A stretch of 64,000 bases of DNA from Candidatus Omnitrophota bacterium (GCA_015233335.1 JADFXX010000003.1:93694-157693); one strand, 5' to 3'; numbered from the stretch's first letter, positions 1 through 64,000 are shown. Notes: generated by a model from the letters alone, not told the origin. Translations and numbers: made by a program.

Positions 1-2
1 TT

Positions 3-167
3 GACACATTGCTTAAATATTGGAAAGCTCATGCCAAACCAGATGAAAGTGTCGGATATTTTCATCGGCGTGTTGGGATGGAATCTATAATAACGCATCT
101 TAAGCAAAACCCAGTTACAGCTGACTTAATGGCTAAAACTATTAGCGCCGATTGTATTGTTGATTAA
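3..167 (+). CDS. 3' end of an ORF that begins upstream of the window; function not assignable
   Basis: Frame 3 is open from the window edge (...ESVGYFHRRVGMESIITHLKQNPVTADLMAKTISADCIVD*). It stops at TAA 165-167 and is followed by a hairpin terminator. It is absent from the ORF track because it has no start in the window. Confidence 0.35.
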   Translation, partial: DTLLKYWKAHAKPDESVGYFHRRVGMESIITHLKQNPVTADLMAKTISADCIVD

Positions 168-171
168 AAAA

Positions 172-215
172 AAGGAACGTCTCCAACTTTTACATTGAAG
201 ACGTCCTTGTTTTTT
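172..215. terminator. Bidirectional rho-independent terminator between convergent genes
   Basis: Arms aaggaacgtct (172-182) and agacgtcctt (199-208) form about 10 bp with one bulged A. An A-run lies 5' and a T-run (210-215) lies 3'. It sits between a + gene ending at 167 and a - gene ending at 239. Confidence 0.6.
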
Positions 216-238
216 AATAAGTTAAAAACTTTTATCTC

Positions 239-529
239 TTACTTTTTATCAGATTCTAAACCTTCTTTGATCTCCCGTATGGCTTCATCAATGGCGGCAA
301 TGGCTTTAACGCGATGTCCGGCATAATCGTGGGCAGCTTTTTCCAAATCACTTTTAGCGCCTTTGAGTTTACGCAAAGCCGCATGCATTTCCGGATGGCG
401 CTCATGATGGGCGGCTGCGGCATGGGTTGGCGTTGACGGCGCTGGTGTTGCCGCTGTCGGAGCTTGGGCAAAACTGACACCTGCTAAAAGGAAACTGCCG
501 AACAAAAACATAACAAAAACTTTTTTCAT
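239..529 (-). CDS. Small secreted His-rich protein, unknown function
   Basis: N-terminal signal peptide (MKKVFVMFLFGSFLLAGVSFAQA). The mature part is helical and rich in His, Ala and Lys. No recognisable motif. Confidence 0.6.
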   Translation of the reverse strand: MKKVFVMFLFGSFLLAGVSFAQAPTAATPAPSTPTHAAAAHHERHPEMHAALRKLKGAKSDLEKAAHDYAGHRVKAIAAIDEAIREIKEGLESDKK

Positions 530-669
530 ACGAGTCTCTCCTTCTTGACCCTGTTGCTAATAAAAGAACAGGTTTATGTTAAAAATTTAATAATGAAGTA
601 TATCTTATAGATTATTAGATTAAGATTAAAGTAATATTAAAAAAATCTTATTATTAAATCGACCAGACA

Positions 670-2478
670 TCAAATTTCATATTCCGATACCAGAACGACG
701 GCATTGAGCAAAAGATCTACGATTTTATTAACAGCGGCATCAGATTCCTCATTTTCTACCAGCATTAAGTCTACGCTTTCAGGGTTAAAACGGCTATCTT
801 CTCCGACACAAACAACCAAGGTACGGTTGGGGTTATTGAGTTTTTTGATCATCGCCAGCTCATAGTGGTCGATATCGGTGATACTGGTGATCAAGATAAG
901 CCCGGCATCTGTCATTAAATGAGCTAACTCTCCTAAATGAATAAGGGCATCGTATTTACTTAATACTTTATCTTTTGAATCCTGAGTTGCTAAAACCAAA
1001 CGATTTGAGACCCCTAAGAAATAGACATTTTTCCCTAAATTAAACAAAGCTTCTTCAAGCGCTTTGGCGATCCGTTGTTTGCCTGTATCAATCTTTCCGG
1101 CTATGACTATAAGGGCAGATTTATGCTGATATTTATGGGCACGCAGTTGAGGGGTAATCTGCGAACGTTCCCAGTTATAATCCCGTTTTTGTATATGCGT
1201 TTTTAAATTAGAATCAGTGTCAAAAATAGGCGCCAAAATAATCCCCCCTCCGGCAATCTCATAATTATCTACCAGAACAAAACGTCCGGTCGGGGCACTA
1301 TCAACGACTACATCAAAGGCAATCGGCTTCAAAGTCTCAAATATGATTTCCCCTACCTCATAACGATCTACGTGGGGTTCACGGCTGGAAGCTAAATCTG
1401 ATGCATCAAGGACTTGTACAATATCAGATACGATGACTGGAACCTGCTGGGTTAAGATTTTTAATTTGTAGGTTTTATCCTTGATCAAAGGTTGCTTGCC
1501 CATCCAAAATATATTCGCACGGAATTTATTCGTGACATGCGGTAACTTTTCTGAAGACTTGCAGAGAATTTCTCCCGGACGGATATAAATTTCGGTATCA
1601 TAAGTAAATCCTATGCTCTCTTGGGCAAAAGCTTCCCTGCGTGCGGGGCCATTAAAATATTCTACTGATTTAATACGATTTTTCTTGCCAGAAGGTAAAA
1701 AAACAATATCATCTCCGACTTTAATAGAGCCACACTCGACCCTGCCTGCGACGATTCGACGTTCATCACCGTCTTCGGTAAATTTATAAATATCCTGTAC
1801 CGGCATACGAAATGGCAACTGATCAAGAGGGGCCTCTTTTTTAAAACTATCAAGGACGTCTAAAACAGTGCCTCCTTTGTGCCAAGGCATATTTTTAGAA
1901 CCCGAGATCATATTATCACCATGAAAAGCGGCGATAGGTATAAATGATTTGGGCACAAGATCGATTTCAGCCAAAAATTGACTATAGTCTGTTTTGATCT
2001 TTTCAAACACTTTTTGATCATAACCGACCAGATCCATTTTGTTGACTAAAACCGCGATATTTTTAATGCCTAAAAAACGCATCATGTAACCATGGCGTTT
2101 AGAATTTTCCTTAATGCCTTCATGAGCGTCGATTAATAATAATGCTGCTTCGGCGCGCGCGGCACCTGAGATCATGTTCTTTAAGAATTCGATATGACCG
2201 GGAGCATCAATAATAATGTAATCGCGCTTAGAAGATTTAAAGAACGAGCGCGCGGTATCTATGGTAATGCCCTGTGCCTGCTCATCTTTGAGAGCATCCA
2301 GTAAAAAGGCATATTCAAATGGTTTGGCATTTTGTTTGCATTGCTGCTGGACAGCTTCTAGCTTGCCATCCGGCAAAGAGCCGGTATCTGCTAAAAGTCG
2401 GCCGACTAAAGTGCTTTTACCATGGTCCACATGGCCAACAATAACCACATTCATCCCTTCACGTTCTATGACCATCAC
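670..2478 (-). CDS. cysN: Sulfate adenylyltransferase subunit 1 (CysN GTPase) fused to a degenerate APS-kinase-like C-terminal domain
   Basis: EF-Tu-like GTPase motifs ([19 protein letters not shown]). The C-terminal ~150 aa align to CysC, but the Walker A reads GKIDTGKQR and the LDGDN motif is LGVSN. ATGA overlap with cysD. Confidence 0.9.
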
Positions 2479-3368
2479 ATATATCCTTCTCTGCGTAATT
2501 TTTCCAGGCCGCCGCCATCCTCTTTGTCCTGCGCGCGTCCCGATCGTTCAGCTATGTTTTTAAATTTACCTTCCCGTAATTCTTTGACTATATCAGACAC
2601 ATTCCGGGCACTGGAATGAACCGGTGTCGTGCAAGGATAGCAACCCAGTGACCGGTATCGTTTACCCTCACCCTGGTCAAAATACAATTTAGTAATGGGA
2701 ATATTCTCACGCTCGATATATTCCCAAATGTTTAACTCTGTCCAGTCAAGTAAGGGATGAATGCGTATGTGCGTGCCCGGCGCGAAATCAGTCTTAAACT
2801 GGTTCCAAAGTTCAGGGGGTTGGTCGCCGACATCCCAGTCGCTGTTCCTGTCACGCGGAGAGAAATAACGTTCTTTGGAACGTGATCCTTCCTCATCAGC
2901 CCGAGCCCCTACGATAACACCGATATAAGGTTCGGTATTAGTGTCTTGTTCGTATTGGCCGGTTTTATGATTAAGCCGCAAGCGGGGCCATGCTCCCGAC
3001 AAAGTGTTTTTTAAGGCATCCGATTTAAGCGCCTTACAGCAGCTGATTCGGTCGACTGTCCCATCAGGATAAGAGCGCTTGTCTTTTAAGGCTTGGGTGT
3101 TCTGTCCTACAATCATGTTCAATTTAAATTGTAAGGCTAACTCATCACGGTATTTAATCATTTCAGGGATTTTATAGCTGGTATCTATGTGCACTAAAGA
3201 AAACGGCACATGCCCAAAAAATGCCTTTCGCGCCAGCCATAACAGCACGGTTGAATCCTTACCGATCGACCATAACATGACCAATGATTTAAATTCCCGG
3301 TAGGCTTCTCGTAAGATATATACGCTTTGAGACTCTAAAGTGTCTAATTTGTCTATTGTTTTTCCCAT
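2475..3368 (-). CDS. cysD: Sulfate adenylyltransferase subunit 2
   Basis: PP-loop [10 protein letters not shown] and CysD-like sequence throughout. Start moved to ATG 3368 (MGKTIDKLD...), just downstream of the cysH stop; the longer ORF-track start overlaps cysH. Confidence 0.92.
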
Positions 3369-3369
3369 A

Positions 3370-4089
3370 TTAGGGCCTTTTCGGATTGTTGTGCAGACCG
3401 CATTCCTTCTGGTTAGGATTTTCCCACCACCAGCGTCCGGCACGGATATCTTCCCCGGGCTTAATGGCACGGGTGCATGGTGCGCATCCGATGGAAATGA
3501 ACCCAAGGGCGTGTAAAGGATTGATATCAACATTATTGATCTTGATGTAATCCCGGACTTGATCTAATGACCAGTTATAAAGGGGATTAAATTTTATCTT
3601 ATTGTTGCTTTCGTCCCACTCTACGGCCTCAAGCTTTCCCCGAGTGGGGGCCTGGTCACGGCGAAGCCCGACCATCCAGGCATCCACATTCTTTAAGGCT
3701 CTCTGCAGGGGCTCGACCTTTCGGACACGGCAACAAAATTTACGATTCTCAATGCTTTCATAAAACAAATTAATGCCCCGGGTATTGACCATTTGTTCAA
3801 CAGCCTGATTGTCAGGGTAATAAGTCTTAAAATTCAAGTGGGCATATTTGGCTTTATTTTTGGCCATGAGTGTGTACGCTTCTGGATATAAACGTCCGGT
3901 GTCCAAAGTAAAGATTTCGATGGCCGGCGCTATTTTGGCCACCATATCCGTAATAACCTGGTCTTCTTCCCCAAGACTGGTGGCAAAATTGATTTTTGCG
4001 CCAAATTCATCATACGCCATCTTGATCATATTTAGAGGGTCAAGACTATGCGCCAGGTTATTGAGTTGGGAAACATCGCGAATACTCAT
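3370..4089 (-). CDS. cysH: Assimilatory adenylyl-sulfate (APS)/PAPS reductase, Fe-S cluster type
   Basis: C-terminal catalytic KECGLH motif. The Cys-Cys pair (FCCRVRK) and CxxC (GCAPCT) are typical of [4Fe-4S] APS reductases. Confidence 0.9.
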
Positions 4090-4580
4090 GATGATCGGGC
4101 TCCTTGAACGAATTCATGGATCTTCTCCTTAATGAAATCTCGGGCCAATTTTGCTCTAGCTGGAGCGCGTCCTTGAGAATTGATAGATACTACCAGATCT
4201 TCTTCGACCATAACTGCCGGGGATATAAAGGAGCAGGCATCAATATCGTCTGCTGTGTTGCATAAAATGCCTAGTTTTTTGGCATCATGACTGATCGCTC
4301 GGTTTATTCTTTTATCAGAAGTGCACGCATAAACAAGACTTGCTTGTTTAAGGAATTTCTTGTCATAGGATGATTCTAAAAAATGGACCGATAATGCTTT
4401 AATTTCAGGAATAATTCTTTTTGAAATAACAGTCACATGTGCACCAAAAAGAATAATGGTTTTTAATTTTTGAAAAGCGACCTTCCCTCCTCCTATGACA
4501 ACGACCGGCTTGTCTTTGACATCAATGGCAAGGGGAAGAAAGCGCATAGGGCGTTTTTGTCTAAAGCTTTTCTCAATCAT
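4086..4580 (-). CDS. Precorrin-2 dehydrogenase / sirohydrochlorin ferrochelatase (CysG N-terminal-domain-like, SirC-type)
   Basis: Rossmann motif VVVIGGGKVAFQK and siroheme-synthase N-domain-like sequence. Start set to ATG 4580 (MIEKSF...), which overlaps the cobA stop by 8 nt. ATG 4547 is an alternative. Confidence 0.75.
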   Translation of the reverse strand: MIEKSFRQKRPMRFLPLAIDVKDKPVVVIGGGKVAFQKLKTIILFGAHVTVISKRIIPEIKALSVHFLESSYDKKFLKQASLVYACTSDKRINRAISHDAKKLGILCNTADDIDACSFISPAVMVEEDLVVSINSQGRAPARAKLARDFIKEKIHEFVQGARSS

Positions 4581-5304
4581 GGCCGGAATCCTTAATAATA
4601 AAAATGGCCGGAGCAATAATGCCCCTTTTTTTGACAGCCGATGACACATCTTTGAGTCGTGTTATCGCAACTTTTTGATTCGACCTGCCTGCATTTGAAA
4701 TGGCTGTTATAGAAGTATTTGGCGATTTTCCGGCTTTTATTAGTTTTAAAGCGATTTTAGAAATATTTTTGACAGCCATGTATAACACAATCGTGTTATG
4801 TTTTGAAATATTCTTCCAATCGATCACAGGACTGATTTTTTCTTCTGCTTCATGTCCGGTGACAAAAACAACACTTGAGCCGCTTATACGGTCAGTTAAG
4901 GGGATATTAAAAAATGCCGCACCAAACTGAGCCGCTGAAACGCCCGGGACAATTTCAAATTCGATCCCGTTATGACCGAGGGCTTCGAGCTCTTCAGTAA
5001 TACGTCCGAAAATAAGCGGGTCTCCATTCTTGAGCCGGGCAACTATTTTTCCTTCCTTGGCTTTAGAAACTATCAAGCTGTTGATCTTGAGCTGTGAACG
5101 GCGGGCATCAGCGCCATGGATCTTTCCCAAATCACGACAATTAAAGAGCTGGGCACCCTGCTTTACTTCAGAAAGCAAATCCTTATCCGTTAGATAATCA
5201 TAGATGATAACATCAGCCTGACGTAAAAGCGCTAAACCTTTGACCGTGATCAAGTCTTTTCCTGCCGGTCCGGCACCGATTAAGTAGACTTTACCTTTTT
5301 TCAT
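4573..5304 (-). CDS. cobA: Uroporphyrinogen-III C-methyltransferase
   Basis: VYLIGAGPAGKDLITVKG...ADVIIYD, a tetrapyrrole methylase signature. Sits with the sirC-like and cys genes. Confidence 0.9.
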   Translation of the reverse strand: MKKGKVYLIGAGPAGKDLITVKGLALLRQADVIIYDYLTDKDLLSEVKQGAQLFNCRDLGKIHGADARRSQLKINSLIVSKAKEGKIVARLKNGDPLIFGRITEELEALGHNGIEFEIVPGVSAAQFGAAFFNIPLTDRISGSSVVFVTGHEAEEKISPVIDWKNISKHNTIVLYMAVKNISKIALKLIKAGKSPNTSITAISNAGRSNQKVAITRLKDVSSAVKKRGIIAPAIFIIKDSGHD

Positions 5305-5400
5305 ACGCGATATTCAGCAAACGTCTGTAGGGTATAGCAAATAACACTGCTTCATTGAAAAGTTTTATAATGTTATCATGAAATGAGATTTGCTCAACTT

Positions 5401-6444
5401 CTATTTAATTAGTTTGCTAATAATTCTGGTAGTGCCAGACGGCATAGGATATTTAATGAAATTAATGGGTTTGACCCACCTATGCGTTGAATCGGTCTTA
5501 GGCGGACTGCCTGTTTTACAATCGAACACAGATAAATGTGCTTTAAATTGGGTGTAAAAATGATTTACGTCAAATAGATGCCTCGCTGATATTAATTTGA
5601 TCCCTAACTCTTCTTTGATTTCTCGAATAAGCGCTTGTTTTTTTGACTCACCCGCTCGAATTTTACCGCCCGGGAACTCCCATAAATCCGCGAGCAGTCC
5701 GCTAGAGGGACGTTTTTGAATATAATAAAAATCGTTGTTTTTGATGATGGCGATAACAGCATGAACGTCCTTGATGATCTTACTTTTGCGTTGAGGGATA
5801 GTATGTTGCTTATTTTCTTTGTGAGAATGGCAATACTTATCTTGCGGACATGACTTACAATCAGGATCTTTGACGCGGCAAACTAATGCGCCTAATTCCA
5901 TTAAGGCCTGATTAAAATCGCCCGCGCCTTTAGGGGGCAGAACTTTAAGCAAAAATTGATTAATTATTGGATCTTGCTTTGTATCGGCTTGACCCGGCAA
6001 TGCCAATAAGCGCATAACTAGCCGCCGGACATTGGCATCAATAATCGTTAAAGGCATATTGTAAGCAATACTTAAAACTGAACCTGTGGTGTAAGGGCCA
6101 AAGCCCGGCAATGAGCGAACGTTTATGGGATTTTTGGGGATTTGACCATTATAATTTTTAATAATAAGAAGAGCCGCTTTATGCAGATTTTTAGCACGAT
6201 TATAATACCCCAAACCCTCCCAGAGCTTTAGCACTCTTTGCAGGGGCGCTTGAGCTAAATCATGGACCGTCGGAAAAGTTTTGATCCATTTTTTATAATA
6301 AGGAATGACCGCATTAATCGTAGTTTGCTGGAGCATGACTTCGGAAATCCATATTTTATATGGATCTTTGGTGTGGCGCCATGGGAGGTCGCGCTTATTT
6401 TTGACGTACCAGCACATTAAATCACGGGAGAAATATTTAAGCAT
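5401..6444 (-). CDS. mutY: A/G-specific adenine DNA glycosylase
   Basis: HhH-GPD glycosylase core, Fe-S Cys cluster (CRVKDPDCKSCPQDKYC) and a C-terminal NUDIX-like domain. Confidence 0.9.
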   Translation of the reverse strand: MLKYFSRDLMCWYVKNKRDLPWRHTKDPYKIWISEVMLQQTTINAVIPYYKKWIKTFPTVHDLAQAPLQRVLKLWEGLGYYNRAKNLHKAALLIIKNYNGQIPKNPINVRSLPGFGPYTTGSVLSIAYNMPLTIIDANVRRLVMRLLALPGQADTKQDPIINQFLLKVLPPKGAGDFNQALMELGALVCRVKDPDCKSCPQDKYCHSHKENKQHTIPQRKSKIIKDVHAVIAIIKNNDFYYIQKRPSSGLLADLWEFPGGKIRAGESKKQALIREIKEELGIKLISARHLFDVNHFYTQFKAHLSVFDCKTGSPPKTDSTHRWVKPINFIKYPMPSGTTRIISKLIK

Positions 6445-6455
6445 GACGGATCAGA

Positions 6456-7313
6456 TTAATAAATAATGTTCAAAGGATGAGCAGACCGTGAGACTTGAAC
6501 TTCAGCCGCAAAAGAAAAAGGCAGGCATACATGTGAACCGTCTACAAAAACAGCTCCCTCTCTCATTAAAGAAGTCGCTGTAATTGTTTGATGCGGTTTT
6601 AGCACACCACCATTAAGGATGTAACTAAGATTACGTCCATGATAAAGTTCTCGCGGCTTATACTGAAAGGCTTGCGCCTTCTGAGGCAGGATTTTGCCGC
6701 CGGCTGAACAAATTCCTCCCGTGGAACCGGCGGCTGTCGCAATCCAAATGCCTGAAGATCTTTGTTCTTCTTTTATTTTCCCAACGGTCAGGTAATAACG
6801 GCTCATGGCCGCAGGATTTTGATGGCAAATCAGAATATCGTTAAGCACGTTGATGGGACGGGTTGAATCGTTAAAAGATAATCTTAGGCGGCTGAATTTC
6901 TTGATATCTGCAGAACGTCTTAAAATTTTATCCAAGAGGGATTCAAAATTCTTAGGATTGCCGGAACAAAAACGACCGACACTCCATGCGGGATCTGAGT
7001 TGATCCCCCAGATGGTTTGGTGGACCAGATGGCGGGCCGCTTCCAAAAAAGTACCGTCTCCGCCAAGGGTGATGATCAAGTCATAACGGTTATAATCAAT
7101 AGAAGTACCGCGGCAGGCCTTGGCGAATTTTAATTTCCTGTTTTTCAAGATTTTCTCAACATGAGACAGGCTCCAAAAATGATTATCGTGAGTATTGCGA
7201 AAACGCCTGATCTGGCTGTCATCTAACATCCCTTTTAGCTGGGCCAATCTGCGGCGGTCGCTTAAAAAATATCCGGCATAGGTGCTGTTTTTATAAAATA
7301 GAAGGATTTTCAT
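6456..7313 (-). CDS. nadK: NAD kinase
   Basis: GGDGTFL motif and NAD-kinase-like C-terminal half. Confidence 0.85.
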   Translation of the reverse strand: MKILLFYKNSTYAGYFLSDRRRLAQLKGMLDDSQIRRFRNTHDNHFWSLSHVEKILKNRKLKFAKACRGTSIDYNRYDLIITLGGDGTFLEAARHLVHQTIWGINSDPAWSVGRFCSGNPKNFESLLDKILRRSADIKKFSRLRLSFNDSTRPINVLNDILICHQNPAAMSRYYLTVGKIKEEQRSSGIWIATAAGSTGGICSAGGKILPQKAQAFQYKPRELYHGRNLSYILNGGVLKPHQTITATSLMREGAVFVDGSHVCLPFSFAAEVQVSRSAHPLNIIY

Positions 7314-7314
7314 A

Positions 7315-7971
7315 TTATGATTTGATAAGCTTCACCTTGGTTCTGATCTCCTTATAGGAAGAAAATACGGCATCGGCCTCTTTTAAATAAGAACGAGGCA
7401 GAGATGTTTCCAGGGCCAGACAGAAAAGTCCAGCTGCCCGGGCTGAACGGATGCCAAACGGGGCATTTTCAAAGACAATGGCATCAGCAGGTTTAATTTT
7501 TAATTTTTGTAAGGCCTTTAAATATGGTTCCGGATGAGGTTTGCCATTTTGCACATCACAACCGCATACGGTTGCGGTAAAACAATCCCATAGATCAGGT
7601 GGAAGAAGTTTTTTCGCTTCTGTCCGTGATGTGCCGGTCACTAGGCCAAGAACAAAACCCCGGTTTTTAAGATTTTTGATAAATCCCCTGCTTCCGGCAA
7701 TAAATTTTTGTTGGAATATTTTTTTAAACAGATCCTCTTTCATTTTGAGGATTTTTCGGCCGACACGATCAGTATAAATCTTCTTTTTCTCATGAAAAAT
7801 TTCTCGTACACTGTCAATGCCCTTTTGTCCTTCACGCTTGTAAATATCTTCATGGCTCACGGTAATGCCTTCGCAGGCAAATACAGCCTCCCATGCCTGA
7901 AAGTGGTAAGGCATGGTATCTGTGATGACACCATCCATGTCAAAAATAATCGTAGAAATTTTAAAATGCAT
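7315..7971 (-). CDS. HAD-superfamily hydrolase (beta-phosphoglucomutase-like subfamily)
   Basis: Motif I IIFDMDGVITDT, plus LVTGTSR and a C-terminal ENAPFGI motif. Start moved to ATG 7971, downstream of the neighbouring gene stop at 7994. Confidence 0.8.
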   Translation of the reverse strand: MHFKISTIIFDMDGVITDTMPYHFQAWEAVFACEGITVSHEDIYKREGQKGIDSVREIFHEKKKIYTDRVGRKILKMKEDLFKKIFQQKFIAGSRGFIKNLKNRGFVLGLVTGTSRTEAKKLLPPDLWDCFTATVCGCDVQNGKPHPEPYLKALQKLKIKPADAIVFENAPFGIRSARAAGLFCLALETSLPRSYLKEADAVFSSYKEIRTKVKLIKS

Positions 7972-7993
7972 GGGGACTGAGTTTTTGGGACTC

Positions 7994-8452
7994 TTACTGG
8001 CGCTGAAAATCACGCCGTTCCTGATCGAGCTCTCTTTTTTCATTACGTACTGCCCGATCAAGTTCCTTTTGGCGATCTGCTTCAGCTTTCTTCTCAGCTC
8101 TGGCTTCAGCTTCTTCCTGTCTTAGTTTAGCTTTCTCTGCACGCGCATCTGTCAATTTTTGGCGCTTGAGTTCTTTTTCTTTTTGCGCTTTGGCCCTAGC
8201 ATCCGCTTTTTCTTGTTTTTGCTGGGCGATTAGATCTTTTTTATATTGAATCAGAAAACTTCTACGCTCTTCATACGTAGAATCTTCCCAATCTTTTTTG
8301 TATTCATTACCAAATGTAAAACGCACAAAAAAGGGGGCTTTGTTAAGGTCAGGGCCATATTCATTTTGCAGCTTAGCGTCACTTGCTTTAGCAAAACAAA
8401 TGGTTGACAATAGCAACATCAAAATCAGAGTATTTAATAAATTTTTAACCAT
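7994..8452 (-). CDS. Secreted protein with a K/E/R/A-rich coiled-coil tail, unknown function
   Basis: Signal peptide MVKNLLNTLILMLLLSTICFAKA, followed by a charged low-complexity helix. Confidence 0.55.
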   Translation of the reverse strand: MVKNLLNTLILMLLLSTICFAKASDAKLQNEYGPDLNKAPFFVRFTFGNEYKKDWEDSTYEERRSFLIQYKKDLIAQQKQEKADARAKAQKEKELKRQKLTDARAEKAKLRQEEAEARAEKKAEADRQKELDRAVRNEKRELDQERRDFQRQ

Positions 8453-8527
8453 AGCCTATACTCCCAAGATAAGTATATCATAAAAATATTTCTTACGGTA
8501 TTGCAAGGCTGTGGCTCTTAAAGGCAT

Positions 8528-8989
8528 TCATTTAATCTGAGAGCGGATGCTTTTGAAGAATGCCTTGTCTTTAGGATGGGTCAATAAATTTTCGACCTGA
8601 TCACAATCAACCCAGCGGGCCTGGGGATTCGAGGGATCTCTTGGGGCTAGATCATTTTGACGGGTCTTAAATAAAAAGAAACAGATCACCTTCCATTCCT
8701 TTTTATCTTCACCTCCACTTATACCGATCTTATAACGGCCATAGACTCCGAGCATCTGAATAAAATGAAGAGCACCCACGCCTGATTCTTCCATGATCTC
8801 GCGACTTGCTGTCTCCAGAGGATCTTCACCGGCCTCCACATGCCCTTTAGGCAAAGACCATGTCCTTGAGTTTTGATTAACCAGCAAAACCTGGCCTTGA
8901 GGATTTATAACTACCCCACCAGTTGAGACAGTAACTTTACTTTGTATAGGTTCCATGATCGGCTCCATAGAAATTCTTTCCGATTTCAA
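8528..8989 (-). CDS. NUDIX hydrolase
   Basis: Nudix box [22 protein letters not shown]. The start is uncertain (ATGs at 8989, 8968, 8956) and all options overlap the queH 3' end. Confidence 0.8.
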
Positions 8990-9608
8990 TGGGGGCTATC
9001 CCTTTTTGAATACGCTGATGATTGGCGTCTCTTAAAGAATAAACACACCCGCAATATTCCTGTTTATAAAATCTCTCGCGTTTGGCAATAGTATACATAC
9101 GTTCAGAACCGCCGTATTTGCGCCAGTTATGGGTCCAATAAACCATATGCGGATAACGGCTGGCGGCATGCTGGCCACAACTATTGACTTGATCTAAGTC
9201 TTTCCATCTTGACATTCCAAGGGACGATGTGATCACGTCAAAACCATGCTCGTGGGCATAAAGCGCCGTACGTTCAAAGCGCATATCAAAACATCTGCCG
9301 CAACGTGAAGATCGCTCACCTTCAAACTCCAATCCCTCAACACGGTTAAACCAGCTTGATGTATCATAGTCCCCATCCACAAAAGGTACATTCATTTTAT
9401 TGGCATAAGAAATATTTTCATTCTTGCGTATTTCATACTCTTGGCGAGGATGCGTATTAGGATTATAAAAGAAGATTGTAAAGTCGATACCAGATGCGCT
9501 CATCATTTCCATCAATTCACCCGAGCACGGGGCACAGCAGGAGTGCAAAAGTATTTTTTTTGAATTATTTGGCGGTTTTAACGGTTGGGGAATAAATTTA
9601 TCTGGCAT
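8937..9608 (-). CDS. queH: Epoxyqueuosine reductase QueH
   Basis: [10 protein letters not shown] motif and DUF208-like sequence. Start moved to ATG 9608, because the longer ORF would run through the csp terminator hairpin. Confidence 0.8.
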
Positions 9609-9640
9609 AAAAAAATAGGCCTGGTTTTGCAACCAGGCCT
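9609..9640 (-). terminator. Rho-independent terminator of csp
   Basis: Perfect 10-bp stem aggcctggtt/aaccaggcct (9617-9626 / 9631-9640) with a 4-nt loop. On the minus strand it is followed by a U-run (9609-9616). Confidence 0.8.
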
Positions 9641-9657
9641 TGGAGTATTCATTTGAT

Positions 9658-9861
9658 TTATGCTGCTTTGGTAACATTCACGGCTTGCTCTCCCTTAGGG
9701 CCTTGCTGAATATCAAATTCAACTTCCTGGCCTTCTTCTAAGGTCCTATAGCCGTCTGATTTGATCGCGGTGTGGTGAACAAAAACATCTTTTCCATTTT
9801 CAGGGGTGATGAATCCATAACCTTTTTGATTATTGAACCATTTGACTTTACCTTTTGCCAT
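9658..9861 (-). CDS. cspA: Cold-shock protein (CspA family)
   Basis: RNP1 KGYGFI and RNP2 VFVHH motifs; 67 aa. Confidence 0.95.
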
Positions 9862-9890
9862 TACTTTGTTCCTCCTTCTTGTTACACTGC

Positions 9891-9928
9891 TTGTTCTTAT
9901 TTATACTACTTGTTCTTATTTATACTAC
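9891..9928 (-). repeat. Perfect 19-bp tandem duplication in the csp 5' leader
   Basis: ttgttcttatttatactac occurs at 9891-9909 and again at 9910-9928. Confidence 0.9.
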
Positions 9929-9982
9929 TTTTCCCAAGTATCTCGCAGATTTATTTAATTGTCAAATAATTCCTCTCAAAGG

Positions 9983-10465
9983 CTATTGGGAAACTGCCTG
10001 ACTTTCGGCGGAAGGGTTATTGACTTCCGAAGGTTTATTTAAATACGCAGATAAAGCTTTCCATGTTTTACGCCCGACTTTCCCATCCGGTTTTAAACTG
10101 TTTTGGGACTGAAAAGCTTCTATAGCTTTTTTGGTCTTGGGGCCGATATTACCGTCGACTTTTCCGTCATAAAGACCGGCATTCTTCAAGGCCTGCTGGA
10201 TCAATTTGGGTGTAGGCTTACTCAAAGCATCAGCGCCTGACGCCACAGGTTCAATCGCTTGGGCAGCGGCGGCCGCAGCGTTCTCAACCACCACGGGGAC
10301 TGCATTGGTCACATCCACATTTTGGGCAGAATTATCAGTCACAGAAACAACATTCTCCGTGACCACTCCGTTAAGTTCAGCAGCTTCGTCTTTTTTCTTT
10401 TTGTTGCACCCGATCAATGTCGTTAGACCAAACACCACCACTAGCACCAGGACCAAGTTTTTCAT
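9983..10465 (-). CDS. Lipoprotein with C-terminal peptidoglycan-binding domain
   Basis: Lipobox LIGC. The C-terminus (LKNAGLYDGKVDGNIGPKTKKAIEAFQ...DGKVGRKTW) matches the PG_binding_1 pattern. Confidence 0.8.
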   Translation of the reverse strand: MKNLVLVLVVVFGLTTLIGCNKKKKDEAAELNGVVTENVVSVTDNSAQNVDVTNAVPVVVENAAAAAAQAIEPVASGADALSKPTPKLIQQALKNAGLYDGKVDGNIGPKTKKAIEAFQSQNSLKPDGKVGRKTWKALSAYLNKPSEVNNPSAESQAVSQ

Positions 10466-10620
10466 AATTCTCCCTCAATCGATAATATTGTTAATAAAAA
10501 TCTTTATACTTTTATCTTACTTCTGAATTTTTTAATGTCAATTCTCTTTAAATAAAAATTATGAACTAAAATTATTCAATAAATATCATTTTTAACCAAA
10601 TATCTTTATCTAAGAATGAA

Positions 10621-10652
10621 ATAAAAAAGGGCTATAGCATTTGCTATAGCCC
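10621..10652 (-). terminator. Rho-independent terminator ending the nuo-fprA transcription unit
   Basis: Stem gggctatagc(a)/(t)gctatagccc (10629-10652). On the minus strand it is followed by a U-run (10621-10628). Confidence 0.75.
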
Positions 10653-10680
10653 TTTCAAATTACCGGTTTACTAAAAATTT

Positions 10681-10773
10681 TTAGATCAAGACATTGGCCT
10701 CATCCCAGGCGAATGTAGCTTCTTCTTCCTGTTGGGCCTTCTGATTTGATTCTTGATTATGTGGTCCGTTCAT
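10681..10773 (-). CDS. Candidate 30-aa small protein
   Basis: Reads ATG...TAA, giving MNGPHNQESNQKAQQEEEATFAWDEANVLI. Strong SD (TAAGGAGGTG) lies about 8 nt upstream and a terminator about 30 nt downstream. Too short for the ORF track. Confidence 0.4.
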   Translation of the reverse strand: MNGPHNQESNQKAQQEEEATFAWDEANVLI

Positions 10774-10867
10774 AGGAATACACCTCCTTAAAGCCCCCAT
10801 GGGGAATTTTTCCCCTTATCTTGGGTTAGATTAGTAATTTCTAATATAACATGTTTTAGTTAAAAAG

Positions 10868-12226
10868 CTAGTACTTTTTTTTAGTAATTGAGATCATTTC
10901 GGAAACCTTGGTCATCTTCTCGCGAGGCTTACCTATACTTAGACCCATCATGATCTCATATGCATCTATTTTTTTCCAATCAATAAAGGTCACTGGAATG
11001 ATTCCGCGCTCTTTGAGCAATGAAAGCAGGTCCTGAGTGTCGGTATTTTTACATACGGGAAGATCCTTAAGATCTTCGAGCAACGAATGGACCGTCTCTT
11101 GCGCGCGTAATTTGTTGGTACCTATAACGCCGCTGGCTCCACTGGCAATCCAACCACAGACATAAAAACCCCCGATGACCTGCTCGCCTTCTAAAATACG
11201 TCCTTGATGGTTAGGTATTATTCCCTTTTGATATAAAAATGGCACTCCCTCAATCGGCTCTCCAACATAGCCAATGCTGGTAAAAAAGGCCCCACAACCG
11301 ATTTCCTCATATTGACCAATGCCATGCCCTTCCTTGTTGATCTCAAACCTGACTTTTTCGACCTTCGCGCCTCCTAAGATCTCTACAGGGGTTCTATTAA
11401 AATGCAAAACAAACCTTTTTTGGCGTGAAACATAAGGAAAAGACGTGAAAGATTTTAAAATACTAAAATTCTTCTGTCGTAAAGCATTAGCCGGACTTTC
11501 CAATTCCTTGGCAGAGACCGGGTCAAGTTCTAAATCTTTGGGATCAACAAAAGGGGAACAATCGGCTAATTGGGCCATTTCTTTAATCTCAGCTGGGGTA
11601 AAAGCCGCATAAAAAGCGCTACGGCGTCCATATACATGCACTTGTTCTATTTTACTTTCGGCCAAGGCATCTAAGGCATGCTGACAGATATCGGTATGAG
11701 CTAATTCTTCTTTAGTGCAGCATAAAATACGGGCAATATCAATAGCTACATTCCCCTGCCCCATAATAAGAGCTACTTTATTGGACAAGTCAAATTGACA
11801 GTCTTTAAATCTGGGATGGCCGTTATACCAGCCGATAAATTGGGAAGCCTTATAGTTTCCTATAAGATCCTCACCCTTAATACCTAAAGGCCTGTCTGTC
11901 TGGGCCCCTGTGCAAAAAATAATTGTATCATAAAATTCTTTTAGGCCAGAAACACTGATGTCATGGCCTATGTTAACGTTGCCAAAATACGAAAATCTAT
12001 TGTCTGAAGCGGTTTGTTCGAAGATTTTGATGACATTTTTTATTTTTTGATGGTCAGGAGATACCCCGTATCGTACAAGACCAAAGGGCGCGGGCAATTT
12101 TTCAAACAGGTCCACCTTAACAGGTATGTCTTGTTTTAATAATGTTTCGGCTGTATAAAAACCGGCTGGGCCGGCTCCGACAACGGCAACACGTAATGGT
12201 CTTTGGGGGGAAAATGGGATACTCAT
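10868..12226 (-). CDS. FprA/adrenodoxin-reductase-type NADPH:ferredoxin oxidoreductase
   Basis: VAVVGAGPAGFY dinucleotide motif, GVSPDHQKIK and a second Rossmann motif (IMGQGNVAIDIARIL). ATG 12226 overlaps the nuoN TGA as ATGA. Confidence 0.8.
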   Translation of the reverse strand: MSIPFSPQRPLRVAVVGAGPAGFYTAETLLKQDIPVKVDLFEKLPAPFGLVRYGVSPDHQKIKNVIKIFEQTASDNRFSYFGNVNIGHDISVSGLKEFYDTIIFCTGAQTDRPLGIKGEDLIGNYKASQFIGWYNGHPRFKDCQFDLSNKVALIMGQGNVAIDIARILCCTKEELAHTDICQHALDALAESKIEQVHVYGRRSAFYAAFTPAEIKEMAQLADCSPFVDPKDLELDPVSAKELESPANALRQKNFSILKSFTSFPYVSRQKRFVLHFNRTPVEILGGAKVEKVRFEINKEGHGIGQYEEIGCGAFFTSIGYVGEPIEGVPFLYQKGIIPNHQGRILEGEQVIGGFYVCGWIASGASGVIGTNKLRAQETVHSLLEDLKDLPVCKNTDTQDLLSLLKERGIIPVTFIDWKKIDAYEIMMGLSIGKPREKMTKVSEMISITKKKY

Positions 12227-13605
12227 AAATGGGGCATTAAAGTCACCGGCCACAATCCCAGAAAAATATTGGCGGCCACAGTTAGAACTAAAGTCATGAC
12301 GAGAATGACAGAAGCATTAATCGGCTTTACAACATTTTCTTGGCTCAAATACATGGCTTTGACAATACGCAGATAATAAAAAAGCGCCACTACTGAATTA
12401 AACACGGCGATAAACGCCAAAAGATACATTTTTGCATGGACGATAACAGCTATGACAACGAATTTTGCCATAAATCCGGATAGGGGCGGAAGACCCGCAA
12501 GGGACAAAAGCGAAACGGCCATGATCAGTGCCGCAAGAGGATTCTGACGGGAAAGTCCCGCATATTGCCGGATATCTTCTCTTTGACATAAGATAACACT
12601 GCCGAATGCTCCCACATTCATGAAAACATAAATAAACAAATAAAAAACCATGGCTTTAAACCCTGCCGTACTGCCTACACTTAAAGCCATAAGTATAAAA
12701 CCCGCATGAGCAATCGAAGAATAGGCTAATAGACGTTTGACATTGGTTTGCTTTAAAGCAATAAAATTTCCCGCGGTCATGGTGATCATCGCAAGCACTT
12801 CGACTAGTTTTGTCCAATGGACAGCTATGAAGAAAGGATGATGGAAAAAAACCCTTACCAATAACGCAAAACCCATGGCCTTGGGGCCTATGGAGAGAAA
12901 TAAGCTCACAGGTGTGGGAGCCCCTTGATAAGCATCCGGTGTTGCCATATAAAATGGCGCCAGCGAACATTTAAAGCTGATCCCGGTAAGAATAAAGACC
13001 AGTGCCAAAATAAAGGCTGCCCAATGGACATGCCCTGTGTGCAAAGCAAGGACTATATCAGAAATATTCAAGGACCCTGTCAGACCATAAATCATCGAAA
13101 CCCCATAAAGCATGATCCCTGTGGACAAGGCCCCGAATAAAAAATATTTAAGCCCGGCTTCGGAGGAAAAAATATCATTCTTAAAGAAAGCAATAAGGAT
13201 ATAGGAAATGATCGAGGTGGCTTCAACGGCAATATAGATCATCATTAGATTGCCCGAAGAAACAGCCAGCATCATTGAAAGGCACAAGCATAAAATAAAA
13301 AAATAGTACTCCCCCGTATCCTTTTGCTGAATCTTGTCTTCCCCTAGAGATAAAAGGATGATGAAAGCTGTACCCATTAGGATAAGCAATCGAAAGATAG
13401 CGGAAAGAGCATCGGCTTGAAGTAATCCAAAAAATGCTTTTGTGGAATTATATGAAGCCGCAGGTAATACACTTAAAGCCGACAACACAGCTACAAAAGC
13501 GATAACACCGGTAAATTTCCTTAATGACGGCGTGACCCCGGCAATCAAGGCTACCAGACTTAAGAGAAATAAAATAATTTCAGGGTATAAAAATTGAATA
13601 GTCAT
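12223..13605 (-). CDS. nuoN: NADH-quinone oxidoreductase subunit N
   Basis: Polytopic antiporter-like subunit in the last operon position after nuoM. Confidence 0.9.
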   Translation of the reverse strand: MTIQFLYPEIILFLLSLVALIAGVTPSLRKFTGVIAFVAVLSALSVLPAASYNSTKAFFGLLQADALSAIFRLLILMGTAFIILLSLGEDKIQQKDTGEYYFFILCLCLSMMLAVSSGNLMMIYIAVEATSIISYILIAFFKNDIFSSEAGLKYFLFGALSTGIMLYGVSMIYGLTGSLNISDIVLALHTGHVHWAAFILALVFILTGISFKCSLAPFYMATPDAYQGAPTPVSLFLSIGPKAMGFALLVRVFFHHPFFIAVHWTKLVEVLAMITMTAGNFIALKQTNVKRLLAYSSIAHAGFILMALSVGSTAGFKAMVFYLFIYVFMNVGAFGSVILCQREDIRQYAGLSRQNPLAALIMAVSLLSLAGLPPLSGFMAKFVVIAVIVHAKMYLLAFIAVFNSVVALFYYLRIVKAMYLSQENVVKPINASVILVMTLVLTVAANIFLGLWPVTLMPHL

Positions 13606-13608
13606 AAG

Positions 13609-15078
13609 CTAACTGATCCCGCCGCAAAATAAGCGGACCATCCCTTCAACAGCTGTTTGCTGGTAATGTAAAACCGCCTGAGGATAAAACCCTGCCGCTA
13701 GTGTGATAAGGATCAATGGTACAATTGTTATAAGTTCAAGGGGATTCATGTCCGGTAAATTTGAACAATTAGGGTTAACAGTACCGAGCAATACCCGCTG
13801 GATCATCAGCAAAAAATATCCGACAGTCACGATTAAACCCACAGCGGATAAAGCCACCAGACCCGGATAAAAGGAAAATGCGCCGGCCAGACTCATAAAT
13901 TCCCCGACAAATCCGCTTAAGCCCGGCAATCCCAAGGAGGCCAGCGATAAAAAGGTTAAACAAAAAGCATAGAAAGGCATGGGCTTGGACAAACCGCCAA
14001 ATTGACTGAATTCACGGGTATGCGCGCGATCGTACACAACACCCACGAGCAAAAACAAGCCTCCGGTAATAATGCCGTGATTGAACATTTCCAGAATCGC
14101 GCCGTTAAAACCTGTCGCGTTTAATGCCGCAGCACCCAAAAGCACAAAACCCATATGACTCACTGAAGAGTAGGCCACCATTTTCTTGAAATCAGTCTGG
14201 GCCATGGCCACACAAGCGCCATAGACGATATTGACAACGGCCAAAACAGCCAACGCGGGAGCCAAATTTACTGCCGCAATTTTAAACATGGGAAGACAAA
14301 TACGGAATATCCCGTACCCCCCCATTTTAAGCAAAACTCCTGCCAGCAAAACACTCACCGGTGTCGGCGCCTCCACATGAGCATCCGGTAGCCACGTGTG
14401 AAAAGGAAAGGCCGGGACTTTGACTGCAAAAGCCACGAAGAACGCGAAAAATAAAATCATCTGCCAGCGAGGATCTACGCCTCGGGAGATCAGTTCAAGG
14501 ATATTGAACGTATGCGGTTGGGAAAGGAAATATAGGGATAATATTCCGATCAGCATCAAAACCGAACCGGCCAAGGTGTACAGGAAAAATTTAACGGCCG
14601 CGTATTCCCGCCTAGGGCCTCCCCATATGCCAATGAGGAAATACATAGGAATGAGCACTACTTCCCAGAAAATATAAAACAACACCAAATCCAGCGCTAA
14701 AAATGTCCCCAGCATTCCTGTCATCAGCAAAAGATAAAAAATAAAATATTCTTTTACTCTTTCTTCTATTTTCCAGGAAGCCAGACAAGCCAAAAAACCT
14801 AAAAGGGATGTCAAGAAAATCAAGGCAAGGCTGAGACCGTCAACCCCTAGGAAATACCAGATGTTCCATCCAACAAGCCACGGTTTGTGCTCTACAAACT
14901 GCATGGCCGATTGACCGGTGTCAAAATTTATTAATAAATAGATGCTTAATAAAAAAACAATCCCCGTAACCAGTGTGGCCGTATATCTTATGCATTTAGG
15001 CAAATGTGAAGGGGTGATCAAAATCAAGAGAACACCGGCTAAAGGCAGAAAAATAATGAAAGATAATAATGGGATCAT
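13609..15078 (-). CDS. nuoM: NADH-quinone oxidoreductase subunit M
   Basis: Antiporter-like subunit. Start set to ATG 15078, an ATGA overlap with the nuoL stop. Confidence 0.9.
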   Translation of the reverse strand: MIPLLSFIIFLPLAGVLLILITPSHLPKCIRYTATLVTGIVFLLSIYLLINFDTGQSAMQFVEHKPWLVGWNIWYFLGVDGLSLALIFLTSLLGFLACLASWKIEERVKEYFIFYLLLMTGMLGTFLALDLVLFYIFWEVVLIPMYFLIGIWGGPRREYAAVKFFLYTLAGSVLMLIGILSLYFLSQPHTFNILELISRGVDPRWQMILFFAFFVAFAVKVPAFPFHTWLPDAHVEAPTPVSVLLAGVLLKMGGYGIFRICLPMFKIAAVNLAPALAVLAVVNIVYGACVAMAQTDFKKMVAYSSVSHMGFVLLGAAALNATGFNGAILEMFNHGIITGGLFLLVGVVYDRAHTREFSQFGGLSKPMPFYAFCLTFLSLASLGLPGLSGFVGEFMSLAGAFSFYPGLVALSAVGLIVTVGYFLLMIQRVLLGTVNPNCSNLPDMNPLELITIVPLILITLAAGFYPQAVLHYQQTAVEGMVRLFCGGIS

Positions 15079-16877
15079 AGTTTTAATAACCAAATAAGCA
15101 ATAAAACCACACCAAATACCTGGATCAGTAAATAGTTTTGAATCAGTCCAGTCTGGCTGCGACGAATAACACCTGAACAATATTGTGTCACAAAAGCCAT
15201 TGCGTTAACCAGACCGTCAACAATATTAGAATCAAAGTCAAACGAGGCACGGCACAGGCGAAGACAGGGTTGGATCAAGACCCTATCGTAAATTTCATCA
15301 ATGTAATATTTGTTGATTAAAAGCGTCTTCAATCCCTGCAAGGAATTCAGTACAGATAATGGAAGCAAGGTTATACGGCGCACATATATAAGATAAGCTG
15401 TCAAAAGACCGGTCAGGCTGACTAAGGTTGAGATCGTCATGATCATTCCGGCGCCATGAGATTCCCCTTCTATAAATCCTTCTTTGATCGGAGCCCCCCA
15501 AAAGCCGGCGCCAAAGGCAAAAATAGATAATACCATCAGTGGAATTGTCATGCTCATTGGCGATTCGTGGGGGTGCATTTGGCTGCGAGCCGTGCCAAAC
15601 AATACCAAGAAAATAAGCCGGGCCATATAAAAAGCGGTTAACAGGCTTGTTAAAAGGGCCAGTATTAAAAATACCGGATGATGATTCTGCCATGCAGTCA
15701 ATAAAATCTCGTCTTTAGACCAAAAACCGGCAAACGGAGGAACACCGGCCAAAGCAAGTGTACCGATACAGAAAGTGGTGCCGGTTATTTTCATTTTAGA
15801 AAATAGTCCGCCCATTTTTTGAATATCCTGGATACCAACGGAATGGATAACACTGCCTGCGCATAAGAATAATAGAGCTTTAAAAAAAGCATGGGTCATT
15901 AAATGAAATGTTCCCGCACTTACAGACCCCAAACCTAAACCCAGCATCATGAGTCCCAGCTGGCTGATGGTCGAATACGCTAGAACACGTTTAATATCAT
16001 TATTGACCGTGGCCATACTTGCGGCCATAAGAGCTGAAATCCCCCCTATCACTGCCACAGTCTGCAAGGCTATGGGATGTGCGACAAAAAGCGGAAAGCA
16101 GCGGGCCACTAAATAGACACCGGCCGCCACCATGGTCGCCGCATGGATCAGGGCGGAAACCGCGGTGGGACCTTCCATTGCATCCGGCAGCCATACGTGC
16201 AAAGGAAATTGGGCGGATTTACCCATGGCACCCATGAAGATCAAAATGGCCGCGATCGTCAAAAGAGGTTCGGGACCTGTTACGGATTTTAAATCAGTAA
16301 AATGAAACGTCCCGCAGGTAAAGAATAACAGCAGTATTCCGATCAAAAACCCTGTGTCACCGATTCGGGTTGTCACAAAAGCCTTAAGACCAGCAGCTGC
16401 CGCGGCAGGTCTTTCATGCCAAAAGGCGATCAACAAATAGGAACACAAACCGACACCTTCCCAAAAAATAAGCAAAAGAATAAAATTATCTGCAAGGACT
16501 AAGCCCAGCATGGAACTCATAAAAAGCGAAATGTAGGCAAAATACCGGGAAAATCTGGGATCATCATGCATATACCCAATAGAGTAGATCAGAATAAAGG
16601 TGCCGATGAAAGAAACAATTAAAAGCATCATTATAGAAAGCGGGTCAATGATGATACCAAAGTTCAAAGGTTTGCCGGCAATGACAAGCCATGTTCCCAA
16701 GTCATAAGATCCTGCCCCACAGCTAAAATCTTGATAAACTTTTAATGAAAAAATAAAAGAAAGCACGCAGGCACCTGTGGCAATATAGGCGCTGGCAATT
16801 TTTAACCGACGTCCGATAAGGATATCGATCACAAAGGCCAAAAACGGAAATAATGGTATAAAATGCGCGATATGCAT
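15075..16877 (-). CDS. nuoL: NADH-quinone oxidoreductase subunit L
   Basis: 600-aa antiporter-like subunit with a C-terminal extension, in conserved order. Confidence 0.9.
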   Translation of the reverse strand: MHIAHFIPLFPFLAFVIDILIGRRLKIASAYIATGACVLSFIFSLKVYQDFSCGAGSYDLGTWLVIAGKPLNFGIIIDPLSIMMLLIVSFIGTFILIYSIGYMHDDPRFSRYFAYISLFMSSMLGLVLADNFILLLIFWEGVGLCSYLLIAFWHERPAAAAAGLKAFVTTRIGDTGFLIGILLLFFTCGTFHFTDLKSVTGPEPLLTIAAILIFMGAMGKSAQFPLHVWLPDAMEGPTAVSALIHAATMVAAGVYLVARCFPLFVAHPIALQTVAVIGGISALMAASMATVNNDIKRVLAYSTISQLGLMMLGLGLGSVSAGTFHLMTHAFFKALLFLCAGSVIHSVGIQDIQKMGGLFSKMKITGTTFCIGTLALAGVPPFAGFWSKDEILLTAWQNHHPVFLILALLTSLLTAFYMARLIFLVLFGTARSQMHPHESPMSMTIPLMVLSIFAFGAGFWGAPIKEGFIEGESHGAGMIMTISTLVSLTGLLTAYLIYVRRITLLPLSVLNSLQGLKTLLINKYYIDEIYDRVLIQPCLRLCRASFDFDSNIVDGLVNAMAFVTQYCSGVIRRSQTGLIQNYLLIQVFGVVLLLIWLLKL

Positions 16878-16884
16878 GAACGAC

Positions 16885-17193
16885 TTAATCTTTCATTAAG
16901 GTTAAACCATCGGTAAATAGGGTCTTGGCATTGCGGTAAATAGCAATGATCAGGACCAGACCTACGACACTGGCAGCAGCCGCAATCGCAATCACAAACA
17001 GACTAAATATTTGCCCCAAAGCGTCTTTGGTCCCCAAATACTTATTGAAAGCGACCAAATTAATGTTGGCCGCGTTTAATATAAGCTCAATAGATATTAA
17101 AATCCCGATCACATTGCGACGGGTCAGGGCTCCGTAAATACCAACACAAAAAAGAAAAGCACTTAAAAGAGTAAAATATTCAAGAGGGATCAT
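16885..17193 (-). CDS. nuoK: NADH-quinone oxidoreductase subunit K
   Basis: 102 aa with 3 TM helices, located between nuoJ and nuoL. Confidence 0.9.
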   Translation of the reverse strand: MIPLEYFTLLSAFLFCVGIYGALTRRNVIGILISIELILNAANINLVAFNKYLGTKDALGQIFSLFVIAIAAAASVVGLVLIIAIYRNAKTLFTDGLTLMKD

Positions 17194-17678
17194 CTCTTGT
17201 CCTTTCCGATCACAATGGCCCCTACCATGGCGGCAAGCAGGATAACAGACATAAACTCAAAAGGAACAGCGTAATTCATCATAAGCGACCGGCCGATTTG
17301 AGCGATACTGGCCGCAGGCACGTTTAAAACAGTTTGCGCCCACGGATGTGCCGCAAAGACACGGGATAAAACACATAAAAGCAGCGCTGTAATAAAAAGC
17401 GCAAGGGCCCACTGTTTGCTGGTTTGGCGGATGCTTTTGTATCCGATGTTAGCCGTCAATTTAATGGCAAAAACAAACAGGGTGATGATTCCGCCGACAT
17501 AAACCAGGATTTGAATGACACCCAAAAAAGGCGCGTCCAAATAAAAATAAATCCCGGCGACACTTAACAGGGTCATGGCAAGCCATAAAGCGCAGTGAAA
17601 AATATCCCGTCCGGTGACGGCCATCACAGCAAAAACACAGACACCCGCCGCTATAAAATAAAATGCAGCCTCATTCAT
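17190..17678 (-). CDS. nuoJ: NADH-quinone oxidoreductase subunit J
   Basis: 162-aa membrane subunit in conserved position, with overlapping stop/start codons. Confidence 0.85.
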   Translation of the reverse strand: MNEAAFYFIAAGVCVFAVMAVTGRDIFHCALWLAMTLLSVAGIYFYLDAPFLGVIQILVYVGGIITLFVFAIKLTANIGYKSIRQTSKQWALALFITALLLCVLSRVFAAHPWAQTVLNVPAASIAQIGRSLMMNYAVPFEFMSVILLAAMVGAIVIGKDKR

Positions 17679-18112
17679 GAGCTTTCACCCCCGTCCACAT
17701 GCTTGTATTTATCCTTGCGCATTAAGTCAATCGTAAGTAAATCTTTATGAGCGAAATAGGAGACCTCATACATTTTATTGAGAAAAATGGCATCTGTCGG
17801 ACAAATTTCCCCGCAAAACCCGCAAAAACAACAAAGCTCGCCATTAAAGACAAATTTAGTAATGGTTTTCGTTTTATTGTCCTCTAACACTTTATGTTCC
17901 AACTCTAAAGCCGCTGTGGGACAGATCTTAATGCATTGATAACAGATCACACATTTCTCTGGGACTAAATCCACCATCCCCCGAAAGCGGTCGGTCATCG
18001 GTTTTTTAACAATAGGGTAATTCAAAGTGACCGGCTTTTTCAACATGTTCTTGAAAGTCACTTTAAAACCTTTTAGGATGCTATAGAAACCTGTAAAAAG
18101 TCGTATCATCAT
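17675..18112 (-). CDS. nuoI: NADH-quinone oxidoreductase subunit I (2x[4Fe-4S])
   Basis: Two CxxCxxCxxxCP motifs (CVICYQCIKICP and CCFCGFCGEICP). Confidence 0.9.
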   Translation of the reverse strand: MMIRLFTGFYSILKGFKVTFKNMLKKPVTLNYPIVKKPMTDRFRGMVDLVPEKCVICYQCIKICPTAALELEHKVLEDNKTKTITKFVFNGELCCFCGFCGEICPTDAIFLNKMYEVSYFAHKDLLTIDLMRKDKYKHVDGGESS

Positions 18113-19053
18113 TTAACCATAAACCAGCCGCTGATCAGCAAATTAAGTAAAGCCATCGGTGTTAAAACTTTCCAAGCAAAAGACATCATCTGGTCCATCC
18201 TGACCCGGGGAAGCGTCCAGCGCATCCACATCAAAAAAGCCACAAGCCCGTAGGATTTTAATAAAAACCATACGAGCCCCGGCAAGAAAGGCCCCTGCCA
18301 GCCGCCTAAAAAAAGCGTGGTAGCGATCGCTGAAATAATAAACATGTTGGTGTATTCAGCAACAAAGAACATGGCAAACTTCATGCCTGAATATTCCGTA
18401 TGATAACCGGCGACTAATTCTGACTCGGCTTCGGGGATATCAAAAGGAACACGGTTAACTTCAGCGGTAGCTGAGATAAAATAGATCAAGAATGCTAAGG
18501 TCAGATGGGGCTTTAAAATAAACCAGCCGTGTTCCTGCGCTGCGACAATTCCCTGCATGGACATGGTGCCTGATTGCATGACGACTAATAGCACTGAAAG
18601 CAAAAGCGGTACTTCATAACTGATGATCTGGGCAGCAGAACGCATGCCACCTAAAAGCGAATATTTATTGTTGGAACCCCAGCCTGCCATGAAAATGCCA
18701 AGCACACAAATTGAGGTGACCGAACAAACGTAAAGGACCCCGACATTAAGGTCAAGCGCGATCCATTTACTGCTAAAGGGTATGACCAGAAACGCCATGA
18801 CCACCGGCACCGTAACAAAGAAAGGCGCCAGCCACCAAGAGAGGAAATCAACACCTTTTGGGACAATATCTTCTTTTAATAAAAGCTTAATCGTGTCCGC
18901 AACGGGCTGTAAAGTGCCATGAAAGCCGGTCATCATAGGCCCCATCCGGTTTTGGATCCATGCTGAAATTTTGCGTTCCAGCCAAATGGAAAACATCGCT
19001 GAAACCGCGATAAATCCGAGCACAGCCAAGCCTTTTAAAAAAATCACGCTCAT
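18109..19053 (-). CDS. nuoH: NADH-quinone oxidoreductase subunit H
   Basis: NuoH/ND1-like polytopic protein. Start set to ATG 19053, an ATGA overlap with the nuoD stop. Confidence 0.9.
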   Translation of the reverse strand: MSVIFLKGLAVLGFIAVSAMFSIWLERKISAWIQNRMGPMMTGFHGTLQPVADTIKLLLKEDIVPKGVDFLSWWLAPFFVTVPVVMAFLVIPFSSKWIALDLNVGVLYVCSVTSICVLGIFMAGWGSNNKYSLLGGMRSAAQIISYEVPLLLSVLLVVMQSGTMSMQGIVAAQEHGWFILKPHLTLAFLIYFISATAEVNRVPFDIPEAESELVAGYHTEYSGMKFAMFFVAEYTNMFIISAIATTLFLGGWQGPFLPGLVWFLLKSYGLVAFLMWMRWTLPRVRMDQMMSFAWKVLTPMALLNLLISGWFMVK

Positions 19054-20141
19054 CGGTCGATTTCCCCCATCACAATATCCATACTTCCCAGAACGCATAC
19101 AGCATCAGAAATATTAAGCCCCTTGACCAATTCTGAAAGTGCGCCCAAATTAGAAAAAGAGGGTGATCGGATTTTGCAGCGGGTGGGATTAAATCCACCT
19201 TCAGCCACTAAATAAAATCCTAGCTCACCTCGTGGATTCTCGGTTCGCACATACGCCTCCCCTGTGCCCCGAAATACCCTGTTAACCTTGGAAACCGGAT
19301 TACCTTCCGGGATGCCACCGATCGCCTGCTCTACGATCCGCAGGCTTTGGGATATCTCATCAAGCCTCACTTTAAAACGGTCCCATGAATCTCCATTAGC
19401 TCCCACAGGGACATCAAAATCGAATTTGTCATACATGGAATAGGGTTCTTCTTTTCGAATGTCCCACTTGATACCGCTGGCCCGCAACATAGGGCCTGTC
19501 ACACTGTAGCTGCGGGCGACTTCTTTGGATAAAATGCCGATGTTCTTTGAACGGGCTAAGAAGATGACGTTATAGGTCAGAAGCTCGTTGTATTCAATTA
19601 ATTGTTTGCGTTCATAAGCGATGAAATCTTTGATAATCTGTTCTGTCCTGGCCGGGATATCGGCACTGACACCGCCAATACGCATGTAATTATAGGTCAA
19701 GCGTCCCCCGCAGATGCTGTCAAAAAGGTCGACAATTTTTTCTCTGTCTCGAAAGGCATAAAAAAGCGGTGTCGCATATGCCCCTAAGTCCTGAGCAAAG
19801 GTGCCGATGGCGACTAAGTGGCTTACGGCACGGTTGAGTTCTGCGATAATGACCCTTAAGTATTGAGCCCGGTCAGGAACCGCGATATTCAGCAATTTTT
19901 CGACGGCCAGACAATATCCTAGATTATTGTTCATGGAAGCTAGATAATCCAAGCGGTCCGTGAAAGGGATAAACTGGGTGTACGTGCGGTTTTCGGCGAT
20001 TTTCTCTATACTTCGGTGGAGATACCCTAAATGTGGTTTGCAATCCACAACGATCTCACCGTCCATTTTAAGTTCTAAATACAAGACACCGTGTGTTGAG
20101 GGATGCTGCGGCCCCATGTTAACGGTCAACAATTCGCCCAT
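19050..20141 (-). CDS. nuoD: NADH-quinone oxidoreductase subunit D
   Basis: MGPQHPSTHGVL N-terminus and [NiFe]-hydrogenase large-subunit-like fold signature. Confidence 0.92.
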   Translation of the reverse strand: MGELLTVNMGPQHPSTHGVLYLELKMDGEIVVDCKPHLGYLHRSIEKIAENRTYTQFIPFTDRLDYLASMNNNLGYCLAVEKLLNIAVPDRAQYLRVIIAELNRAVSHLVAIGTFAQDLGAYATPLFYAFRDREKIVDLFDSICGGRLTYNYMRIGGVSADIPARTEQIIKDFIAYERKQLIEYNELLTYNVIFLARSKNIGILSKEVARSYSVTGPMLRASGIKWDIRKEEPYSMYDKFDFDVPVGANGDSWDRFKVRLDEISQSLRIVEQAIGGIPEGNPVSKVNRVFRGTGEAYVRTENPRGELGFYLVAEGGFNPTRCKIRSPSFSNLGALSELVKGLNISDAVCVLGSMDIVMGEIDR

Positions 20142-20208
20142 AATTACTTCCTCAGAACAACTATTTCAAATAATTACCTAGAGAAGTGCCGACTCCGTAA
20201 TGTCCATA

Positions 20209-20682
20209 TTAGGAATTCGGCCCTTTAAGTCCTGTGCTTTGGGGGCGCGGGATAAAATCCGCCCTCGTAAAATTCTTACGCAAGGGAAAATCAGTCCAAT
20301 CATCCGGGTTCATGATGCGCCTTAAATCCGGATGGTTCTGAAACTTAATCCCAAAAAGGTCATACACTTCCCTCTCCAACCAATCCGCTGAGCGCCATAG
20401 ACCGCTTAAGGTTTCAACTGTCAGGTCATCCAAAGTAACAAAAGTTTTAAGGGTCAGCATAAAATGATGGGATGTGGAGTATAAAAGATAAATAAGTTCC
20501 AGCTTATCTCGACGGTCCACGGCAGTCACGCAATGGCAATTTTCAAAATCCATCTCAATTTTAAGGAAACCGGCCACATCCAAAAGCGCTGTCTTTGGGA
20601 TCACAAGGCCATGAGGCGTCTCTTCGAGCGAAAGGTCCGGAAACTTATTTTTTATTTTTTGCAGAATGTCGTTGTTTTTCAT
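20209..20682 (-). CDS. nuoC: NADH-quinone oxidoreductase subunit C
   Basis: 30-kDa subunit-like (ERE.YDLFGI.F motif: LEREVYDLFGIKF). Confidence 0.9.
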   Translation of the reverse strand: MKNNDILQKIKNKFPDLSLEETPHGLVIPKTALLDVAGFLKIEMDFENCHCVTAVDRRDKLELIYLLYSTSHHFMLTLKTFVTLDDLTVETLSGLWRSADWLEREVYDLFGIKFQNHPDLRRIMNPDDWTDFPLRKNFTRADFIPRPQSTGLKGPNS

Positions 20683-21175
20683 TTTTAATCTTGTCTTGTA
20701 ATTTCATGATGGCATGTAATAAGTTTTCGGGACGCGGCGGACAACCGGCCACATAGACATCCACAGGAACTCCCAATACTTCTGTGCCCCTGATGACCGA
20801 ATAAGTGTCATAATAAAAAATCCCACCGCCTATGGCGCAATTACCCATGGCAATCACATATTTAGGTTCCGGCATCTGGGCATAAAGTTTTTTTAAGCAG
20901 TCCCCCATTTTGACACAAATGGTGCCCGCCACGATCATCACATCGCACTGGCGCGGAGAACCGCGGAATACCCCGGAACCGATACGGTCAATATCAAAAT
21001 TGGAAGCACCGGTCGCCATCATCTCGATGGCACAGCAGGAAAGCCCAAAAGTCAAGGGCCATATTGAGGAACCCTTAGCCCATTTCATCAGATCTTCACT
21101 TTTGGCTAAAATGATCTCTCCTCCCGGAAACTTCTCTATAATACGGGCTCCCGGGATTTTTTCATTTATTGCCAT
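20645..21175 (-). CDS. nuoB: NADH-quinone oxidoreductase subunit B
   Basis: N2-cluster Cys pattern (GLSCCAIEMM, GNCAIGGG, GCPPRPE). ATG 21175 is preferred over the TTG at 21196. Confidence 0.92.
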   Translation of the reverse strand: MAINEKIPGARIIEKFPGGEIILAKSEDLMKWAKGSSIWPLTFGLSCCAIEMMATGASNFDIDRIGSGVFRGSPRQCDVMIVAGTICVKMGDCLKKLYAQMPEPKYVIAMGNCAIGGGIFYYDTYSVIRGTEVLGVPVDVYVAGCPPRPENLLHAIMKLQDKIKNEKQRHSAKNKK

Positions 21176-21522
21176 TGGAGCGCTCCCTTTTTCCAAGCGT
21201 AATAAAGTCCAAGGCCCAAAACAAGGATAAAAGCCGCCATTTCAAAAAAAGCCACCTGCCCTAACTGGCGGAACACCACGGCCCACGGCATGGTAAATAG
21301 GATTTCCACATCAAAAATGACAAAAATAAGGGCAAATAAATAATAGCGGACATTAAATTGGATGCGGGAATCCCCTTGAATGATCTCTCCGCATTCATAA
21401 GGCGAATTTTTAGCTTCACTGGGAGCTTTGGGACGGAATAAAAATGAAACGGCAAAGGCAGAGCCAACGAAAGCTATACCTAAAAAAAGAAAAATGATTA
21501 TATAGTAATAATTGGGTATCAT
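21166..21522 (-). CDS. nuoA: NADH-quinone oxidoreductase subunit A
   Basis: 118 aa with 3 TM helices and a PYECG motif; first gene of the nuo block. Confidence 0.9.
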   Translation of the reverse strand: MIPNYYYIIIFLFLGIAFVGSAFAVSFLFRPKAPSEAKNSPYECGEIIQGDSRIQFNVRYYLFALIFVIFDVEILFTMPWAVVFRQLGQVAFFEMAAFILVLGLGLYYAWKKGALQWQ

Positions 21523-21531
21523 TTTTGGGGG

Positions 21532-21951
21532 TTAGCGCTTAAACTCCGTTGCTAAAATTAAATGCTTGATCCCTGACTTTGATGCCGCATCAATGACCTG
21601 AACAACATAGTCATATTTCACATTACGGTCCCCATTAATGATAATGGAAGGGTCCCTATAAGCCTTAATGATACTTTTTAATTTAAATTTGAAGACATCC
21701 AGATCAAATTTAAGATTATATTTCTGGTTCTCCAGATAAACTTCACCATTGGATGTGATGCTGACATTAATGTCTTTACTCTCCACAGGCTGTTGATTGC
21801 TGGAAACCTGCGGTAAAGCAATTTTAATGCTGGAACGGTAGATCAAAGGTGTAGTAACTATAAAAACTATCAACAGCACTAAAACAACGTCTGTAAAAGG
21901 GGCGATATTAATGTCCGAGATCAATTTGGTGTTTCTCTGGGGTCTTCTCAT
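21532..21951 (-). CDS. exbD: ExbD/TolR-family biopolymer transport protein
   Basis: Single N-terminal TM (INIAPFTDVVLVLLIVF) and an ExbD-like periplasmic domain. Confidence 0.85.
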   Translation of the reverse strand: MRRPQRNTKLISDINIAPFTDVVLVLLIVFIVTTPLIYRSSIKIALPQVSSNQQPVESKDINVSITSNGEVYLENQKYNLKFDLDVFKFKLKSIIKAYRDPSIIINGDRNVKYDYVVQVIDAASKSGIKHLILATEFKR

Positions 21952-22577
21952 TATTTTTTAACACACAGTAAGTCAACTAATTCAGAGGCGGCCAATTCCA
22001 TATCTACTATAAAGGTGTCAATTTTACGGCTAAACCAGTTAAAACATAGGACAGCGGGAATAGCTACCAAAAGGCCTGCGGCCGTGCACACCAATGCTTC
22101 CGCAATGCCCACGGTGACAACATCCATGCCACCGCTGCCAACCCTTGAAATGTCATTAAAAGCCCGCATAATGCCAATAACTGTGCCCAAAAGACCGATA
22201 TACACCGCTGTCCCTCCAATGGACCCGACAATGCCGGTAAAACGTTCAAGTTTAACCGTTTCGACCGTAATCTCCCTTTCCATGGCATTAGATATAATTT
22301 TTTCATCATGCCCGTAAAGGTTAAGGCCTGCTAATGCGACACGGGCCGATGGAGTATCGATATTCTTGCAAATACCAACAGCGTTGAGCATCTGGCCGCG
22401 GCCGCACTCTTTGCGGATCTGTTCCATTAAGCTCACTCTGGAAAGCCGTGAACGGCGAGAGTAATAAAGCACACGTTCGATAATAACAGCAATAGAAATG
22501 ATCGAACAGAGAATAAGGATGTACATTGTAAATCCGCCGGCAGCAATAATTTCAAAAATATTTTGACCTTTAAACAT
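21951..22577 (-). CDS. exbB: ExbB/TolQ/MotA-family proton channel
   Basis: MotA/TolQ/ExbB-like 3-TM protein whose stop overlaps the exbD start. Confidence 0.85.
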   Translation of the reverse strand: MFKGQNIFEIIAAGGFTMYILILCSIISIAVIIERVLYYSRRSRLSRVSLMEQIRKECGRGQMLNAVGICKNIDTPSARVALAGLNLYGHDEKIISNAMEREITVETVKLERFTGIVGSIGGTAVYIGLLGTVIGIMRAFNDISRVGSGGMDVVTVGIAEALVCTAAGLLVAIPAVLCFNWFSRKIDTFIVDMELAASELVDLLCVKK

Positions 22578-22806
22578 GATTTCTCCTAAAAAAAGACATT
22601 ATGCCCTGTTTTGTAAATAGTAGTTTTTAATTCTAGCTGAATCACCTGGAGAAAACAAGAAAAATACAGAAATTTGACCGTATTCCCTATTGTTCTCATC
22701 GGGTTAATAAGTGCTAAACCAATGAATTGAAGGAATGGTCTTGACTTACAAGAGTATTATGGCAAAATATCACAATTAAAATGTTCAACGTCATTAGGAG
22801 AAAGAC

Positions 22807-23940
22807 ATGACCATAGGCATACCCAAAGAAACATTTCCCGGAGAACATCGGGTCGCATTCATACCTTCGTCCGTTGATCGTATAGTCAAAAAAGGCGCCC
22901 AAGTTATTATAGAAGCAGGTCTGGGGGCTTCCATCGGCATTGCGGATGAAGAATATAAAAAAGCAGGTGCCGGCATTGAAACTAACCGACAAGCACTCCT
23001 ATCCTCTGCTGATATCACCCTGCGCTTGCGAAAACCGCCTATCGACGAAGTCAGCCTTTTAAAAAAAGGTTCTATTCATATTAGTTTTCTTGATCCCTTT
23101 AATGAAAAAACGCTCGTTCAGGCTTTGGCTCAAAATCATATCAGCGCGTTTAGCATGGAAATGATCCCGCGTACGACAAGAGCTCAAAAGATGGATGCTT
23201 TAAGTTCTCAGGCAAATTTGGCCGGCTATGTCACGGTTATTTTAGCTGCCGAGCGGCTTCCCAAAATATTCCCTATGCTGATGACACCTGCAGGTACCAT
23301 AGCGCCAGCCCGTGTATTTATTATCGGTGCCGGTGTCGCAGGCTTACAGGCGATCGCAACCGCAAAACGTCTGGGAGCGCGTGTAGAAGCTTTCGACACC
23401 CGCGCGGTTGTCAAAGAACAGGTGCAATCTTTAGGAGCTAAATTCGTTGAAATTGATCTGGGAGAAACAGGCCAAACGGCTCAGGGTTATGCCAAGGCTT
23501 TAAGTCCTGAGCAATTAGAAAAACAGCGGCAGGGAATGGCCAAGATTTGTGCCCAATCTGATGTGATCATAACTACTGCTCAATTATTCGGCCGCCGTGC
23601 ACCGGTGGTTTTAACCAAGGATATGCTTGCCCAGATGAAACCCGGGACTATTATTGTGGATATGGCGGTTGAATCCGGCGGTAATGTGGAAGGTTCTAAA
23701 GTTAATGAGGAAGTCCTTACTTCAAATGGTGTGCGAATCCTCGGAATAGGCAATCTTCCCGGACGTGTCGCGATCCATGCGTCGCAAATGTATTCCGCTA
23801 ATTTGCATAATTTGCTTGAAGAGTATTGGGATAAGGACAGCAAAGCTTTTAAGATCAATCTTGAAGATGAAATTATTAAAGGCGCTTTAATTACTTATCA
23901 GGGACAAATTGTTAACGAAATGGTTAAGGGAATGAAGTAA
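22807..23940 (+). CDS. pntAA: NAD(P) transhydrogenase subunit alpha part 1
   Basis: Alanine-dehydrogenase/PNT-like dI domain (IIGAGVAGLQAIATAKRLGA). SD AGGAG lies 6 nt upstream. Confidence 0.92.
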   Translation: MTIGIPKETFPGEHRVAFIPSSVDRIVKKGAQVIIEAGLGASIGIADEEYKKAGAGIETNRQALLSSADITLRLRKPPIDEVSLLKKGSIHISFLDPFNEKTLVQALAQNHISAFSMEMIPRTTRAQKMDALSSQANLAGYVTVILAAERLPKIFPMLMTPAGTIAPARVFIIGAGVAGLQAIATAKRLGARVEAFDTRAVVKEQVQSLGAKFVEIDLGETGQTAQGYAKALSPEQLEKQRQGMAKICAQSDVIITTAQLFGRRAPVVLTKDMLAQMKPGTIIVDMAVESGGNVEGSKVNEEVLTSNGVRILGIGNLPGRVAIHASQMYSANLHNLLEEYWDKDSKAFKINLEDEIIKGALITYQGQIVNEMVKGMK

Positions 23941-23949
23941 GGAGCTATT

Positions 23950-24231
23950 ATGGAACTTATTTATTTGTTGTTTATTTTAGTGTTGTCTGTGTTCTTGGGT
24001 TTTGCCTTAATTTCGCGTGTGCCTCCCCTGCTGCATACGCCTTTGATGTCTGAAGCTAATGCTATTTGCGGGATCATTATCATTGGGGCTTTGGTCTCTG
24101 CAGGAGTTGATGCCAATAGCACTTTGACCATTATATTAGGGACTTCTGCCGTTGCTTTAGCTACTTTTAACGTTGTCGGCGGCTATTTAGTCACTGAACG
24201 CATGCTTAAAATGTTCAAGAAAAAAGGATAA
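23950..24231 (+). CDS. pntAB: NAD(P) transhydrogenase subunit alpha part 2 (membrane)
   Basis: 93-aa hydrophobic protein between pntAA and pntB. Confidence 0.88.
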   Translation: MELIYLLFILVLSVFLGFALISRVPPLLHTPLMSEANAICGIIIIGALVSAGVDANSTLTIILGTSAVALATFNVVGGYLVTERMLKMFKKKG

Positions 24232-24234
24232 AGA

Positions 24235-25617
24235 ATGAATAATGAATTTCTTATGAATTTGATTTACATCATCAGCTCTTGTTTATTTGCCTTTGGGTTA
24301 AAATTCCTAGGATCGCCGGTTACAGCCCGCCGCGGCAACATACTATCTGCTTCAGGGATGTTTTTAGCTATTATAGCCACATTGGCAGGCAGTCATGTCA
24401 TTAGTTTTCAGTGGATCCTTATAGGTATTCTGATCGGAGCAAGCTTAGGCGCTTTAGTAGCCTTTAAAGCCGCTATGACCCAGATGCCAGAAATGATCGC
24501 CCTTTTGCATGGTTGCGGGGCCCTAGCCAGCGTTTTTATCGGCTGGATCGCTTATTGTGTGCATGGCGCCACTGATTTAACTAATACCATTACCCTTTAT
24601 TTATCCATTGTTATCGGCGGCCTGACCTTTACCGGCAGTGCCATCGCCTGGGGCAAGCTAAGCGAACATATTCCCGGCAAACCAATCTTATTTACCGGTC
24701 AAAAATGGCTGAACACAGGGATCATTTCTGCCATTCTTGTTCTTGGTGTTATGTTTATCATGCAACCGGCCAGATATGATCTGTTTCTGATTATTCTTGG
24801 TCTTTCCTGTCTTTTTGGTATTTTTATGGTCATACCCATCGGCGGTGCGGATATGCCGGTGGTTATTTCTGTCTTAAACAGCTATTCTGGTGTAGTTGCT
24901 TGCACGACCGGTTTTGTTATTCATAACACCCTTTTGATCGTGGTGGGATCGCTGGTCGGGGCCAACGGTATGATCTTAAGTATTATCATGTGTAAGGCCA
25001 TGAACCGTTCCATCACCAATGTGCTATTCGGAGCTTTCGGCAGTGTGGTTAAAAAATCTGCGACAGGGGAAAAGAAAGAAGCCAAGGCCATCTCAGTCGA
25101 GGACGCTTTCTTGATATTGGAAAACGCTAAATCCGTTGTTATTATTCCCGGCTATGGTTTGGCCGTGGCCCAAGCCCAGCATGCGGTACGGGAATTAGGT
25201 GAATTCTTGGAGAAAAACGGCTGTGATGTTAAATATGCCATTCATCCTGTGGCAGGCCGTATGCCCGGCCACATGAACGTATTGCTTGCGGAAGCGAATA
25301 TTTCATACGACCAGCTGATGGAAATGGATGCGATCAATCCTTTGATGGAAAACGCGGATGCGGCGATCGTGATCGGCGCCAATGACGTTGTTAATCCAGC
25401 CTCACGCCATGACAAGTCTAGCCCTATTTACGGGATGCCCATCATTAACGCCGACAAGGCTAAAACTGTCTTTGTCCTCAAGCGTTCCATGGCGACCGGT
25501 TTTGCCGGCATTGAAAATGAATTGTTCTATTACGATAATTGCCGCATGATCTTTGGCGATGCCAAACAAACTGTGCAGGCTCTAGTCGCAGAATTCAAGA
25601 GCGGTCAATCCCGTTAA
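24235..25617 (+). CDS. pntB: NAD(P) transhydrogenase subunit beta
   Basis: Membrane dII domain plus C-terminal dIII domain (PGYGLAVAQAQH...HPVAGRMPGHMNVLLAEA). Confidence 0.92.
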   Translation: MNNEFLMNLIYIISSCLFAFGLKFLGSPVTARRGNILSASGMFLAIIATLAGSHVISFQWILIGILIGASLGALVAFKAAMTQMPEMIALLHGCGALASVFIGWIAYCVHGATDLTNTITLYLSIVIGGLTFTGSAIAWGKLSEHIPGKPILFTGQKWLNTGIISAILVLGVMFIMQPARYDLFLIILGLSCLFGIFMVIPIGGADMPVVISVLNSYSGVVACTTGFVIHNTLLIVVGSLVGANGMILSIIMCKAMNRSITNVLFGAFGSVVKKSATGEKKEAKAISVEDAFLILENAKSVVIIPGYGLAVAQAQHAVRELGEFLEKNGCDVKYAIHPVAGRMPGHMNVLLAEANISYDQLMEMDAINPLMENADAAIVIGANDVVNPASRHDKSSPIYGMPIINADKAKTVFVLKRSMATGFAGIENELFYYDNCRMIFGDAKQTVQALVAEFKSGQSR

Positions 25618-26024
25618 ACTAAACTTATCTCTTCGGGAAGCCTGCTGTGGGGCGTCATGGCTTCCATCGATTTGATCGTCACTACAGCCAAATAATAATT
25701 AGGGTCTTCGGGGCCTGCGAAATATTGGCGCAACATCGGCACATTCTCAAACACCAATTGTTTCTTTGAAATATCATCACTGATAATAGCTTTACCGCTT
25801 ATCCGGCAATACCACATTTTGCGGTCTACAAAACAAATTTCTACGTTTGGATTGGACTTGATCTGTGCGATCGTGCGGGAACGGCCTAAAAGGGCTAATA
25901 AAAGTTCGCCATCATCGCTTAAATACGGCATCATGGGACGTACGCGCGGCTGATCCCCTTCCACAGTCGCAAAAAATCCAAAACCGGCATCACGAACAAT
26001 ATCAATAGCTTCGTCTTTAGTCAT
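25614..26024 (-). CDS. Pyridoxamine-5'-phosphate-oxidase-like FMN-binding (split-barrel) protein
   Basis: Size and sequence pattern (FATV..DGQPRVRPM...) are typical of the PNPOx-like family. Function is not specific. Confidence 0.65.
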   Translation of the reverse strand: MTKDEAIDIVRDAGFGFFATVEGDQPRVRPMMPYLSDDGELLLALLGRSRTIAQIKSNPNVEICFVDRKMWYCRISGKAIISDDISKKQLVFENVPMLRQYFAGPEDPNYYLAVVTIKSMEAMTPHSRLPEEISLV

Positions 26025-26035
26025 AGTTTCTTCTC

Positions 26036-26833
26036 CTAATCTTTAAACTTATCAGTTCCTATAAAATCTGTATTCTTAACTGCCACTATTTCAGCGATGA
26101 TGGAAACAGCGATTTCTTCTGGGGTTTGAGATCCTATGTCGATGCCCATGGGGATATGGATACGTTTTAAATATTTTTCTTCAATGCCTGATTTTTTTAA
26201 TCGTCCAAAGAATTTGATCCTTTTGGCTCTACTTGAAATCACTCCAATATAACCGGCAGGAGCTTTAATAACTGCTTTCAGGCATTCAAAATCATATTCA
26301 TTGCCTTGGGTGACTATCGTGATGTAGGTGTTGGGTTTCACTTTTATTTTTGCTAATTCTTTTGCATGATTGCCGACAATGATCTGGTTGACATGAGGAA
26401 AACGTCTTTTGTTGGCAAATTCCTTGCGGTCATCGATGATCGTCACTTTAAACCCGAGGATTTTTCCGACAGCAGACAAGGGTAATGCGATATGACCTGC
26501 TCCACAGATGATCAAATGGTCTGTTGAGGCGAATGGCTCAATGAAAACTTTCATCATCCCGCCGCAGACAGACTCTCCATGGCGGCCAAAATAATTGTAT
26601 GTCACTGTTAGAGGTTTTTGAGTTTTTATCGCTTTAAGACATTCGGCAATGGCTGCCTTTTCGTTGCGCCCCCCGCCGATCGTCCCGTATGAGGTGCCGT
26701 CACCAAAAACGATCATCTTGGCCCCAGCTTTTCGGGGCGTTCCTTTTAGGGTTGCTTCAACTATGGTAGCAAAGCAGTAGTTCTGGCCTTTGCGGCATGC
26801 TTGAAGCGCTTTATGAAGAATCTCTGAAGACAT
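26036..26833 (-). CDS. XdhC/CoxI-family molybdoenzyme maturation protein
   Basis: XdhC N-terminal domain plus a Rossmann-like domain (LIICGAGHIALPL). Adjacent to the molybdenum hydroxylase genes. Confidence 0.8.
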   Translation of the reverse strand: MSSEILHKALQACRKGQNYCFATIVEATLKGTPRKAGAKMIVFGDGTSYGTIGGGRNEKAAIAECLKAIKTQKPLTVTYNYFGRHGESVCGGMMKVFIEPFASTDHLIICGAGHIALPLSAVGKILGFKVTIIDDRKEFANKRRFPHVNQIIVGNHAKELAKIKVKPNTYITIVTQGNEYDFECLKAVIKAPAGYIGVISSRAKRIKFFGRLKKSGIEEKYLKRIHIPMGIDIGSQTPEEIAVSIIAEIVAVKNTDFIGTDKFKD

Positions 26834-27393
26834 TATTCTTTTAGATAAGCTTTAATGATCTTTTGATCAGCTGTCGGACGATCATCAGCGCCTGTTGGCG
26901 TATTTTCGATCTTTTGCACAACATCATAGCCCTGCGTGACCTTGCCAAAGATCGTATGATGATTATTGAGCCATGGAGTCGGAATAGTCGTAATAAAAAA
27001 CTGGCTGCTATTAGTATCCGGACCGCGATTAGCCATGGCTAAAATACCACGTGTATCAAAAACAAGGTCAGGATTAAATTCGTCAGCAAAAGTCCCCCCC
27101 CATAAACTATCTCCCCCGCGGCCAGTTCCGGTCGGATCCCCCCCTTGGAGCATAAAGCCCTTAATGACACGATGAAAAATTAAACCGTTATAGTAGCCTT
27201 TTTTGACCAGACCGACAAAATTCTCAACAGTCTTGGGAGCTTTATCCGGGTATAACGTCAATTCGATATTTCCCTGGTTGGTTTCAAGAATGACTACGGT
27301 TGATTTCATGTTAGACTCCTGTTGTGCATGGGTTAATGAAAGCGGCATTAGAGCAAAAATACAAAAAATTAATAAACGGCAGCTTGCAATCAT
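26833..27393 (-). CDS. Periplasmic cyclophilin-type peptidyl-prolyl isomerase
   Basis: Signal peptide plus FHRVIKGFMLQGGDPTGTG and SQFFIT motifs. Confidence 0.9.
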   Translation of the reverse strand: MIASCRLLIFCIFALMPLSLTHAQQESNMKSTVVILETNQGNIELTLYPDKAPKTVENFVGLVKKGYYNGLIFHRVIKGFMLQGGDPTGTGRGGDSLWGGTFADEFNPDLVFDTRGILAMANRGPDTNSSQFFITTIPTPWLNNHHTIFGKVTQGYDVVQKIENTPTGADDRPTADQKIIKAYLKE

Positions 27394-27415
27394 AAAATTT
27401 CCTCCTGAGATAAAT

Positions 27416-27736
27416 TTATGTTATTGAATTTTCTTTGGGCTGGCTTGGGGGTAATCCTAATTCAGATCTAAACATCCGGTTTTGTTCTCTTAAACGCTGA
27501 ATTTCATCTTCTAAAAGTTTTATGATCTTATCATAATTTTGTGATTGAACGTGAAGCATTTTTAATTCTGCTTGCAGGTGATGGATGATCCTATTTTTAT
27601 CTACTAACATTATTTCCAATTTTTCTGTTCCAAGAGAAGATTGTTCAATAGGCAGTGATTTGCGCATTTCAGGGACGATCAATTTGGCTACATAATATAG
27701 GCCAATGATTAAAACAATTAATATAGGAATTAACAT
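27416..27736 (-). CDS. Membrane-anchored coiled-coil protein, unknown function
   Basis: N-terminal TM helix followed by a heptad-like helix. No motif recognised. Confidence 0.5.
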   Translation of the reverse strand: MLIPILIVLIIGLYYVAKLIVPEMRKSLPIEQSSLGTEKLEIMLVDKNRIIHHLQAELKMLHVQSQNYDKIIKLLEDEIQRLREQNRMFRSELGLPPSQPKENSIT

Positions 27737-27748
27737 CCCTGCCCCCTA

Positions 27749-27776
27749 TTGACAGCTAAAGCAGCCTCTTTATAAT
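27749..27776 (+). promoter_or_regulatory. Near-consensus sigma-70 promoter placing the TSS at or next to the mocA-like ATG (leaderless)
   Basis: TTGACA (27749-54), a 16-nt spacer, TATAAT (27771-76), then 6 nt to ATG 27783. No SD is present. Confidence 0.5.
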
Positions 27777-27782
27777 ACTGTA

Positions 27783-28361
27783 ATGATATCATGCCTTGTA
27801 TTATCTGCCGGTCTTAGTGAACGCTTCGGATCGCCTAAACCACTTGCCCCCTTTAAGGGGACAACAGTTATCGGACACATTCTAAAGACCTTGCTTGAGA
27901 CATCCTGTGATGAAATCATTGTGGTCTTAGGCGCTTCGAGCCATATAATCTTTCCAACACTATTTAACCACACGCGTATCCGTGTTGTCTATAACAAAGA
28001 TTACAATTTTGGACAGACATCCTCTGTTCAAATGGGCTGGCGTAGTCTTTCTGAAAACGTTTCTGGTGTTATGATCTTGCCGGTTGATTGTCCCCTATTG
28101 CAGGCATCCAGTATTGAGAAAATGATCCAATGTTTTAATGAGAAGAATCCTGAAATTCTAATTCCTACCTTCAATCATAGAAAAGGCCACCCTCCCATTT
28201 TTAAAGCAGATTTAAAAGAAGAAGTGTTAGGGCTTCCTTTTAACTTGGGCCTTAATTCTTTGTTTAGCGCTCACCCTCCGCAAACAATAGAAATTGATGA
28301 TATCGGGGTCATCAAGAGTTTTAATACACCGGAAGAATTAGAAATTATTTCCAGATTATAG
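27783..28361 (+). CDS. MobA/MocA-family molybdenum cofactor nucleotidyltransferase
   Basis: N-terminal LVLSAGLSERFG motif and a GT-A-like fold pattern. Next to the xdh-like genes, consistent with an MCD-type cofactor. Confidence 0.8.
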   Translation: MISCLVLSAGLSERFGSPKPLAPFKGTTVIGHILKTLLETSCDEIIVVLGASSHIIFPTLFNHTRIRVVYNKDYNFGQTSSVQMGWRSLSENVSGVMILPVDCPLLQASSIEKMIQCFNEKNPEILIPTFNHRKGHPPIFKADLKEEVLGLPFNLGLNSLFSAHPPQTIEIDDIGVIKSFNTPEELEIISRL

Positions 28362-28719
28362 CTTTTGCAGTGTAATTGGTGCGGATATAAGCGTTGGCCA
28401 GAAGCTTTTGGGGCTTGAGTTGTTTCCACATATCTGTTGAGTCGCATTTGACATCAGTAATAGCGTCAGCACCCAAAATAGCGGCTTCCTGTTTTAATTT
28501 AGGTAAAACCTCATCAATGGATTGGTTGCGCTCGGTCGTGACTGTCACAGTCCCAATTTCCGTATAAGGCTTGTCCACTTTTTCTAAGTAAGTGACTTGA
28601 TCGATGCTTGTCTTAGGAGCATAAAAATCCTGCGAAGTGTCTTTAGAATCGATCTGATAGACCGTGCACCCAGTGGAAAAAACAGCTAAAATTAATAAAA
28701 CGAATAATGAATGTTTCAT
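28345..28719 (-). CDS. Small lipoprotein, unknown function
   Basis: Lipobox STGC. Its 3' end overlaps the convergent mocA-like gene by 17 nt. Confidence 0.6.
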   Translation of the reverse strand: MKHSLFVLLILAVFSTGCTVYQIDSKDTSQDFYAPKTSIDQVTYLEKVDKPYTEIGTVTVTTERNQSIDEVLPKLKQEAAILGADAITDVKCDSTDMWKQLKPQKLLANAYIRTNYTAKAIIWK

Positions 28720-28770
28720 ATCTAATGATTATATTACCAAATTTAATGAAAACAATAAATTTTAAATTTT

Positions 28771-31095
28771 TTAAGTTTGCAGTGCTTTTAAAGCCTCAAT
28801 GATCTTTTCGGGTGTGATGGGTAATTCTTTGATACGCACACCAATGGCATCTTCTATAGCATTGGCAATGGCCGCTGAAGTCGGCAGCAAGGAAGCCTCT
28901 CCCATGCCTTTGGCGCCAAAGGGACCTTCGGGATCATTGGTTTCTATCAGAATAGTATTCATTTTTGGAATGCCGATTGAACGCGGCAGGCGATAGCCGG
29001 CAAAATTCGGATTAAGCACACGGCCGTTTTTAAATCTTAAATCTTCATAAAAGGTATAACCAATACCCATGGCAAGCGACCCCTCGATCTGGGATTCTAC
29101 TGACTGCGGGTTAATGGCGCGGCCGATATCATGCGCGTCCCATAATTCCAGCAGATTGACCTCTCCGGTGTCCGTGTTAACTTCTACTTCGGCGATCTGG
29201 GCTTCAAAACCATAACTGCCTGAAACATTGCCCTCACCGGTACGAAAGTCAATGGGACTGGTTTTTGGATTATAACTGCCACGGCCTATAATTTGTTTGC
29301 CATATTTAAAGGAATAACAAAGTTCGAGCGCACGATCAAAGGTCATTAAAGATTTTCCGTCTTTCTTGAAAATGACCTTTTCGCCCTTTATGTCTAAATC
29401 ATTAATATTCAGGTTGTGTTCGCGGGCGACAATCTCTAAAATTTGTAACTTGGCATCACGTCCGCCTAAAAGAGCTGCATTCCCGGAGATAAAAGTCACC
29501 CGGCTGGCAAAAGAACCGGTGTCAAAGGGAGTGATTTCCGTGTCCCCTGATCTGCATTTAATACGACTGTAACTGACTCCTAATTCATGAGCGGCAATTT
29601 GTGAAAGTGCGGTATTAGACCCTTGGCCTGTGTCAGCAGCCCCAGTAAAAAAATAAACGGACCCGTCTTCTTCAACCTTGACAATTGCCCCTGCAGACTC
29701 ATGGGATTTATACATTTTAGAACCCATCACGTCGGCCGCGATCCCGATCCCGATGCCGCGTTTAAGATGTTTCATCTGTGCACGTTTTTTCCTCCAACCG
29801 GACGCTTCAGCTGCCCGTTCTATACATTCTTTAAGCCCATTGGTCGTTAATATCATTTTATTAACGGTGGTCATATTAGGAGTCGTTATATTTTTGAGAC
29901 GAAATTCAATCGGGTCCATGCCTAGATCCCGGGCAATCATGTCCATGTGCGATTCAATGGCAAAACCGCTTTGTACCCCTCCAAAACCGCGCATGGCACC
30001 GCTGACGGGATTATTGGTATAGATGCGATAACCGCTCATGCGAAAATGCTGTATTTTATAAACCATGAAAATACGCATTATGGCCGCGGCCAGAACAGTC
30101 GGGCCATAACTGCAGTAAGCCCCACCGTCTGCTAAAACTTCACCGGTGATGGCCAAAATAGTGCCGTCTTTTTTAACACCGGTCTTGATCTTATAGATCA
30201 TGCCGTGCTTGCGGCGGGTTGTGGTGAATTCTTCTTCACGGGTCAGACAAATTTTGACAGGCAAACCTCCGGCTTTTTTTGATAACAGGCAAGCCGCAAA
30301 ATCCATGGGCAGCATTTCCAATTTACCGCCAAAGCCCCCGCCCACGGCCATTTTGATGACCCGAATATCATTAAGGTCCATTTTTAATGTTTTGGCTAAA
30401 GCTTCACGGCATTTAAACGGCGCTTGAGATGAAGACCAGAGGGTGATTTTATTGCTGAAAGTTTCCCATTGCCCTACACAAACATGCGGCTCCATGGCCG
30501 AAGGATGAGCGACCGGGCACCAAAATTTGTCTTCACGCACATGATCTGCTTCTTTCATTACGCGCTCGGGGTTGCCAAAATTGACAGGCAAGATCACTGC
30601 AATATTATTGAGAGATTCATGGATCTGGGGCGCTCCCGGCTTGATGGCTTCCTCCATGTCAAAAACTCCGGGAAGGATCTCATACTTTACGTCAATTAAA
30701 TGCAGGGCTTTAATGGCTGTCTCTTCATCTATGGCTGCAACAGCGGCTATCTCATCACCAATATAACGGACCTTATCTGCCTCGATGGCCATTTGATCGA
30801 CTGTATGCGGAAAAAAATATTCGTTAGAACCGAATTTGATCTGGTAGGTGTCTTTAGCGGTAATAATAGCTTTTACACCAGTCAGGGCCTCGGCCTTAGA
30901 TGTATCAATGCTTATGATACGCGCGTGCGGATGCGGGGAACGCAGCATTTTGCCGATCAGCATATTGGGAAAAGATACGTCAAAGACGTACTTTAGCTGG
31001 CCTGTGACAATGCCGCGGCCTTCGATTCGCGGCACACTTTTGCCTACAGGATCGACATATTGATCTACGAACTTTGATTTTGGTGTTAGTGCCAT
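28771..31095 (-). CDS. Xanthine-dehydrogenase-family molybdopterin-binding large subunit (aldehyde oxidoreductase-like)
   Basis: GGGFGGK motif and a/b-hammerhead plus Mo-binding domains. Start set to ATG 31095 (MALTPKSKF...) with AAGGG upstream. The ORF-track extension runs into a structured intergenic RNA. Confidence 0.9.
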   Translation of the reverse strand: MALTPKSKFVDQYVDPVGKSVPRIEGRGIVTGQLKYVFDVSFPNMLIGKMLRSPHPHARIISIDTSKAEALTGVKAIITAKDTYQIKFGSNEYFFPHTVDQMAIEADKVRYIGDEIAAVAAIDEETAIKALHLIDVKYEILPGVFDMEEAIKPGAPQIHESLNNIAVILPVNFGNPERVMKEADHVREDKFWCPVAHPSAMEPHVCVGQWETFSNKITLWSSSQAPFKCREALAKTLKMDLNDIRVIKMAVGGGFGGKLEMLPMDFAACLLSKKAGGLPVKICLTREEEFTTTRRKHGMIYKIKTGVKKDGTILAITGEVLADGGAYCSYGPTVLAAAIMRIFMVYKIQHFRMSGYRIYTNNPVSGAMRGFGGVQSGFAIESHMDMIARDLGMDPIEFRLKNITTPNMTTVNKMILTTNGLKECIERAAEASGWRKKRAQMKHLKRGIGIGIAADVMGSKMYKSHESAGAIVKVEEDGSVYFFTGAADTGQGSNTALSQIAAHELGVSYSRIKCRSGDTEITPFDTGSFASRVTFISGNAALLGGRDAKLQILEIVAREHNLNINDLDIKGEKVIFKKDGKSLMTFDRALELCYSFKYGKQIIGRGSYNPKTSPIDFRTGEGNVSGSYGFEAQIAEVEVNTDTGEVNLLELWDAHDIGRAINPQSVESQIEGSLAMGIGYTFYEDLRFKNGRVLNPNFAGYRLPRSIGIPKMNTILIETNDPEGPFGAKGMGEASLLPTSAAIANAIEDAIGVRIKELPITPEKIIEALKALQT

Positions 31096-31113
31096 ATTAT
31101 AACCCTTACGATT

Positions 31114-31255
31114 GCGGGGCCTGTCCTTAGACTCAACGTTATGGTGCTCCTCAGCCGGGGGCAACCCTATAGGAAGCTTCAACGGTGAGTTTCACTAAAC
31201 TGTCCACTTGTGCAGGTGCCGTGCGCGCCATAACATTGAGCCTAAGGCCACCCGC
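31114..31255 (-). ncRNA. Candidate structured cis-regulatory RNA between the 2Fe-2S and Mo subunit genes
   Basis: A 20-bp long-range helix (31125-31144 with 31228-31247) has two pairs that are G-U on the minus strand but A-C mismatches on the plus strand. There is also an outer 5-bp GC helix (31114-18 / 31251-55). The region is GC-rich relative to its flanks. Confidence 0.45.
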
Positions 31256-31274
31256 CGCAAAGTAGTGTCTGTCC

Positions 31275-31742
31275 CTACTTTTTCTTCATTTTTTTGCCTG
31301 CTTCACTTACTGCTTCAAAGATTTTTGGATAACCGGCGCAGCGGCAGATGTTGCCGTCTAATGCGTATTTGATTTCTTCTTGTGTTGGTTGCTGATTTTT
31401 TTCCAGTAACGCTACTGATGACATGATCATGCCCGGTATGCAAAAACCACACTGTACTGACCCATGATCTATGAAGGCTTCTTGTACAGGATGCAGCATA
31501 TCACCTTGGGCTAAACCTTCTATAGTTGTGATATCATCGCCTTCAACATTGGCCGCCAAAGTAATACACGACAGAACCGCCTTGCCATTGATCATGACCG
31601 TGCAGGCCCCGCACTCAGATTCCTGACAAGAGGTTTTAGTCCCTGTTAAAGATAAGTGCTCGCGCAAGACTTCCAAAAGAGTCTCATGACCCTTAAGGTC
31701 TAGAAGATGTTCTTTTTTATTTATTATTAAATTAACATTCAT
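31275..31742 (-). CDS. [2Fe-2S]-binding small subunit of the molybdenum hydroxylase
   Basis: Plant-type ferredoxin Cys motif (CQESECGACTV) and a second cluster motif (QCGFCIPGM...CRCAGY). Confidence 0.92.
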   Translation of the reverse strand: MNVNLIINKKEHLLDLKGHETLLEVLREHLSLTGTKTSCQESECGACTVMINGKAVLSCITLAANVEGDDITTIEGLAQGDMLHPVQEAFIDHGSVQCGFCIPGMIMSSVALLEKNQQPTQEEIKYALDGNICRCAGYPKIFEAVSEAGKKMKKK

Positions 31743-31772
31743 ATAACAATGATTTCTATGCTTTAAGATGCA

Positions 31773-31830
31773 TTAGGATCCTTCGCTTTGCTCAGGATGA
31801 CTTATAGGGTCCTTCGTGATGCTCAGGATT
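31773..31830 (-). repeat. Two tandem copies of a second subfamily of the short palindromic repeat
   Basis: aggatccttcgctttgctcaggatgac (31773-99) and agggtccttcgtgatgctcaggattac (31804-30). Same architecture as the main family: 5-bp inverted arms around a tcg-ctt/gtg-gctc loop, followed by gac/tac. Confidence 0.8.
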
Positions 31831-31833
31831 ACG

Positions 31834-32691
31834 TCATATATTAGAGTCACATAGTTCCTCAATCGCGGATTTTAAACTGACCCTGAAGATGTGTTGTTTG
31901 TATTCGCTTGCACGGGTATCATAAATAGCTGGTGTTAAATGCGCTAATGCCTCATTTCCCAAGTCCTGTGAGGAAATACTTTTATTTAGGAATTCCTCTA
32001 ATACAAGGTCTCTTTGAGCAAAAGCGATCGTGTTATTAATGCCCACCCTTGTATTGAACCACTGCTTGCCATTAAATTCCGTTTTGACACATACCGCTAA
32101 TAAAGGGATATCCACGTGCAGAGTCTTTTTGACACGCCTATAAACAACTGAGGCTGTTGGTTTTGATTTAATGGTGACATGGGTAAATAATTTTTCACAA
32201 CGCGCCGCATTCTTAAAGAAATTTTCAGCTGAAATAATTTCTTCATGGCCATCAGAATCCAAGAAATGCATTTGGGCATCCAAAGCAACCATGACAGCCC
32301 CCATCTCTGTCCAAGTATAGCGGCAGGTTAGGTTGCCTCCTATAGTGGCCATATTGCGAATAGGGTTAGTTGAAATGTTACGGCATACTGCATGTAAAAT
32401 CCTTAAATGACCTGAAAGTAACGGGCTTTCAAATATTTCATTGATACGGGTCATGGCTTTAATTGTCAGGGTATCGTTGTGAAAGCTGATACCCTTGAGC
32501 TCATCAATCTTACCAAGACTTAAAACATGCCCGGCTGTTTTAGTCCTTTTGGTTTTAAGCAGTTTTAGGCTGTTTAACAAAAACGTGCCTCCGGCCAAGA
32601 CTTTGGAATCTTCCAATTCCTTATAAAGACGGGCCGCTTCAAGAGATGTCTTTGGCAAATGCAGCGTCAAGGGATTAAGTAACATAGTCAT
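31834..32691 (-). CDS. FAD-binding medium subunit of the molybdenum hydroxylase (CoxM/XdhB-like)
   Basis: VLAGGTFLL FAD-binding motif. Start is uncertain (ATG 32691 or 32685). Confidence 0.85.
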   Translation of the reverse strand: MTMLLNPLTLHLPKTSLEAARLYKELEDSKVLAGGTFLLNSLKLLKTKRTKTAGHVLSLGKIDELKGISFHNDTLTIKAMTRINEIFESPLLSGHLRILHAVCRNISTNPIRNMATIGGNLTCRYTWTEMGAVMVALDAQMHFLDSDGHEEIISAENFFKNAARCEKLFTHVTIKSKPTASVVYRRVKKTLHVDIPLLAVCVKTEFNGKQWFNTRVGINNTIAFAQRDLVLEEFLNKSISSQDLGNEALAHLTPAIYDTRASEYKQHIFRVSLKSAIEELCDSNI

Positions 32692-32747
32692 GAAGTATAT
32701 CAAAAATAAATACTTAAGCCAAGCATTTCGAATCCGGGAATAAATGT

Positions 32748-32776
32748 TTGACAACCCCCCTTGTTTGGCTTAACCT
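32748..32776 (+). promoter_or_regulatory. Putative promoter placing the TSS at the metH ATG (leaderless geometry)
   Basis: TTGACA (32748-53), a 17-nt spacer, TAACCT (32771-76), then 7 nt to ATG 32784. No SD is visible. Confidence 0.35.
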
Positions 32777-32783
32777 TTTAATA

Positions 32784-35700
32784 ATGAATTTTACAAAACA
32801 ATACGACATTTTACAAAATCTTCTCTCCCAGCGCATCCTCATTCTCGACGGAGCTATGGGAACGATGATCCAGAAGCATAAACTCTCAGATAGCCATTAT
32901 CGCGGGGAGCGTTTTAAAGACCATCCCAGCGACATTAAAGGCAATAACGATCTTTTGACCTTAACCCAGCCACAAATTATCCAAGAAATCCATCAGCAAT
33001 ATTTCAAAGCCGGTGCTGATATTGTTGAAACTAACACTTTTAACAGCAATCGCATAAGTATGGCCGATTATAAAATGGAAGGCTTGGTGTATGAACTAAA
33101 CGTCGCTGCCGCTCGACTTGCCCTCAATGAGGCTAAACAATTTACAAAAGAAAACCCTCGTAAGCCTCGATTTGTGGCCGGCTCGCTTGGCCCCACCACC
33201 CGGACTGCCTCCATTTCCCCGGATGTTAATAATCCGGCTTTTCGGGCCATTCATTTTGACCAATTAGTTGAAAGCTATAGCGAACAGCTTAAAGGCCTGA
33301 TCGACGGCGGAGTTGATCTTATTCTGATTGAAACGATCTTCGACACCCTTAATGCTAAAGCCGCGATCTATGCCTATGAAACCACCTGTGAAAAAATGGG
33401 CCTTAAGTTGCCCCTGATCATTTCCGGAACCATCACTGACGCTTCCGGCCGTACCCTTTCAGGACAAACTACTGAAGCTTTTTGGATTTCTGTCAAACAT
33501 GCCAAACCTTTAGCTATCGGTTTAAACTGCGCTTTAGGCCCCCGGGATATGCGTCCGTATATTGCTGAGCTCTCGCGCATAGCTGATTGTTTTGTCAGCT
33601 GTTATCCTAACGCGGGACTGCCTAATGCTTTTGGTGAATATGATCTGGAGCCTGATGGAATGGCCGCCATTGTCAGAGAATTTGCCCAAGGTCAGTTGAT
33701 CAATATACTCGGCGGCTGTTGCGGAACCACCCCCTCTCACATTGAAGCCATGGCTCAAGCTGTCCAAGATCTGCCGCCTAGACCTTTACCAATGCTTCAA
33801 CCATTGAGTTCATTTTCCGGTTTAGAACCTTTGGTCGTCCATAACTACACTAATTTTATTAACATAGGCGAACGCACTAATGTTACAGGCTCAAAACAGT
33901 TCGCACGTTTGATCCTGGCCGGTAAATATGATGAAGCCCTTGCCATTGCCCGTCAACAGGTGGAAAACGGCGCTCAGGTTATTGATGTCAATATGGATGA
34001 AGCCATGCTCAATTCTAAAGAAGCGATGACAACCTTTTTAAACCTCATCGCCTCTGAACCTGACATTGCCCGCGTTCCTATCATGATCGATTCGTCCAAA
34101 TGGTCTGTCATTGAAGCTGGCCTTAAATGTGTTCAGGGAAAAAGCATTGTTAACTCGATCAGTCTCAAAGAAGGCGAAGCATCTTTTAAGGAGCAGGCTC
34201 GTAAAGTCCTTTATTATGGCGCGGCGGCTATCGTCATGGCTTTTGATGAAAATGGTCAGGCTGATACCGTGCAAAAACGTGTCAGCATTTGTCAAAGGGC
34301 CTATAAGATATTGACCCAAGAGATCGGATTTCTCCCCCAAGATATTATTTTTGATCCTAATATCTTTGCTGTCGCTACAGGCATTGAAGAACATAATAAT
34401 TACGCCAAAGATTTTTTTGAAGCGACGCGCCTCATCAAAGCCAGCTGTCCCGGGTGTCTTATCTCCGGAGGGGTGTCCAATGTCTCCTTTTCATTCCGCG
34501 GTAATGATGCCATGCGTGAAGCCATGCACTCAGCCTTTTTATTTCATGCTATTAAAGCAGGTATGGACATGGGTATTGTTAATGCCGGCATGATCAGTGT
34601 CTATGATCAAATCCCTCCTGAATTATTAGAACTTATTGAGGATGTATTATGGAACCGCCGCACTGATGCAACTGAACGGCTGGTTAATTTTGCCCAAAAC
34701 TTTAAATCCCAAGGTGAGAAAAAAGAGGTTGACCTCGCGTGGCGCAGTCTTTCTGTGGACCAAAGGCTCTCCTATGCCTTAGTTAAAGGAATCGTTGATT
34801 TTATCGATCAAGATACTGAAGAAGCAAGAAAGAGATCCAGCCGTCCTTTAGATGTCATCGAAGGCCCGCTCATGGCCGGAATGAATGTGGTCGGAGATCT
34901 GTTTGGGGCGGGCAAAATGTTTCTGCCTCAAGTGGTTAAAAGTGCGCGGGTCATGAAGAAGTCAGTGGCTTATTTAAGCCCTTTTATTGAAAAAGAAAAA
35001 GATCAGGATGCCCGAGTCGCGGGGACTGTGCTTATGGCCACGGTCAAAGGAGATGTGCATGATATCGGTAAAAATATTGTCGGCGTAGTGCTTGCCTGTA
35101 ACGGTTTTAAAATCATTGATCTAGGCGTGATGGTCCCTTGTGAAAAGATCTTGACTGAGGCCCGTAACCATAAGGCTGATATGATCGCCCTCTCCGGGCT
35201 TATCACCCCCTCTTTAGATGAAATGGTGCATGTGGCTGCTGAAATGCAGCGTCAGGGTTTTACAATTCCTCTTTTAGTAGGGGGTGCCACCACCTCACCC
35301 GCGCATACAGCGGTTAAAATCGCACCGGCTTATGACTACCCTGTTATCCATGGCAAGGACGCTTCGCGATGTGTGGGTATCTGCCGAAGCCTTATGGAGC
35401 CTCAATTAAAGAAAGATCTTGTCGATAAAACAAGGGCTGATTATGAAAAGTTGCGCCAAGAACATGCTAACCGTCAAGTTATTAAGTCTTTTGTTCCTAT
35501 AGAAAAGGCCCGTCAAAAAGGGCTTGTCACTGACTGGAAAAAGGCAGATATTTCAACACCATCATTCCTAGGTGTAAAAGTCTTTAATGATTTTGATTTA
35601 AACCTCATCCGCCAAAGGATTGACTGGTCTTTTTTCTTTATGGTTTGGGAGCTTAAAGGCAAATTCCCTCAAATCCTTAAAGACCCTGTCTATGGCGCCC

Positions 35701-36464
35701 AAGCCCAGCGTGTTTATAATGATGCCAATAGTGTTTTAGATGAAATCATCAGTAAAAAATGTCTTAAAGCTCAGGGAGCGGTTGGATTCTTTCCTGCTAA
35801 TTCTGTGAATGATGATATTGAGCTTTATACTGATGATAACCGCAAGGAAATATTGGATATTCTTTATAATTTACGCCAGCAAATCATGATCTCTCCCAAT
35901 CAGCCGCTTTTATCTCATGGGGATTATATTGCCCCTAAATCATCCGGCATCAAGGATTATATCGGAGCATTTGCTGTGACTACAGGCATTGGCTTGGATC
36001 ATTTGGTCCAAGAATTTGAAGCAGACCATGACGATTATAAAAGCATTATGGCGAAAGCTGTAGCTGATCGACTGGCCGAAGCCTTTGCCGAGCTTATGCA
36101 TGAAATGGTGCGAAAAGATCTTTGGGGGTTCTCTAAAAATGAAAAATTAAGCGACGAGCAGATCACATTAGGTCAATACCGCAGTATCCGTCCGGCGCCC
36201 GGATACCCGGCGTGTCCTGATCATACCGAGAAAGCGACCCTGTTTAAGATCCTTGATGCTACCAAGAATACAGGCATCACTTTAACCGAAAATTTTGCCA
36301 TGCACCCCACTGCCTCAGTCTGCGGCCTCTATTTTGCCCACCCGCAATCCAAATATTTTGCCATAGGTAAAATTGCCCAAGATCAAGTCATTGATTATGC
36401 CGAGCGCAAGAAAATGTCAAAAGAAACAGTAGAAAAATGGTTAGGGCCTAATCTGGGGTATTGA
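32784..36464 (+). CDS. metH: Cobalamin-dependent methionine synthase
   Basis: All four modules are present: Hcy S-methyltransferase, pterin-binding, B12-binding DxHxxG ([10 protein letters not shown]) and the AdoMet reactivation domain. Start set to ATG 32784 ([10 protein letters not shown]...). Confidence 0.95.
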
Positions 36465-36496
36465 TCTTCACAGGTTGCGGACTTGTTGGGAAAGGT

Positions 36497-37711
36497 TCAG
36501 ACCTTACCAACAATTAATTTACTATATTTTTTATCAGGATAAATGAATAATGAATCTACCCGATCCCCTACGTATTTTCTAAGCCTGTGCGTAGATGCCC
36601 ACTTGGCCAACCCCATATACGAATTCAAGCTTGAACGAAGTTTTACCAGAGACTTGTGGTCATAACAGCTGGGGCTTTTTTCCCACTGGTGAACAAGGCT
36701 GACCATTTTGGCCGCTGTCTGCCCCCGAAGCCAACGGTAATAAGGCTTATGCACAAATCCTATAAAATCAATGCCTTTTTCTACGGGGGCTATTCTCTTT
36801 TTGAACGGGTGAAGTTCAAGCATAAGTTTCTGCGCACAGAATTCGCTGATACGCGAAAAATAATCATTCAACCTTCCCGGAGAAATATCCAGGATCACAA
36901 AATCATCAACATACCTGTAATAATACTTGGCCCTTAGAGTGTGTTTTACAAACTGGTCCAGTGTGTCAAGATAAACATTCGCAAAAAACTGGCTAGTCAA
37001 ATTCCCGATAGGCAGGCCGCACGATAGCGGTGTGTTCCAAAGGCTTTTGTGCCGGGGAACACGAGCGAACGCTTCTTTGGTCGACTTACACAAACAATTA
37101 TTTCTCGGATCATGAAAAAGCACATGCCTTGTCAGATCAAGAAGCCATTGTTCATGGATCCGCGGCGTTAAAAGCCCCAACAGAATATCCTTATTGATAC
37201 TGACAAAAAAATTCCTCACATCGCCCTGCAAAAAATACGCCTGTTCCTTCCAATTATGTGTGATACTTCTCATCCCAGCCCACAGACGATTGGATCCGTC
37301 CAGTGTTCCCCGTCCGGGGATACAGGCAAAACTGTTACGGATAAACGAAGGATAAAATCTCGGAGCAAGACGGTTATAAATCACATGATGTACAACGCGG
37401 TCGCGAAATGTCGACGCCCAAATTTCACGGATTTTAGGCGTTTCTACAACAAAGGCTACCGTGCGTCCGATGCGGTAATTCCCGGAAAGGAGTTCTTCAT
37501 AAAGGTCAAAGAGGTTCTTTTCAAGGTCAAACTCAAAAATCCGGGCGTGAATCGAATTGCGTTTGTTCTTACGGCAGTCAAAATACGCTGTCGCAAGTTC
37601 TTCAAACGTCAAATCCGTTTGATCAATATCGGGCCCCTGCGGAATTTCATCACCGGACACAACGTACGTAGTTGTTGGTGTTGGTCTTGTTGTTGTTGTT
37701 CTGGCTGCCAT
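36497..37711 (-). CDS. DGR reverse transcriptase
   Basis: RT motifs GDVRNFFVSI, LPIGNLTSQFFANVYL (the DGR-typical I/LGxxxSQ), YYRYVDDFVIL (YxDD) and GIDFIGF. The only in-frame ATG (37711) lies inside the TR, so the start is uncertain (GTG 37660 or TTG 37612 are possible). Confidence 0.9.
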   Translation of the reverse strand: MAARTTTTRPTPTTTYVVSGDEIPQGPDIDQTDLTFEELATAYFDCRKNKRNSIHARIFEFDLEKNLFDLYEELLSGNYRIGRTVAFVVETPKIREIWASTFRDRVVHHVIYNRLAPRFYPSFIRNSFACIPGRGTLDGSNRLWAGMRSITHNWKEQAYFLQGDVRNFFVSINKDILLGLLTPRIHEQWLLDLTRHVLFHDPRNNCLCKSTKEAFARVPRHKSLWNTPLSCGLPIGNLTSQFFANVYLDTLDQFVKHTLRAKYYYRYVDDFVILDISPGRLNDYFSRISEFCAQKLMLELHPFKKRIAPVEKGIDFIGFVHKPYYRWLRGQTAAKMVSLVHQWEKSPSCYDHKSLVKLRSSLNSYMGLAKWASTHRLRKYVGDRVDSLFIYPDKKYSKLIVGKV

Positions 37712-37779
37712 TGGTGAAGTTCACTCGTTTCGCGTTGTTAGTGTTGTTCTCCGTCGACGACCAATAGTTGGACGACGCA
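37653..37779 (-). repeat. DGR template repeat (TR)
   Basis: 127 nt homologous to 38406-38535. In the VR reading frame it is rich in AAC codons (ASSNYWSSTENNTNNAKRVNFTNGSQNNNNKTNTNNYVRCVR*). Confidence 0.9.
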
Positions 37780-37980
37780 CGGTGCGACAGGCCTCTTTTT
37801 ATTTGAGGATCCGGCCCCCTAAAGGGGCCAGTCCCTCAAACCCGCGTTCAACTTTTAAGATTGAACGAGATATGGGGTGCATAAAAAACCGCAACCGGGC
37901 CTGTCCCGAGATGACTCGCTCGCTGGGGATAACCGTGGCTCTCCCCATTCTGGCTCTCCCGCAGGGGACTCGATATTTTT

Positions 37981-38328
37981 TCACGCCTTACTTGCCGACT
38001 TCTTCCATCCTTCCGCCTGCCGGGAGAGCGATTCTGTCATTTCCACAAGGCCGGCATAATGTTTTATTGAAAGGATATGCATGTCGTGAGAAAGACGGAT
38101 CAAAAGTTCCATAACCAGAATTTTCTCAAGAATTTCATTAATGATTTTAACTTTTTCTTCACTGCTATTGGCCCGGTAAATCAGCACAATACAAGAGATA
38201 ATCTCATCCCTAAGCTTTTGGCCTAAGGTATATTTATGGTCTCTGGGGAAATCCTTTGTAACCAGCATGACCCTGCCAAGCAGTTCATAAGTTAATTTAT
38301 ATATCGGCAAATGTTGATAGCGCGCCAT
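37981..38328 (-). CDS. avd: Avd-like accessory variability determinant (four-helix-bundle / 23S rRNA intervening-sequence protein family)
   Basis: 115 aa. MARYQHLPIYKLTYELLGRVMLVTKDFPRDHKYTLGQKLRDE... matches the family pattern, with a basic C-terminal tail. Located between the target and the TR. Confidence 0.85.
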   Translation of the reverse strand: MARYQHLPIYKLTYELLGRVMLVTKDFPRDHKYTLGQKLRDEIISCIVLIYRANSSEEKVKIINEILEKILVMELLIRLSHDMHILSIKHYAGLVEMTESLSRQAEGWKKSASKA

Positions 38329-38348
38329 GATATTTCTCTAAAAATTTA

Positions 38349-38363
38349 CGCGCCTTCGGCGCG
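38349..38363 (-). other. GC hairpin between the target stop and the avd start (possible DGR target-recognition hairpin or attenuator)
   Basis: cgcgcc-ttc-ggcgcg forms a 6-bp all-GC stem. On the minus strand the loop is GAA. It lies 43 nt downstream of the VR end. Confidence 0.5.
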
Positions 38364-38396
38364 ACTAAAAAAACAAATAATCAAATAATCAAATCA

Positions 38397-39194
38397 TCAA
38401 TATCTCCGGACACATCGTACGTAGGCGTTGGTGTTGGTCTTGCTGACGCTGTTGTTCTGGCTGCCATTGGTGAAGTTCACTCGTCTCGCGCTGACAGTGT
38501 TGCTCTCCGTCGACGACCAATAGAGGGACGACGCAAATCCTGTTAACGGATGGGGAGAGTTACAAGTGCCATAAGAATTCGTTACACAAAGTGTACTATT
38601 AAGATAAAGCACATAAAAAAGTTCAGCTAATGATGGCAAATACCAATCATTATAGCCTCCATAATTGGAAGCTCCCATGGCTGTGCACCACTGGGCCGCT
38701 TTTGTATCAATATAATAAGGAGGGCTGGTTACATATTGGCCGTTGTCAAACGTCGTCTTCGGTGTCGTAACAGTCAAAATCAGGGTATTGCTCTTCCCAT
38801 CTTCATAATCATCAGCGCCCGTAGTAACACTATGCCCGCTTATAAGGTTTGGCGGCGTGTACGTCATATTGTGACTCGCCCATGCCATGTGTTGGTTATC
38901 AACGCCGCCGTTTCCGATGGTGCAGTTGGAGTCCTGACAGCCGCCGGGTGTCACCATGTAGTTCCACTCCTTGCCAGTTCCATAGGTGTATGTGCCGGCA
39001 CATATCGGGCCGCTTGCGATCTGATACCCTACCGCCTGTCCCACGCAAGGACCGGTCAGTGTCGGAGCTGTGCCACTGATCACTGCCCCGGTTAACTGGC
39101 CGCCACGGATGACTGTTGCATAGGATATTCTTATAGTCCAAGAAAACAACGTTATAAATACGCAAAAAAATATGAAAAATTTATGATGTGCCAT
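38397..39194 (-). CDS. DGR target protein: secreted, C-terminal DUF1566 (Lcl C-terminal, C-type-lectin-fold)-like domain carrying the VR
   Basis: Start set to ATG 39194 (MAHHKFFIFFCVFITLFSW..., a signal peptide). The GGYNDWYLPSLAEL and LYWSST motifs resemble DUF1566. The last 43 codons are VR. Confidence 0.85.
   Translation of the reverse strand: MAHHKFFIFFCVFITLFSWTIRISYATVIRGGQLTGAVISGTAPTLTGPCVGQAVGYQIASGPICAGTYTYGTGKEWNYMVTPGGCQDSNCTIGNGGVDNQHMAWASHNMTYTPPNLISGHSVTTGADDYEDGKSNTLILTVTTPKTTFDNGQYVTSPPYYIDTKAAQWCTAMGASNYGGYNDWYLPSLAELFYVLYLNSTLCVTNSYGTCNSPHPLTGFASSLYWSSTESNTVSARRVNFTNGSQNNSVSKTNTNAYVRCVRRY
38406..38535 (-). repeat. DGR variable repeat (VR) at the 3' end of the target gene
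   Basis: 130 nt aligning to the TR. 12-13 substitutions all fall at TR coding-strand adenines, plus one extra codon and one non-A mismatch near the 3' end. Confidence 0.9.
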
Positions 39195-39210
39195 TGTATT
39201 TACATTTTTA

Positions 39211-40275
39211 TTAGAATATTGACCAATTAGACCCATTGGAACAAACATCATAAGCCTGATAATTAGCATTGATGACAAGTATGCTTGCCCCATCAATTTT
39301 TTGGGATGAAGATGTGCCAATCGTAATATTATATGTGGCAGATTCACCTGCCCCATCCTTGATCCTATAGCAGCGTCCGGCAATGCCAACGGCCGTAGGA
39401 AGAGTGATCGCTATTGCCGCGTTATGTACGCTGAGATCCACATAAACAAGATAATAGGTATTATCCAAGGTGGTATTAACTGAAACAATCGTAAAAGCCC
39501 CTATCGTGCCTGCCGAAGCCCATGTGCCGTAGCCGTTGGCATCTGAAGTCAAAACGAACCCGCTTGAGGGAGACGTCGTTAACATAAAAGTTGTCATGCG
39601 TACTGTACCGTTGACATCCAATTCGGCTACGGGATAATATGAACCAATGCCTACGTTACCAACTAAAGTAGCATTTCCACTACCATCATCAAGTGTATTA
39701 TATGAAGTATAAACACTGCCGCCTTGATCTTGGATACCAATGCCTCCTCCTGCTGAGTCCCCAATATCACCATTAACATCTAGTGTATATGAAGGCTTAG
39801 CAGTTCCGATACCTACATTTCCGCCAGTAAAATTGGTCAATCCTGAGCCATCAACCTGCAGGCCTCCATTAACCTCCAAGGTCTGAACAGGGGAAGTGGC
39901 TCCTATATTGATGCCAACATTTCCGCCTGTCTGGTAAATGTTTGAAATGGTCAATGCTGTGGGACTGGAAGCCATTGGGATATAATTGGCAGTTAAGGAG
40001 TTGATGGATCCGTTAACGTTTGTCAATCCCGAGCCGTTGCCGGAAAAATACTTGGCGCTCACCGTACCGGCGACATCCAGAATCTGGCCGGGGTTAAGCG
40101 ATCCAATACCGACATTGCCCTGCATCACAACCAAAGCGGCGCTGGCGGGCTGGGTTGTGCCGATGCCTATTCTTAAATTGACGTTTTCGTTAAACGGATA
40201 ATTGGTGGCGCGCGACAAAGAGGGGCACGAAATCGTAATGAACAGAGAAATTATAAAATATAAATATAATGGCAT
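39211..40275 (-). CDS. Secreted repeat protein with tail-fibre-like GNVGIG(T/S)xxP...LDVxG repeats
   Basis: Signal-like N-terminus and at least 5 copies of the GNVGIG motif. Lies immediately upstream of the DGR target on the same strand. Confidence 0.65.
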   Translation of the reverse strand: MPLYLYFIISLFITISCPSLSRATNYPFNENVNLRIGIGTTQPASAALVVMQGNVGIGSLNPGQILDVAGTVSAKYFSGNGSGLTNVNGSINSLTANYIPMASSPTALTISNIYQTGGNVGINIGATSPVQTLEVNGGLQVDGSGLTNFTGGNVGIGTAKPSYTLDVNGDIGDSAGGGIGIQDQGGSVYTSYNTLDDGSGNATLVGNVGIGSYYPVAELDVNGTVRMTTFMLTTSPSSGFVLTSDANGYGTWASAGTIGAFTIVSVNTTLDNTYYLVYVDLSVHNAAIAITLPTAVGIAGRCYRIKDGAGESATYNITIGTSSSQKIDGASILVINANYQAYDVCSNGSNWSIF

Positions 40276-40334
40276 TATTTTAATTATAACAAATTCTATA
40301 ATTAAAACATTTTAATTTCAAAAAATTTAAGGAA

Positions 40335-40988
40335 TTAGCCTTGAGTATGGTGTTTAATATCGCGGCCTTCAACGATATAAATGACTTCTTCCGCGATATT
40401 CGTGGACAGGTCCGCGATGCGCTCAAGGTTGTGGGCGATACGCATCACATGTAAACAGCGGGGAATAACATCTTTCTTGCCCTTCATCAGTTCAGTCAGG
40501 TCTTTGAGGATCCGATCGCCAGCCTCATCGACGATATCATCACCCGCGCACACAGTAGTTGCCAAGGCGATATCTTCATGGACAAAGGCACTGATGCTGT
40601 CTTTGAGCATCTTCATGGTGCTGTCCCCCATGATTTTTAATTTCTCAGAAAGGCCATTCACGGGATTATTGATGAGAAACAGACCGCTTTCACAGATATT
40701 AACGGCGTGATCTGCCATGCGTTCCAAGTCCTTGTTCATCTTGATGATCATGATGACCATTCTTAGATCGACCGCTACCGGCTCAAATTGCGCAATGAGC
40801 TCCACACACATCCGTTCGATCTCGCGGTCATAGTCATCAGCCGCAGGCTCATTGGTATTGATCACTTCTTCTAACAAAGCAGGGTCACGATCAAGCAAGC
40901 CTTTGATACTGCGACCTAGCATGTCCTCCACTAGGGACGCATCCATTAATAGGTAATGTTTTAGTTCCGCGATTTTTTCTCTTAACAT
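40335..40988 (-). CDS. phoU: Phosphate signalling complex protein PhoU
   Basis: Two PhoU repeats. ATG 40988 has SD GGAGAGG 7-8 nt upstream; the ORF-track start at 41009 is a TTG. Confidence 0.9.
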   Translation of the reverse strand: MLREKIAELKHYLLMDASLVEDMLGRSIKGLLDRDPALLEEVINTNEPAADDYDREIERMCVELIAQFEPVAVDLRMVIMIIKMNKDLERMADHAVNICESGLFLINNPVNGLSEKLKIMGDSTMKMLKDSISAFVHEDIALATTVCAGDDIVDEAGDRILKDLTELMKGKKDVIPRCLHVMRIAHNLERIADLSTNIAEEVIYIVEGRDIKHHTQG

Positions 40989-41001
40989 AAAATCCTCTCC
41001 A

Positions 41002-41763
41002 TTAGCCAAATCTACCTGTAATGTAATCTTCGGTCACCTTACTAGAAGGTCTCGTAAAGAAGTCCGTGGTTTTATTAAACTCGATGATCTGCCCGTGCAT
41101 TAGAAACGCTGTCTTGTCAGAAACCCTGCCGGCCTGCTGCATGTTGTGGGTAACAACCACTATTGTGTATTCATCCTTCAATGTGCCCATCAACTCTTCA
41201 ATGCGCGCTGTCGCAATGGGATCCAGCGCCGAGCATGGCTCATCCATTAAAATGATCTGGGGGTCAATCGCAATCGCCCGCGCAATACAAAGCCTTTGCT
41301 GTTGACCGCCGGAAAGCGACATGGCGCTCTTGTTCAAATTATCTTTGACCTCTTCCCATAAAGCCGCACGCTTCAGACTTTTTTCAACAGCTTCATTTAA
41401 AATGCGCCGATCTTTAATGCCTACGATCTTAAGCCCGTAAGCAATATTCTCATAAATAGATTTTGGGAATGGAGTGGACTTTTGAAACACCATCCCGACC
41501 CTGCGCCTTAAACTGACTACATCTGTATTTTTATCATAAATATCCGTACCGTCAATTAAAACTTCTCCTTCCACACGCGTCTGCGGGATTAAGTCATTCA
41601 TACGATTAAAAATACGGATCAAGGTTGATTTTCCGCATCCCGAAGGGCCGATCATGGCCACGATCTGATGAGGTTCAATGGTCATAGAGATATTCTTTAA
41701 CGCCTGATGGGTGCCGTAATAAAAATTTAGGTCCTTGACTTTAATGCTTCCTTTAAGATCCAT
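41002..41763 (-). CDS. pstB: Phosphate ABC transporter ATP-binding protein
   Basis: Walker [10 protein letters not shown] and signature [14 protein letters not shown]. Start set to ATG 41763 ([17 protein letters not shown]) with AAGAGG upstream; the ORF-track N-extension is repeat sequence. Confidence 0.93.
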
Positions 41764-41781
41764 ATGTGCCTCTTTTTTAAA

Positions 41782-41858
41782 AGATTGTTTCGCTTCGCTC
41801 ACAATGACACCGAAATAATCGCTCACAATGACACTAGAAGAATCGCCCACCATGACAC
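41782..41858 (-). repeat. Short palindromic repeat: one full copy plus two truncated arm copies in the pstA-pstB spacer
   Basis: agattgtttcgcttcgctcacaatgacac (41782-41810), aatcgctcacaatgacac (41817-34) and aatcgcccaccatgacac (41841-58). Confidence 0.85.
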
Positions 41859-41861
41859 ATC

Positions 41862-42788
41862 CTATTTTCCTGACGACCAGCGATTGCGGCGCATCACATA
41901 AAATTGGGCCCAGCCGTTGATCAGCAATACCATTAAAATAAGAACGATCGCCCCTGCCCAAGCCTGACGGTGCCAGTCATCAAAAGGAGCAATGGCATAC
42001 GTAAAAACCTGCAGGGGCAGAGCTGCAATCGGTTCAGTCAGCGAACGCTGCCAATAATGATTTCCGAATGCCGTAAAAAGAAGCGGAGCTGTCTCACCCG
42101 CTACCCTTGCCAAAGCCACCATGATCCCTGTCGTAATACCCGCCAGAGCGGAAGGAATTACAATATCCACAGTAACCCTCCACTTAGGAACTCCTAAGGC
42201 CAAGCCTGCTTCCCTTAGCTGGGAAGGCACCATTCGTACAAACTGCTCGCTAGTGCGTGTGATCATAGGGATCATCATGATCCCCAATGCAAAGCCACCG
42301 GATAGGGCTGAAAAACTTTTAAGCGGCAGTACACAGACAATATAGGCAAATATCCCGTAAACGATCGAGGGGATCCCATTCATCACATCAGCCATAAACC
42401 GGACCACTTGGGCAAAATTCTGATTAGCATATTCACTTAAATATACCCCTGCCCCAAGACCGATCGGCACCCCCACACAGACCGCGAGACCTAATAAAGT
42501 GAAGGTTCCCGCGATCGCATTGGCCATGCCCCCGCCTTTCTCACCGACGGGTTTGGGAAGTTGTGTAAAAAAATCTAGATTAAGGGATGTAAAACCCTGA
42601 ATAAACAGATGAATCAAAATAGTAAAAAGAATAAAAAGCATAAAAACTGCACATAAGGTCAAAACATAGACCATGGCATGGTCCCAAAGAGCACGTTGAA
42701 AACGTGTCTGCTCAAAAGACGAACGTATAAGATCCTTAAAAGATTGCTTCGCTTCGCTCGCAATGACACTTGAAGATGGAAGCTTCAT
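41862..42788 (-). CDS. pstA: Phosphate ABC transporter permease PstA
   Basis: PstA-like 6-TM permease. ATG 42788 overlaps the pstC TGA (ATGA) and has AGGAG upstream. Residues 7-17 ([11 protein letters not shown]) are encoded by the repeat element. Confidence 0.9.
42741..42769 (-). repeat. Short palindromic repeat copy inside the pstA 5' coding region
   Basis: agattgcttcgcttcgctcgcaatgacac, identical to the core in valS. Confidence 0.9.
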
Positions 42789-43711
42789 TTAATCTCCTGC
42801 CCCGGACCTTTAGTCACTGACCATATCAAAATCCGAGCTAAAATATTTACTACAATAGAAACCAAAAACAATACCAAACCGATCTCAATTAATGATGACA
42901 AATACATATTTGTAGTTGCTTCCGCAAATTCATTGGCAAGGACGCTGGCTAGAGTATATCCCGGAGAAAACAAAGACGCCGTTATCACAGGATTATTTCC
43001 GATGATCATGGTCACGGCCATTGTCTCGCCAATCGCTCGCCCTAAGGCCAAAATCACCGCACCCAAAATCCCTACCTTGCCATAGCTTAAAACAATATCT
43101 GAGATCGCCTCCCAACGAGTAGTCCCCAAGGCATAGGCGCTTTCCTTATAGACCGAAGGAACTGCCATAATCACTTCCCGGGATACTGAAATAATAAAAG
43201 GGACTATAATAATAGCTAAAATGACACTGGCGGATAGAAAGCTCACTCCGTAATTAGGCCCCTGAAAAAATGGTAAAAATCCCAAATATTTGCCTAAAAA
43301 AGGCTGGACCGTATTACGCATAAACGGTACTAGCACAAAAATGCCCCAAAGACCGTAAATCACACTTGGAATGGCCGCCAAAAGGTCTACAAGTATCGAA
43401 ATAGTCTTAGACACCTTAGGAGGCGCATATTCAGCCAAATAAACGGCCGCCCCCACCCCGACGGGGACAGCCAGTAAAAGCGCTACGAAAGAAGTGACGC
43501 AGGTGCCGAAAATGAAAGGCAAAGCACCAAAATTCTCTGCAACGGGGTCCCATGTGCTATGGAATAAGAAACCAAATCCAAATTTATTTAAAGTTAAATG
43601 GGACGCTGAAACTAATTGAAAAAAAATACCAGCGACAAGCATCAGAATGGAGATAGGGAAAACCGCCAATACCCTTCTGAAGACAATGTCGCTGGTATCT
43701 CGTCGAATCAT
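42785..43711 (-). CDS. pstC: Phosphate ABC transporter permease PstC
   Basis: PstC-like permease in conserved pstSCAB order. Confidence 0.92.
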   Translation of the reverse strand: MIRRDTSDIVFRRVLAVFPISILMLVAGIFFQLVSASHLTLNKFGFGFLFHSTWDPVAENFGALPFIFGTCVTSFVALLLAVPVGVGAAVYLAEYAPPKVSKTISILVDLLAAIPSVIYGLWGIFVLVPFMRNTVQPFLGKYLGFLPFFQGPNYGVSFLSASVILAIIIVPFIISVSREVIMAVPSVYKESAYALGTTRWEAISDIVLSYGKVGILGAVILALGRAIGETMAVTMIIGNNPVITASLFSPGYTLASVLANEFAEATTNMYLSSLIEIGLVLFLVSIVVNILARILIWSVTKGPGQEIK

Positions 43712-43781
43712 ATGCCGCTCTTATGTACGAGCCTACACAAAATCAATCTATGTGCGGACCGACACCAGGTCGGCCCTTACA

Positions 43782-44792
43782 TTAATACTTTACCTGATCG
43801 AGCTTCTTTTGGATCATTTCGACCACATTTGACGGAAGCGGCGCATAATCCAAATCTTCCGCATATTTCTGGCCATCAGTGATCGCCCATTTGATAAAAT
43901 TCACAATAGCCGCACCTTTGGTATGATCATCGATTTGCTTATAGATCAAAAGCCATGTAAAACTGGCGATGGGATAGGCTTCAGGATTTGCACTATTGAC
44001 CAATGAAACCCTGAAATCCGCAGGAATCGCGGCTCCATCAGCAGCTTTAGAAGTGCTCGCCAAGGACGGCTCAATATAGCTGCCGCTTTGGTTTTTGATA
44101 GAAGCATAGGACAAGCCGTTTTGCTTGGCATAGGCTAATTCTACATAGCCAATGCTGCCTGAGGCCTGTTTGACCATGCCCGCTACCCCTTCATTGCCCT
44201 TGCCGCCTAAACCAACAGGCCAGTTCACTGATGTTCCTTTGCCAACTTTACCCTTCCAAGCACCGCTAACGGAACTCAGATAATCAGTAAAGATAAAGGA
44301 GGTTCCGCTGCCATCAGAGCGATGCACAACTACGATCGGGCTGTTTGGAAGCGTGACACCGGCATTCTGTTCGGTAATGCGCGGATCATTCCATTGGGTG
44401 ATTTTACCTAAATAGATATCTGCTAATACATCACCGCTTAATTTAAGACCTTTAGTTACACCTTCGAGATTATAAGCAATGACCACGGCCCCCATAACAG
44501 TCGGGATATGATAAATACGCCCGGGAGCTGAGGTCAATTGGTCGATGGACATAGGACCGTCAGTCGCACCAAAATCAACGGTTTTAGCCGAGATCTGCTT
44601 GATACCGCCGCCGGATCCGATGGACTGATAATTAAACAAAACTCCCGGATTGGCTTTAGCATATTCATCAAACCATTTGGAATAAATGGGGTAGGGAAAA
44701 GTTGCCCCCGCTCCATTTATTAAGGTTGCATCAGCGAAAGCCATGGAGGTTGCTACAACCATAGCTACCAGTAAGGCCAAAACTTTTTTCAT
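43782..44792 (-). CDS. pstS: Phosphate-binding protein PstS
   Basis: Signal peptide plus PstS-like sequence (INGAGATFPYPIYSKW...). Confidence 0.93.
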   Translation of the reverse strand: MKKVLALLVAMVVATSMAFADATLINGAGATFPYPIYSKWFDEYAKANPGVLFNYQSIGSGGGIKQISAKTVDFGATDGPMSIDQLTSAPGRIYHIPTVMGAVVIAYNLEGVTKGLKLSGDVLADIYLGKITQWNDPRITEQNAGVTLPNSPIVVVHRSDGSGTSFIFTDYLSSVSGAWKGKVGKGTSVNWPVGLGGKGNEGVAGMVKQASGSIGYVELAYAKQNGLSYASIKNQSGSYIEPSLASTSKAADGAAIPADFRVSLVNSANPEAYPIASFTWLLIYKQIDDHTKGAAIVNFIKWAITDGQKYAEDLDYAPLPSNVVEMIQKKLDQVKY

Positions 44793-44813
44793 ATCTAATC
44801 CTTTCTTTGAATA

Positions 44814-46247
44814 CTAAAATTTAAAATTCAAATCCATTTGGAACAAATCTTCCGGTGCAGATAAAGTTGAACCGGTGGCGTGTTTAAAAATACTGGTCTT
44901 AAAATAAGACATTGTAAACCAGAGGTTTTTAGCTAAACCTAAATCAAGCTGGGTTCGTAAGCCTTGTGTGTTAGTGTTCCCTGAATAAAAGTCATCATCC
45001 GGAAGTGCGGCTAACCAGGAATCAGCTTCAAGTACTTTATAATAAGACTGAATCTTCCAGGTTCCCAAACCATTGATTGCAGAAGAGCCCATATAGGCAC
45101 CCATCATCCAAGCACTGTTCTGATGAGCCGGATCAACGTTCCTATAGTATTCACCCATAAATCCAATTTGAGGGATATATAAAGGAGAAGGTAATAACTC
45201 ACCAAACGGATCATTCATGCCAAAATCCACTCCCCCTCCTACAAGATTATAATTATAGCTGTAGGTACCGGTCAAACCTGTAGTTGAGCTCATGGTGTTA
45301 CCGGAAGAAGAATAATCCAATGGAAAATGATTTGGATTATTGACATTGTAGTATGATCCTGCTGCTTTGTAGTACACCTTCTCTGTTAAATTACCCTTAA
45401 TACCTTCTTGAGTAACAAACATATAGGGATCTGTTTTTACCCCATTGGTGTTAATTCCATACCCGCTTGATATGGACGTTCCAATCGAAGGAGTCAAGTC
45501 TTTAAGTATAAAAATTGCATTAGTTGAAAATGGCGTTACATAATCATTGAGCCTGTGTTCTAATTTAATAGCGCCGCCTTCAGGGGTAATATCCGGATCC
45601 CAAAGTAAAGGGGTACTCGCAGGTTCCCAAACGGGATTATCCATTTTACCACCCATTAAAGTCGCCCACGGGGCAGGTGTATAAACAGCATAGGCCTTGT
45701 TCAATACGACCGTAGGCTTGCTGAAAGTGCCTTCCTGATAAGCAATGGTCGTGCTTCCGGTGCTTTTGGTAATATTATTAAGAACTGAATTATTACCGCC
45801 CAAGGTAATATTGTTAGAACGGGGATTACCAACACCATTTGCATTTTCACCATTTGTAGCTATACCCACAACTAGCTTGACTTTGTCGTTAATCTGATCT
45901 TCGAAGTTTAATCGGGCACGAATACGTACTCTATTATCGGTAAGATGCGCAGAAGAACCGCCGGCACCAACAGTTTTTCTAACTTGATCTTGGTCACGTA
46001 AACGAAAATCACCGCTTACCTTAAGACCGCTGACCCAATCCGGTAATAAACTTTTGAAGGTTGCTTCCTGAGATGCTTTCTGATCACTGGCGATTTCACC
46101 TTTGATCTGGACAGCATCCTGAGCCGTCAAAATCCCCTTATCCTCTAATTTCTGGATAAGCGAATCCACTGAGCTCACGGAAGCCAAGCCTAACACCGGC
46201 CAGGCAAGAATCATACCCGCTGCTAACGTTAAAACAATTTTTTTCAT
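44814..46247 (-). CDS. Outer-membrane beta-barrel porin, probably phosphate-regulated
   Basis: Signal peptide, N-terminal helix (LIQKLEDKGILTAQDAVQIKGE), beta-strand-rich body and C-terminal ...NFKF. Strong SD GGGAGGAG. Lies directly upstream of pstS. Confidence 0.75.
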   Translation of the reverse strand: MKKIVLTLAAGMILAWPVLGLASVSSVDSLIQKLEDKGILTAQDAVQIKGEIASDQKASQEATFKSLLPDWVSGLKVSGDFRLRDQDQVRKTVGAGGSSAHLTDNRVRIRARLNFEDQINDKVKLVVGIATNGENANGVGNPRSNNITLGGNNSVLNNITKSTGSTTIAYQEGTFSKPTVVLNKAYAVYTPAPWATLMGGKMDNPVWEPASTPLLWDPDITPEGGAIKLEHRLNDYVTPFSTNAIFILKDLTPSIGTSISSGYGINTNGVKTDPYMFVTQEGIKGNLTEKVYYKAAGSYYNVNNPNHFPLDYSSSGNTMSSTTGLTGTYSYNYNLVGGGVDFGMNDPFGELLPSPLYIPQIGFMGEYYRNVDPAHQNSAWMMGAYMGSSAINGLGTWKIQSYYKVLEADSWLAALPDDDFYSGNTNTQGLRTQLDLGLAKNLWFTMSYFKTSIFKHATGSTLSAPEDLFQMDLNFKF

Positions 46248-46272
46248 AACTCCTCCCTGTTGGTTTTGTTTA

Positions 46273-46491
46273 TTAATAAAATAAATTACGTCCTAATATC
46301 AAATTTTGAAACCCGGACTTCCCTAATATCCTTCTAAGATGATGGATATCTGATTCAACATCCTTAAGAGAATCGCATAAAAAGTCGGAATCAATATCCT
46401 GTTGTTCTTCCATATTCGTCAAAAGAGTGTTCAACCGGTTAACATGCAAACGTAAATGAGACATCACCAGATCTCTATCAGTATTCGACAT
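46273..46491 (-). CDS. 72-aa hypothetical protein, first gene behind the Pho-box promoter
   Basis: AAGGAG SD 5 nt upstream of the ATG. No recognisable motif. Confidence 0.55.
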   Translation of the reverse strand: MSNTDRDLVMSHLRLHVNRLNTLLTNMEEQQDIDSDFLCDSLKDVESDIHHLRRILGKSGFQNLILGRNLFY

Positions 46492-46515
46492 AATACTCCT
46501 TTATTATGTGAGCTA

Positions 46516-46571
46516 AGTATAGGCGGCTTGTGTGACAAAATCCTTAAGGAATTGTGAACTTTTTGTGAACT
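46516..46571 (-). promoter_or_regulatory. Pho-box-type promoter of the porin-pst-phoU operon
   Basis: In gene orientation: GTTCACA-aaaa-GTTCACA-attc-CTTAAGG-attt-TGTCACA, then 9 nt, then TATACT. These are four 7-mers at 11-bp phase replacing a -35 element. Confidence 0.65.
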
Positions 46572-46590
46572 TTGCTTTTAGCATGGCTTA

Positions 46591-46619
46591 AGATTGCCTC
46601 GCCTCGCTCGCAATGATAC
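46591..46619 (-). repeat. Diverged intergenic copy of the short palindromic repeat
   Basis: agattgcctcgcctcgctcgcaatgatac, upstream of the Pho-box promoter. Confidence 0.8.
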
Positions 46620-46707
46620 GCAAATGGCCTTTTAGAATTTAAAAAAATATTAGCAACTTAATTTAATCTTAATTTAGCGATAATAAATTTAATCTAAATT
46701 AATAAAG

Positions 46708-47538
46708 ATGATTAAAAAAATCATATATTTTGTAATTTTAGTCGCCGGTATCACCATTTTATTGTGGTGTTTTTCTATATTTAAACACTCCTTGGACGCC
46801 TTGCATTGGCCAAAAACAACAGGCAAAATCATTTCATCATCTTTAACTATTAATCATTTGCCTAAATATTTAGATTCAAGGGAAAACCCGCTAAGATGGT
46901 ATGGGACAGAGGTCCGATATGAATATTTTGTCGATTATGTCAAATATGAATCAACAAGATTGTCTTTCCAAAATGGCGATACCAGAAACCCCCAGAATGC
47001 CTTAATGCTCATTAATCAATATCGCGACCATCCCAGTGTTACCGTTTATTATGACCCTCTGGACCCCAGTGAAGCCGTCCTTGAGCCCGGAAATATTGGA
47101 CCGATTTACATGCCTTTTATATTTGGAGGGCTGTTAGTTTTTTGGAGCCTGTTTTTCTTTTATCAGCAATCTTTGGAATATGCTCGCGGAGCACATAGTT
47201 ACATTCATAAGGGACAAACTTATCAGGGGCAAGGAAAAGTTGAGGAAGCTTTCTTTGAATACAACAATGCCTTAAGGGTCAATCCTTATTATGCGTATGG
47301 TTACAGGAGTCGAGGGAACCTCCATTATCAAGAAAGGAATTGGGACCAGGCCATTGCTGATTTTAATCGGGCCATTGAAAACGGCCACAAGGACGCAACC
47401 GTATATTTTTCTTTGGCCAATGCGTATTTTATTAAAGAACAGTATGACAAAGCTTGGACTTATATTCAAAAGGCCCAAGAAAAAAATCTTAATATCGAAC
47501 CTGAAGTCCTTGAAAATATCAAAAAGAGGCTTGGATAG
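46708..47538 (+). CDS. Membrane protein with DUF3592-like N-terminal domain and C-terminal TPR repeats
   Basis: TM, then a beta-rich segment (WPKTTGKII...VTVYYDPLDPSEAVL), then a second TM, then TPR-like repeats (AYGYRSRGNLHYQERNWDQAIADFNRAIE). Confidence 0.7.
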   Translation: MIKKIIYFVILVAGITILLWCFSIFKHSLDALHWPKTTGKIISSSLTINHLPKYLDSRENPLRWYGTEVRYEYFVDYVKYESTRLSFQNGDTRNPQNALMLINQYRDHPSVTVYYDPLDPSEAVLEPGNIGPIYMPFIFGGLLVFWSLFFFYQQSLEYARGAHSYIHKGQTYQGQGKVEEAFFEYNNALRVNPYYAYGYRSRGNLHYQERNWDQAIADFNRAIENGHKDATVYFSLANAYFIKEQYDKAWTYIQKAQEKNLNIEPEVLENIKKRLG

Positions 47539-47555
47539 TTCTTTTCAAAGCCCCT

Positions 47556-48005
47556 ATGAAAAAGCTTTTAGCTGTTTTTTTCTTAGTCCTTCTGCCCTCT
47601 TTGGCTGTCACCGAAGAAATTTCTGATTTCGGAGACTATCGCTCAAGCACCCTGGTCAATAAAGCATGGAAAGCCCTTGAAGATAATGATCTCGAGGCCG
47701 TGATAGCTTATACGGATAAGTGCCTTGAGCTCTACGCAACCCCGGCAAACGATATGCAAGCTGGCCTCACAGACTATGCTGTCGGAACTAATGAAAATAT
47801 ATTTAAATATTGGGCTCTTAATGACACGGGTACCGCTTTATTTATTTTAGGCGAGGCCTACAGGAATGCAGGTCAATACGAACAAGCAAATCAAACGTAT
47901 AAAAGACTTATTAATGATTATTTTTATGCTCAGTGCTGGGACCCCAGAGGTTGGTTTTGGAAACCGGCAGAAGCTGCGCAACAACAACTTATTCGTTATC
48001 CTTAA
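47556..48005 (+). CDS. Secreted helical (TPR-like) protein, unknown function
   Basis: Signal peptide MKKLLAVFFLVLLPSLAVTEE. Its 3' end overlaps the convergent regulator gene by 17 nt. Confidence 0.6.
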   Translation: MKKLLAVFFLVLLPSLAVTEEISDFGDYRSSTLVNKAWKALEDNDLEAVIAYTDKCLELYATPANDMQAGLTDYAVGTNENIFKYWALNDTGTALFILGEAYRNAGQYEQANQTYKRLINDYFYAQCWDPRGWFWKPAEAAQQQLIRYP

Positions 48006-48690
48006 AACGGTAACCTACTCCCCTGACTGTTTCGATATATACGTCGGCTTCATCCATTTTTTTACGTAACCCCCGCACATGCACATCTACCGCGCGGTCA
48101 ATGATAAACTTCCCTTCTTTCCAAACATTATCGAGGATCTGCTCGCGTGACCAAACCCTTCCGGGTGTTCTGGAAAGAAATTCTACAATATCAAACTCAA
48201 TAGATGTTAGCTTTATTTCATGGTCTTTATATGAAATTTTGTGTTTCAATAGATCAATCTTTAAATCACCAAAAGTGCGTACATGATCCGCGGATATTGA
48301 AATTTGCTGAAGGTCTGACATTCGCCTAAAGATGGCTTTGATCCGTGCAACTAAAACCTTTGGGCTGAAAGGCTTGGATATGTAATCATCCGCACCCATT
48401 TGGAACCCAACAACCATGTCCATTTCCTCGCCTTTAGCAGTCAACATAATAATAGGGATAGTTTTGGTGGCCGGGTCATTTTTAAGCGTCTGGCAGATCT
48501 CAAGACCGTCAACTTCCGGCAACATCAAATCCAAGATGATCAAATCTGGTTTGCATTTACGGACAAACTCAACGACTTGGCCGCCATCATACAAGCAATC
48601 GATATCATAATGTTCGGATTTTAAATTATAAGCGATAAGATTGCTGATGTTGCGGTCGTCTTCAACAACTAAGATCTTTTTTCTTGCCAT
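47989..48690 (-). CDS. OmpR-family response regulator, PhoB-like (paralog 1)
   Basis: Receiver domain (LIILDLMLPEVDG, MLTAKGEEMDMVVGFQMGADDYISKPFSP) plus a winged-helix domain. It has its own Pho-box promoter. Confidence 0.88.
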   Translation of the reverse strand: MARKKILVVEDDRNISNLIAYNLKSEHYDIDCLYDGGQVVEFVRKCKPDLIILDLMLPEVDGLEICQTLKNDPATKTIPIIMLTAKGEEMDMVVGFQMGADDYISKPFSPKVLVARIKAIFRRMSDLQQISISADHVRTFGDLKIDLLKHKISYKDHEIKLTSIEFDIVEFLSRTPGRVWSREQILDNVWKEGKFIIDRAVDVHVRGLRKKMDEADVYIETVRGVGYRFKDNE

Positions 48691-48726
48691 TAGGTTTGCT
48701 CTGAATGAATTTAAACATTTTTTTAT

Positions 48727-48781
48727 ATTCTAAAATATGCGTGTGACAAAACTCTTAATAGAATGTGAATTTTTTGTGAAT
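48727..48781 (-). promoter_or_regulatory. Second Pho-box-type promoter, upstream of PhoB-like paralog 1
   Basis: In gene orientation: ATTCACA-aaaa-ATTCACA-ttct-ATTAAGA-gttt-TGTCACA, then 9 nt, then TAGAAT. Same geometry as 46516-46571. Confidence 0.65.
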
Positions 48782-48805
48782 TTTTAATAAAATTTACGAA
48801 GGGTA

Positions 48806-50584
48806 TTACGCGCGCGGAATAAAAAAACTAAAAACAGAGCCCAACCCGAGCTCTGATCTGACCGAAACCTGGCCATTGTGAGCTAATACAATGTGTTTGA
48901 CAATGGATAAACCTAAACCGGTGCCTCCCAGCTCCCGGGAACGGGCTTTATCTACACGATAAAAACGTTCAAATATCCTCGGAATATCTTTTTCGGGAAT
49001 CCCGATTCCGGTATCTGCCACATCTATCACAACTGCCTGATCATTAACAGAGAATCTGACCTTAATGGAGCCGCCTTCAGGAGTGTATTTCACCGCATTA
49101 TCCAAAAGATTTAAAAAAACCTGGGCCAGCCTTTTATCATCCGCAAGAATCTTAGGCAGATTGCTTGAAGTATCAACAGATATGGAAAGTTTTTTTGTTT
49201 TGATCAACTTGTCTAAAACCCTTAAAGTACGGTCTAAAATAGGCCGTATATCCACGGGACTTAAAACTATGTTCATCTTGCCTGACTCGATCTTCGCCAG
49301 ATCCAGAAGATCATCAATGAGATTTGCCAGACGATTGGAATCCTGGTGGATAATATTTATAAATTCTTTTAAGTTATCCTTATCCGCCATGGCCCCATCA
49401 AGCAATGTTTCGGCATAACCTTTGATGCTTGATATAGGAGTGCGCAGTTCATGGGAAACATTGGCCACAAAGTCCTGCCGAACCCTTTCTAATCTTCTCA
49501 ATTCTGTAATGTCATGAAAAACTAAAACAGCTCCTTCAAAAATGTCATTTCTTATGATTGGGGCCGCATTAATCCTCAATATTTGCTCCTGCGGATAAAC
49601 GGTTGACATCTCCTGAGTGATCAATTTTTGTTTATCTTTCAGAATGCGATCCACCACATCTTGTATCTGCGCGTTACGGATGACTTCTATCGGTGTTTTG
49701 GATTCGGGGACGGAATCTACAAAGAAGAATTTTCTTAAAGAAGGGTTCATCAGGAGAATCTTGCCCCTTTCATCAACGACCATGATCCCTTCGAACATGC
49801 TGGATAAAACAGCATCCAATTTAACACTTTCTAATTTTATCTGCTCCATTTTCCATTTTATTTCATCAGACATATAGGATAACGCCCGGGACAAATCCCC
49901 GATCTCGTCATTTGAATAAAAAATAGAAGGCCTATGAGAAAAATCCCCATAGGCCATGGCTCTCGCAATTTTTGCCATTTCATTAAGCGGCTTGGAGACA
50001 ACCAGAGAAATAATATAGGTGAATGCCAAACTCAATAAAAACACCAGCAACAATGCGCCGGCTATCATTTTCTGTATCTGTCCCTCAAGCAATTCTATGG
50101 ATGAAATGGTAACGGCATATCTTAAAAAACCCTGCCTGTGTTCCCTTCCAAAAGGAACAGCCATATAAAGCAGGTACTTTTTGATCGTTGTGCTGTATCT
50201 CTTGTTTAAGCCAAAACCTATCAGAGAGGATTGTTGAATTTCAGGACGGTGTAAATGGTTCTCAAGTTTCTTTAATTCTAAAGCATTCAAATTACTGTCG
50301 CCGACTACTGTCCCATCAGATTTGATGATAGTGACCCTGACTTGCTGCTGTTGGCCTATTCTTCGAGCCAAGTTTTGAGGGTCAAAGGAGGCCTTATTTT
50401 GCTTTAGCTCCTCTTCCAGCAGATCTCGGCCGGATAAAAGCTGATGGCGCAGGTGGTCTTCGAGACCCCGTTCGATATATGTTTTAAGCTGGGAAGTAAG
50501 ATAGAAATACCCGGTAAAAAGGCCGAATATGACAGCCAGACAGAAAATAAGCGTGAGCTTCCAGTGAAGCTTAATTTTCATCAT
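48806..50584 (-). CDS. Sensor histidine kinase, PhoR-like (TM-HAMP-PAS-HisKA-HATPase)
   Basis: H-box SHELRTPISSIKGY and G2 box GGTGLGLSIVKH. Start set to the ATG pair at 50584/50581 (GGAGG just upstream), overlapping the upstream regulator's 3' end. Confidence 0.88.
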   Translation of the reverse strand: MMKIKLHWKLTLIFCLAVIFGLFTGYFYLTSQLKTYIERGLEDHLRHQLLSGRDLLEEELKQNKASFDPQNLARRIGQQQQVRVTIIKSDGTVVGDSNLNALELKKLENHLHRPEIQQSSLIGFGLNKRYSTTIKKYLLYMAVPFGREHRQGFLRYAVTISSIELLEGQIQKMIAGALLLVFLLSLAFTYIISLVVSKPLNEMAKIARAMAYGDFSHRPSIFYSNDEIGDLSRALSYMSDEIKWKMEQIKLESVKLDAVLSSMFEGIMVVDERGKILLMNPSLRKFFFVDSVPESKTPIEVIRNAQIQDVVDRILKDKQKLITQEMSTVYPQEQILRINAAPIIRNDIFEGAVLVFHDITELRRLERVRQDFVANVSHELRTPISSIKGYAETLLDGAMADKDNLKEFINIIHQDSNRLANLIDDLLDLAKIESGKMNIVLSPVDIRPILDRTLRVLDKLIKTKKLSISVDTSSNLPKILADDKRLAQVFLNLLDNAVKYTPEGGSIKVRFSVNDQAVVIDVADTGIGIPEKDIPRIFERFYRVDKARSRELGGTGLGLSIVKHIVLAHNGQVSVRSELGLGSVFSFFIPRA

Positions 50585-51269
50585 CCTCCGAAACGAATCT
50601 GTAACCGATACCCGGAACTGTATCAATGAACTTAGCGGCTTTGCCAATTTTTTGCCTGATCCTTTTAATATGAGTGTCAACGGTCCTCGTATAAACGTCT
50701 GCCTCAATGCCCCATACATCTGAAAGAAGGCTGTCTCTGGTTTGGACGCGTCCCTGCCTTTGCATCAAGGTGGCTAAAAGCTTAAACTCCATAGGAGTTA
50801 ATTCAACATCTTTGTCGCTAACAAGGACTTTATGCTGCGGAATATCAACAGTCAGGATGCCCATAGCCAGAATATCTTTGTTATTTTCTTCCGTTTTCCC
50901 CCTGCGCAAGATCGCCTTGACCCTTAAAATAAGCTCACGGGGGCTGAACGGTTTAACAATATAGTCATCCGCTCCCAGCTCAAGCCCAACAACACGATCA
51001 ACCTCCTCACCTTTGGCGGTCAGCATAACAACGGGTATATGCTTAAACTTGTCTTGGTCTTTGATGTGCCGGCATACCTCAAAACCATCAATGCCCGGAA
51101 GCATCACATCAAGCAGGATCAAATCTGCCGACCACCTTTCCAATATCTTAAAAGCTTCTTCACCTGATGGGGCGCTCATGCACTCATAACCGGCATTTTC
51201 CAAATTATATTTAACCAGCTTGGAAATATGTTTGTCATCTTCTGTTATGAGTATGCGCTTTTTATGCAT
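50571..51269 (-). CDS. OmpR-family response regulator, PhoB-like (paralog 2)
   Basis: MLTAKGEEVDRVVGLELGADDYIVKPFSPRELILRVKAILRR closely resembles the PhoB receiver. Co-operonic with the kinase. Confidence 0.88.
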   Translation of the reverse strand: MHKKRILITEDDKHISKLVKYNLENAGYECMSAPSGEEAFKILERWSADLILLDVMLPGIDGFEVCRHIKDQDKFKHIPVVMLTAKGEEVDRVVGLELGADDYIVKPFSPRELILRVKAILRRGKTEENNKDILAMGILTVDIPQHKVLVSDKDVELTPMEFKLLATLMQRQGRVQTRDSLLSDVWGIEADVYTRTVDTHIKRIRQKIGKAAKFIDTVPGIGYRFVSEDDEN

Positions 51270-51281
51270 GAAGGGTATAGC

Positions 51282-52286
51282 TTATAAGAAGAATTTAAAG
51301 AAATGGGCTACTGTATATGCCATCGCAGCAATAGCAGCTGAACAAGGAATCGTGATAATCCAAGCCCAAACGATCCGGCCAGCCACGCCCCAGCGTACCG
51401 CGCTTAAACGCTTGAGTGAACCAACGCCCATAATGCCACCCGTAATCGTATGGGTTGTGCTGACAGGAATGCCTAAAAAGGAGGCAACATACAACATAGT
51501 GGCAGCACCAGACTCAGCGCAAAAGCCATCTACAGGACGCAATTTAACGATCTTCTGCCCCATGGTTTTGACAATACGCCATCCTCCGCACATGATCCCT
51601 AAAGAAAGAGTCGTATAACAGGCCATCACCACCCATGAGGGTACATAAAATTTATCACCTAAAAGACCCGCGCTAAAAAGAAGGCCGGTAATAATACCCA
51701 TTGTTTTTTGCGCATCATTGCCGCCGTGTCCCGTACAGTAAAAAGCTGTTGAGACAAGCTGACCGCGCCGAAAAAAAGTATCGACTTCACGGGGAGTAGA
51801 CTTTCGGAATATCCAATGGACTAAAACGCCGTAAAAAAAACCTAATATTAAGCCTATACAAGGCGCAATAAATATGAAAATGATAACTTTAATGATACCC
51901 GGCATGACTAAAGCTTGCGGTCCCGCCTTGACTAACGCTGCTCCGATCATGCCTCCGATCAAAGCATGGGAGGAACTTGTCGGCAGGCCAAAATACCAAG
52001 TAATAATGTCCCATCCGCAAGCACCCATAAGGGCGCCGAAAACGACGGTCTGGTCAACGACATGAATATCAATGATGCCCTTACCTATGGTGTTGGCCAC
52101 ATGCAGACCAAAGATAAAGAATGCCATGAATTCAAAAAAGGCCGCATAAATCACCGCCATACGAGGGGTCAGGACCCGTGTGGAAACAATGGTGGCGATG
52201 GCATTGGCCGAATCATGAAAGCCGTTTAAGAAATCAAACATCAAAGCTAAAATAACAAGAAAAATAATGCCTGCTGGAATATGCAT
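51282..52286 (-). CDS. Inorganic phosphate transporter, PiT family
   Basis: GFHDSANAIAT signature and a polytopic membrane protein with a repeated half. Confidence 0.9.
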   Translation of the reverse strand: MHIPAGIIFLVILALMFDFLNGFHDSANAIATIVSTRVLTPRMAVIYAAFFEFMAFFIFGLHVANTIGKGIIDIHVVDQTVVFGALMGACGWDIITWYFGLPTSSSHALIGGMIGAALVKAGPQALVMPGIIKVIIFIFIAPCIGLILGFFYGVLVHWIFRKSTPREVDTFFRRGQLVSTAFYCTGHGGNDAQKTMGIITGLLFSAGLLGDKFYVPSWVVMACYTTLSLGIMCGGWRIVKTMGQKIVKLRPVDGFCAESGAATMLYVASFLGIPVSTTHTITGGIMGVGSLKRLSAVRWGVAGRIVWAWIITIPCSAAIAAMAYTVAHFFKFFL

Positions 52287-52296
52287 AGGGGGCTGA

Positions 52297-52923
52297 CTAA
52301 TTATGTTTGACTATAATAGATTCAACGACATTGGCGACATCTTCGCAAATATCCAATACTGTTTCCGCATCCTGATAAATTTCCTTCCACTTAATGATCT
52401 CTATAGCGCTTTTGGTCTCAAAAAGTTCCATAAAAACAGCGTCACGCATGGCATCTCCTACATTTTCCAAACGGTTGACCTCAACACAAGCGGCGAGGAC
52501 CGCTTTAGACCCGTTTTTAAGACGCAAACCTTTAACAGCCTTGGATACGGTTAAAACGGATTCTTCAATGACCTTGGCAAATTCCATCAAATGGCGGTCC
52601 CCTCCCGGGATTTTATAAACTTTTATGCGGACGACCATGGTATTGATCATATCCGTTATATCATCTAATTCCTTAGTCAAAGCATGGATATCCTCACGGT
52701 CAAAAGGGGTGATGAACGTTTTATTAAGTTGTTCGATGATCGAATGTGTGGCCGTGTCCCCCTTGCTTTCAAGGTGTTGGATCGTTTGGTAAGCTGATTC
52801 TTCGATCAGGCCGGGGGTCGCCACAATTTCTTTAAATTTTTTTGCCGCAAGGATTGCGCATTCAACCTGCTCTTCAAAAAGGTTAAAAAAATCAAATTCA
52901 CGCGGAAGGAAATTAAAGATCAT
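52297..52923 (-). CDS. DUF47 / PhoU-related protein partnered with PiT
   Basis: About 205-aa helical protein of the type found upstream of pit genes (FDREDIHALT...D motif). Confidence 0.8.
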   Translation of the reverse strand: MIFNFLPREFDFFNLFEEQVECAILAAKKFKEIVATPGLIEESAYQTIQHLESKGDTATHSIIEQLNKTFITPFDREDIHALTKELDDITDMINTMVVRIKVYKIPGGDRHLMEFAKVIEESVLTVSKAVKGLRLKNGSKAVLAACVEVNRLENVGDAMRDAVFMELFETKSAIEIIKWKEIYQDAETVLDICEDVANVVESIIVKHN

Positions 52924-53072
52924 AAGAATTCCTTATTTTTAAATGAAGTTAATAAACTGAAGTTGTATGCAAGAATATCATAGATTATGTGAAGCAACAA
53001 GAAAAACCCTCCTAAAACGATATTTGAGTTAAGTTCTGGACTTGGCTCAAACACCGAAACCGGGGAGGCTTA

Positions 53073-53097
53073 AATAAAGGTATCCGTCACCTTTATT
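53073..53097 (-). terminator. Hairpin just downstream of the BNR-repeat gene
   Basis: 9-bp stem aataaaggt/acctttatt with a 7-nt loop. No clear U-run, so terminator function is uncertain. Confidence 0.35.
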
Positions 53098-53103
53098 CTT
53101 TAT

Positions 53104-55224
53104 TCAAAACGTCACCTGTGTTAGATTTTGGACTTGAGTTAGATTGGATGCTTTTCCGCCGATGGCGGATACATATAAACCAAAACCACTTGATTCAGCT
53201 ATCAAATGGCTTGCATCGCTGGAACCGGCGGCGGCACTAAAAGAATAACCAGCATTGTAAAGATCTGCAGGGAGATTGCTTGGGCTCCAAGTGATGCCCG
53301 CGTCTGTCGACTCATACAAACTTAAATCATCTCCTACTACAATATAATTTCCGTCACTGGACATAACACCTGTCGCCCAACTCTGATCACTCCAAGTTGA
53401 TATCCAATAATCAGTTGGGCTTGTCCAATGAGCGCCCCCATCATATGAAAAATATAAACCTCCCGGATTCGTGCCGGTAGCCGCCGCGGCCATCATGATA
53501 CTCCCGTCAGCGGACATAGCAGTAACATTCCAGTCTAAATCAGCATTTAAACCAGAGGGCCTTATTTCACTCCAACTGTAAACCCCGCCGGTTAGGATGC
53601 CAAGATATAAACGTCCTGCGAAACCATCCCAGTCAAAATTATTACCTGCCATCACATAAGTTCCGTCACCAGATATAGCCGTTGTCACCCAATCTCTACG
53701 AACACCAATTGCCGCAGTCCCTGCTTCTGTCCATGTGATCACACCTGCTGCTAAAGTACCGGTATATAAACGTCCTTGATTAGCGTAACTCCCCACTATC
53801 ATATGTTTATTATCCGTAGCAATTGCGCCTGTTTGCCAAGGTTTAAGAACATTCCCTGGTGGTGTCGTTAGACTCCAACTTGGAGTAGCAGTAGTCCCAT
53901 TAGTTGAAAAATATAAATGTCCATTAGAATAGCCTGCCAGCAAAATTGTCCCATCAGAAGAACTGGCGGAAAGATTCCAATTTCTGTTAAAATTACCTGA
54001 AGGCTGAATTTCGCTCCACGTTGCTCCTCCATTAATTGAACGATACAATCGCTGATCATGCCCTGCCATTAGATATTTTCCATCACCGGAGCTGGCTACA
54101 CAATTCCAGTTTTGATCAATTACAGGCTTAGTTTCACTCCAATTCGCCCCTCCATTCATCGAAACAAACACCTGTCCCCCACTAATCCCGGCTATCAGAT
54201 GTGAGGCATCACTGGACATAGCCCCAGTAGTCCAACCATAATTGACAGCCCCTGCCGGTTGGGTTTCACTCCAGCTGTAAACCCCGCCGCTTAATGTGCC
54301 AAGATATAAACGACCTATCAGCGCTCCAGCGAATAGATGACTTGCGTCACCAGAACTGGCGCCAAACTCCCAAAGGCCATTTAAACCACTACTGGTCCAA
54401 GAAATTATCCCACCGGACAAAACACCGGTATATAATAGCCCCCCATAGATCCCTGCCATATAGCGGCTTCCGTCATTGGAAACAGTGACAAAGGTCCAAT
54501 TTTGTTCAGAGACTCCAGCTGGTTGAGTTTCGTTCCAAGTTGCCCCTCCATCAGCCGAAAAAAATAAACGGCCTCGATTGCCCCCACTATTGCTGTATTC
54601 TCCTACAATCAAATGACTCCCATCACCGGAGCTGGCGGCAGTATACCAATACTGATCAGTCCCATTAGGATCCGGATAGGTTTGGCTCCAATGTGCGCCC
54701 CAATCACTTGATACCCACATGTGCCCTGTACTGGATCCTGTATAAAAATATTCTCCCGCAATCAAATGACTTCCGTCACTGGAACTGGCCGCCGCATACC
54801 AGTATTTGTCATTATTTCCATCCGGCCGGATTTCAGTTCAGGTAATACCCCCATTGACCGAAAGAAATAAACGTCCTGAAAAGTAATAACCCCCAACAAG
54901 CATATGACTGCCATCATTGGAAATGGCCAAAGCCCGCAGTATTTGAATACCAACCTGATATGAACTCCAACTAACGCCCCCATTGGTTGAAATATAAATA
55001 AAATTGATTTGAGGCAGCAACGCCAAGTAATTACCGTTACCGGACATGGCGCTTTTATACCAACTATAATTTGCTGAAAATACTGGACTTTGCTGTTTGA
55101 TCCATGGCCGGTCTGCGTGGGCTAAGGCAGTTAGGAAAAGACTGATGATGAAAAATAAAGATAAAAGATTGCTTCGCCCCGTTGGGGCTCGCAATGACAC
55201 TTCTACTAATTTTCGTAATGACAT
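53104..55224 (-). pseudogene. BNR/Asp-box repeat beta-propeller protein interrupted by one in-frame TGA
   Basis: ORFs 54838-55224 and 53104-54765 are in the same frame, separated only by TGA 54838-54840. Many SxDGGxxW-type Asp-boxes are present. The N-terminus has a signal-like segment partly encoded by a repeat element. Confidence 0.75.
55166..55200 (-). repeat. Variant copy of the short palindromic repeat with an extended GC stem
   Basis: agattgcttcGCCCCgttGGGGCtcgcaatgacac. It is translated as SLRAPTGRSNLL in the BNR gene N-terminus. Confidence 0.85.
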
Positions 55225-55235
55225 AAAGGAAAATT

Positions 55236-55916
55236 TTACAATAAATTGATGACTTCAGAAGGCAATCGTTTGAGTTCTTGAGTGCCTAAGATACTGATCG
55301 ACCAATGCAGTAATTGCAACTTTTGGCTTAATTTTGCATTAGGGGTTTGGATGTCCTGTAAACGTTTACGGGACAAAAAAAGGATTTTACGTAAAGTGTT
55401 AAATATGATCCTCGCTTCTCTGGGGTAAAGACTGTCTTTAATAATCATCCGGATGTCGTTATATGCCATATTACTGACAACAGGATTGTAATGGTCCATC
55501 TTAAGAATTAAAGCCGGCACCATGCTTTCAAAATATTGATATCGGTCTAGGACGACTAGTGTATGCATGATCTCTACCTGAACAAATGGGGAATCACTAT
55601 GATTAAGACGACGGATCAGGATCTTAACAATATTGGCTTTTTCACGGCTTAGGACTTCATTGGCGTAATTTTCTTTGAACACACGCACAGCGGCGGTGCA
55701 TTTATAGGAACCCAAGGAATCATCCGCCACCATGGCCAAAAGAATGTCCCTCGGTTCATCTTTATACTTTTGAGTATAACCTGCCAACAGTACCTTATCA
55801 TCAAAAATAGCGCCAGAAGCTATGTCCGCTTCATTAATGTCTTCTTTTTGCTGGGCCCACAAAGGATGAATAGATAGCAGTGTCAACAAAACTAATAAAC
55901 AGCAGGATCTTTTCAT
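55236..55916 (-). CDS. Secreted helical-repeat protein, unknown function
   Basis: Signal peptide MKRSCCLLVLLTLLSIHPLWAQQ. ATGA overlap with the nadC stop. Confidence 0.6.
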   Translation of the reverse strand: MKRSCCLLVLLTLLSIHPLWAQQKEDINEADIASGAIFDDKVLLAGYTQKYKDEPRDILLAMVADDSLGSYKCTAAVRVFKENYANEVLSREKANIVKILIRRLNHSDSPFVQVEIMHTLVVLDRYQYFESMVPALILKMDHYNPVVSNMAYNDIRMIIKDSLYPREARIIFNTLRKILFLSRKRLQDIQTPNAKLSQKLQLLHWSISILGTQELKRLPSEVINLL

Positions 55917-56761
55917 GGTATGGCGATAAACTCCAATGAGATATCCAAGACCTGACGGGAATGTGTCAGAGCACCGATTGAAATGCGTTCAACTCCGGTT
56001 GCGGCGTATCGTTTGATATTTTTTAATGTGATGCCTCCGGAAGCCTCTAACAGGATGGGGCTTTTGGACTTGTTGCGCAATTTGACCGCTTGAGCGATTT
56101 GTTGAGGGGGCATATTATCTAATAAAATAATATCTGCCCTTGAGCGCAGAATTTCTTTAAACTGATCAAGATTGTCGACTTCAACTTCAAGCGTTGTCTT
56201 AACCATTTTCTTGAAAGTTTCGATCACCTCGACCATGGACCGCTCACGACAGGAGATCAGGTGATTATCCTTGATCATACCCATGTAATGAAGATTAAAA
56301 CGATGGTTAACCCCTCCCCCGCATCGCACCGCATAACGTTCCATTTGACGCAATAGGGGCGTTGTCTTTCGTGTGTCCATAATATCCACTTTATAAGGCT
56401 TTACTTGGTCTACAAAACGACGAGTTTGAGTGGCAATACCGGATAAGAATGACAACAGGTTAATGGCAACCCGCTCTCCTGACAACAATGCCCTTGCCGA
56501 ACCTGAAATCTCAGCAATGACATCATCCCGACGCACCGTTTGCCCGTCTTTAATCAGGGCATGAAAATTGACTTTGGAATGCAAGGCCTTAAAAACTTCG
56601 CGCGCGATCTCAACACCGCAGAGAGTCCCTTCGCTCTTTGCGATCAGGCGCGCTCGGGCGCGGGCATGGGAGGATATTAAATGATTTGTGGTAATATCCC
56701 CGCGTCCGATGTCTTCCGCTAATGCCAGATGAACAACCGTTTTTATATAGACCGATTTCAT
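55913..56761 (-). CDS. nadC: Nicotinate-nucleotide pyrophosphorylase (quinolinate phosphoribosyltransferase)
   Basis: NadC-like sequence throughout (EDIGRGDITT..., TRKTTPLLR, DIILLDNM). Confidence 0.92.
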   Translation of the reverse strand: MKSVYIKTVVHLALAEDIGRGDITTNHLISSHARARARLIAKSEGTLCGVEIAREVFKALHSKVNFHALIKDGQTVRRDDVIAEISGSARALLSGERVAINLLSFLSGIATQTRRFVDQVKPYKVDIMDTRKTTPLLRQMERYAVRCGGGVNHRFNLHYMGMIKDNHLISCRERSMVEVIETFKKMVKTTLEVEVDNLDQFKEILRSRADIILLDNMPPQQIAQAVKLRNKSKSPILLEASGGITLKNIKRYAATGVERISIGALTHSRQVLDISLEFIAIP

Positions 56762-56770
56762 AAATAATCT

Positions 56771-59476
56771 TTAAGCTAAATTTGCTAAAACACTTTCAAG
56801 CGCCGCAATCTCTTTATTTAAAGTGCCTAATCGTTCTCTTTCTTTGTTAATGATATCTTCCGGCGCTTTAAGGGTAAAAACAGGGTCATGAAGACGGATA
56901 TTTAAGGAATCGACATTTTTCTTTTTTTGATCTATCGCGGTATTCATACGGATCTTTTCAGCATTAAGGTCAACAAGACCTGTCAAAGGAATGAAAACCT
57001 TGGTAGAACCGATTAAAGCTGTCGCGGAATTCTTGACAGGCGCTATTGACGCATTAATGACCAAATCCTTAAGACGGCCCAAACGTTGAATATGAAGAGA
57101 ATTATCCTCCAAAACTGCTTTAATGCCATCCTCAGAAGGAATGATATAAACATCCAGCGTGTCATGAGACTTGATATTCCATTGTGTTCGAATATTGCGT
57201 ATTGCGCCTATGATATCAATCACAGACTGCATCTGCAAATCGGCTTTAGTATCGATCAGCAAACCTTGACGGATAGGCCATGCGGCTCTGGATAGACATA
57301 TGTCCGAAACGTTCAATTTGCTGTATATCTCTTCGGTCACAAATGGGATGAAAGGATGCATCATTTTTAAAGAATTTTCCAGAACAAAAACAGCTGTTTT
57401 TTGGATACGGGTATCAGTAAATTGAGCTTTGATCAATTCCAAATACCAGTCACAATAGTTTCCCCAAAAGAAATCTTGAATTAATATTTCAGCTTCTGAA
57501 TAACGGAATTGCTCGATACAATGGCTCACTTTTTCTAATGTGTCATAAAATCGGGCCAATATCCATCGGGAAGGCAGATCAAGATGGTCTAAATTAAGCC
57601 CCTGCGTATCTAATGTCGGGCTGCAGTTCATAAAAACAAGACGAGACGCATTCCAGATCTTATTGGCAAAATTACGCCCGATCTCAAACTTTTCTTTGGA
57701 AATAAAAATATCCTGCCCCGAGTTGATGATCAGGCTAAATCGCAGAGCGTCTGCCCCATATTCATCAATGATCTCCAGAGGATCAATGGCATTGCCTAAA
57801 GATTTTGACATTTTCCGCCCTTTAGCGTCACGGACTGTTCCATGAATTAGAACATCGGAAAAAGGCTTGTTTCCCATGAATTCATAGCCAGCCATGATCA
57901 TGCGCGCCACCCAGAAAAACAGGATTTCAGAGGCGGTCATCAAGGTGTCAGTAGGGTAAAAATATTTCAAGTCCTCATTATCTTTAGGCCAGCCTAATGT
58001 CGCGAAAGGCCACAGCCATGAGGAAAACCATGTGTCCAACACGTCTTCATCCTGAATCAAGTCAACAGTCATTCCATGTTTAGCTTCTGCCTGTGCCATA
58101 GCTTCATAACGGGACCGGGCAACAAATACATTTCCTTTATTGTCGTACCAGACAGGAATACGATGCCCCCACCAGATCTGACGGGAAATGCACCAATCCT
58201 GGATGTTTTCCATCCAGTTGTTATATACCTTTGTCCAATGCGCAGGATGAATTCTTATATTATTATTTTGAACAGCTTCAAAAGCAGGCTTGGCTAAAGG
58301 CTTCATACTGACAAACCACTGTTTAGATAGATATGGCTCAACCACAGTATCACAGCGATAACAATGACCAATAGCATTCTTATGGTCTTCGATCTTATCA
58401 AGACAGCCTAAAGTCTCTAAATCGGCAAGAACCTGCTTGCGGGCCTCAAAACGGTCCAGCCCACTATATTTACCTCCTTGTTCGTTAATTCTGGCATCAG
58501 GGTGCATAACATTGATCTTGGGAAGGTTGTGCCGTTGGCCCATCAAAAAGTCGTTAGGATCATGCGCCGGAGTTACTTTGACCGCTCCTGTACCAAAATC
58601 TGCAGACACAAAATCATCCGCTATGATCTTAATTTCACGATTCATTAAAGGAAGAATGAGTGTCCGGCCGATCAGTTGAGAATAGCGGGGATCTGCGGGA
58701 TTAACCGCCACCGCGGTATCTCCCAGCATAGTTTCGGGACGGGTGGTCGCGACAACAATGTAAAAAGATTGCTTCGCTTCGCTCGCAATGACACTGGATT
58801 TTAAAAGAGACTGACACGATTCGCTTGGATTGACACTGGATTCTAAATTGACACTGGATTTTATGGGATATTTAATATAATAAAGTTTGCCGTTTTTTTC
58901 TTTATGTTCAGCTTCCTCATCTGAAAGTGCCGTCTGGCAGCGCGGGCACCAATTGATAATGCGTGTCCCCTGATAAATTAAACCTTTATTGTATAAGGAT
59001 ATAAACGCTTCATTGACAGAGTTGCTATAATCATCATCCATGGTAAAACGCGTACGGGACCAATCGCAGGAAGATCCTAATTTTTCCAATTGACTAATGA
59101 TCGTATCTCCATACTCTTTCTTCCATGCCCAGAGACGTTTAAGAAACTCCCCGCGGCCTATGTCCTGACGTGTTTTGCCTTCCTTGGCTAATTGTTTTTC
59201 AACGACATTTTGTGTGGCAATCCCTGCGTGGTCGGTTCCGGGCATCCAAAGGGCTTGGAATCCATTCATGCGTTTGTAACGGACCAAGATATCCTGCAGG
59301 GTGTTGTTAAGCGCATGGCCCATGTGTAGAATTCCTGTCACATTGGGCGGCGGAATGACAATGGTAAATGGCCTTTTATGCCCATCAGCCTTGAGGTGAA
59401 AGATATTGTTATCTTTCCAAAACTTAAGCCATTTATCTTGGGTTTCTTGGGGATTATATTTTGAAGAGAGTTCCAT
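56771..59476 (-). CDS. valS: Valine--tRNA ligase
   Basis: HIGH-type motif (PPPNVTGILHMGH), KMSKS, a CP1 editing domain and a C-terminal coiled coil. Contains a repeat-derived insertion of about 20-25 aa before VVATTRPET. Confidence 0.95.
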   Translation of the reverse strand: MELSSKYNPQETQDKWLKFWKDNNIFHLKADGHKRPFTIVIPPPNVTGILHMGHALNNTLQDILVRYKRMNGFQALWMPGTDHAGIATQNVVEKQLAKEGKTRQDIGRGEFLKRLWAWKKEYGDTIISQLEKLGSSCDWSRTRFTMDDDYSNSVNEAFISLYNKGLIYQGTRIINWCPRCQTALSDEEAEHKEKNGKLYYIKYPIKSSVNLESSVNPSESCQSLLKSSVIASEAKQSFYIVVATTRPETMLGDTAVAVNPADPRYSQLIGRTLILPLMNREIKIIADDFVSADFGTGAVKVTPAHDPNDFLMGQRHNLPKINVMHPDARINEQGGKYSGLDRFEARKQVLADLETLGCLDKIEDHKNAIGHCYRCDTVVEPYLSKQWFVSMKPLAKPAFEAVQNNNIRIHPAHWTKVYNNWMENIQDWCISRQIWWGHRIPVWYDNKGNVFVARSRYEAMAQAEAKHGMTVDLIQDEDVLDTWFSSWLWPFATLGWPKDNEDLKYFYPTDTLMTASEILFFWVARMIMAGYEFMGNKPFSDVLIHGTVRDAKGRKMSKSLGNAIDPLEIIDEYGADALRFSLIINSGQDIFISKEKFEIGRNFANKIWNASRLVFMNCSPTLDTQGLNLDHLDLPSRWILARFYDTLEKVSHCIEQFRYSEAEILIQDFFWGNYCDWYLELIKAQFTDTRIQKTAVFVLENSLKMMHPFIPFVTEEIYSKLNVSDICLSRAAWPIRQGLLIDTKADLQMQSVIDIIGAIRNIRTQWNIKSHDTLDVYIIPSEDGIKAVLEDNSLHIQRLGRLKDLVINASIAPVKNSATALIGSTKVFIPLTGLVDLNAEKIRMNTAIDQKKKNVDSLNIRLHDPVFTLKAPEDIINKERERLGTLNKEIAALESVLANLA
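58766..58862 (-). repeat. Short palindromic repeat (full copy plus 3 truncated arm copies) in frame inside valS
   Basis: agattgcttcgcttcgctcgcaatgacac (58766-94), followed on the + strand by ctgacacgatt, ttgacactggatt and ttgacactggatt. Encodes [32 protein letters not shown]. Confidence 0.9.
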
Positions 59477-61048
59477 CTACGATGATTTTTTATCTTTCAA
59501 CAATTTATACTCAATACTATCAACCAATGCTTCCCAGCTGGCTTCGATGACATTTTCATGGACCCCAACGGTGGTCCAGCTGCCGTGCTGATCCTGGGAT
59601 TCGATCAATACACGCACACGCGCCGCCGTGCCTTCCTGCGTATCTATGACACGGACCTTATAATCCGACAAATGCATATCCGTGATCGTCGGATAAAATT
59701 TTTTAAGGGCTGTGCGCAGAGCACGGTCCAAAACTTCGACTGGGCCATGCCCTTCAATTGTTGCCATCTCATCGTGGTTATTGACTTTAAGCCTGACCGT
59801 GGCCCCCGCTAAAACCGAACCATCAATCTTTTTCTCGGTGAACACCTTAAACCCTTCCAGCTTATAAAAAGGCTCGTACATGTTCAAACGGCGTTTCATG
59901 AATAGCTCAAAAGACGCATCTGCCCCTTCATATTGATAACCCTGATACTCTTTTTCTTGAAGCTCCTTCATGATCTCACGGGCTACAGGCGAATTCTTAT
60001 CAAGGGGGATATTCATCTTCTGGGCTTTAAGAATGATCGGCATTTTACCGGCTAATTCAGAGGTTAACAGACGGCGGCGATTTCCGACTAAACCTGGATC
60101 AACATGTTCATAGGCCAAGGGGTTTTTGAGCATCGCATCAATATGCACCCCTCCCTTGTGGGCAAAAGCAGAATGCCCGATAAATGGATGATTGTCCGCT
60201 AATGTGTAATTACTAATATCGCCAATATAATAGGCTGTATCCATCAACAATTTGATATTGCTCTCCGCAATGGATTTTTTATTCATTTTGGAATGCAGGA
60301 TGGCCATGATCGTGCACAAATCCGCATTCCCGCAGCGCTCTCCTAACCCGTTAAAAGTTCCCTGTACCTGCACACATCCGGCATTGATGCCCGCTAAAGA
60401 ATTGGCGACAGCCAAGCCCTGATCATTATGCGTATGAATACCCAATGGTTTTTTTATTTTCTTTTTGACTTCTTTGACGATTTTAGTGATTTCATCCGGC
60501 AAAGAGCCCCCATTGGTATCACATAAAATAATACATTCAGCCCCTCCGCTTTGAGCGGCTAGGATCGTTTTTAATGCGTATTTGGGATTACTCTTATAGC
60601 CGTCAAAAAAATGTTCGGCATCATAAAAGACTTTCCGTTGATTTTTCTTTAGAAAAACCACTGATTCCTGGATCATCAATAGATTTTCAGGCAAAGTCGT
60701 TTTAAGGACATCTATGACATGTAAATCCCAGGTTTTTCCAAAAATGGTCACTATCGGCGTTTGGCTTGCTATCAATTCCTTAAGATTGGCGTCATCCTGA
60801 GGTTTAATATGGGCCCGACGAGTGGAGCCAAATGAGGCCAGCTGGGCGTTTTTAAGGGTTACCCCTTTCATCAATGCAAAATATTCTTTATCTTTAGGAT
60901 TGGAACCAGGCCACCCGCCTTCTATGTAATGGACACCCAATTCATCAAGTTTGTGGGTGATCTTGATCTTGTCGTTAACCGAATAAGATACCCCTTCAGT
61001 CTGGGAACCGTCCCTTAAGGTCGTATCATAGATGATAATTCTAGACAT
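59477..61048 (-). CDS. cimA: (R)-citramalate synthase / LeuA-family type 2
   Basis: YDTTLRDGSQ N-terminus, about 523 aa with a LeuA-dimer-like C-terminal regulatory domain. Confidence 0.85.
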   Translation of the reverse strand: MSRIIIYDTTLRDGSQTEGVSYSVNDKIKITHKLDELGVHYIEGGWPGSNPKDKEYFALMKGVTLKNAQLASFGSTRRAHIKPQDDANLKELIASQTPIVTIFGKTWDLHVIDVLKTTLPENLLMIQESVVFLKKNQRKVFYDAEHFFDGYKSNPKYALKTILAAQSGGAECIILCDTNGGSLPDEITKIVKEVKKKIKKPLGIHTHNDQGLAVANSLAGINAGCVQVQGTFNGLGERCGNADLCTIMAILHSKMNKKSIAESNIKLLMDTAYYIGDISNYTLADNHPFIGHSAFAHKGGVHIDAMLKNPLAYEHVDPGLVGNRRRLLTSELAGKMPIILKAQKMNIPLDKNSPVAREIMKELQEKEYQGYQYEGADASFELFMKRRLNMYEPFYKLEGFKVFTEKKIDGSVLAGATVRLKVNNHDEMATIEGHGPVEVLDRALRTALKKFYPTITDMHLSDYKVRVIDTQEGTAARVRVLIESQDQHGSWTTVGVHENVIEASWEALVDSIEYKLLKDKKSS

Positions 61049-61049
61049 T

Positions 61050-62273
61050 TTAGATTTGCTCCAGTTTAAACACTTTGTGTAAGGCCTTGACCGCTTTATC
61101 TGCCAAATCTTGTGAGATAATACAAGAAACGGAAATTTCAGAGGTGGAGATCATCTCAATATTGATCTGATTATCCGCCAGGGTCTTAAACATTTTTGCG
61201 GCAATACCGCTGTGGGAACGCATACCGGAACCCACCATCGATACTCGGGCAATGTTTCGATCTTCTAATATTTCACCGGCACCGATCTTTTCGCCTATGG
61301 CGTTGGTCGCTTTGATCGCTTTGTTTAAATCTGCTTTGGTTACGGTAAAAGAAATGTCGGATAATTTGTCATGAGGCACATTCTGGACAATGGTATCCAC
61401 ATTAATGCCTTGTTTTGAAATCTCTTCAAAAATCTTAGCCGCGATGCCGGGCTTATCTGGCACTGAACAGATGGTGATTTTGGCTTCATTTTTATTACAG
61501 GTGACCCCGCGAACAGCAATTTCTTCCATTTTTTCGGTTTCTTTGATGATCATGGTTCCTTCCTCCTTAGAAAAGCTTGAACGGACATGTAAAGGGATAT
61601 TAAAACGTTTGGCTACCTCAATAGAACGTGCCTGCATGACCTGGGCACCCAAAGAAGCCATTTCCAGCATTTCCTCAAAAGTGATCGTCTTAATTTTTTG
61701 CGCTTCTTTGACAATGCGCGGATCGGCCGTATAAATACCATCCACATCCGTATAAATTTCACAAACCTTGGCTTTGAGGGCTTTGGCCAATGCGACGGCA
61801 GTTAAATCTGACCCGCCGCGTCCTAATGTTGTAATCTCATCGTTACTTGTCACTCCCTGATAGCCTGCCACGATGACAATTTTATTCTCCTTGAAAGCCC
61901 GGCTGATACGTTTACCGTCAATGGTGATAATACGCGCCTTGGTATGGGACTTGTCTGTCTTTATACCCACCTGACTTCCGGTAAAAGATATAGCATCGAA
62001 ACCTAACTCTTTAATGGCGATCGCTAAAAGGGCACAGGACATCTGTTCGCCTGTCGATAAAAGCATATCCATTTCACGCTCAGGCGGGTCCTGACTTAAT
62101 TTCAATGCCAAAGCCTCCAGCTCATCAGTCGTATCCCCAAGCGCTGAGACCACGACCGCTATATCGGTATGTTTGTTCTTATAGGCCGTCACACGCAAAG
62201 CTACATTTTTAATGCGGTCAATATCAGCGACTGAAGAACCTCCGAATTTTTGTACAATAATTTCTTTTTCCAT
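61050..62273 (-). CDS. lysC: Aspartate kinase
   Basis: VQKFGGSSV N-terminus, an amino-acid kinase fold and two C-terminal ACT domains. Confidence 0.93.
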   Translation of the reverse strand: MEKEIIVQKFGGSSVADIDRIKNVALRVTAYKNKHTDIAVVVSALGDTTDELEALALKLSQDPPEREMDMLLSTGEQMSCALLAIAIKELGFDAISFTGSQVGIKTDKSHTKARIITIDGKRISRAFKENKIVIVAGYQGVTSNDEITTLGRGGSDLTAVALAKALKAKVCEIYTDVDGIYTADPRIVKEAQKIKTITFEEMLEMASLGAQVMQARSIEVAKRFNIPLHVRSSFSKEEGTMIIKETEKMEEIAVRGVTCNKNEAKITICSVPDKPGIAAKIFEEISKQGINVDTIVQNVPHDKLSDISFTVTKADLNKAIKATNAIGEKIGAGEILEDRNIARVSMVGSGMRSHSGIAAKMFKTLADNQINIEMISTSEISVSCIISQDLADKAVKALHKVFKLEQI

Positions 62274-63485
62274 CTATTTTCCTCTCTCCTTGCGTATAAA
62301 ATATTTAACCATGTCCTCACCGCTTTCAAATCTTACACCGGCCTCAGCCGCTTTTTTTTCCGAATAACTATCAATGCCCTTCTTAATAGGAACACCTTCA
62401 CCCCACATCACAAATGGCACCGGAGTCCGTGTATGCGTGCGCAGGGAAACAGGTGTAGGATGATCGGGACAAATTAATACCCTCACACCTTTGGGTTCCT
62501 TAAAATGTTTGAGGATTGGACCTACAATCTCCTTATCAAAATGTTCACAACATTTGACTTTGGCTTTCCAATCCCCATTATGCCCTGCTTCATCAGTTGC
62601 TTCAACGTGAACGTAGACAAAATCATGTTTTTTTAATGAATTAAGGGCATATTGAGCTTTGCCTTTATAATTTGTGTCGTAATATCCATTTGCTCCGGGG
62701 ACATCAATGACATTGAGCCCCGCTAAACGGCCAATACCGTTGACTAAATCTACCGCTGAAATGATCGAGCCGCTTAAGCCATAACGGTCTTTAAATGACG
62801 GCAGATGAGAACGGCTCCCTTGCCCCCATAACCATATCATATTGGCCTGATGTTCGCCTTGTTTTTCGCGCATGATATTGATCTGATGTGTTGCTAAATA
62901 TTTATTGGATTTATCCATAAGATTGACCAAAATATCGCTTTGAGGTCCAGCGGGCAAAAAAGATTTGATCGACTGATCCATGATATCATGCGGAGGCGTT
63001 GTTTTGATCTGAAGCATTTTGGCAACACTAAGTGTTTTTAGGACCATCAAATGACGATAACTTTTTCCCGGATAAAAACGCACGTCCGGCCAGTCAATAG
63101 ACCGCTGTAAATAATCAATGAGATTATGTGCCTCATCCGATGAAATATGTCCGGCACTATAATCGACCATGATGTTTTTCTTGACCGTAACCAAATTACA
63201 CCTAAACGCCACTTCATCGTCTTTAAGACTGATCCCCATACTTGCCGCTTCTAAAGCTGCCCGGCCTGAAAAGCTTGTTTCTGGGTCATAGCCTAATAAG
63301 GACAAATTTCCGATATCAGAACCCGGCGGCATGCCACCCGGGATTGTCTTAACTAAAGCGGAAAGGCCGTTTTGCGCCATATAGTCCATGTGCGGCGTAT
63401 CTGCTTTCTCCATGGGGGTCTTGCCGCCTAATTCTTTTAAAGGCTCATCGGCTAAACCATCCGGAACAAGAATAATATATTTCAT
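62274..63485 (-). CDS. Cofactor-independent phosphoglycerate mutase-like protein (ApgM family; possibly the proposed alternative homoserine kinase)
   Basis: MKYIILVPDGLADEP... N-terminus and a metalloenzyme-superfamily pattern. ATG 63485 is preferred over the GTG at 63497. Lies directly upstream of lysC and cimA. Confidence 0.8.
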   Translation of the reverse strand: MKYIILVPDGLADEPLKELGGKTPMEKADTPHMDYMAQNGLSALVKTIPGGMPPGSDIGNLSLLGYDPETSFSGRAALEAASMGISLKDDEVAFRCNLVTVKKNIMVDYSAGHISSDEAHNLIDYLQRSIDWPDVRFYPGKSYRHLMVLKTLSVAKMLQIKTTPPHDIMDQSIKSFLPAGPQSDILVNLMDKSNKYLATHQINIMREKQGEHQANMIWLWGQGSRSHLPSFKDRYGLSGSIISAVDLVNGIGRLAGLNVIDVPGANGYYDTNYKGKAQYALNSLKKHDFVYVHVEATDEAGHNGDWKAKVKCCEHFDKEIVGPILKHFKEPKGVRVLICPDHPTPVSLRTHTRTPVPFVMWGEGVPIKKGIDSYSEKKAAEAGVRFESGEDMVKYFIRKERGK

Positions 63486-63493
63486 GATGACAT

Positions 63494-64000
63494 TCACCTG
63501 GTGTCATTGCTTCGCTTCGCTCGCAATGACACATATTTTAGTAATTCTTTTGCTAATGTTTGCTTGCAATCCGTTTTACTTAAAACTTCCCCATCTGCAT
63601 TAACAATATAGCCCTGATAACCGTTCTTTAAAGTGTTGGCCACAACAAGGTCACAGCCTGATTTGCTAAAAAGTGTTTTAACTGTTTTAAAAATATTTTT
63701 AGGATCTAACCTTGATCCTAATTTAAAACCTACTAAAAAGCTTTCAGGACTTAAGAGCTTGATCTGTTCGATCAACTTGGGAGTCCTCACTAAACGTAAT
63801 GTCAAAGGCTTAGCAGATGTTATTTTATTTTTGTTAACCTTCCCAACCCTGAAATCAGAAACAGCCGCTGCATGGATAACAACATCATATTTTTTAACAA
63901 GCTCTGCTTTTAAAAGACCGGCTAATTCATCAAAAAAACGGTATTTGATGATTTTAATACCCCGGTCCGACAGAGAGTGTGTCACCGGTCCTTCAATCAC
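63494..64000 (-). CDS. coaBC: Phosphopantothenoylcysteine synthetase/decarboxylase CoaBC, C-terminal (CoaB) part; 5' end outside the window
   Basis: AAAVSDF motif and CoaB-like sequence. The ORF is open to the window edge. Confidence 0.85.
   Translation of the reverse strand: MIEGPVTHSLSDRGIKIIKYRFFDELAGLLKAELVKKYDVVIHAAAVSDFRVGKVNKNKITSAKPLTLRLVRTPKLIEQIKLLSPESFLVGFKLGSRLDPKNIFKTVKTLFSKSGCDLVVANTLKNGYQGYIVNADGEVLSKTDCKQTLAKELLKYVSLRAKRSNDTR
63501..63532 (-). repeat. Most symmetric copy of the short palindromic repeat, forming the coaBC 3' end
   Basis: gtgtcattgc-ttcgcttcgctc-gcaatgacac, with perfect 10-bp inverted arms. Encodes the last residues ...[10 protein letters not shown] of coaBC. 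Confidence 0.9.

What the first reader, a model, noticed from the sequence alone, without database searches (positions are those of the whole stretch)
10868..21522. Eleven-subunit complex I operon lacking nuoEFG, translationally coupled to an FprA-type NADPH:ferredoxin reductase
The gene order is nuoA-B-C-D-H-I-J-K-L-M-N. The nuoD stop and nuoH start overlap (ATGA at 19050-19053), so there is no room for the NADH-oxidising N-module (NuoE/F/G).

Immediately after nuoN, again with an ATGA overlap (12223-12226), comes a 452-aa FprA/adrenodoxin-reductase-like flavoprotein (GAGPAGFY, GVSPDHQ). It is followed by a tiny ORF and a terminator.

Eleven-subunit complexes in cyanobacteria and some other lineages are thought to accept electrons from ferredoxin. 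Tight coupling to an NADPH:ferredoxin reductase suggests two options. One is an NADPH to ferredoxin to quinone route. The other is FprA acting as a surrogate input module. The pnt transhydrogenase nearby fits an NADPH-centred scheme.
Basis: partly seen in the sequence, partly recalled or inferred. Interest (0 to 1): 0.6.

Follow-up and report, generated by a model that had tools for sequence, protein, structure and literature searches.

The report
NuoEFG-less complex I operon plus FprA
An uncultured Omnitrophota bacterium carries an ordinary 11-gene complex I operon without the NADH-binding module, followed by an overlapping NADPH:ferredoxin reductase gene; relatives show the pairing arose late, is confined to one subgroup and can be lost, so it hints at a ferredoxin/NADPH electron route rather than a new enzyme.

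Summary
The minus strand carries nuoA-B-C-D-H-I-J-K-L-M-N (21522-12223). nuoD and nuoH overlap by 4 bp, so nuoEFG cannot lie between them. A 452-aa AdR/FprA-type flavoprotein gene (12226-10868) overlaps the nuoN stop in ATGA. pntAA-AB-B lies nearby (22807-25617). The contig is a Candidatus Omnitrophota MAG.

Context in about 100 related loci changes the reading:
- 11-gene nuo operons are usual in Omnitrophota and are routinely read as ferredoxin-dependent.
- nuoN-fprA adjacency occurs in only one Omnitrophota subclade (FprA 56-78% identical, spacing -4 to +103 bp). It is absent from 67 FprA loci in other phyla.
- fprA and pnt belong to an older frame: pnt | exbB-exbD-fprA-minigene…queH. The nuo genes sit between exbD and fprA.
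- The linkage breaks both ways. One relative deleted fprA cleanly and kept nuo. Others have a group-4 [NiFe] hydrogenase instead of nuo beside fprA.

Best reading: a ferredoxin-fed complex I co-expressed with a soluble NADP(H):ferredoxin oxidoreductase. FprA as a docked input module is unlikely.

The "tiny ORF" is a separate, highly conserved 30-aa gene with its own promoter. Whether nuoEFG exists elsewhere in the genome could not be tested.

The parts
21166..21522 (-). nuoA (118 aa)
   Evidence: Pfam Oxidored_q4, E 2.5e-36. The ATG lies 9 bp after the exbD stop.
20645..21175 (-). nuoB (176 aa from ATG 21175; the ORF opens at TTG 21196)
   Evidence: Pfam Oxidored_q6. The four Cys ligands of cluster N2 are present: SCCAIEM, GNCAIGGG, AGCPP. 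Orthologues in L002, L004 and L107 are called at 176 aa.
20209..20682 (-). nuoC (157 aa)
   Evidence: TIGR01961 NuoC_fam scores 116 bits, just under its 122-bit cut-off.
19050..20141 (-). nuoD (363 aa, short form)
   Evidence: TIGR01962 scores 466 bits against a 459-bit cut-off. The quinone-site residues are present (GPQHPSTHG, RLDYLAS). It lacks the NiFe-binding cysteines seen in a true hydrogenase subunit. Best solved relatives are NdhH and Nqo4.
18109..19053 (-). nuoH (314 aa from ATG 19053); its start overlaps the nuoD stop by 4 bp
   Evidence: NF004741 scores 355 bits against a 305-bit cut-off. The ATGA overlap leaves no room for nuoEFG.
17675..18112 (-). nuoI (145 aa)
   Evidence: Best matched by NuoI models. 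It has two CxxCxxCxxxCP motifs.
17190..17678 (-). nuoJ (162 aa)
   Evidence: Best matched by NuoJ models.
16885..17193 (-). nuoK (102 aa)
   Evidence: NF004320 scores 96.6 bits against a 57-bit cut-off.
15075..16877 (-). nuoL (600 aa)
   Evidence: NF005141 scores 674 bits against a 556-bit cut-off.
13609..15078 (-). nuoM (489 aa from ATG 15078); 4-bp overlap with the nuoL stop
   Evidence: TIGR01972 scores 594 bits against a 264-bit cut-off, with the match beginning at ORF residue 35-39.
12223..13605 (-). nuoN (460 aa)
   Evidence: TIGR01770 scores 406 bits against a 333-bit cut-off.
10868..12226 (-). fprA: AdR/FprA-type NADPH:ferredoxin oxidoreductase (452 aa); its ATG overlaps the nuoN TGA
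   Evidence: phmmer against 1lqt gives E 8e-95 and against 1cjc E 9e-93, both full length. The overlap was read. The FAD and NADP motifs, the Arg-Arg pair and the catalytic His and Glu are conserved.
10681..10773 (-). Independent 30-aa mini-gene (MNGPHNQESNQKAQQEEEATFAWDEANVLI)
   Evidence: The peptide is 26-30/30 identical across loci whose FprA is only 54-78% identical. DNA differences are largely third-codon-position changes. It has a conserved Shine-Dalgarno AAGGAGGT and a conserved promoter-like block upstream. No Pfam, NCBIfam or Rfam family matches.
10625..10656 (-). Intrinsic terminator (14-bp stem followed by a T run)
   Evidence: sequence read.
21532..22577 (-). exbB (22577-21951) and exbD (21951-21532), directly upstream of nuoA and probably co-transcribed
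   Evidence: Pfam MotA_ExbB and ExbD. The gap to nuoA is 9 bp. In sister-clade loci exbD is followed directly by fprA.
22807..25617 (+). pntAA, pntAB and pntB, a proton-translocating transhydrogenase transcribed divergently from exbB
   Evidence: Pfam AlaDh_PNT_N/C, PNTB_4TM and PNTB. pnt lies next to fprA in L007, L009, L010, L015 and L095, none of which has nuo there.

Best explanation
**What it is.** The region encodes a complete, intact complex I without its N-module (NuoABCDHIJKLMN), the usual form in Omnitrophota.

**How it most likely works (inferred).**
- The complex accepts electrons one at a time at the NuoI iron-sulfur clusters from a soluble low-potential carrier, most likely ferredoxin.
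- It passes them through cluster N2 to quinone and pumps protons through NuoL, M and N.

**The next gene.** It is a genuine soluble AdR/FprA-type NADPH:ferredoxin oxidoreductase.

**History of the pairing.**
- fprA was already at this locus, in a frame of pntAB | exbB-exbD-fprA-minigene…queH.
- In the ancestor of one Omnitrophota subclade the nuo operon came to lie between exbD and fprA.
- Spacing between nuoN and fprA then tightened in several lineages, down to a 4-bp overlap.

**Consequence.** FprA is co-expressed with the complex and links the NADP(H) pool to the ferredoxin pool that feeds it. The route would be NADPH <-> ferredoxin -> quinone, with PntAB connecting NADH to NADPH.

**Shown versus inferred.** Gene identities, motifs, overlaps, phylogenetic distribution and the order of events are shown. 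Ferredoxin as the donor, the direction of FprA flux and co-transcription are inferred.
For: **Gene content and intact motifs:**

**FprA identity:**

**Linkage conserved.**
- nuoN-fprA lies on the same strand in the window and in L002/L092, L004, L005/L091, L088, L090, L093 and L107. Gaps are -4, +97/103, +80, +4, +6, +8, +2 to 8 and -4 bp.
- L002, L004 and L107 have different flanking genes but keep the 12 genes together.
- Contig-length matching between searches suggests about 11 linked clusters (an inference).

**Order of events.**
- FprA neighbour-joining tree: core linked clade 199/200 bootstraps, with L107 169/200, sister clade 191/200, both together 200/200.
- The sister clade has exbB-exbD-fprA without nuo.
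- The next outgroup has pnt next to fprA.

**Neighbourhood.** It is NADP(H)-themed: pntAB and NAD kinase at 6456-7313.

**Recurrence.** In L001 and L103-L105 the neighbour of fprA is a group-4 [NiFe] hydrogenase. That is another membrane complex of the ferredoxin-dependent kind.

**Literature.**
- nuoEFG-less operons are generally read as ferredoxin-dependent (PMC6349859, PMC7509429, PMC11238625).
- No designated electron-donor partner has been found for them (PMC3144371).
Against: - No ferredoxin gene sits in the operon.
- NADPH (about -320 mV) to a typical ferredoxin (about -400 mV or lower) is uphill. That step needs a high NADPH/NADP+ ratio or a high-potential ferredoxin (general knowledge, not tested here).
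- FprA orthologues occur widely without nuo next to them, so FprA has functions independent of complex I.
- In L002 and L004 the 80-103-bp spacers contain promoter-like or hairpin elements, so fprA may be separately regulated there.
- fprA is cleanly deleted in L089 while nuoL, M and N stay intact.
- Adjacency could simply reflect where the operon landed.
Confidence: 0.55

Rival explanations
1. **Positional coincidence.** FprA is a housekeeping NADPH:ferredoxin/flavodoxin reductase serving assimilatory or Fe-S and radical enzymes. The nuo operon merely landed in the short exbD-fprA spacer. Tight spacing reflects genome compaction, not shared function.
For: - fprA holds the same syntenic position without nuo in the sister clade (L006, L007, L008, L020, L095).
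- FprA homologues occur in many phyla with no nuo neighbour: 0 of 67 loci.
- The linkage is lost in both directions: L089 and L001, L103-L106.
- L002 and L004 have long spacers with possible independent signals.
- Sulfate-assimilation and siroheme genes and a NAD kinase lie downstream in the window. A NIR_SIR reductase lies next to fprA in L006.
Against: - The 12-gene block survives rearrangement of both flanks (L002, L004, L107).
- Two lineages show a 4-bp overlap (the window and L107). Several others show gaps of 2-8 bp.
- The neighbour that replaces nuo in L001-type loci is again a complex-I-family enzyme of the ferredoxin-dependent kind.
Confidence: 0.28
2. **Docked input module.** FprA binds the NuoI/B/C/D face and acts as a one-subunit replacement for the N-module. 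The result would be a 12-subunit proton-pumping NADPH:quinone oxidoreductase.
For: - The overlap between nuoN and fprA has the same ATGA style as the overlaps between true subunits.
- The core linked clade has replaced the otherwise near-invariant GWIKRGP motif with GWI[AGQ][SHQYC]GA. It also changed R316T and E129Q.
- The electron donor of 11-subunit complexes is an open question (PMC3144371, PMC11238625).
Against: - fprA is cleanly deleted in L089 with nuo intact.
- Close FprA orthologues function without adjacent nuo.
- The basal linked member L107 keeps the ancestral GWIKRGP motif, so the motif change came after the linkage.
- Neither FprA nor NuoB, C, D or I carries an extra domain or extension compared with unlinked relatives.
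- FprA has no iron-sulfur relay.
- pI does not differ systematically between linked and unlinked FprA.
Confidence: 0.06
3. **Reverse operation.** The complex uses proton-motive force to drive electrons from quinol up to ferredoxin, and FprA then makes NADPH for biosynthesis.
For: - The gene content is compatible with this.
- pnt and NAD kinase nearby indicate a demand for NADPH.
- Complex I is reversible in principle (general knowledge).
Against: - Nothing in the window points to a lithotrophic lifestyle that would need reverse electron flow.
- PntAB already supplies NADPH from NADH at much lower cost.
Confidence: 0.07

Closest known systems
Eleven-subunit, nuoEFG-less complex I-like enzymes of anaerobes and candidate phyla (for example Desulfitobacterium hafniense, Saganbacteria, Ignavibacteriae)
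   Same: - The nuoABCDHIJKLMN order is the same, with nuoD directly followed by nuoH.
- Q-module cofactor motifs are conserved.
- The donor is presumed to be ferredoxin (PMC11238625, PMC6349859, PMC7509429, PMC3144371).
   Different: - Here, and in one Omnitrophota subclade, an AdR-type NADPH:ferredoxin reductase gene is appended to nuoN.
- I found no report of such a partner gene in the papers searched.
Cyanobacterial and chloroplast NDH-1 (photosynthetic complex I; PDB 6hum, 7eu3 and others)
   Same: - It has eleven Nuo-homologous core subunits and no N-module.
- Ferredoxin is the donor (established knowledge).
- NuoD of the window scores marginally best against NdhH (358 and 355 bits, versus 341 for T. 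thermophilus Nqo4).
   Different: - No extra ORF lies inside the operon that could be an NdhS, NdhO or NdhV ferredoxin-docking subunit or another oxygenic-specific subunit.
- The margin over mitochondrial and bacterial homologues is small.
- An old proposal held that plant-type FNR docks on NDH as an NADPH input (recalled from memory, not checked). It involved a different, unrelated FNR fold.
Fpo/Fqo F420H2 dehydrogenases with FpoF, and Campylobacter complex I in which NuoE/F are replaced
   Same: Same concept: a conserved 11-subunit core with a lineage-specific input protein encoded with it (general knowledge).
   Different: - The Fpo models score far below their cut-offs here, and no FpoF-like gene is present.
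- FprA lacks the iron-sulfur clusters of FpoF.
- The linkage is dispensable in relatives.
Mycobacterium tuberculosis FprA and bovine adrenodoxin reductase (1lqt, 1cjc)
   Same: - Homology is full length (E about 1e-94).
- Conserved features include the FAD GxGxxG motif, the NADP GxGxxA motif, the Arg-Arg pair for the 2'-phosphate, and the catalytic His and Glu.
   Different: - Those enzymes feed ferredoxins or adrenodoxin for P450 systems and are not encoded with complex I.
- The core linked clade has lost the conserved Lys-Arg of the GWIKRGP motif.

Membership tests
N-module-less 11-subunit complex I (Nuo11) | All eleven core genes nuoA, B, C, D, H, I, J, K, L, M, N are present and intact | tested here: met
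   Six subunits score above curated cut-offs. The others are best matched by Nuo models.
N-module-less 11-subunit complex I (Nuo11) | No nuoE, nuoF or nuoG inside the operon | tested here: met
   The nuoD stop and nuoH start overlap by 4 bp. The same holds in L002, L004, L107, L108 and L109.
N-module-less 11-subunit complex I (Nuo11) | No N-module encoded elsewhere in the genome | not testable with these tools
   No ORF of at least 150 aa scanned across the 64-kb window carries a NuoE, F or G domain.
N-module-less 11-subunit complex I (Nuo11) | Q-module cofactor and quinone-site residues: N2 cysteines in NuoB, two 4Fe-4S motifs in NuoI, His and Tyr in NuoD | tested here: met
   Read from the translations.
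N-module-less 11-subunit complex I (Nuo11) | Reduced ferredoxin as the electron donor | not testable with these tools
   This is a biochemical property. It is inferred only by analogy.
AdR/FprA-type ferredoxin-NADP+ reductase | Full-length two-domain homology to solved FprA and AdR | tested here: met
   Query residues 9-447 align to 1lqt residues 2-453 at E 8e-95. 1cjc gives E 9e-93.
AdR/FprA-type ferredoxin-NADP+ reductase | FAD GxGxxG, NADP GxGxxA, the Arg-Arg 2'-phosphate pair, and the catalytic His (PDH) and Glu | tested here: met
   - GAGPAG, GQGNVA, GRR, PDH and E213 are aligned.
- These positions are invariant among 20 orthologues.
- The residue roles are recalled from the FprA and AdR literature.
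AdR/FprA-type ferredoxin-NADP+ reductase | NADPH-dependent ferredoxin reduction | not testable with these tools
   This requires an enzyme assay.
Cyanobacterial-type NDH-1 | Ferredoxin-docking accessory subunits (NdhS, NdhV, NdhO) | tested here: inconclusive
   No additional ORF lies between nuoA and fprA. Small proteins elsewhere in the genome were not searched.
Fpo/Fqo F420H2 dehydrogenase | An FpoF/FqoF input subunit and Fpo-specific subunit signatures | tested here: not met
   The Fpo exception models score far below their cut-offs, for example FpoD 367 against 600 and FpoL 502 against 1050. No FpoF-like ORF is in the operon.
Group 4 membrane-bound [NiFe] hydrogenase | The CxxC NiFe-ligand motifs at both ends of the large subunit | tested here: not met
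   The window's NuoD lacks these motifs. The L001 large subunit has RVCGICS and DPCISCAER.

The most novel reading that the evidence does not exclude
In this Omnitrophota subclade FprA has been recruited as a single-subunit, FAD-only input module. It would dock on NuoI/B/C/D and turn the 11-subunit core into a proton-pumping NADPH:quinone oxidoreductase. The loss of the conserved Lys-Arg in the GWIKRGP motif would be an adaptation to the new partner.
Probability: 0.06. Interest if true: 0.85.

Novelty: new variant of a known kind. Interest (0 to 1): 0.38.

Why it matters
**The open question.** The electron donor of 11-subunit, NuoEFG-less complex I enzymes is unresolved, and no designated partner protein has been found for them (PMC3144371, PMC11238625).

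**What this adds.** An NADPH:ferredoxin reductase gene appended to nuoN and conserved across a clade is a concrete, testable candidate link. It suggests the complex draws on a ferredoxin pool that the cell balances against NADPH.

**A practical caution.** Published metabolic reconstructions of Omnitrophota treat their complex I as NADH-dependent, using one marker domain (PMC10066038). The operons seen here lack the NADH module.

**Limits.** The comparative evidence shows the pairing is late, local and dispensable. It is therefore a useful lead rather than a new class of enzyme.

Tried and rejected
- **pI and charge of FprA.** No systematic difference between nuo-linked and unlinked FprA.
- **Clade-specific substitutions as a signature of linkage.** The GWIKRGP change does not coincide with acquisition of nuo, because basal L107 keeps the ancestral motif. 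The substituted residues could not be mapped in 3D because no coordinates are available.
- **Conserved region after fprA as a non-coding RNA.** Rfam gave only sub-threshold hits on the terminator hairpin. The substitution pattern is largely synonymous, which points to a peptide.
- **The mini-peptide.** Pfam and NCBIfam found nothing. A 44-aa padded query found only 7 clusters, all unnamed.
- **Locating the source assembly.** The look-up of encoding contigs had no record. The listing of cluster members gave only the protein accession.
- **Biopython bootstrap.** It timed out and was replaced by a numpy-based NJ bootstrap.
- **Metagenome scan with NuoN.** It returned only 7 close loci.
- **L078.** This Actinomycetes locus has a divergently oriented 14-gene-type nuo cluster next to fprA. 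I treat it as chance.
- **Literature.** Searches found no prior description of nuo-fprA linkage.

Full report
**1. Observation**

The window comes from a Candidatus Omnitrophota MAG. Its FprA is 100% identical to NCBI protein MBF0503958.1, which lies on a 169-kb contig.

On the minus strand the ORFs run nuoA (21522-21166), nuoB (21175-20645), nuoC (20682-20209), nuoD (20141-19050), nuoH (19053-18109), nuoI (18112-17675), nuoJ (17678-17190), nuoK (17193-16885), nuoL (16877-15075), nuoM (15078-13609) and nuoN (13605-12223).
- NCBIfam and TIGRFAM models identify every subunit. NuoD, H, K, L, M and N score above curated cut-offs.
- Pfam covers NuoA and NuoB.
- The nuoD stop and nuoH start share ATGA, so nothing can be encoded between them.
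- 4-bp overlaps also join H/I, I/J, J/K and L/M.

The cofactor and quinone-site residues are intact.
- NuoB has SCCAIEM, GNCAIGGG and AGCPP.
- NuoI has two CxxCxxCxxxCP motifs.
- NuoD has GPQHPSTHG and RLDYLAS. It lacks the NiFe cysteines seen in a genuine hydrogenase large subunit from a related locus.

**2. The flavoprotein**

The fprA ATG (12226) overlaps the nuoN TGA (12223), read directly.
- The 452-aa product aligns over its whole length with M. tuberculosis FprA (1lqt, E 8e-95) and bovine adrenodoxin reductase (1cjc, E 9e-93).
- Glutamate-synthase-like proteins match only the N-terminal 170 residues.
- The FAD and NADP glycine motifs, the Arg-Arg pair and the PDH histidine are invariant among 20 orthologues.
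- It is therefore a bona fide AdR-type NADPH:ferredoxin oxidoreductase.

**3. Surroundings**

- exbB-exbD lies directly upstream. The exbD stop is 9 bp before the nuoA ATG.
- pntAA-AB-B is transcribed divergently from exbB.
- Downstream of fprA lie a 30-codon ORF, a strong terminator, a PG-binding protein, queH, a NUDIX gene, a HAD hydrolase, a NAD kinase, mutY and sulfate-assimilation and siroheme genes.
- No ORF of at least 150 aa scanned in the 64 kb has a NuoE, F or G domain.

**4. Is the linkage conserved?**

Starting from FprA:
- Contigs carrying orthologues of 62-75% identity have nuoA..N followed by fprA: L002, L004 and L005.
- Orthologues of about 58% identity sit in the same frame without nuo: pnt | exbB-exbD-fprA-small ORF…PG-binding-CSD-queH-NUDIX, in L006 and L007.
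- One 74% orthologue (L001) instead has a divergently oriented group-4 [NiFe] hydrogenase cluster upstream.

A scan of one genome per species with an FprA profile gave 80 loci from many phyla.
- tblastn with the window's proteins found same-strand nuo-fprA adjacency in none of the 80.
- Thirteen of them are Omnitrophota or MAGs labelled Planctomycetales, and several of these have pnt or exbBD next to fprA.
- The other 67 have neither.
- One Actinomycetes locus (L078) has a divergent 14-gene-type nuo cluster, which I treat as chance.

Starting from NuoN:
- Of seven close metagenome loci, five have fprA right after nuoN. One ends too early to tell. One (L089) lacks fprA.
- L107 (NuoN 61%, FprA 56% identical) has exbB-exbD-PMT-nuoA..N-fprA, again with a 4-bp overlap.
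- More distant Omnitrophota operons, L108 and L109 (NuoN 47-49%), are also 11-gene and nuoEFG-less but have no fprA.

Spacing between nuoN and fprA ranges from -4 to +103 bp. The long spacers in L002 and L004 hold promoter-like or hairpin elements.

**5. Order of events**

A neighbour-joining tree of FprA gives the following.

| Grouping | Bootstrap support (of 200) |
|---|---|
| Core linked clade | 199 |
| Core linked clade plus L107 | 169 |
| Sister clade (exbBD-fprA, no nuo) | 191 |
| Linked and sister clades together | 200 |

- The outgroups have pnt next to fprA.
- The most parsimonious history is that nuo came to lie between exbD and fprA once, in the ancestor of the linked clade.
- L001-type loci are nested inside the linked clade (inner clade 200/200), so they lost nuo from this site secondarily.

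L089 is a clean deletion of fprA.
- Its nuoN end matches the window's nuoN-fprA junction.
- That is joined to a sequence matching the last 20 or so bases of the window's fprA.
- The mini-gene follows.
- nuoL, M and N remain intact at 78-87% identity.

**6. Interpretation**

- The 11-gene operon is ordinary for this phylum and for many anaerobes. The literature reads such operons as ferredoxin-dependent (PMC6349859, PMC7509429, PMC11238625).
- The new element is the appended FprA gene.
- In favour of some functional benefit from co-expression: the linkage survives flank rearrangements and has tightened to an overlap in at least two lineages.
- Against FprA as an obligate docked subunit: its late origin, its narrow distribution and its loss in both directions.
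- I therefore favour a soluble FprA that equilibrates NADP(H) with the ferredoxin pool feeding the complex (confidence 0.55).
- Rivals are positional coincidence (0.28), reverse operation (0.07) and direct docking (0.06).
- The pnt gene is linked to fprA more anciently than to nuo.

**7. Limits**

- I could not search the rest of the genome for nuoEFG.
- I could not predict complexes.
- I could not test transcription or activity.
- The thermodynamic arguments and the residue roles in FprA and AdR rest on general knowledge, not on tests made here.

Noticed in passing
window 10681-10773 (-), with promoter-like block about 10800-10860 and terminator 10625-10656: **The 'tiny ORF' is an independent, highly conserved 30-aa acidic mini-gene** (MNGPHNQESNQKAQQEEEATFAWDEANVLI).
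- It is 26-30/30 identical in 19 related loci whose FprA is only 54-78% identical.
- Differences are largely synonymous.
- It has its own Shine-Dalgarno, a conserved upstream block and its own terminator.
- It always follows fprA, or nuoN where fprA is deleted.
- It matches no known family.
   Followed up: partly
window 36497-39389 (-): RT 36497-37711, TR 37671-37779, VR 38427-38535 inside ORF 38397-39389: **A diversity-generating retroelement.**
- It has a reverse transcriptase and a repeat pair of about 110 nt.
- 12 of the 14 mismatches are A in the template copy against G, C or T in the copy at the 3' end of a gene with a C-terminal Lcl_C (lectin-like) domain.
- The template repeat is rich in AAC codons.
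   Followed up: partly
L001 1-9725; also L103-L105: **In a sub-lineage nested within the nuo-linked clade, nuo is replaced next to fprA.** Its place is taken by a divergently oriented group-4 membrane-bound [NiFe] hydrogenase cluster. The large subunit has RVCGICS and DPCISCAER. The cluster also carries Mrp-like subunits, HycI and HypA.
   Followed up: partly
L089 4780-5030: **A natural, near-precise deletion of fprA.** It removes fprA from between nuoN and the mini-gene. nuoL, M and N remain intact.
   Followed up: yes
window 21532-25617; L007, L009, L010, L015, L095: **pntAB and fprA form a conserved, divergently oriented pair** (with or without exbBD between them) in Omnitrophota-like MAGs that have no nuo at the locus. 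A NAD kinase (window 6456-7313) is also kept nearby in L005. This gives a conserved NADP(H)-themed neighbourhood.
   Followed up: partly
FprA residues about 358-364 (GWIASGA in the window), 129 and 316: **Clade-specific substitutions in FprA.**
- The core nuo-linked clade has replaced the otherwise near-invariant GWIKRGP motif by GWI[AGQ][SHQYC]GA.
- It also changed E129Q and R316T.
- Most members carry a deletion of about 10 residues near position 300.
- Basal L107 keeps the ancestral motif.
- The structural meaning is unknown.
   Followed up: partly
window 28771-32754 (-) and 26036-28361: A xanthine-dehydrogenase/CO-dehydrogenase-family molybdenum hydroxylase (large, 2Fe-2S and FAD subunits) with XdhC and MobA-like maturation genes. 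It is syntenic with L007.
   Followed up: no

Follow-up and report, generated by a model that had tools for sequence, protein, structure and literature searches.

Repeat copies in the Omnitrophota window

The window (the whole stretch of DNA that was analysed, 64,000 nt from Candidatus Omnitrophota bacterium, GCA_015233335.1 JADFXX010000003.1:93694-157693) carried eight sites of a short hairpin-forming repeat, mainly at gene junctions. The features were as follows:

31777..31801, minus strand: copy of a sister subfamily (GTCATCCTGAGCAAAGCGAAGGATC), outer stem ATCCT/AGGAT
31806..31835, minus strand: degenerate tandem sister copy (GACGTAATCCTGAGCATCACGAAGGACCCT), beginning at the stop codon of the upstream gene
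41782..41810, minus strand: solo copy in the pstA-pstB spacer, with a compensated outer stem (ATTGT/ACAAT)
41819..41861, minus strand: two tandem 24-nt 'head' duplications (GTGTCATGGTGGGCGATTCTTCTA and GTGTCATTGTGAGCGATTATTTCG), starting 3 nt past the pstA stop codon
42735..42782, minus strand: 48-nt in-frame insertion after codon 2 of pstA (core 42741-42769)
46591..46619, minus strand: diverged solo copy with a GCGAGGC inner hairpin, in a divergent intergenic (promoter) region
55163..55201, minus strand: sixth core copy, a variant with an enlarged inner hairpin, GCCCC-AAC-GGGGC (GAGCCCCAACGGGGCGAA)
58766..58858, minus strand: 93-nt repeat-derived block within valS (intact core 58766-58794)
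63504..63532, minus strand: collapsed full palindrome with a 10-bp stem (GTGTCATTGC...GCAATGACAC), in the last codons of coaBC

The core GTGTCATTGCGAGCGAAGCGAAGCAATCT was found in six copies on the minus strand (expectation in shuffled sequence, 0), which confirmed the original prediction of at least six copies of one core: five were detected as 29-mer matches with 0-3 mismatches (41782, 42741, 46591, 58766 and 63504, all on the minus strand), and the sixth was the variant copy at 55163. Alongside these six were a sister copy, a second, degenerate one and several partial duplications of the 'head'. Two sister-subfamily copies had been placed at 31773-31830; one was located at 31777-31801, and the second (31806-31835) proved to be a degenerate tandem copy. 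The spread was patchy, with eight sites in the last 32 kb of the window and none in the first 31.7 kb. That copy-free part lacks the repeat although its genes also lie mostly on the minus strand. The placement of the copies on one strand mirrored that of nearly all neighbouring genes.

The copy at 31777..31801 lies in the spacer between the genes for the FAD-binding and 2Fe-2S subunits of a xanthine-dehydrogenase-family enzyme. The 41782 copy is followed by a Shine-Dalgarno-like sequence (AAGAGG) and then by the pstB ATG, and on its pstA side stand the partial tandem heads (41819-41842 and approximately 41843-41861). In the pstA insertion, the core is preceded by a 13-nt leader and followed by TTTAAG; the whole encodes 16 aa. 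The 46591 copy is immediately upstream of a Pho-box-like direct repeat. The 55163 copy forms the first codons (signal-peptide n-region) of a secreted repeat-protein ORF: it is translated as SLRAPTGRSN and contains in-frame GTG and TTG codons, and a partial head (ATGTCATTACGAAAA) was found upstream of 55201. The valS block comprises an 18-nt head fragment, a 42-nt degenerate copy and the intact copy (partial heads at 58799-58840 and 58841-58858); it is translated to 31 aa and occupies the loop preceding VATTRPETM. The 63504 copy ends the coaBC reading frame (12 aa), and the apgM start codon follows 9 nt further on.

Architecture, covariation and folding

The arm of the family (GTCATTGCGAG) is laid out as a GTC head, a 5-bp outer stem starting with AT, a GA/GAA internal loop and a GCGNAGC (GCGAAGC) mini-hairpin. 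The plain 12-nt loop of the original prediction was not retained, the loop itself being structured (GA + GCGAAGC + GAA); arms of up to 10 bp were found in the 63504 copy only, the other copies having a 5-bp stem (ATTGC/GCAAT or ATTGT/ACAAT). Elsewhere the full element is an imperfect palindrome of 65-90 bp, of which the window copies are solo left arms. In other genomes, such full elements (65-90 bp inverted doublets) made up 49% to 73% of the copies; no intact doublet was found in the window, which contained only solo arms and one collapsed palindrome. The solo arms at 42741 and 58766 matched the consensus perfectly.

Both stems covaried. In the outer stem, nine distinct fully complementary N4/N4' combinations were observed, compared with 1.9 on average, and never more than 8, in 1000 shuffles; an inner-hairpin stem of at least 4 bp was present in 33 of 143 distinct variants, compared with approximately 0.6 after shuffling. 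TTGT/ACAA at 41782 and GCCCC/GGGGC at 55163 are examples from inside the window. Single stem mismatches were four G:U and six A:C, i.e. there was no G:U excess. The inner loops were mostly GNA closed by C:G, as in the GCGNAGC DNA mini-hairpin, and GCGAAGC had the variants GCGCAGC, GCGTAGC and CCGAAGG. As DNA, the GCGNAGC mini-hairpin greatly exceeds its RNA form in stability (PMC13037366).

The predicted hairpin was checked computationally. It was upheld for the full element folded as DNA (-33 kcal/mol, z = -10) but not for the solo copies, the hairpins of which had a nearest-neighbour stability no greater than that of shuffled sequences (as RNA, -5 kcal/mol, z approximately 0).

Copies translated inside genes

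The repeat was translated in frame in four genes of the window, three of which (ValS, PstA and CoaBC) were confirmed against relatives. The two frames agreed with those predicted: VIASEAKQS in valS and pstA, and SLRAKRSN/SLRAPTGRSN in coaBC and the BNR gene. Comparison with orthologues gave clean in-frame insertions in all three confirmed genes, and bore out residence in essential genes: insert-free orthologues were available for ValS and PstA, and profile boundaries together with the syntenic relative L230 served for CoaBC. The ValS insert adds approximately 25 aa to a loop that measures 6 aa in about 100 of 120 orthologues and is empty in L230; related repeat families occupy the same loop in at least 17 orthologues, and other frames are used there as well. 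In PstA, 16 aa are added after codon 2 (77 of 120 orthologues begin MKDxIH). The C-terminus of CoaBC is extended by approximately 11 aa. Insertion polymorphism was seen at orthologous sites. Two of the same operon junctions hold hairpin repeats of other families in L230.

The inserts fall outside conserved domains, and no family was matched in a Pfam search with the inserted peptides. The 32-mer is open in five of the six reading frames, and the deep in-ORF copies were sense and in the VIASEAKQS frame in nine cases out of 12; the basic frame is the one that lies in the signal-peptide n-region (55163 copy). Selection for in-frame residence, as proposed in the original prediction, was not supported by the distribution of the same 32-mer: only 19% of its copies were in ORF interiors, compared with 62% of random positions (3-fold depletion, p = 3e-22). 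High-GC loci were left aside in the ORF analysis, as long spurious open frames confound it.

Spread across genomes and search for a mobilising enzyme

The exact 24-mer was present in isolates and metagenome-assembled genomes of about nine phyla (Pseudomonadota, Bacteroidota, Cyanobacteriota, Chloroflexota, Planctomycetota, Acidobacteriota, Desulfobacterota, Fibrobacterota and Omnitrophota), in genomes of 25-70% GC and on viral contigs, and the core was identical letter for letter across these phyla. The 24-mer was contained, between unrelated flanks, in 109 viral stretches, in more than 120 from genomes and in more than 120 from metagenomes. In curated collections, partial matches came from just 6 phage and 7 plasmid records, none of them annotated. 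The lengths of flanking repeats at 156 full elements equalled the shuffled expectation, and the absence of target-site duplications beyond chance did not sustain the description 'MITE-like' in its classical sense.

No cognate transposase turned up in the window or in 2.5 Mb of loci centred on the motif. Searches of these sequences with E. coli RayT (phmmer and hmmsearch) returned a single RAYT-like ORF (L244), which is flanked by a different inverted repeat, GAACTGTCCCCG. Pfam was left out of this test, E. coli RayT itself being unrecognised at E <= 0.001. When the motif's neighbours from 350 loci were clustered, phage structural proteins and transporters emerged but no transposase. A conserved flank common to about 19 metagenome contigs was considered as a mobilising gene and proved to be a methylase-like gene.

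In the window, no Rfam family reached the gathering score, and E-value mode gave only sub-threshold matches to generic hairpins. Literature searches returned nothing relevant for the inserted peptides or DNA strings, or on REP transposases in alphaproteobacteria. The family is undescribed in papers, Rfam or Pfam.

Origin of the repeats

The repeats probably belong with the selfish, non-autonomous DNA palindromes of the REP/REPIN type, and which insertions persist would be a matter of selection; their predicted REP-like nature is supported by the hairpin structure, the stem covariation and the extragenic bias. The in-gene copies seem best read as resembling Rickettsia palindromic elements. We infer a single-stranded DNA hairpin as the form in which the element spreads; a trans-acting nuclease or transposase would act on it without target-site duplication, like Y1/HUH enzymes on REPs and IS200/IS605 ends. 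Copies that break genes would be purged by selection after insertion, and the survivors would be those in spacers between operon genes, in the opening or closing codons of genes and in surface loops that tolerate insertion, where a copy would have to be in a stop-free, hydrophilic frame. Slippage and deletion local to the hairpin could convert full elements into solo arms, tandem head duplications and collapsed palindromes, and the window would contain solely such decayed forms. Against this explanation, perfect-consensus solo arms (42741 and 58766) are odd for decayed remnants, the hairpins of other families at the same junctions in L230 could mean a benefit to the host, and the solo hairpins are no more stable than shuffles, with the cognate transposase not found in the loci searched. 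The GTCAT head and the identity of the core across phyla also speak against it, as both depart from classical REPs and REPIN-RAYT systems.

The repeats might instead be RNA hairpins selected by the host within operons, for 3'-end protection or processing or for weak attenuation that tunes neighbouring genes, mobility being secondary. Some E. coli REPs set the relative expression of adjacent genes. Copies are found at the pstA/pstB, pstC/pstA, coxM/coxS and coaBC/apgM junctions, two of which bear the other-family hairpins in L230; solo copies in other genomes often stop 15-25 nt ahead of a Shine-Dalgarno sequence and start codon, and the 3' flank of the copies is CTTTT. We consider this explanation rather unlikely. 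The single orientation relative to transcription that had been predicted held locally in the window but not for the family, in which 18 copies were sense and 26 antisense between co-directional genes, and fixed orientation was ruled out as a family property. The intrinsic terminator reading was likewise rejected, as no copy was called in a scan for such terminators (G+C-rich stem followed by a U tract). RNA folds of solo copies were at shuffle level, the GNA triloops favour DNA over RNA, the stems lack a G:U excess (four, compared with six A:C), some copies are in coding sequence and another is upstream of a promoter (46591), and a matching Rfam family is absent.

Very unlikely is a role as single-stranded DNA signals in replication, i.e. 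primase or primosome entry sites or SSB-free hairpins akin to the ssi signals of phage G4 and RSF1010, which bear mini-hairpins. The GCGAAGC/CCGAAGG core is the same as at phage and plasmid single-strand initiation sites, and copies occur on viral contigs; however, a GC skew test of 233 loci found no link to the replication strand and led to rejection of the replication-strand hypothesis, the distribution in the window is patchy, and presence differs between orthologous sites. That the inserted peptides are functional protein modules, with the DNA repeat as a by-product, is more improbable still: the shared frame of nine of the 12 deep in-ORF copies and the basic frame in a signal-peptide n-region would suit it, but the majority of copies are extragenic, two frames are used in the window, the ValS loop also accepts other frames and repeat families, and the inserts lie outside conserved domains and have no Pfam match. 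Assembly or chimera artefacts, conceivable for a metagenome-assembled genome, can be practically discounted, as hundreds of assemblies made independently, complete isolate genomes among them, contain the identical sequence, the copies within genes preserve the frame, and compensated substitutions distinguish the copies.

It is possible, if doubtful, that the GTCAT-headed mini-hairpin repeats make up one cross-phylum superfamily, moving horizontally with phages among their carriers. The 24-32 nt core might be fixed at 25%-70% GC because a conserved enzyme, other than a classical flanking RAYT, reads the GA/GAA loop and the GCGNAGC hairpin in their single-stranded DNA form, and the same protein loops and operon junctions would be colonised repeatedly. 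If so, the superfamily would supply essential genes with peptide insertions quite generally, far outside Rickettsia.

To our knowledge, in-frame palindromic insertions in essential genes are textbook matter for Rickettsia only, and such insertion is now seen in an Omnitrophota genome. Related repeat families occupy the same ValS loop (at least 17 orthologues), and short hairpin repeats may therefore commonly, and so far unnoticed, vary the length of proteins and give rise to spurious small ORFs in environmental genomes. The family accounts for recurrent peptides in metagenome protein catalogues, e.g. DCFASLAMT. The identity of the core over about nine phyla misfits the current picture of REPINs as vertical and lineage-specific, and points to a putative mobilising or recognising activity.

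Comparison with known systems

REPs and REPINs are mobilised by RAYT (Y1/HUH) transposases (Bertels and Rainey 2011, PMC3116915; PMC5581495; PMC3479197). Classical REPIN-RAYT systems are passed on vertically and are specific to their lineage, and have a single-copy RAYT gene between cognate REPs. The present family shares with REPs and REPINs a short, imperfectly palindromic unit in which the 5' head and an irregularity of the stem are conserved, a strong extragenic bias, the lack of target-site duplication and many solo copies; as in REPINs, the unit is two inverted copies around a short spacer, giving a long bulged hairpin. The head is GTCAT here, whereas it is GTAG (GT(A/G)G) in classical REPs. 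No RAYT gene flanked by the repeat was found in the window and 2.5 Mb of loci, and, unlike in REPIN-RAYT systems, the core is identical over about nine phyla (25-70% GC). Copies here are also translated within genes.

Classical bacterial MITEs derive from DDE insertion sequences (reviewed in PMC10969869). The family resembles them in being small and multicopy, with terminal inverted repeats and no coding capacity, but target-site duplications and a related autonomous insertion sequence were not seen, and the whole element is palindromic, not just its termini.

The in-gene copies resemble Rickettsia palindromic elements (RPEs): they are palindromic and stop-free, keep the frame of the essential protein-coding genes they occupy, lie where the protein tolerates them, and have intergenic counterparts. 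RPEs, reportedly described by Ogata et al. in 2000, are approximately 100-150 bp long, comprise RPE-1 to RPE-8 and are confined to Rickettsia and its relatives. The present family is set apart from them by size and host range (29-90 bp and cross-phylum, compared with approximately 100-150 bp and Rickettsia-restricted), and its extragenic copies predominate. RPEs are discussed in PMC1779305 and PMC10969869.

Finally, the invariant centre of the element, GCGAAGC, with GNA triloops closed by C:G, is that of mini-hairpin DNA (GCGNAGC / GCGNNAGC; Hirao review, PMC13037366), which is a structural motif rather than a repeat family and has its known natural sites at phage and plasmid single-strand origins.

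Repeat copies in the window

The six-copy core family of the original prediction was recovered as follows: the 29-mer GTGTCATTGCGAGCGAAGCGAAGCAATCT had five matches with at most 3 mismatches, all on the minus strand (5/5), and none in 100 shuffles, and the sixth copy is a variant that keeps both flanks. The sister subfamily was also present. A census with nhmmer found no additional full copies in the window and added partial duplications of the 5' "head". No copies occur in the window's first 31.7 kb, though the genes there are likewise mostly on the minus strand.

Repeat copies and fragments (window coordinates)
31777-31801: sister-type copy, GTCATCCTGAGCAAAGCGAAGGATC
31806-31835: degenerate tandem sister copy
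41782, minus strand: match to the 29-mer
41819-41842 and ~41843-41861: partial head duplications (nhmmer)
42741, minus strand: match to the 29-mer
46591, minus strand: match to the 29-mer
55163-55201: sixth copy, centre exchanged for GAGCCCCAACGGGGCGAA
58766, minus strand: match to the 29-mer
58799-58858: degenerate copy and head fragment (nhmmer)
63504, minus strand: match to the 29-mer

Hairpin structure and covariation

The predicted 10-bp arms apply to the 63504 copy only; the others have a 5-bp ATTGC/GCAAT pairing and the 3' flank CTTTT. What had been described as a 12-nt loop is itself structured: GA, GCGAAGC (GC-GAA-GC) and GAA. Compensated changes were found in the outer stem at 41782 (ATTGT/ACAAT) and in the inner hairpin at 55163 (GCCCC-AAC-GGGGC).

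Covariation was assessed on family members from 2.5 Mb of fetched loci, detected by unpaired positions alone, so that pairing was not presupposed. The outer stem had 9 distinct fully complementary variants versus 1.9 expected (1000 shuffles reached at most 8), and a perfect inner stem of at least 4 bp occurred in 33/143 distinct variants, versus ~0.6 after shuffling. Inner loops are mainly GNA, closed by C:G (GCGAAGC, GCGCAGC, GCGTAGC, CCGAAGG), which is the "mini-hairpin DNA" motif. Such hairpins are extraordinarily stable as DNA and far less so as RNA, and standard energy parameters miss this stability (Hirao review, PMC13037366), which may explain why solo copies folded no better than shuffles in ViennaRNA. 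Among single stem mismatches, G:T was not in excess of A:C (4 vs 6), and thus gave no pointer to one RNA strand.

Complete elements and solo arms

The exact 32-mer arm was found in more than 120 metagenome contigs among the matches listed. In most contigs it is followed by a short A/T loop and then by AAGATTGC(TT/CA)CGTCGC(C)TTCG(G)CTCCTCGCAATGACAC, which is a slightly longer variant in inverted orientation. The complete element (65-90 bp) has two 3-nt bulges when folded as DNA, at -33 kcal/mol (z = -10). There were 48 full elements and 45 solo arms in viral contigs, 91 and 28 in genomes, and 55 and 31 in metagenomes. The window copies are solo left arms, except that 63504 can be read as a full element that lost the stretch separating its two GCAAT segments by deletion. 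In other contigs too (e.g. L256, L269, L279, L307), the head is duplicated with a period of ~24 nt, and in valS the host AAA codon is part of the duplicated unit, which suggests local slippage and not repeated insertion. In loci L198 (at least 6 copies) and L145 the 26-nt arm is arrayed in tandem, repeating every 34-37 nt.

Distribution and insertion bias

IMG/VR had 109 stretches containing the exact 24-mer CATTGCGAGCGAAGCGAAGCAATC, with flanks that are unrelated to each other, and the matches listed from GTDB genomes amounted to more than 120 stretches. The carriers among these listed matches included isolates (Bradyrhizobium, Afipia, Bosea, Methylobacterium, Hymenobacter, Calothrix) and MAGs (Legionellales, Coxiellaceae, Rickettsiales, Desulfomonilaceae, Planctomycetota, Chloroflexota, Acidobacteriota, Ignavibacteria, Chitinispirillales, Omnitrophota); host G+C ranged from 25% to 70%. 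Curated phage and plasmid records gave few matches, all in unannotated DNA. The repeat matched no Rfam family, its translated inserts matched no Pfam family, and neither sequence nor peptides were found in the searchable literature.

Target-site duplication was not above chance in 156 full elements from all loci; ORF, orientation and frame were tested with 32-mer copies in the fetched loci. Of the copies, 19% lay deep in ORFs; for positions drawn at random from the same loci the figure was 62% (p = 3e-22). The 32-mer has no stops in 5/6 frames, and 9 of the 12 copies with 100 or more open codons on each side were sense and in the VIASEAKQS frame. The single orientation relative to transcription that had been proposed did not hold: between co-directional gene pairs, 18 copies were sense and 26 antisense. 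Orientation was unrelated to GC skew. Junction hairpins could possibly be useful to the host through mRNA fate, but this is opposed by the orientation counts, the weak RNA folds and the lack of terminator features.

Copies within genes

In-frame residence in genes was borne out for ValS, PstA and CoaBC, checked against orthologues or relatives without the insert. The source is a Candidatus Omnitrophota MAG, to judge by the window's ValS, which is 100% identical to P0001. The ValS loop between YxxKYPxK and VATTRPETM has 6 residues (e.g. DNPDQF) in ~100/120 orthologues; the window protein has 31 repeat-derived residues there before VATTRPETM, and the syntenic relative L230 has no insert. At least 17/120 orthologues carry inserts in this loop, from several repeat families: VIASEAKQS in P0021, the full element (VIARSEATKQS...AMT) in P0016 and P0081, and elsewhere HPERSEGS, SFPRKRES, SFPNAxxGNP and SDRH...KLVPVT. 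PstA starts with MK(D/E)xIHxSFERTR in 77/120 orthologues; in the window, a clean 48-nt insertion follows codon 2, the pstC stop codon and the ATG of pstA overlap, and the profile match begins no earlier than residue 37. The CoaBC profile match ends at residue 157 of 168 and the L230 protein ends in ...LVKILL*, so about 11-12 residues have been added at the C-terminus in the window. Another copy lies within the signal-peptide n-region of a secreted repeat-protein ORF (54838-55224), in a basic frame.

A second recurrent hot spot is a homologous position, ..KVMLEEDYL..[insert]..LGSQIVREI, in a large protein of up to 1909 aa, where VIASEAKQS is inserted in L233, L247, L256, L309 and L343 (e.g. L343 1494-7221); in some contigs the insert is compounded with VIPAKAGIQ or tandem VIASPSSS units.

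Junction copies and neighbourhood

Copies 41782 and 31777 occupy within-operon spacers, and 46591 a divergent region upstream of a Pho-box-like repeat. In L230, the coxM/coxS and coaBC/apgM junctions, occupied by the GTCAT family in the window, have hairpin repeats from different families with a GTAG head; one of these repeats is translated as the C-terminus of a coxM-like gene:

~5841-5931 (L230): GTAG-headed repeat, GTAGGGGCGGACCTTGTGTCCGCCC
~20610-20641 (L230): GTAG-headed repeat, GTAGGGACGCAAGATCTTGCGTCC

Relative to L230, the window has ~19 kb extra (~36497-55224), with the 226-aa gene that follows nadC on one side and metH on the other; this block holds Pho regulon genes, a retroelement, the repeat protein and 4/8 repeat sites. 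The porin-pstSCAB operon and a PhoB-like response regulator gene are preceded by two 44-nt segments (46530-46573 and 48741-48784, 82% identical); each segment has a TGTGAAC direct repeat with 11-nt spacing and, given their positions, the two look like Pho boxes. The secreted repeat-protein gene (53104-55224), with strong internal 63-nt repeats, is apparently split (ORFs 54838-55224 and 53104-54765), a possible frameshift or pseudogene. In the diversity-generating retroelement, 13/17 differences between template and variable repeats fall at template adenines:

36497-39389, minus strand: diversity-generating retroelement
36497-37711, minus strand: reverse transcriptase ORF (IGNLTSQ motif)
37671-37779, minus strand: template repeat, 84% identical to variable repeat 38427-38535
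38397-39389, minus strand: target ORF, variable repeat at its 3' end

Mobility and comparison with known elements

Presence or absence at orthologous sites and identical copies in unrelated flanks argue that the family is mobile, and the biases in frame and position speak for filtering of the insertions by selection. Movement would involve a single-stranded DNA intermediate, as suggested by the DNA-type mini-hairpin core and the lack of the strand or orientation signal expected of an RNA element.

No cognate RAYT gene was found in the window or the fetched loci. The sole RAYT-like (Y1 transposase) ORF in all fetched DNA (L244, 12421-12915) is flanked by inverted repeats AGAACTGTCCCCG and CGGGGACAGTTCT of another family, which resembles the SDRH...KLVPVT inserts of some ValS orthologues.

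The family resembles REP/REPIN sequences in structure, doublet architecture, extragenic bias and absence of target-site duplication, and its in-gene copies resemble Rickettsia palindromic elements. Membership of the REPIN-RAYT system is uncertain, because no cognate RAYT was found, the head is not GTAG, and REPINs are reported to be lineage-specific and vertically inherited (PMC3116915; bioRxiv 10.1101/2022.05.22.493013), which the identity across phyla contradicts. Two features could set the family apart from the known kind of element: its cross-phylum conservation and the recurrence of inserts in one protein loop.
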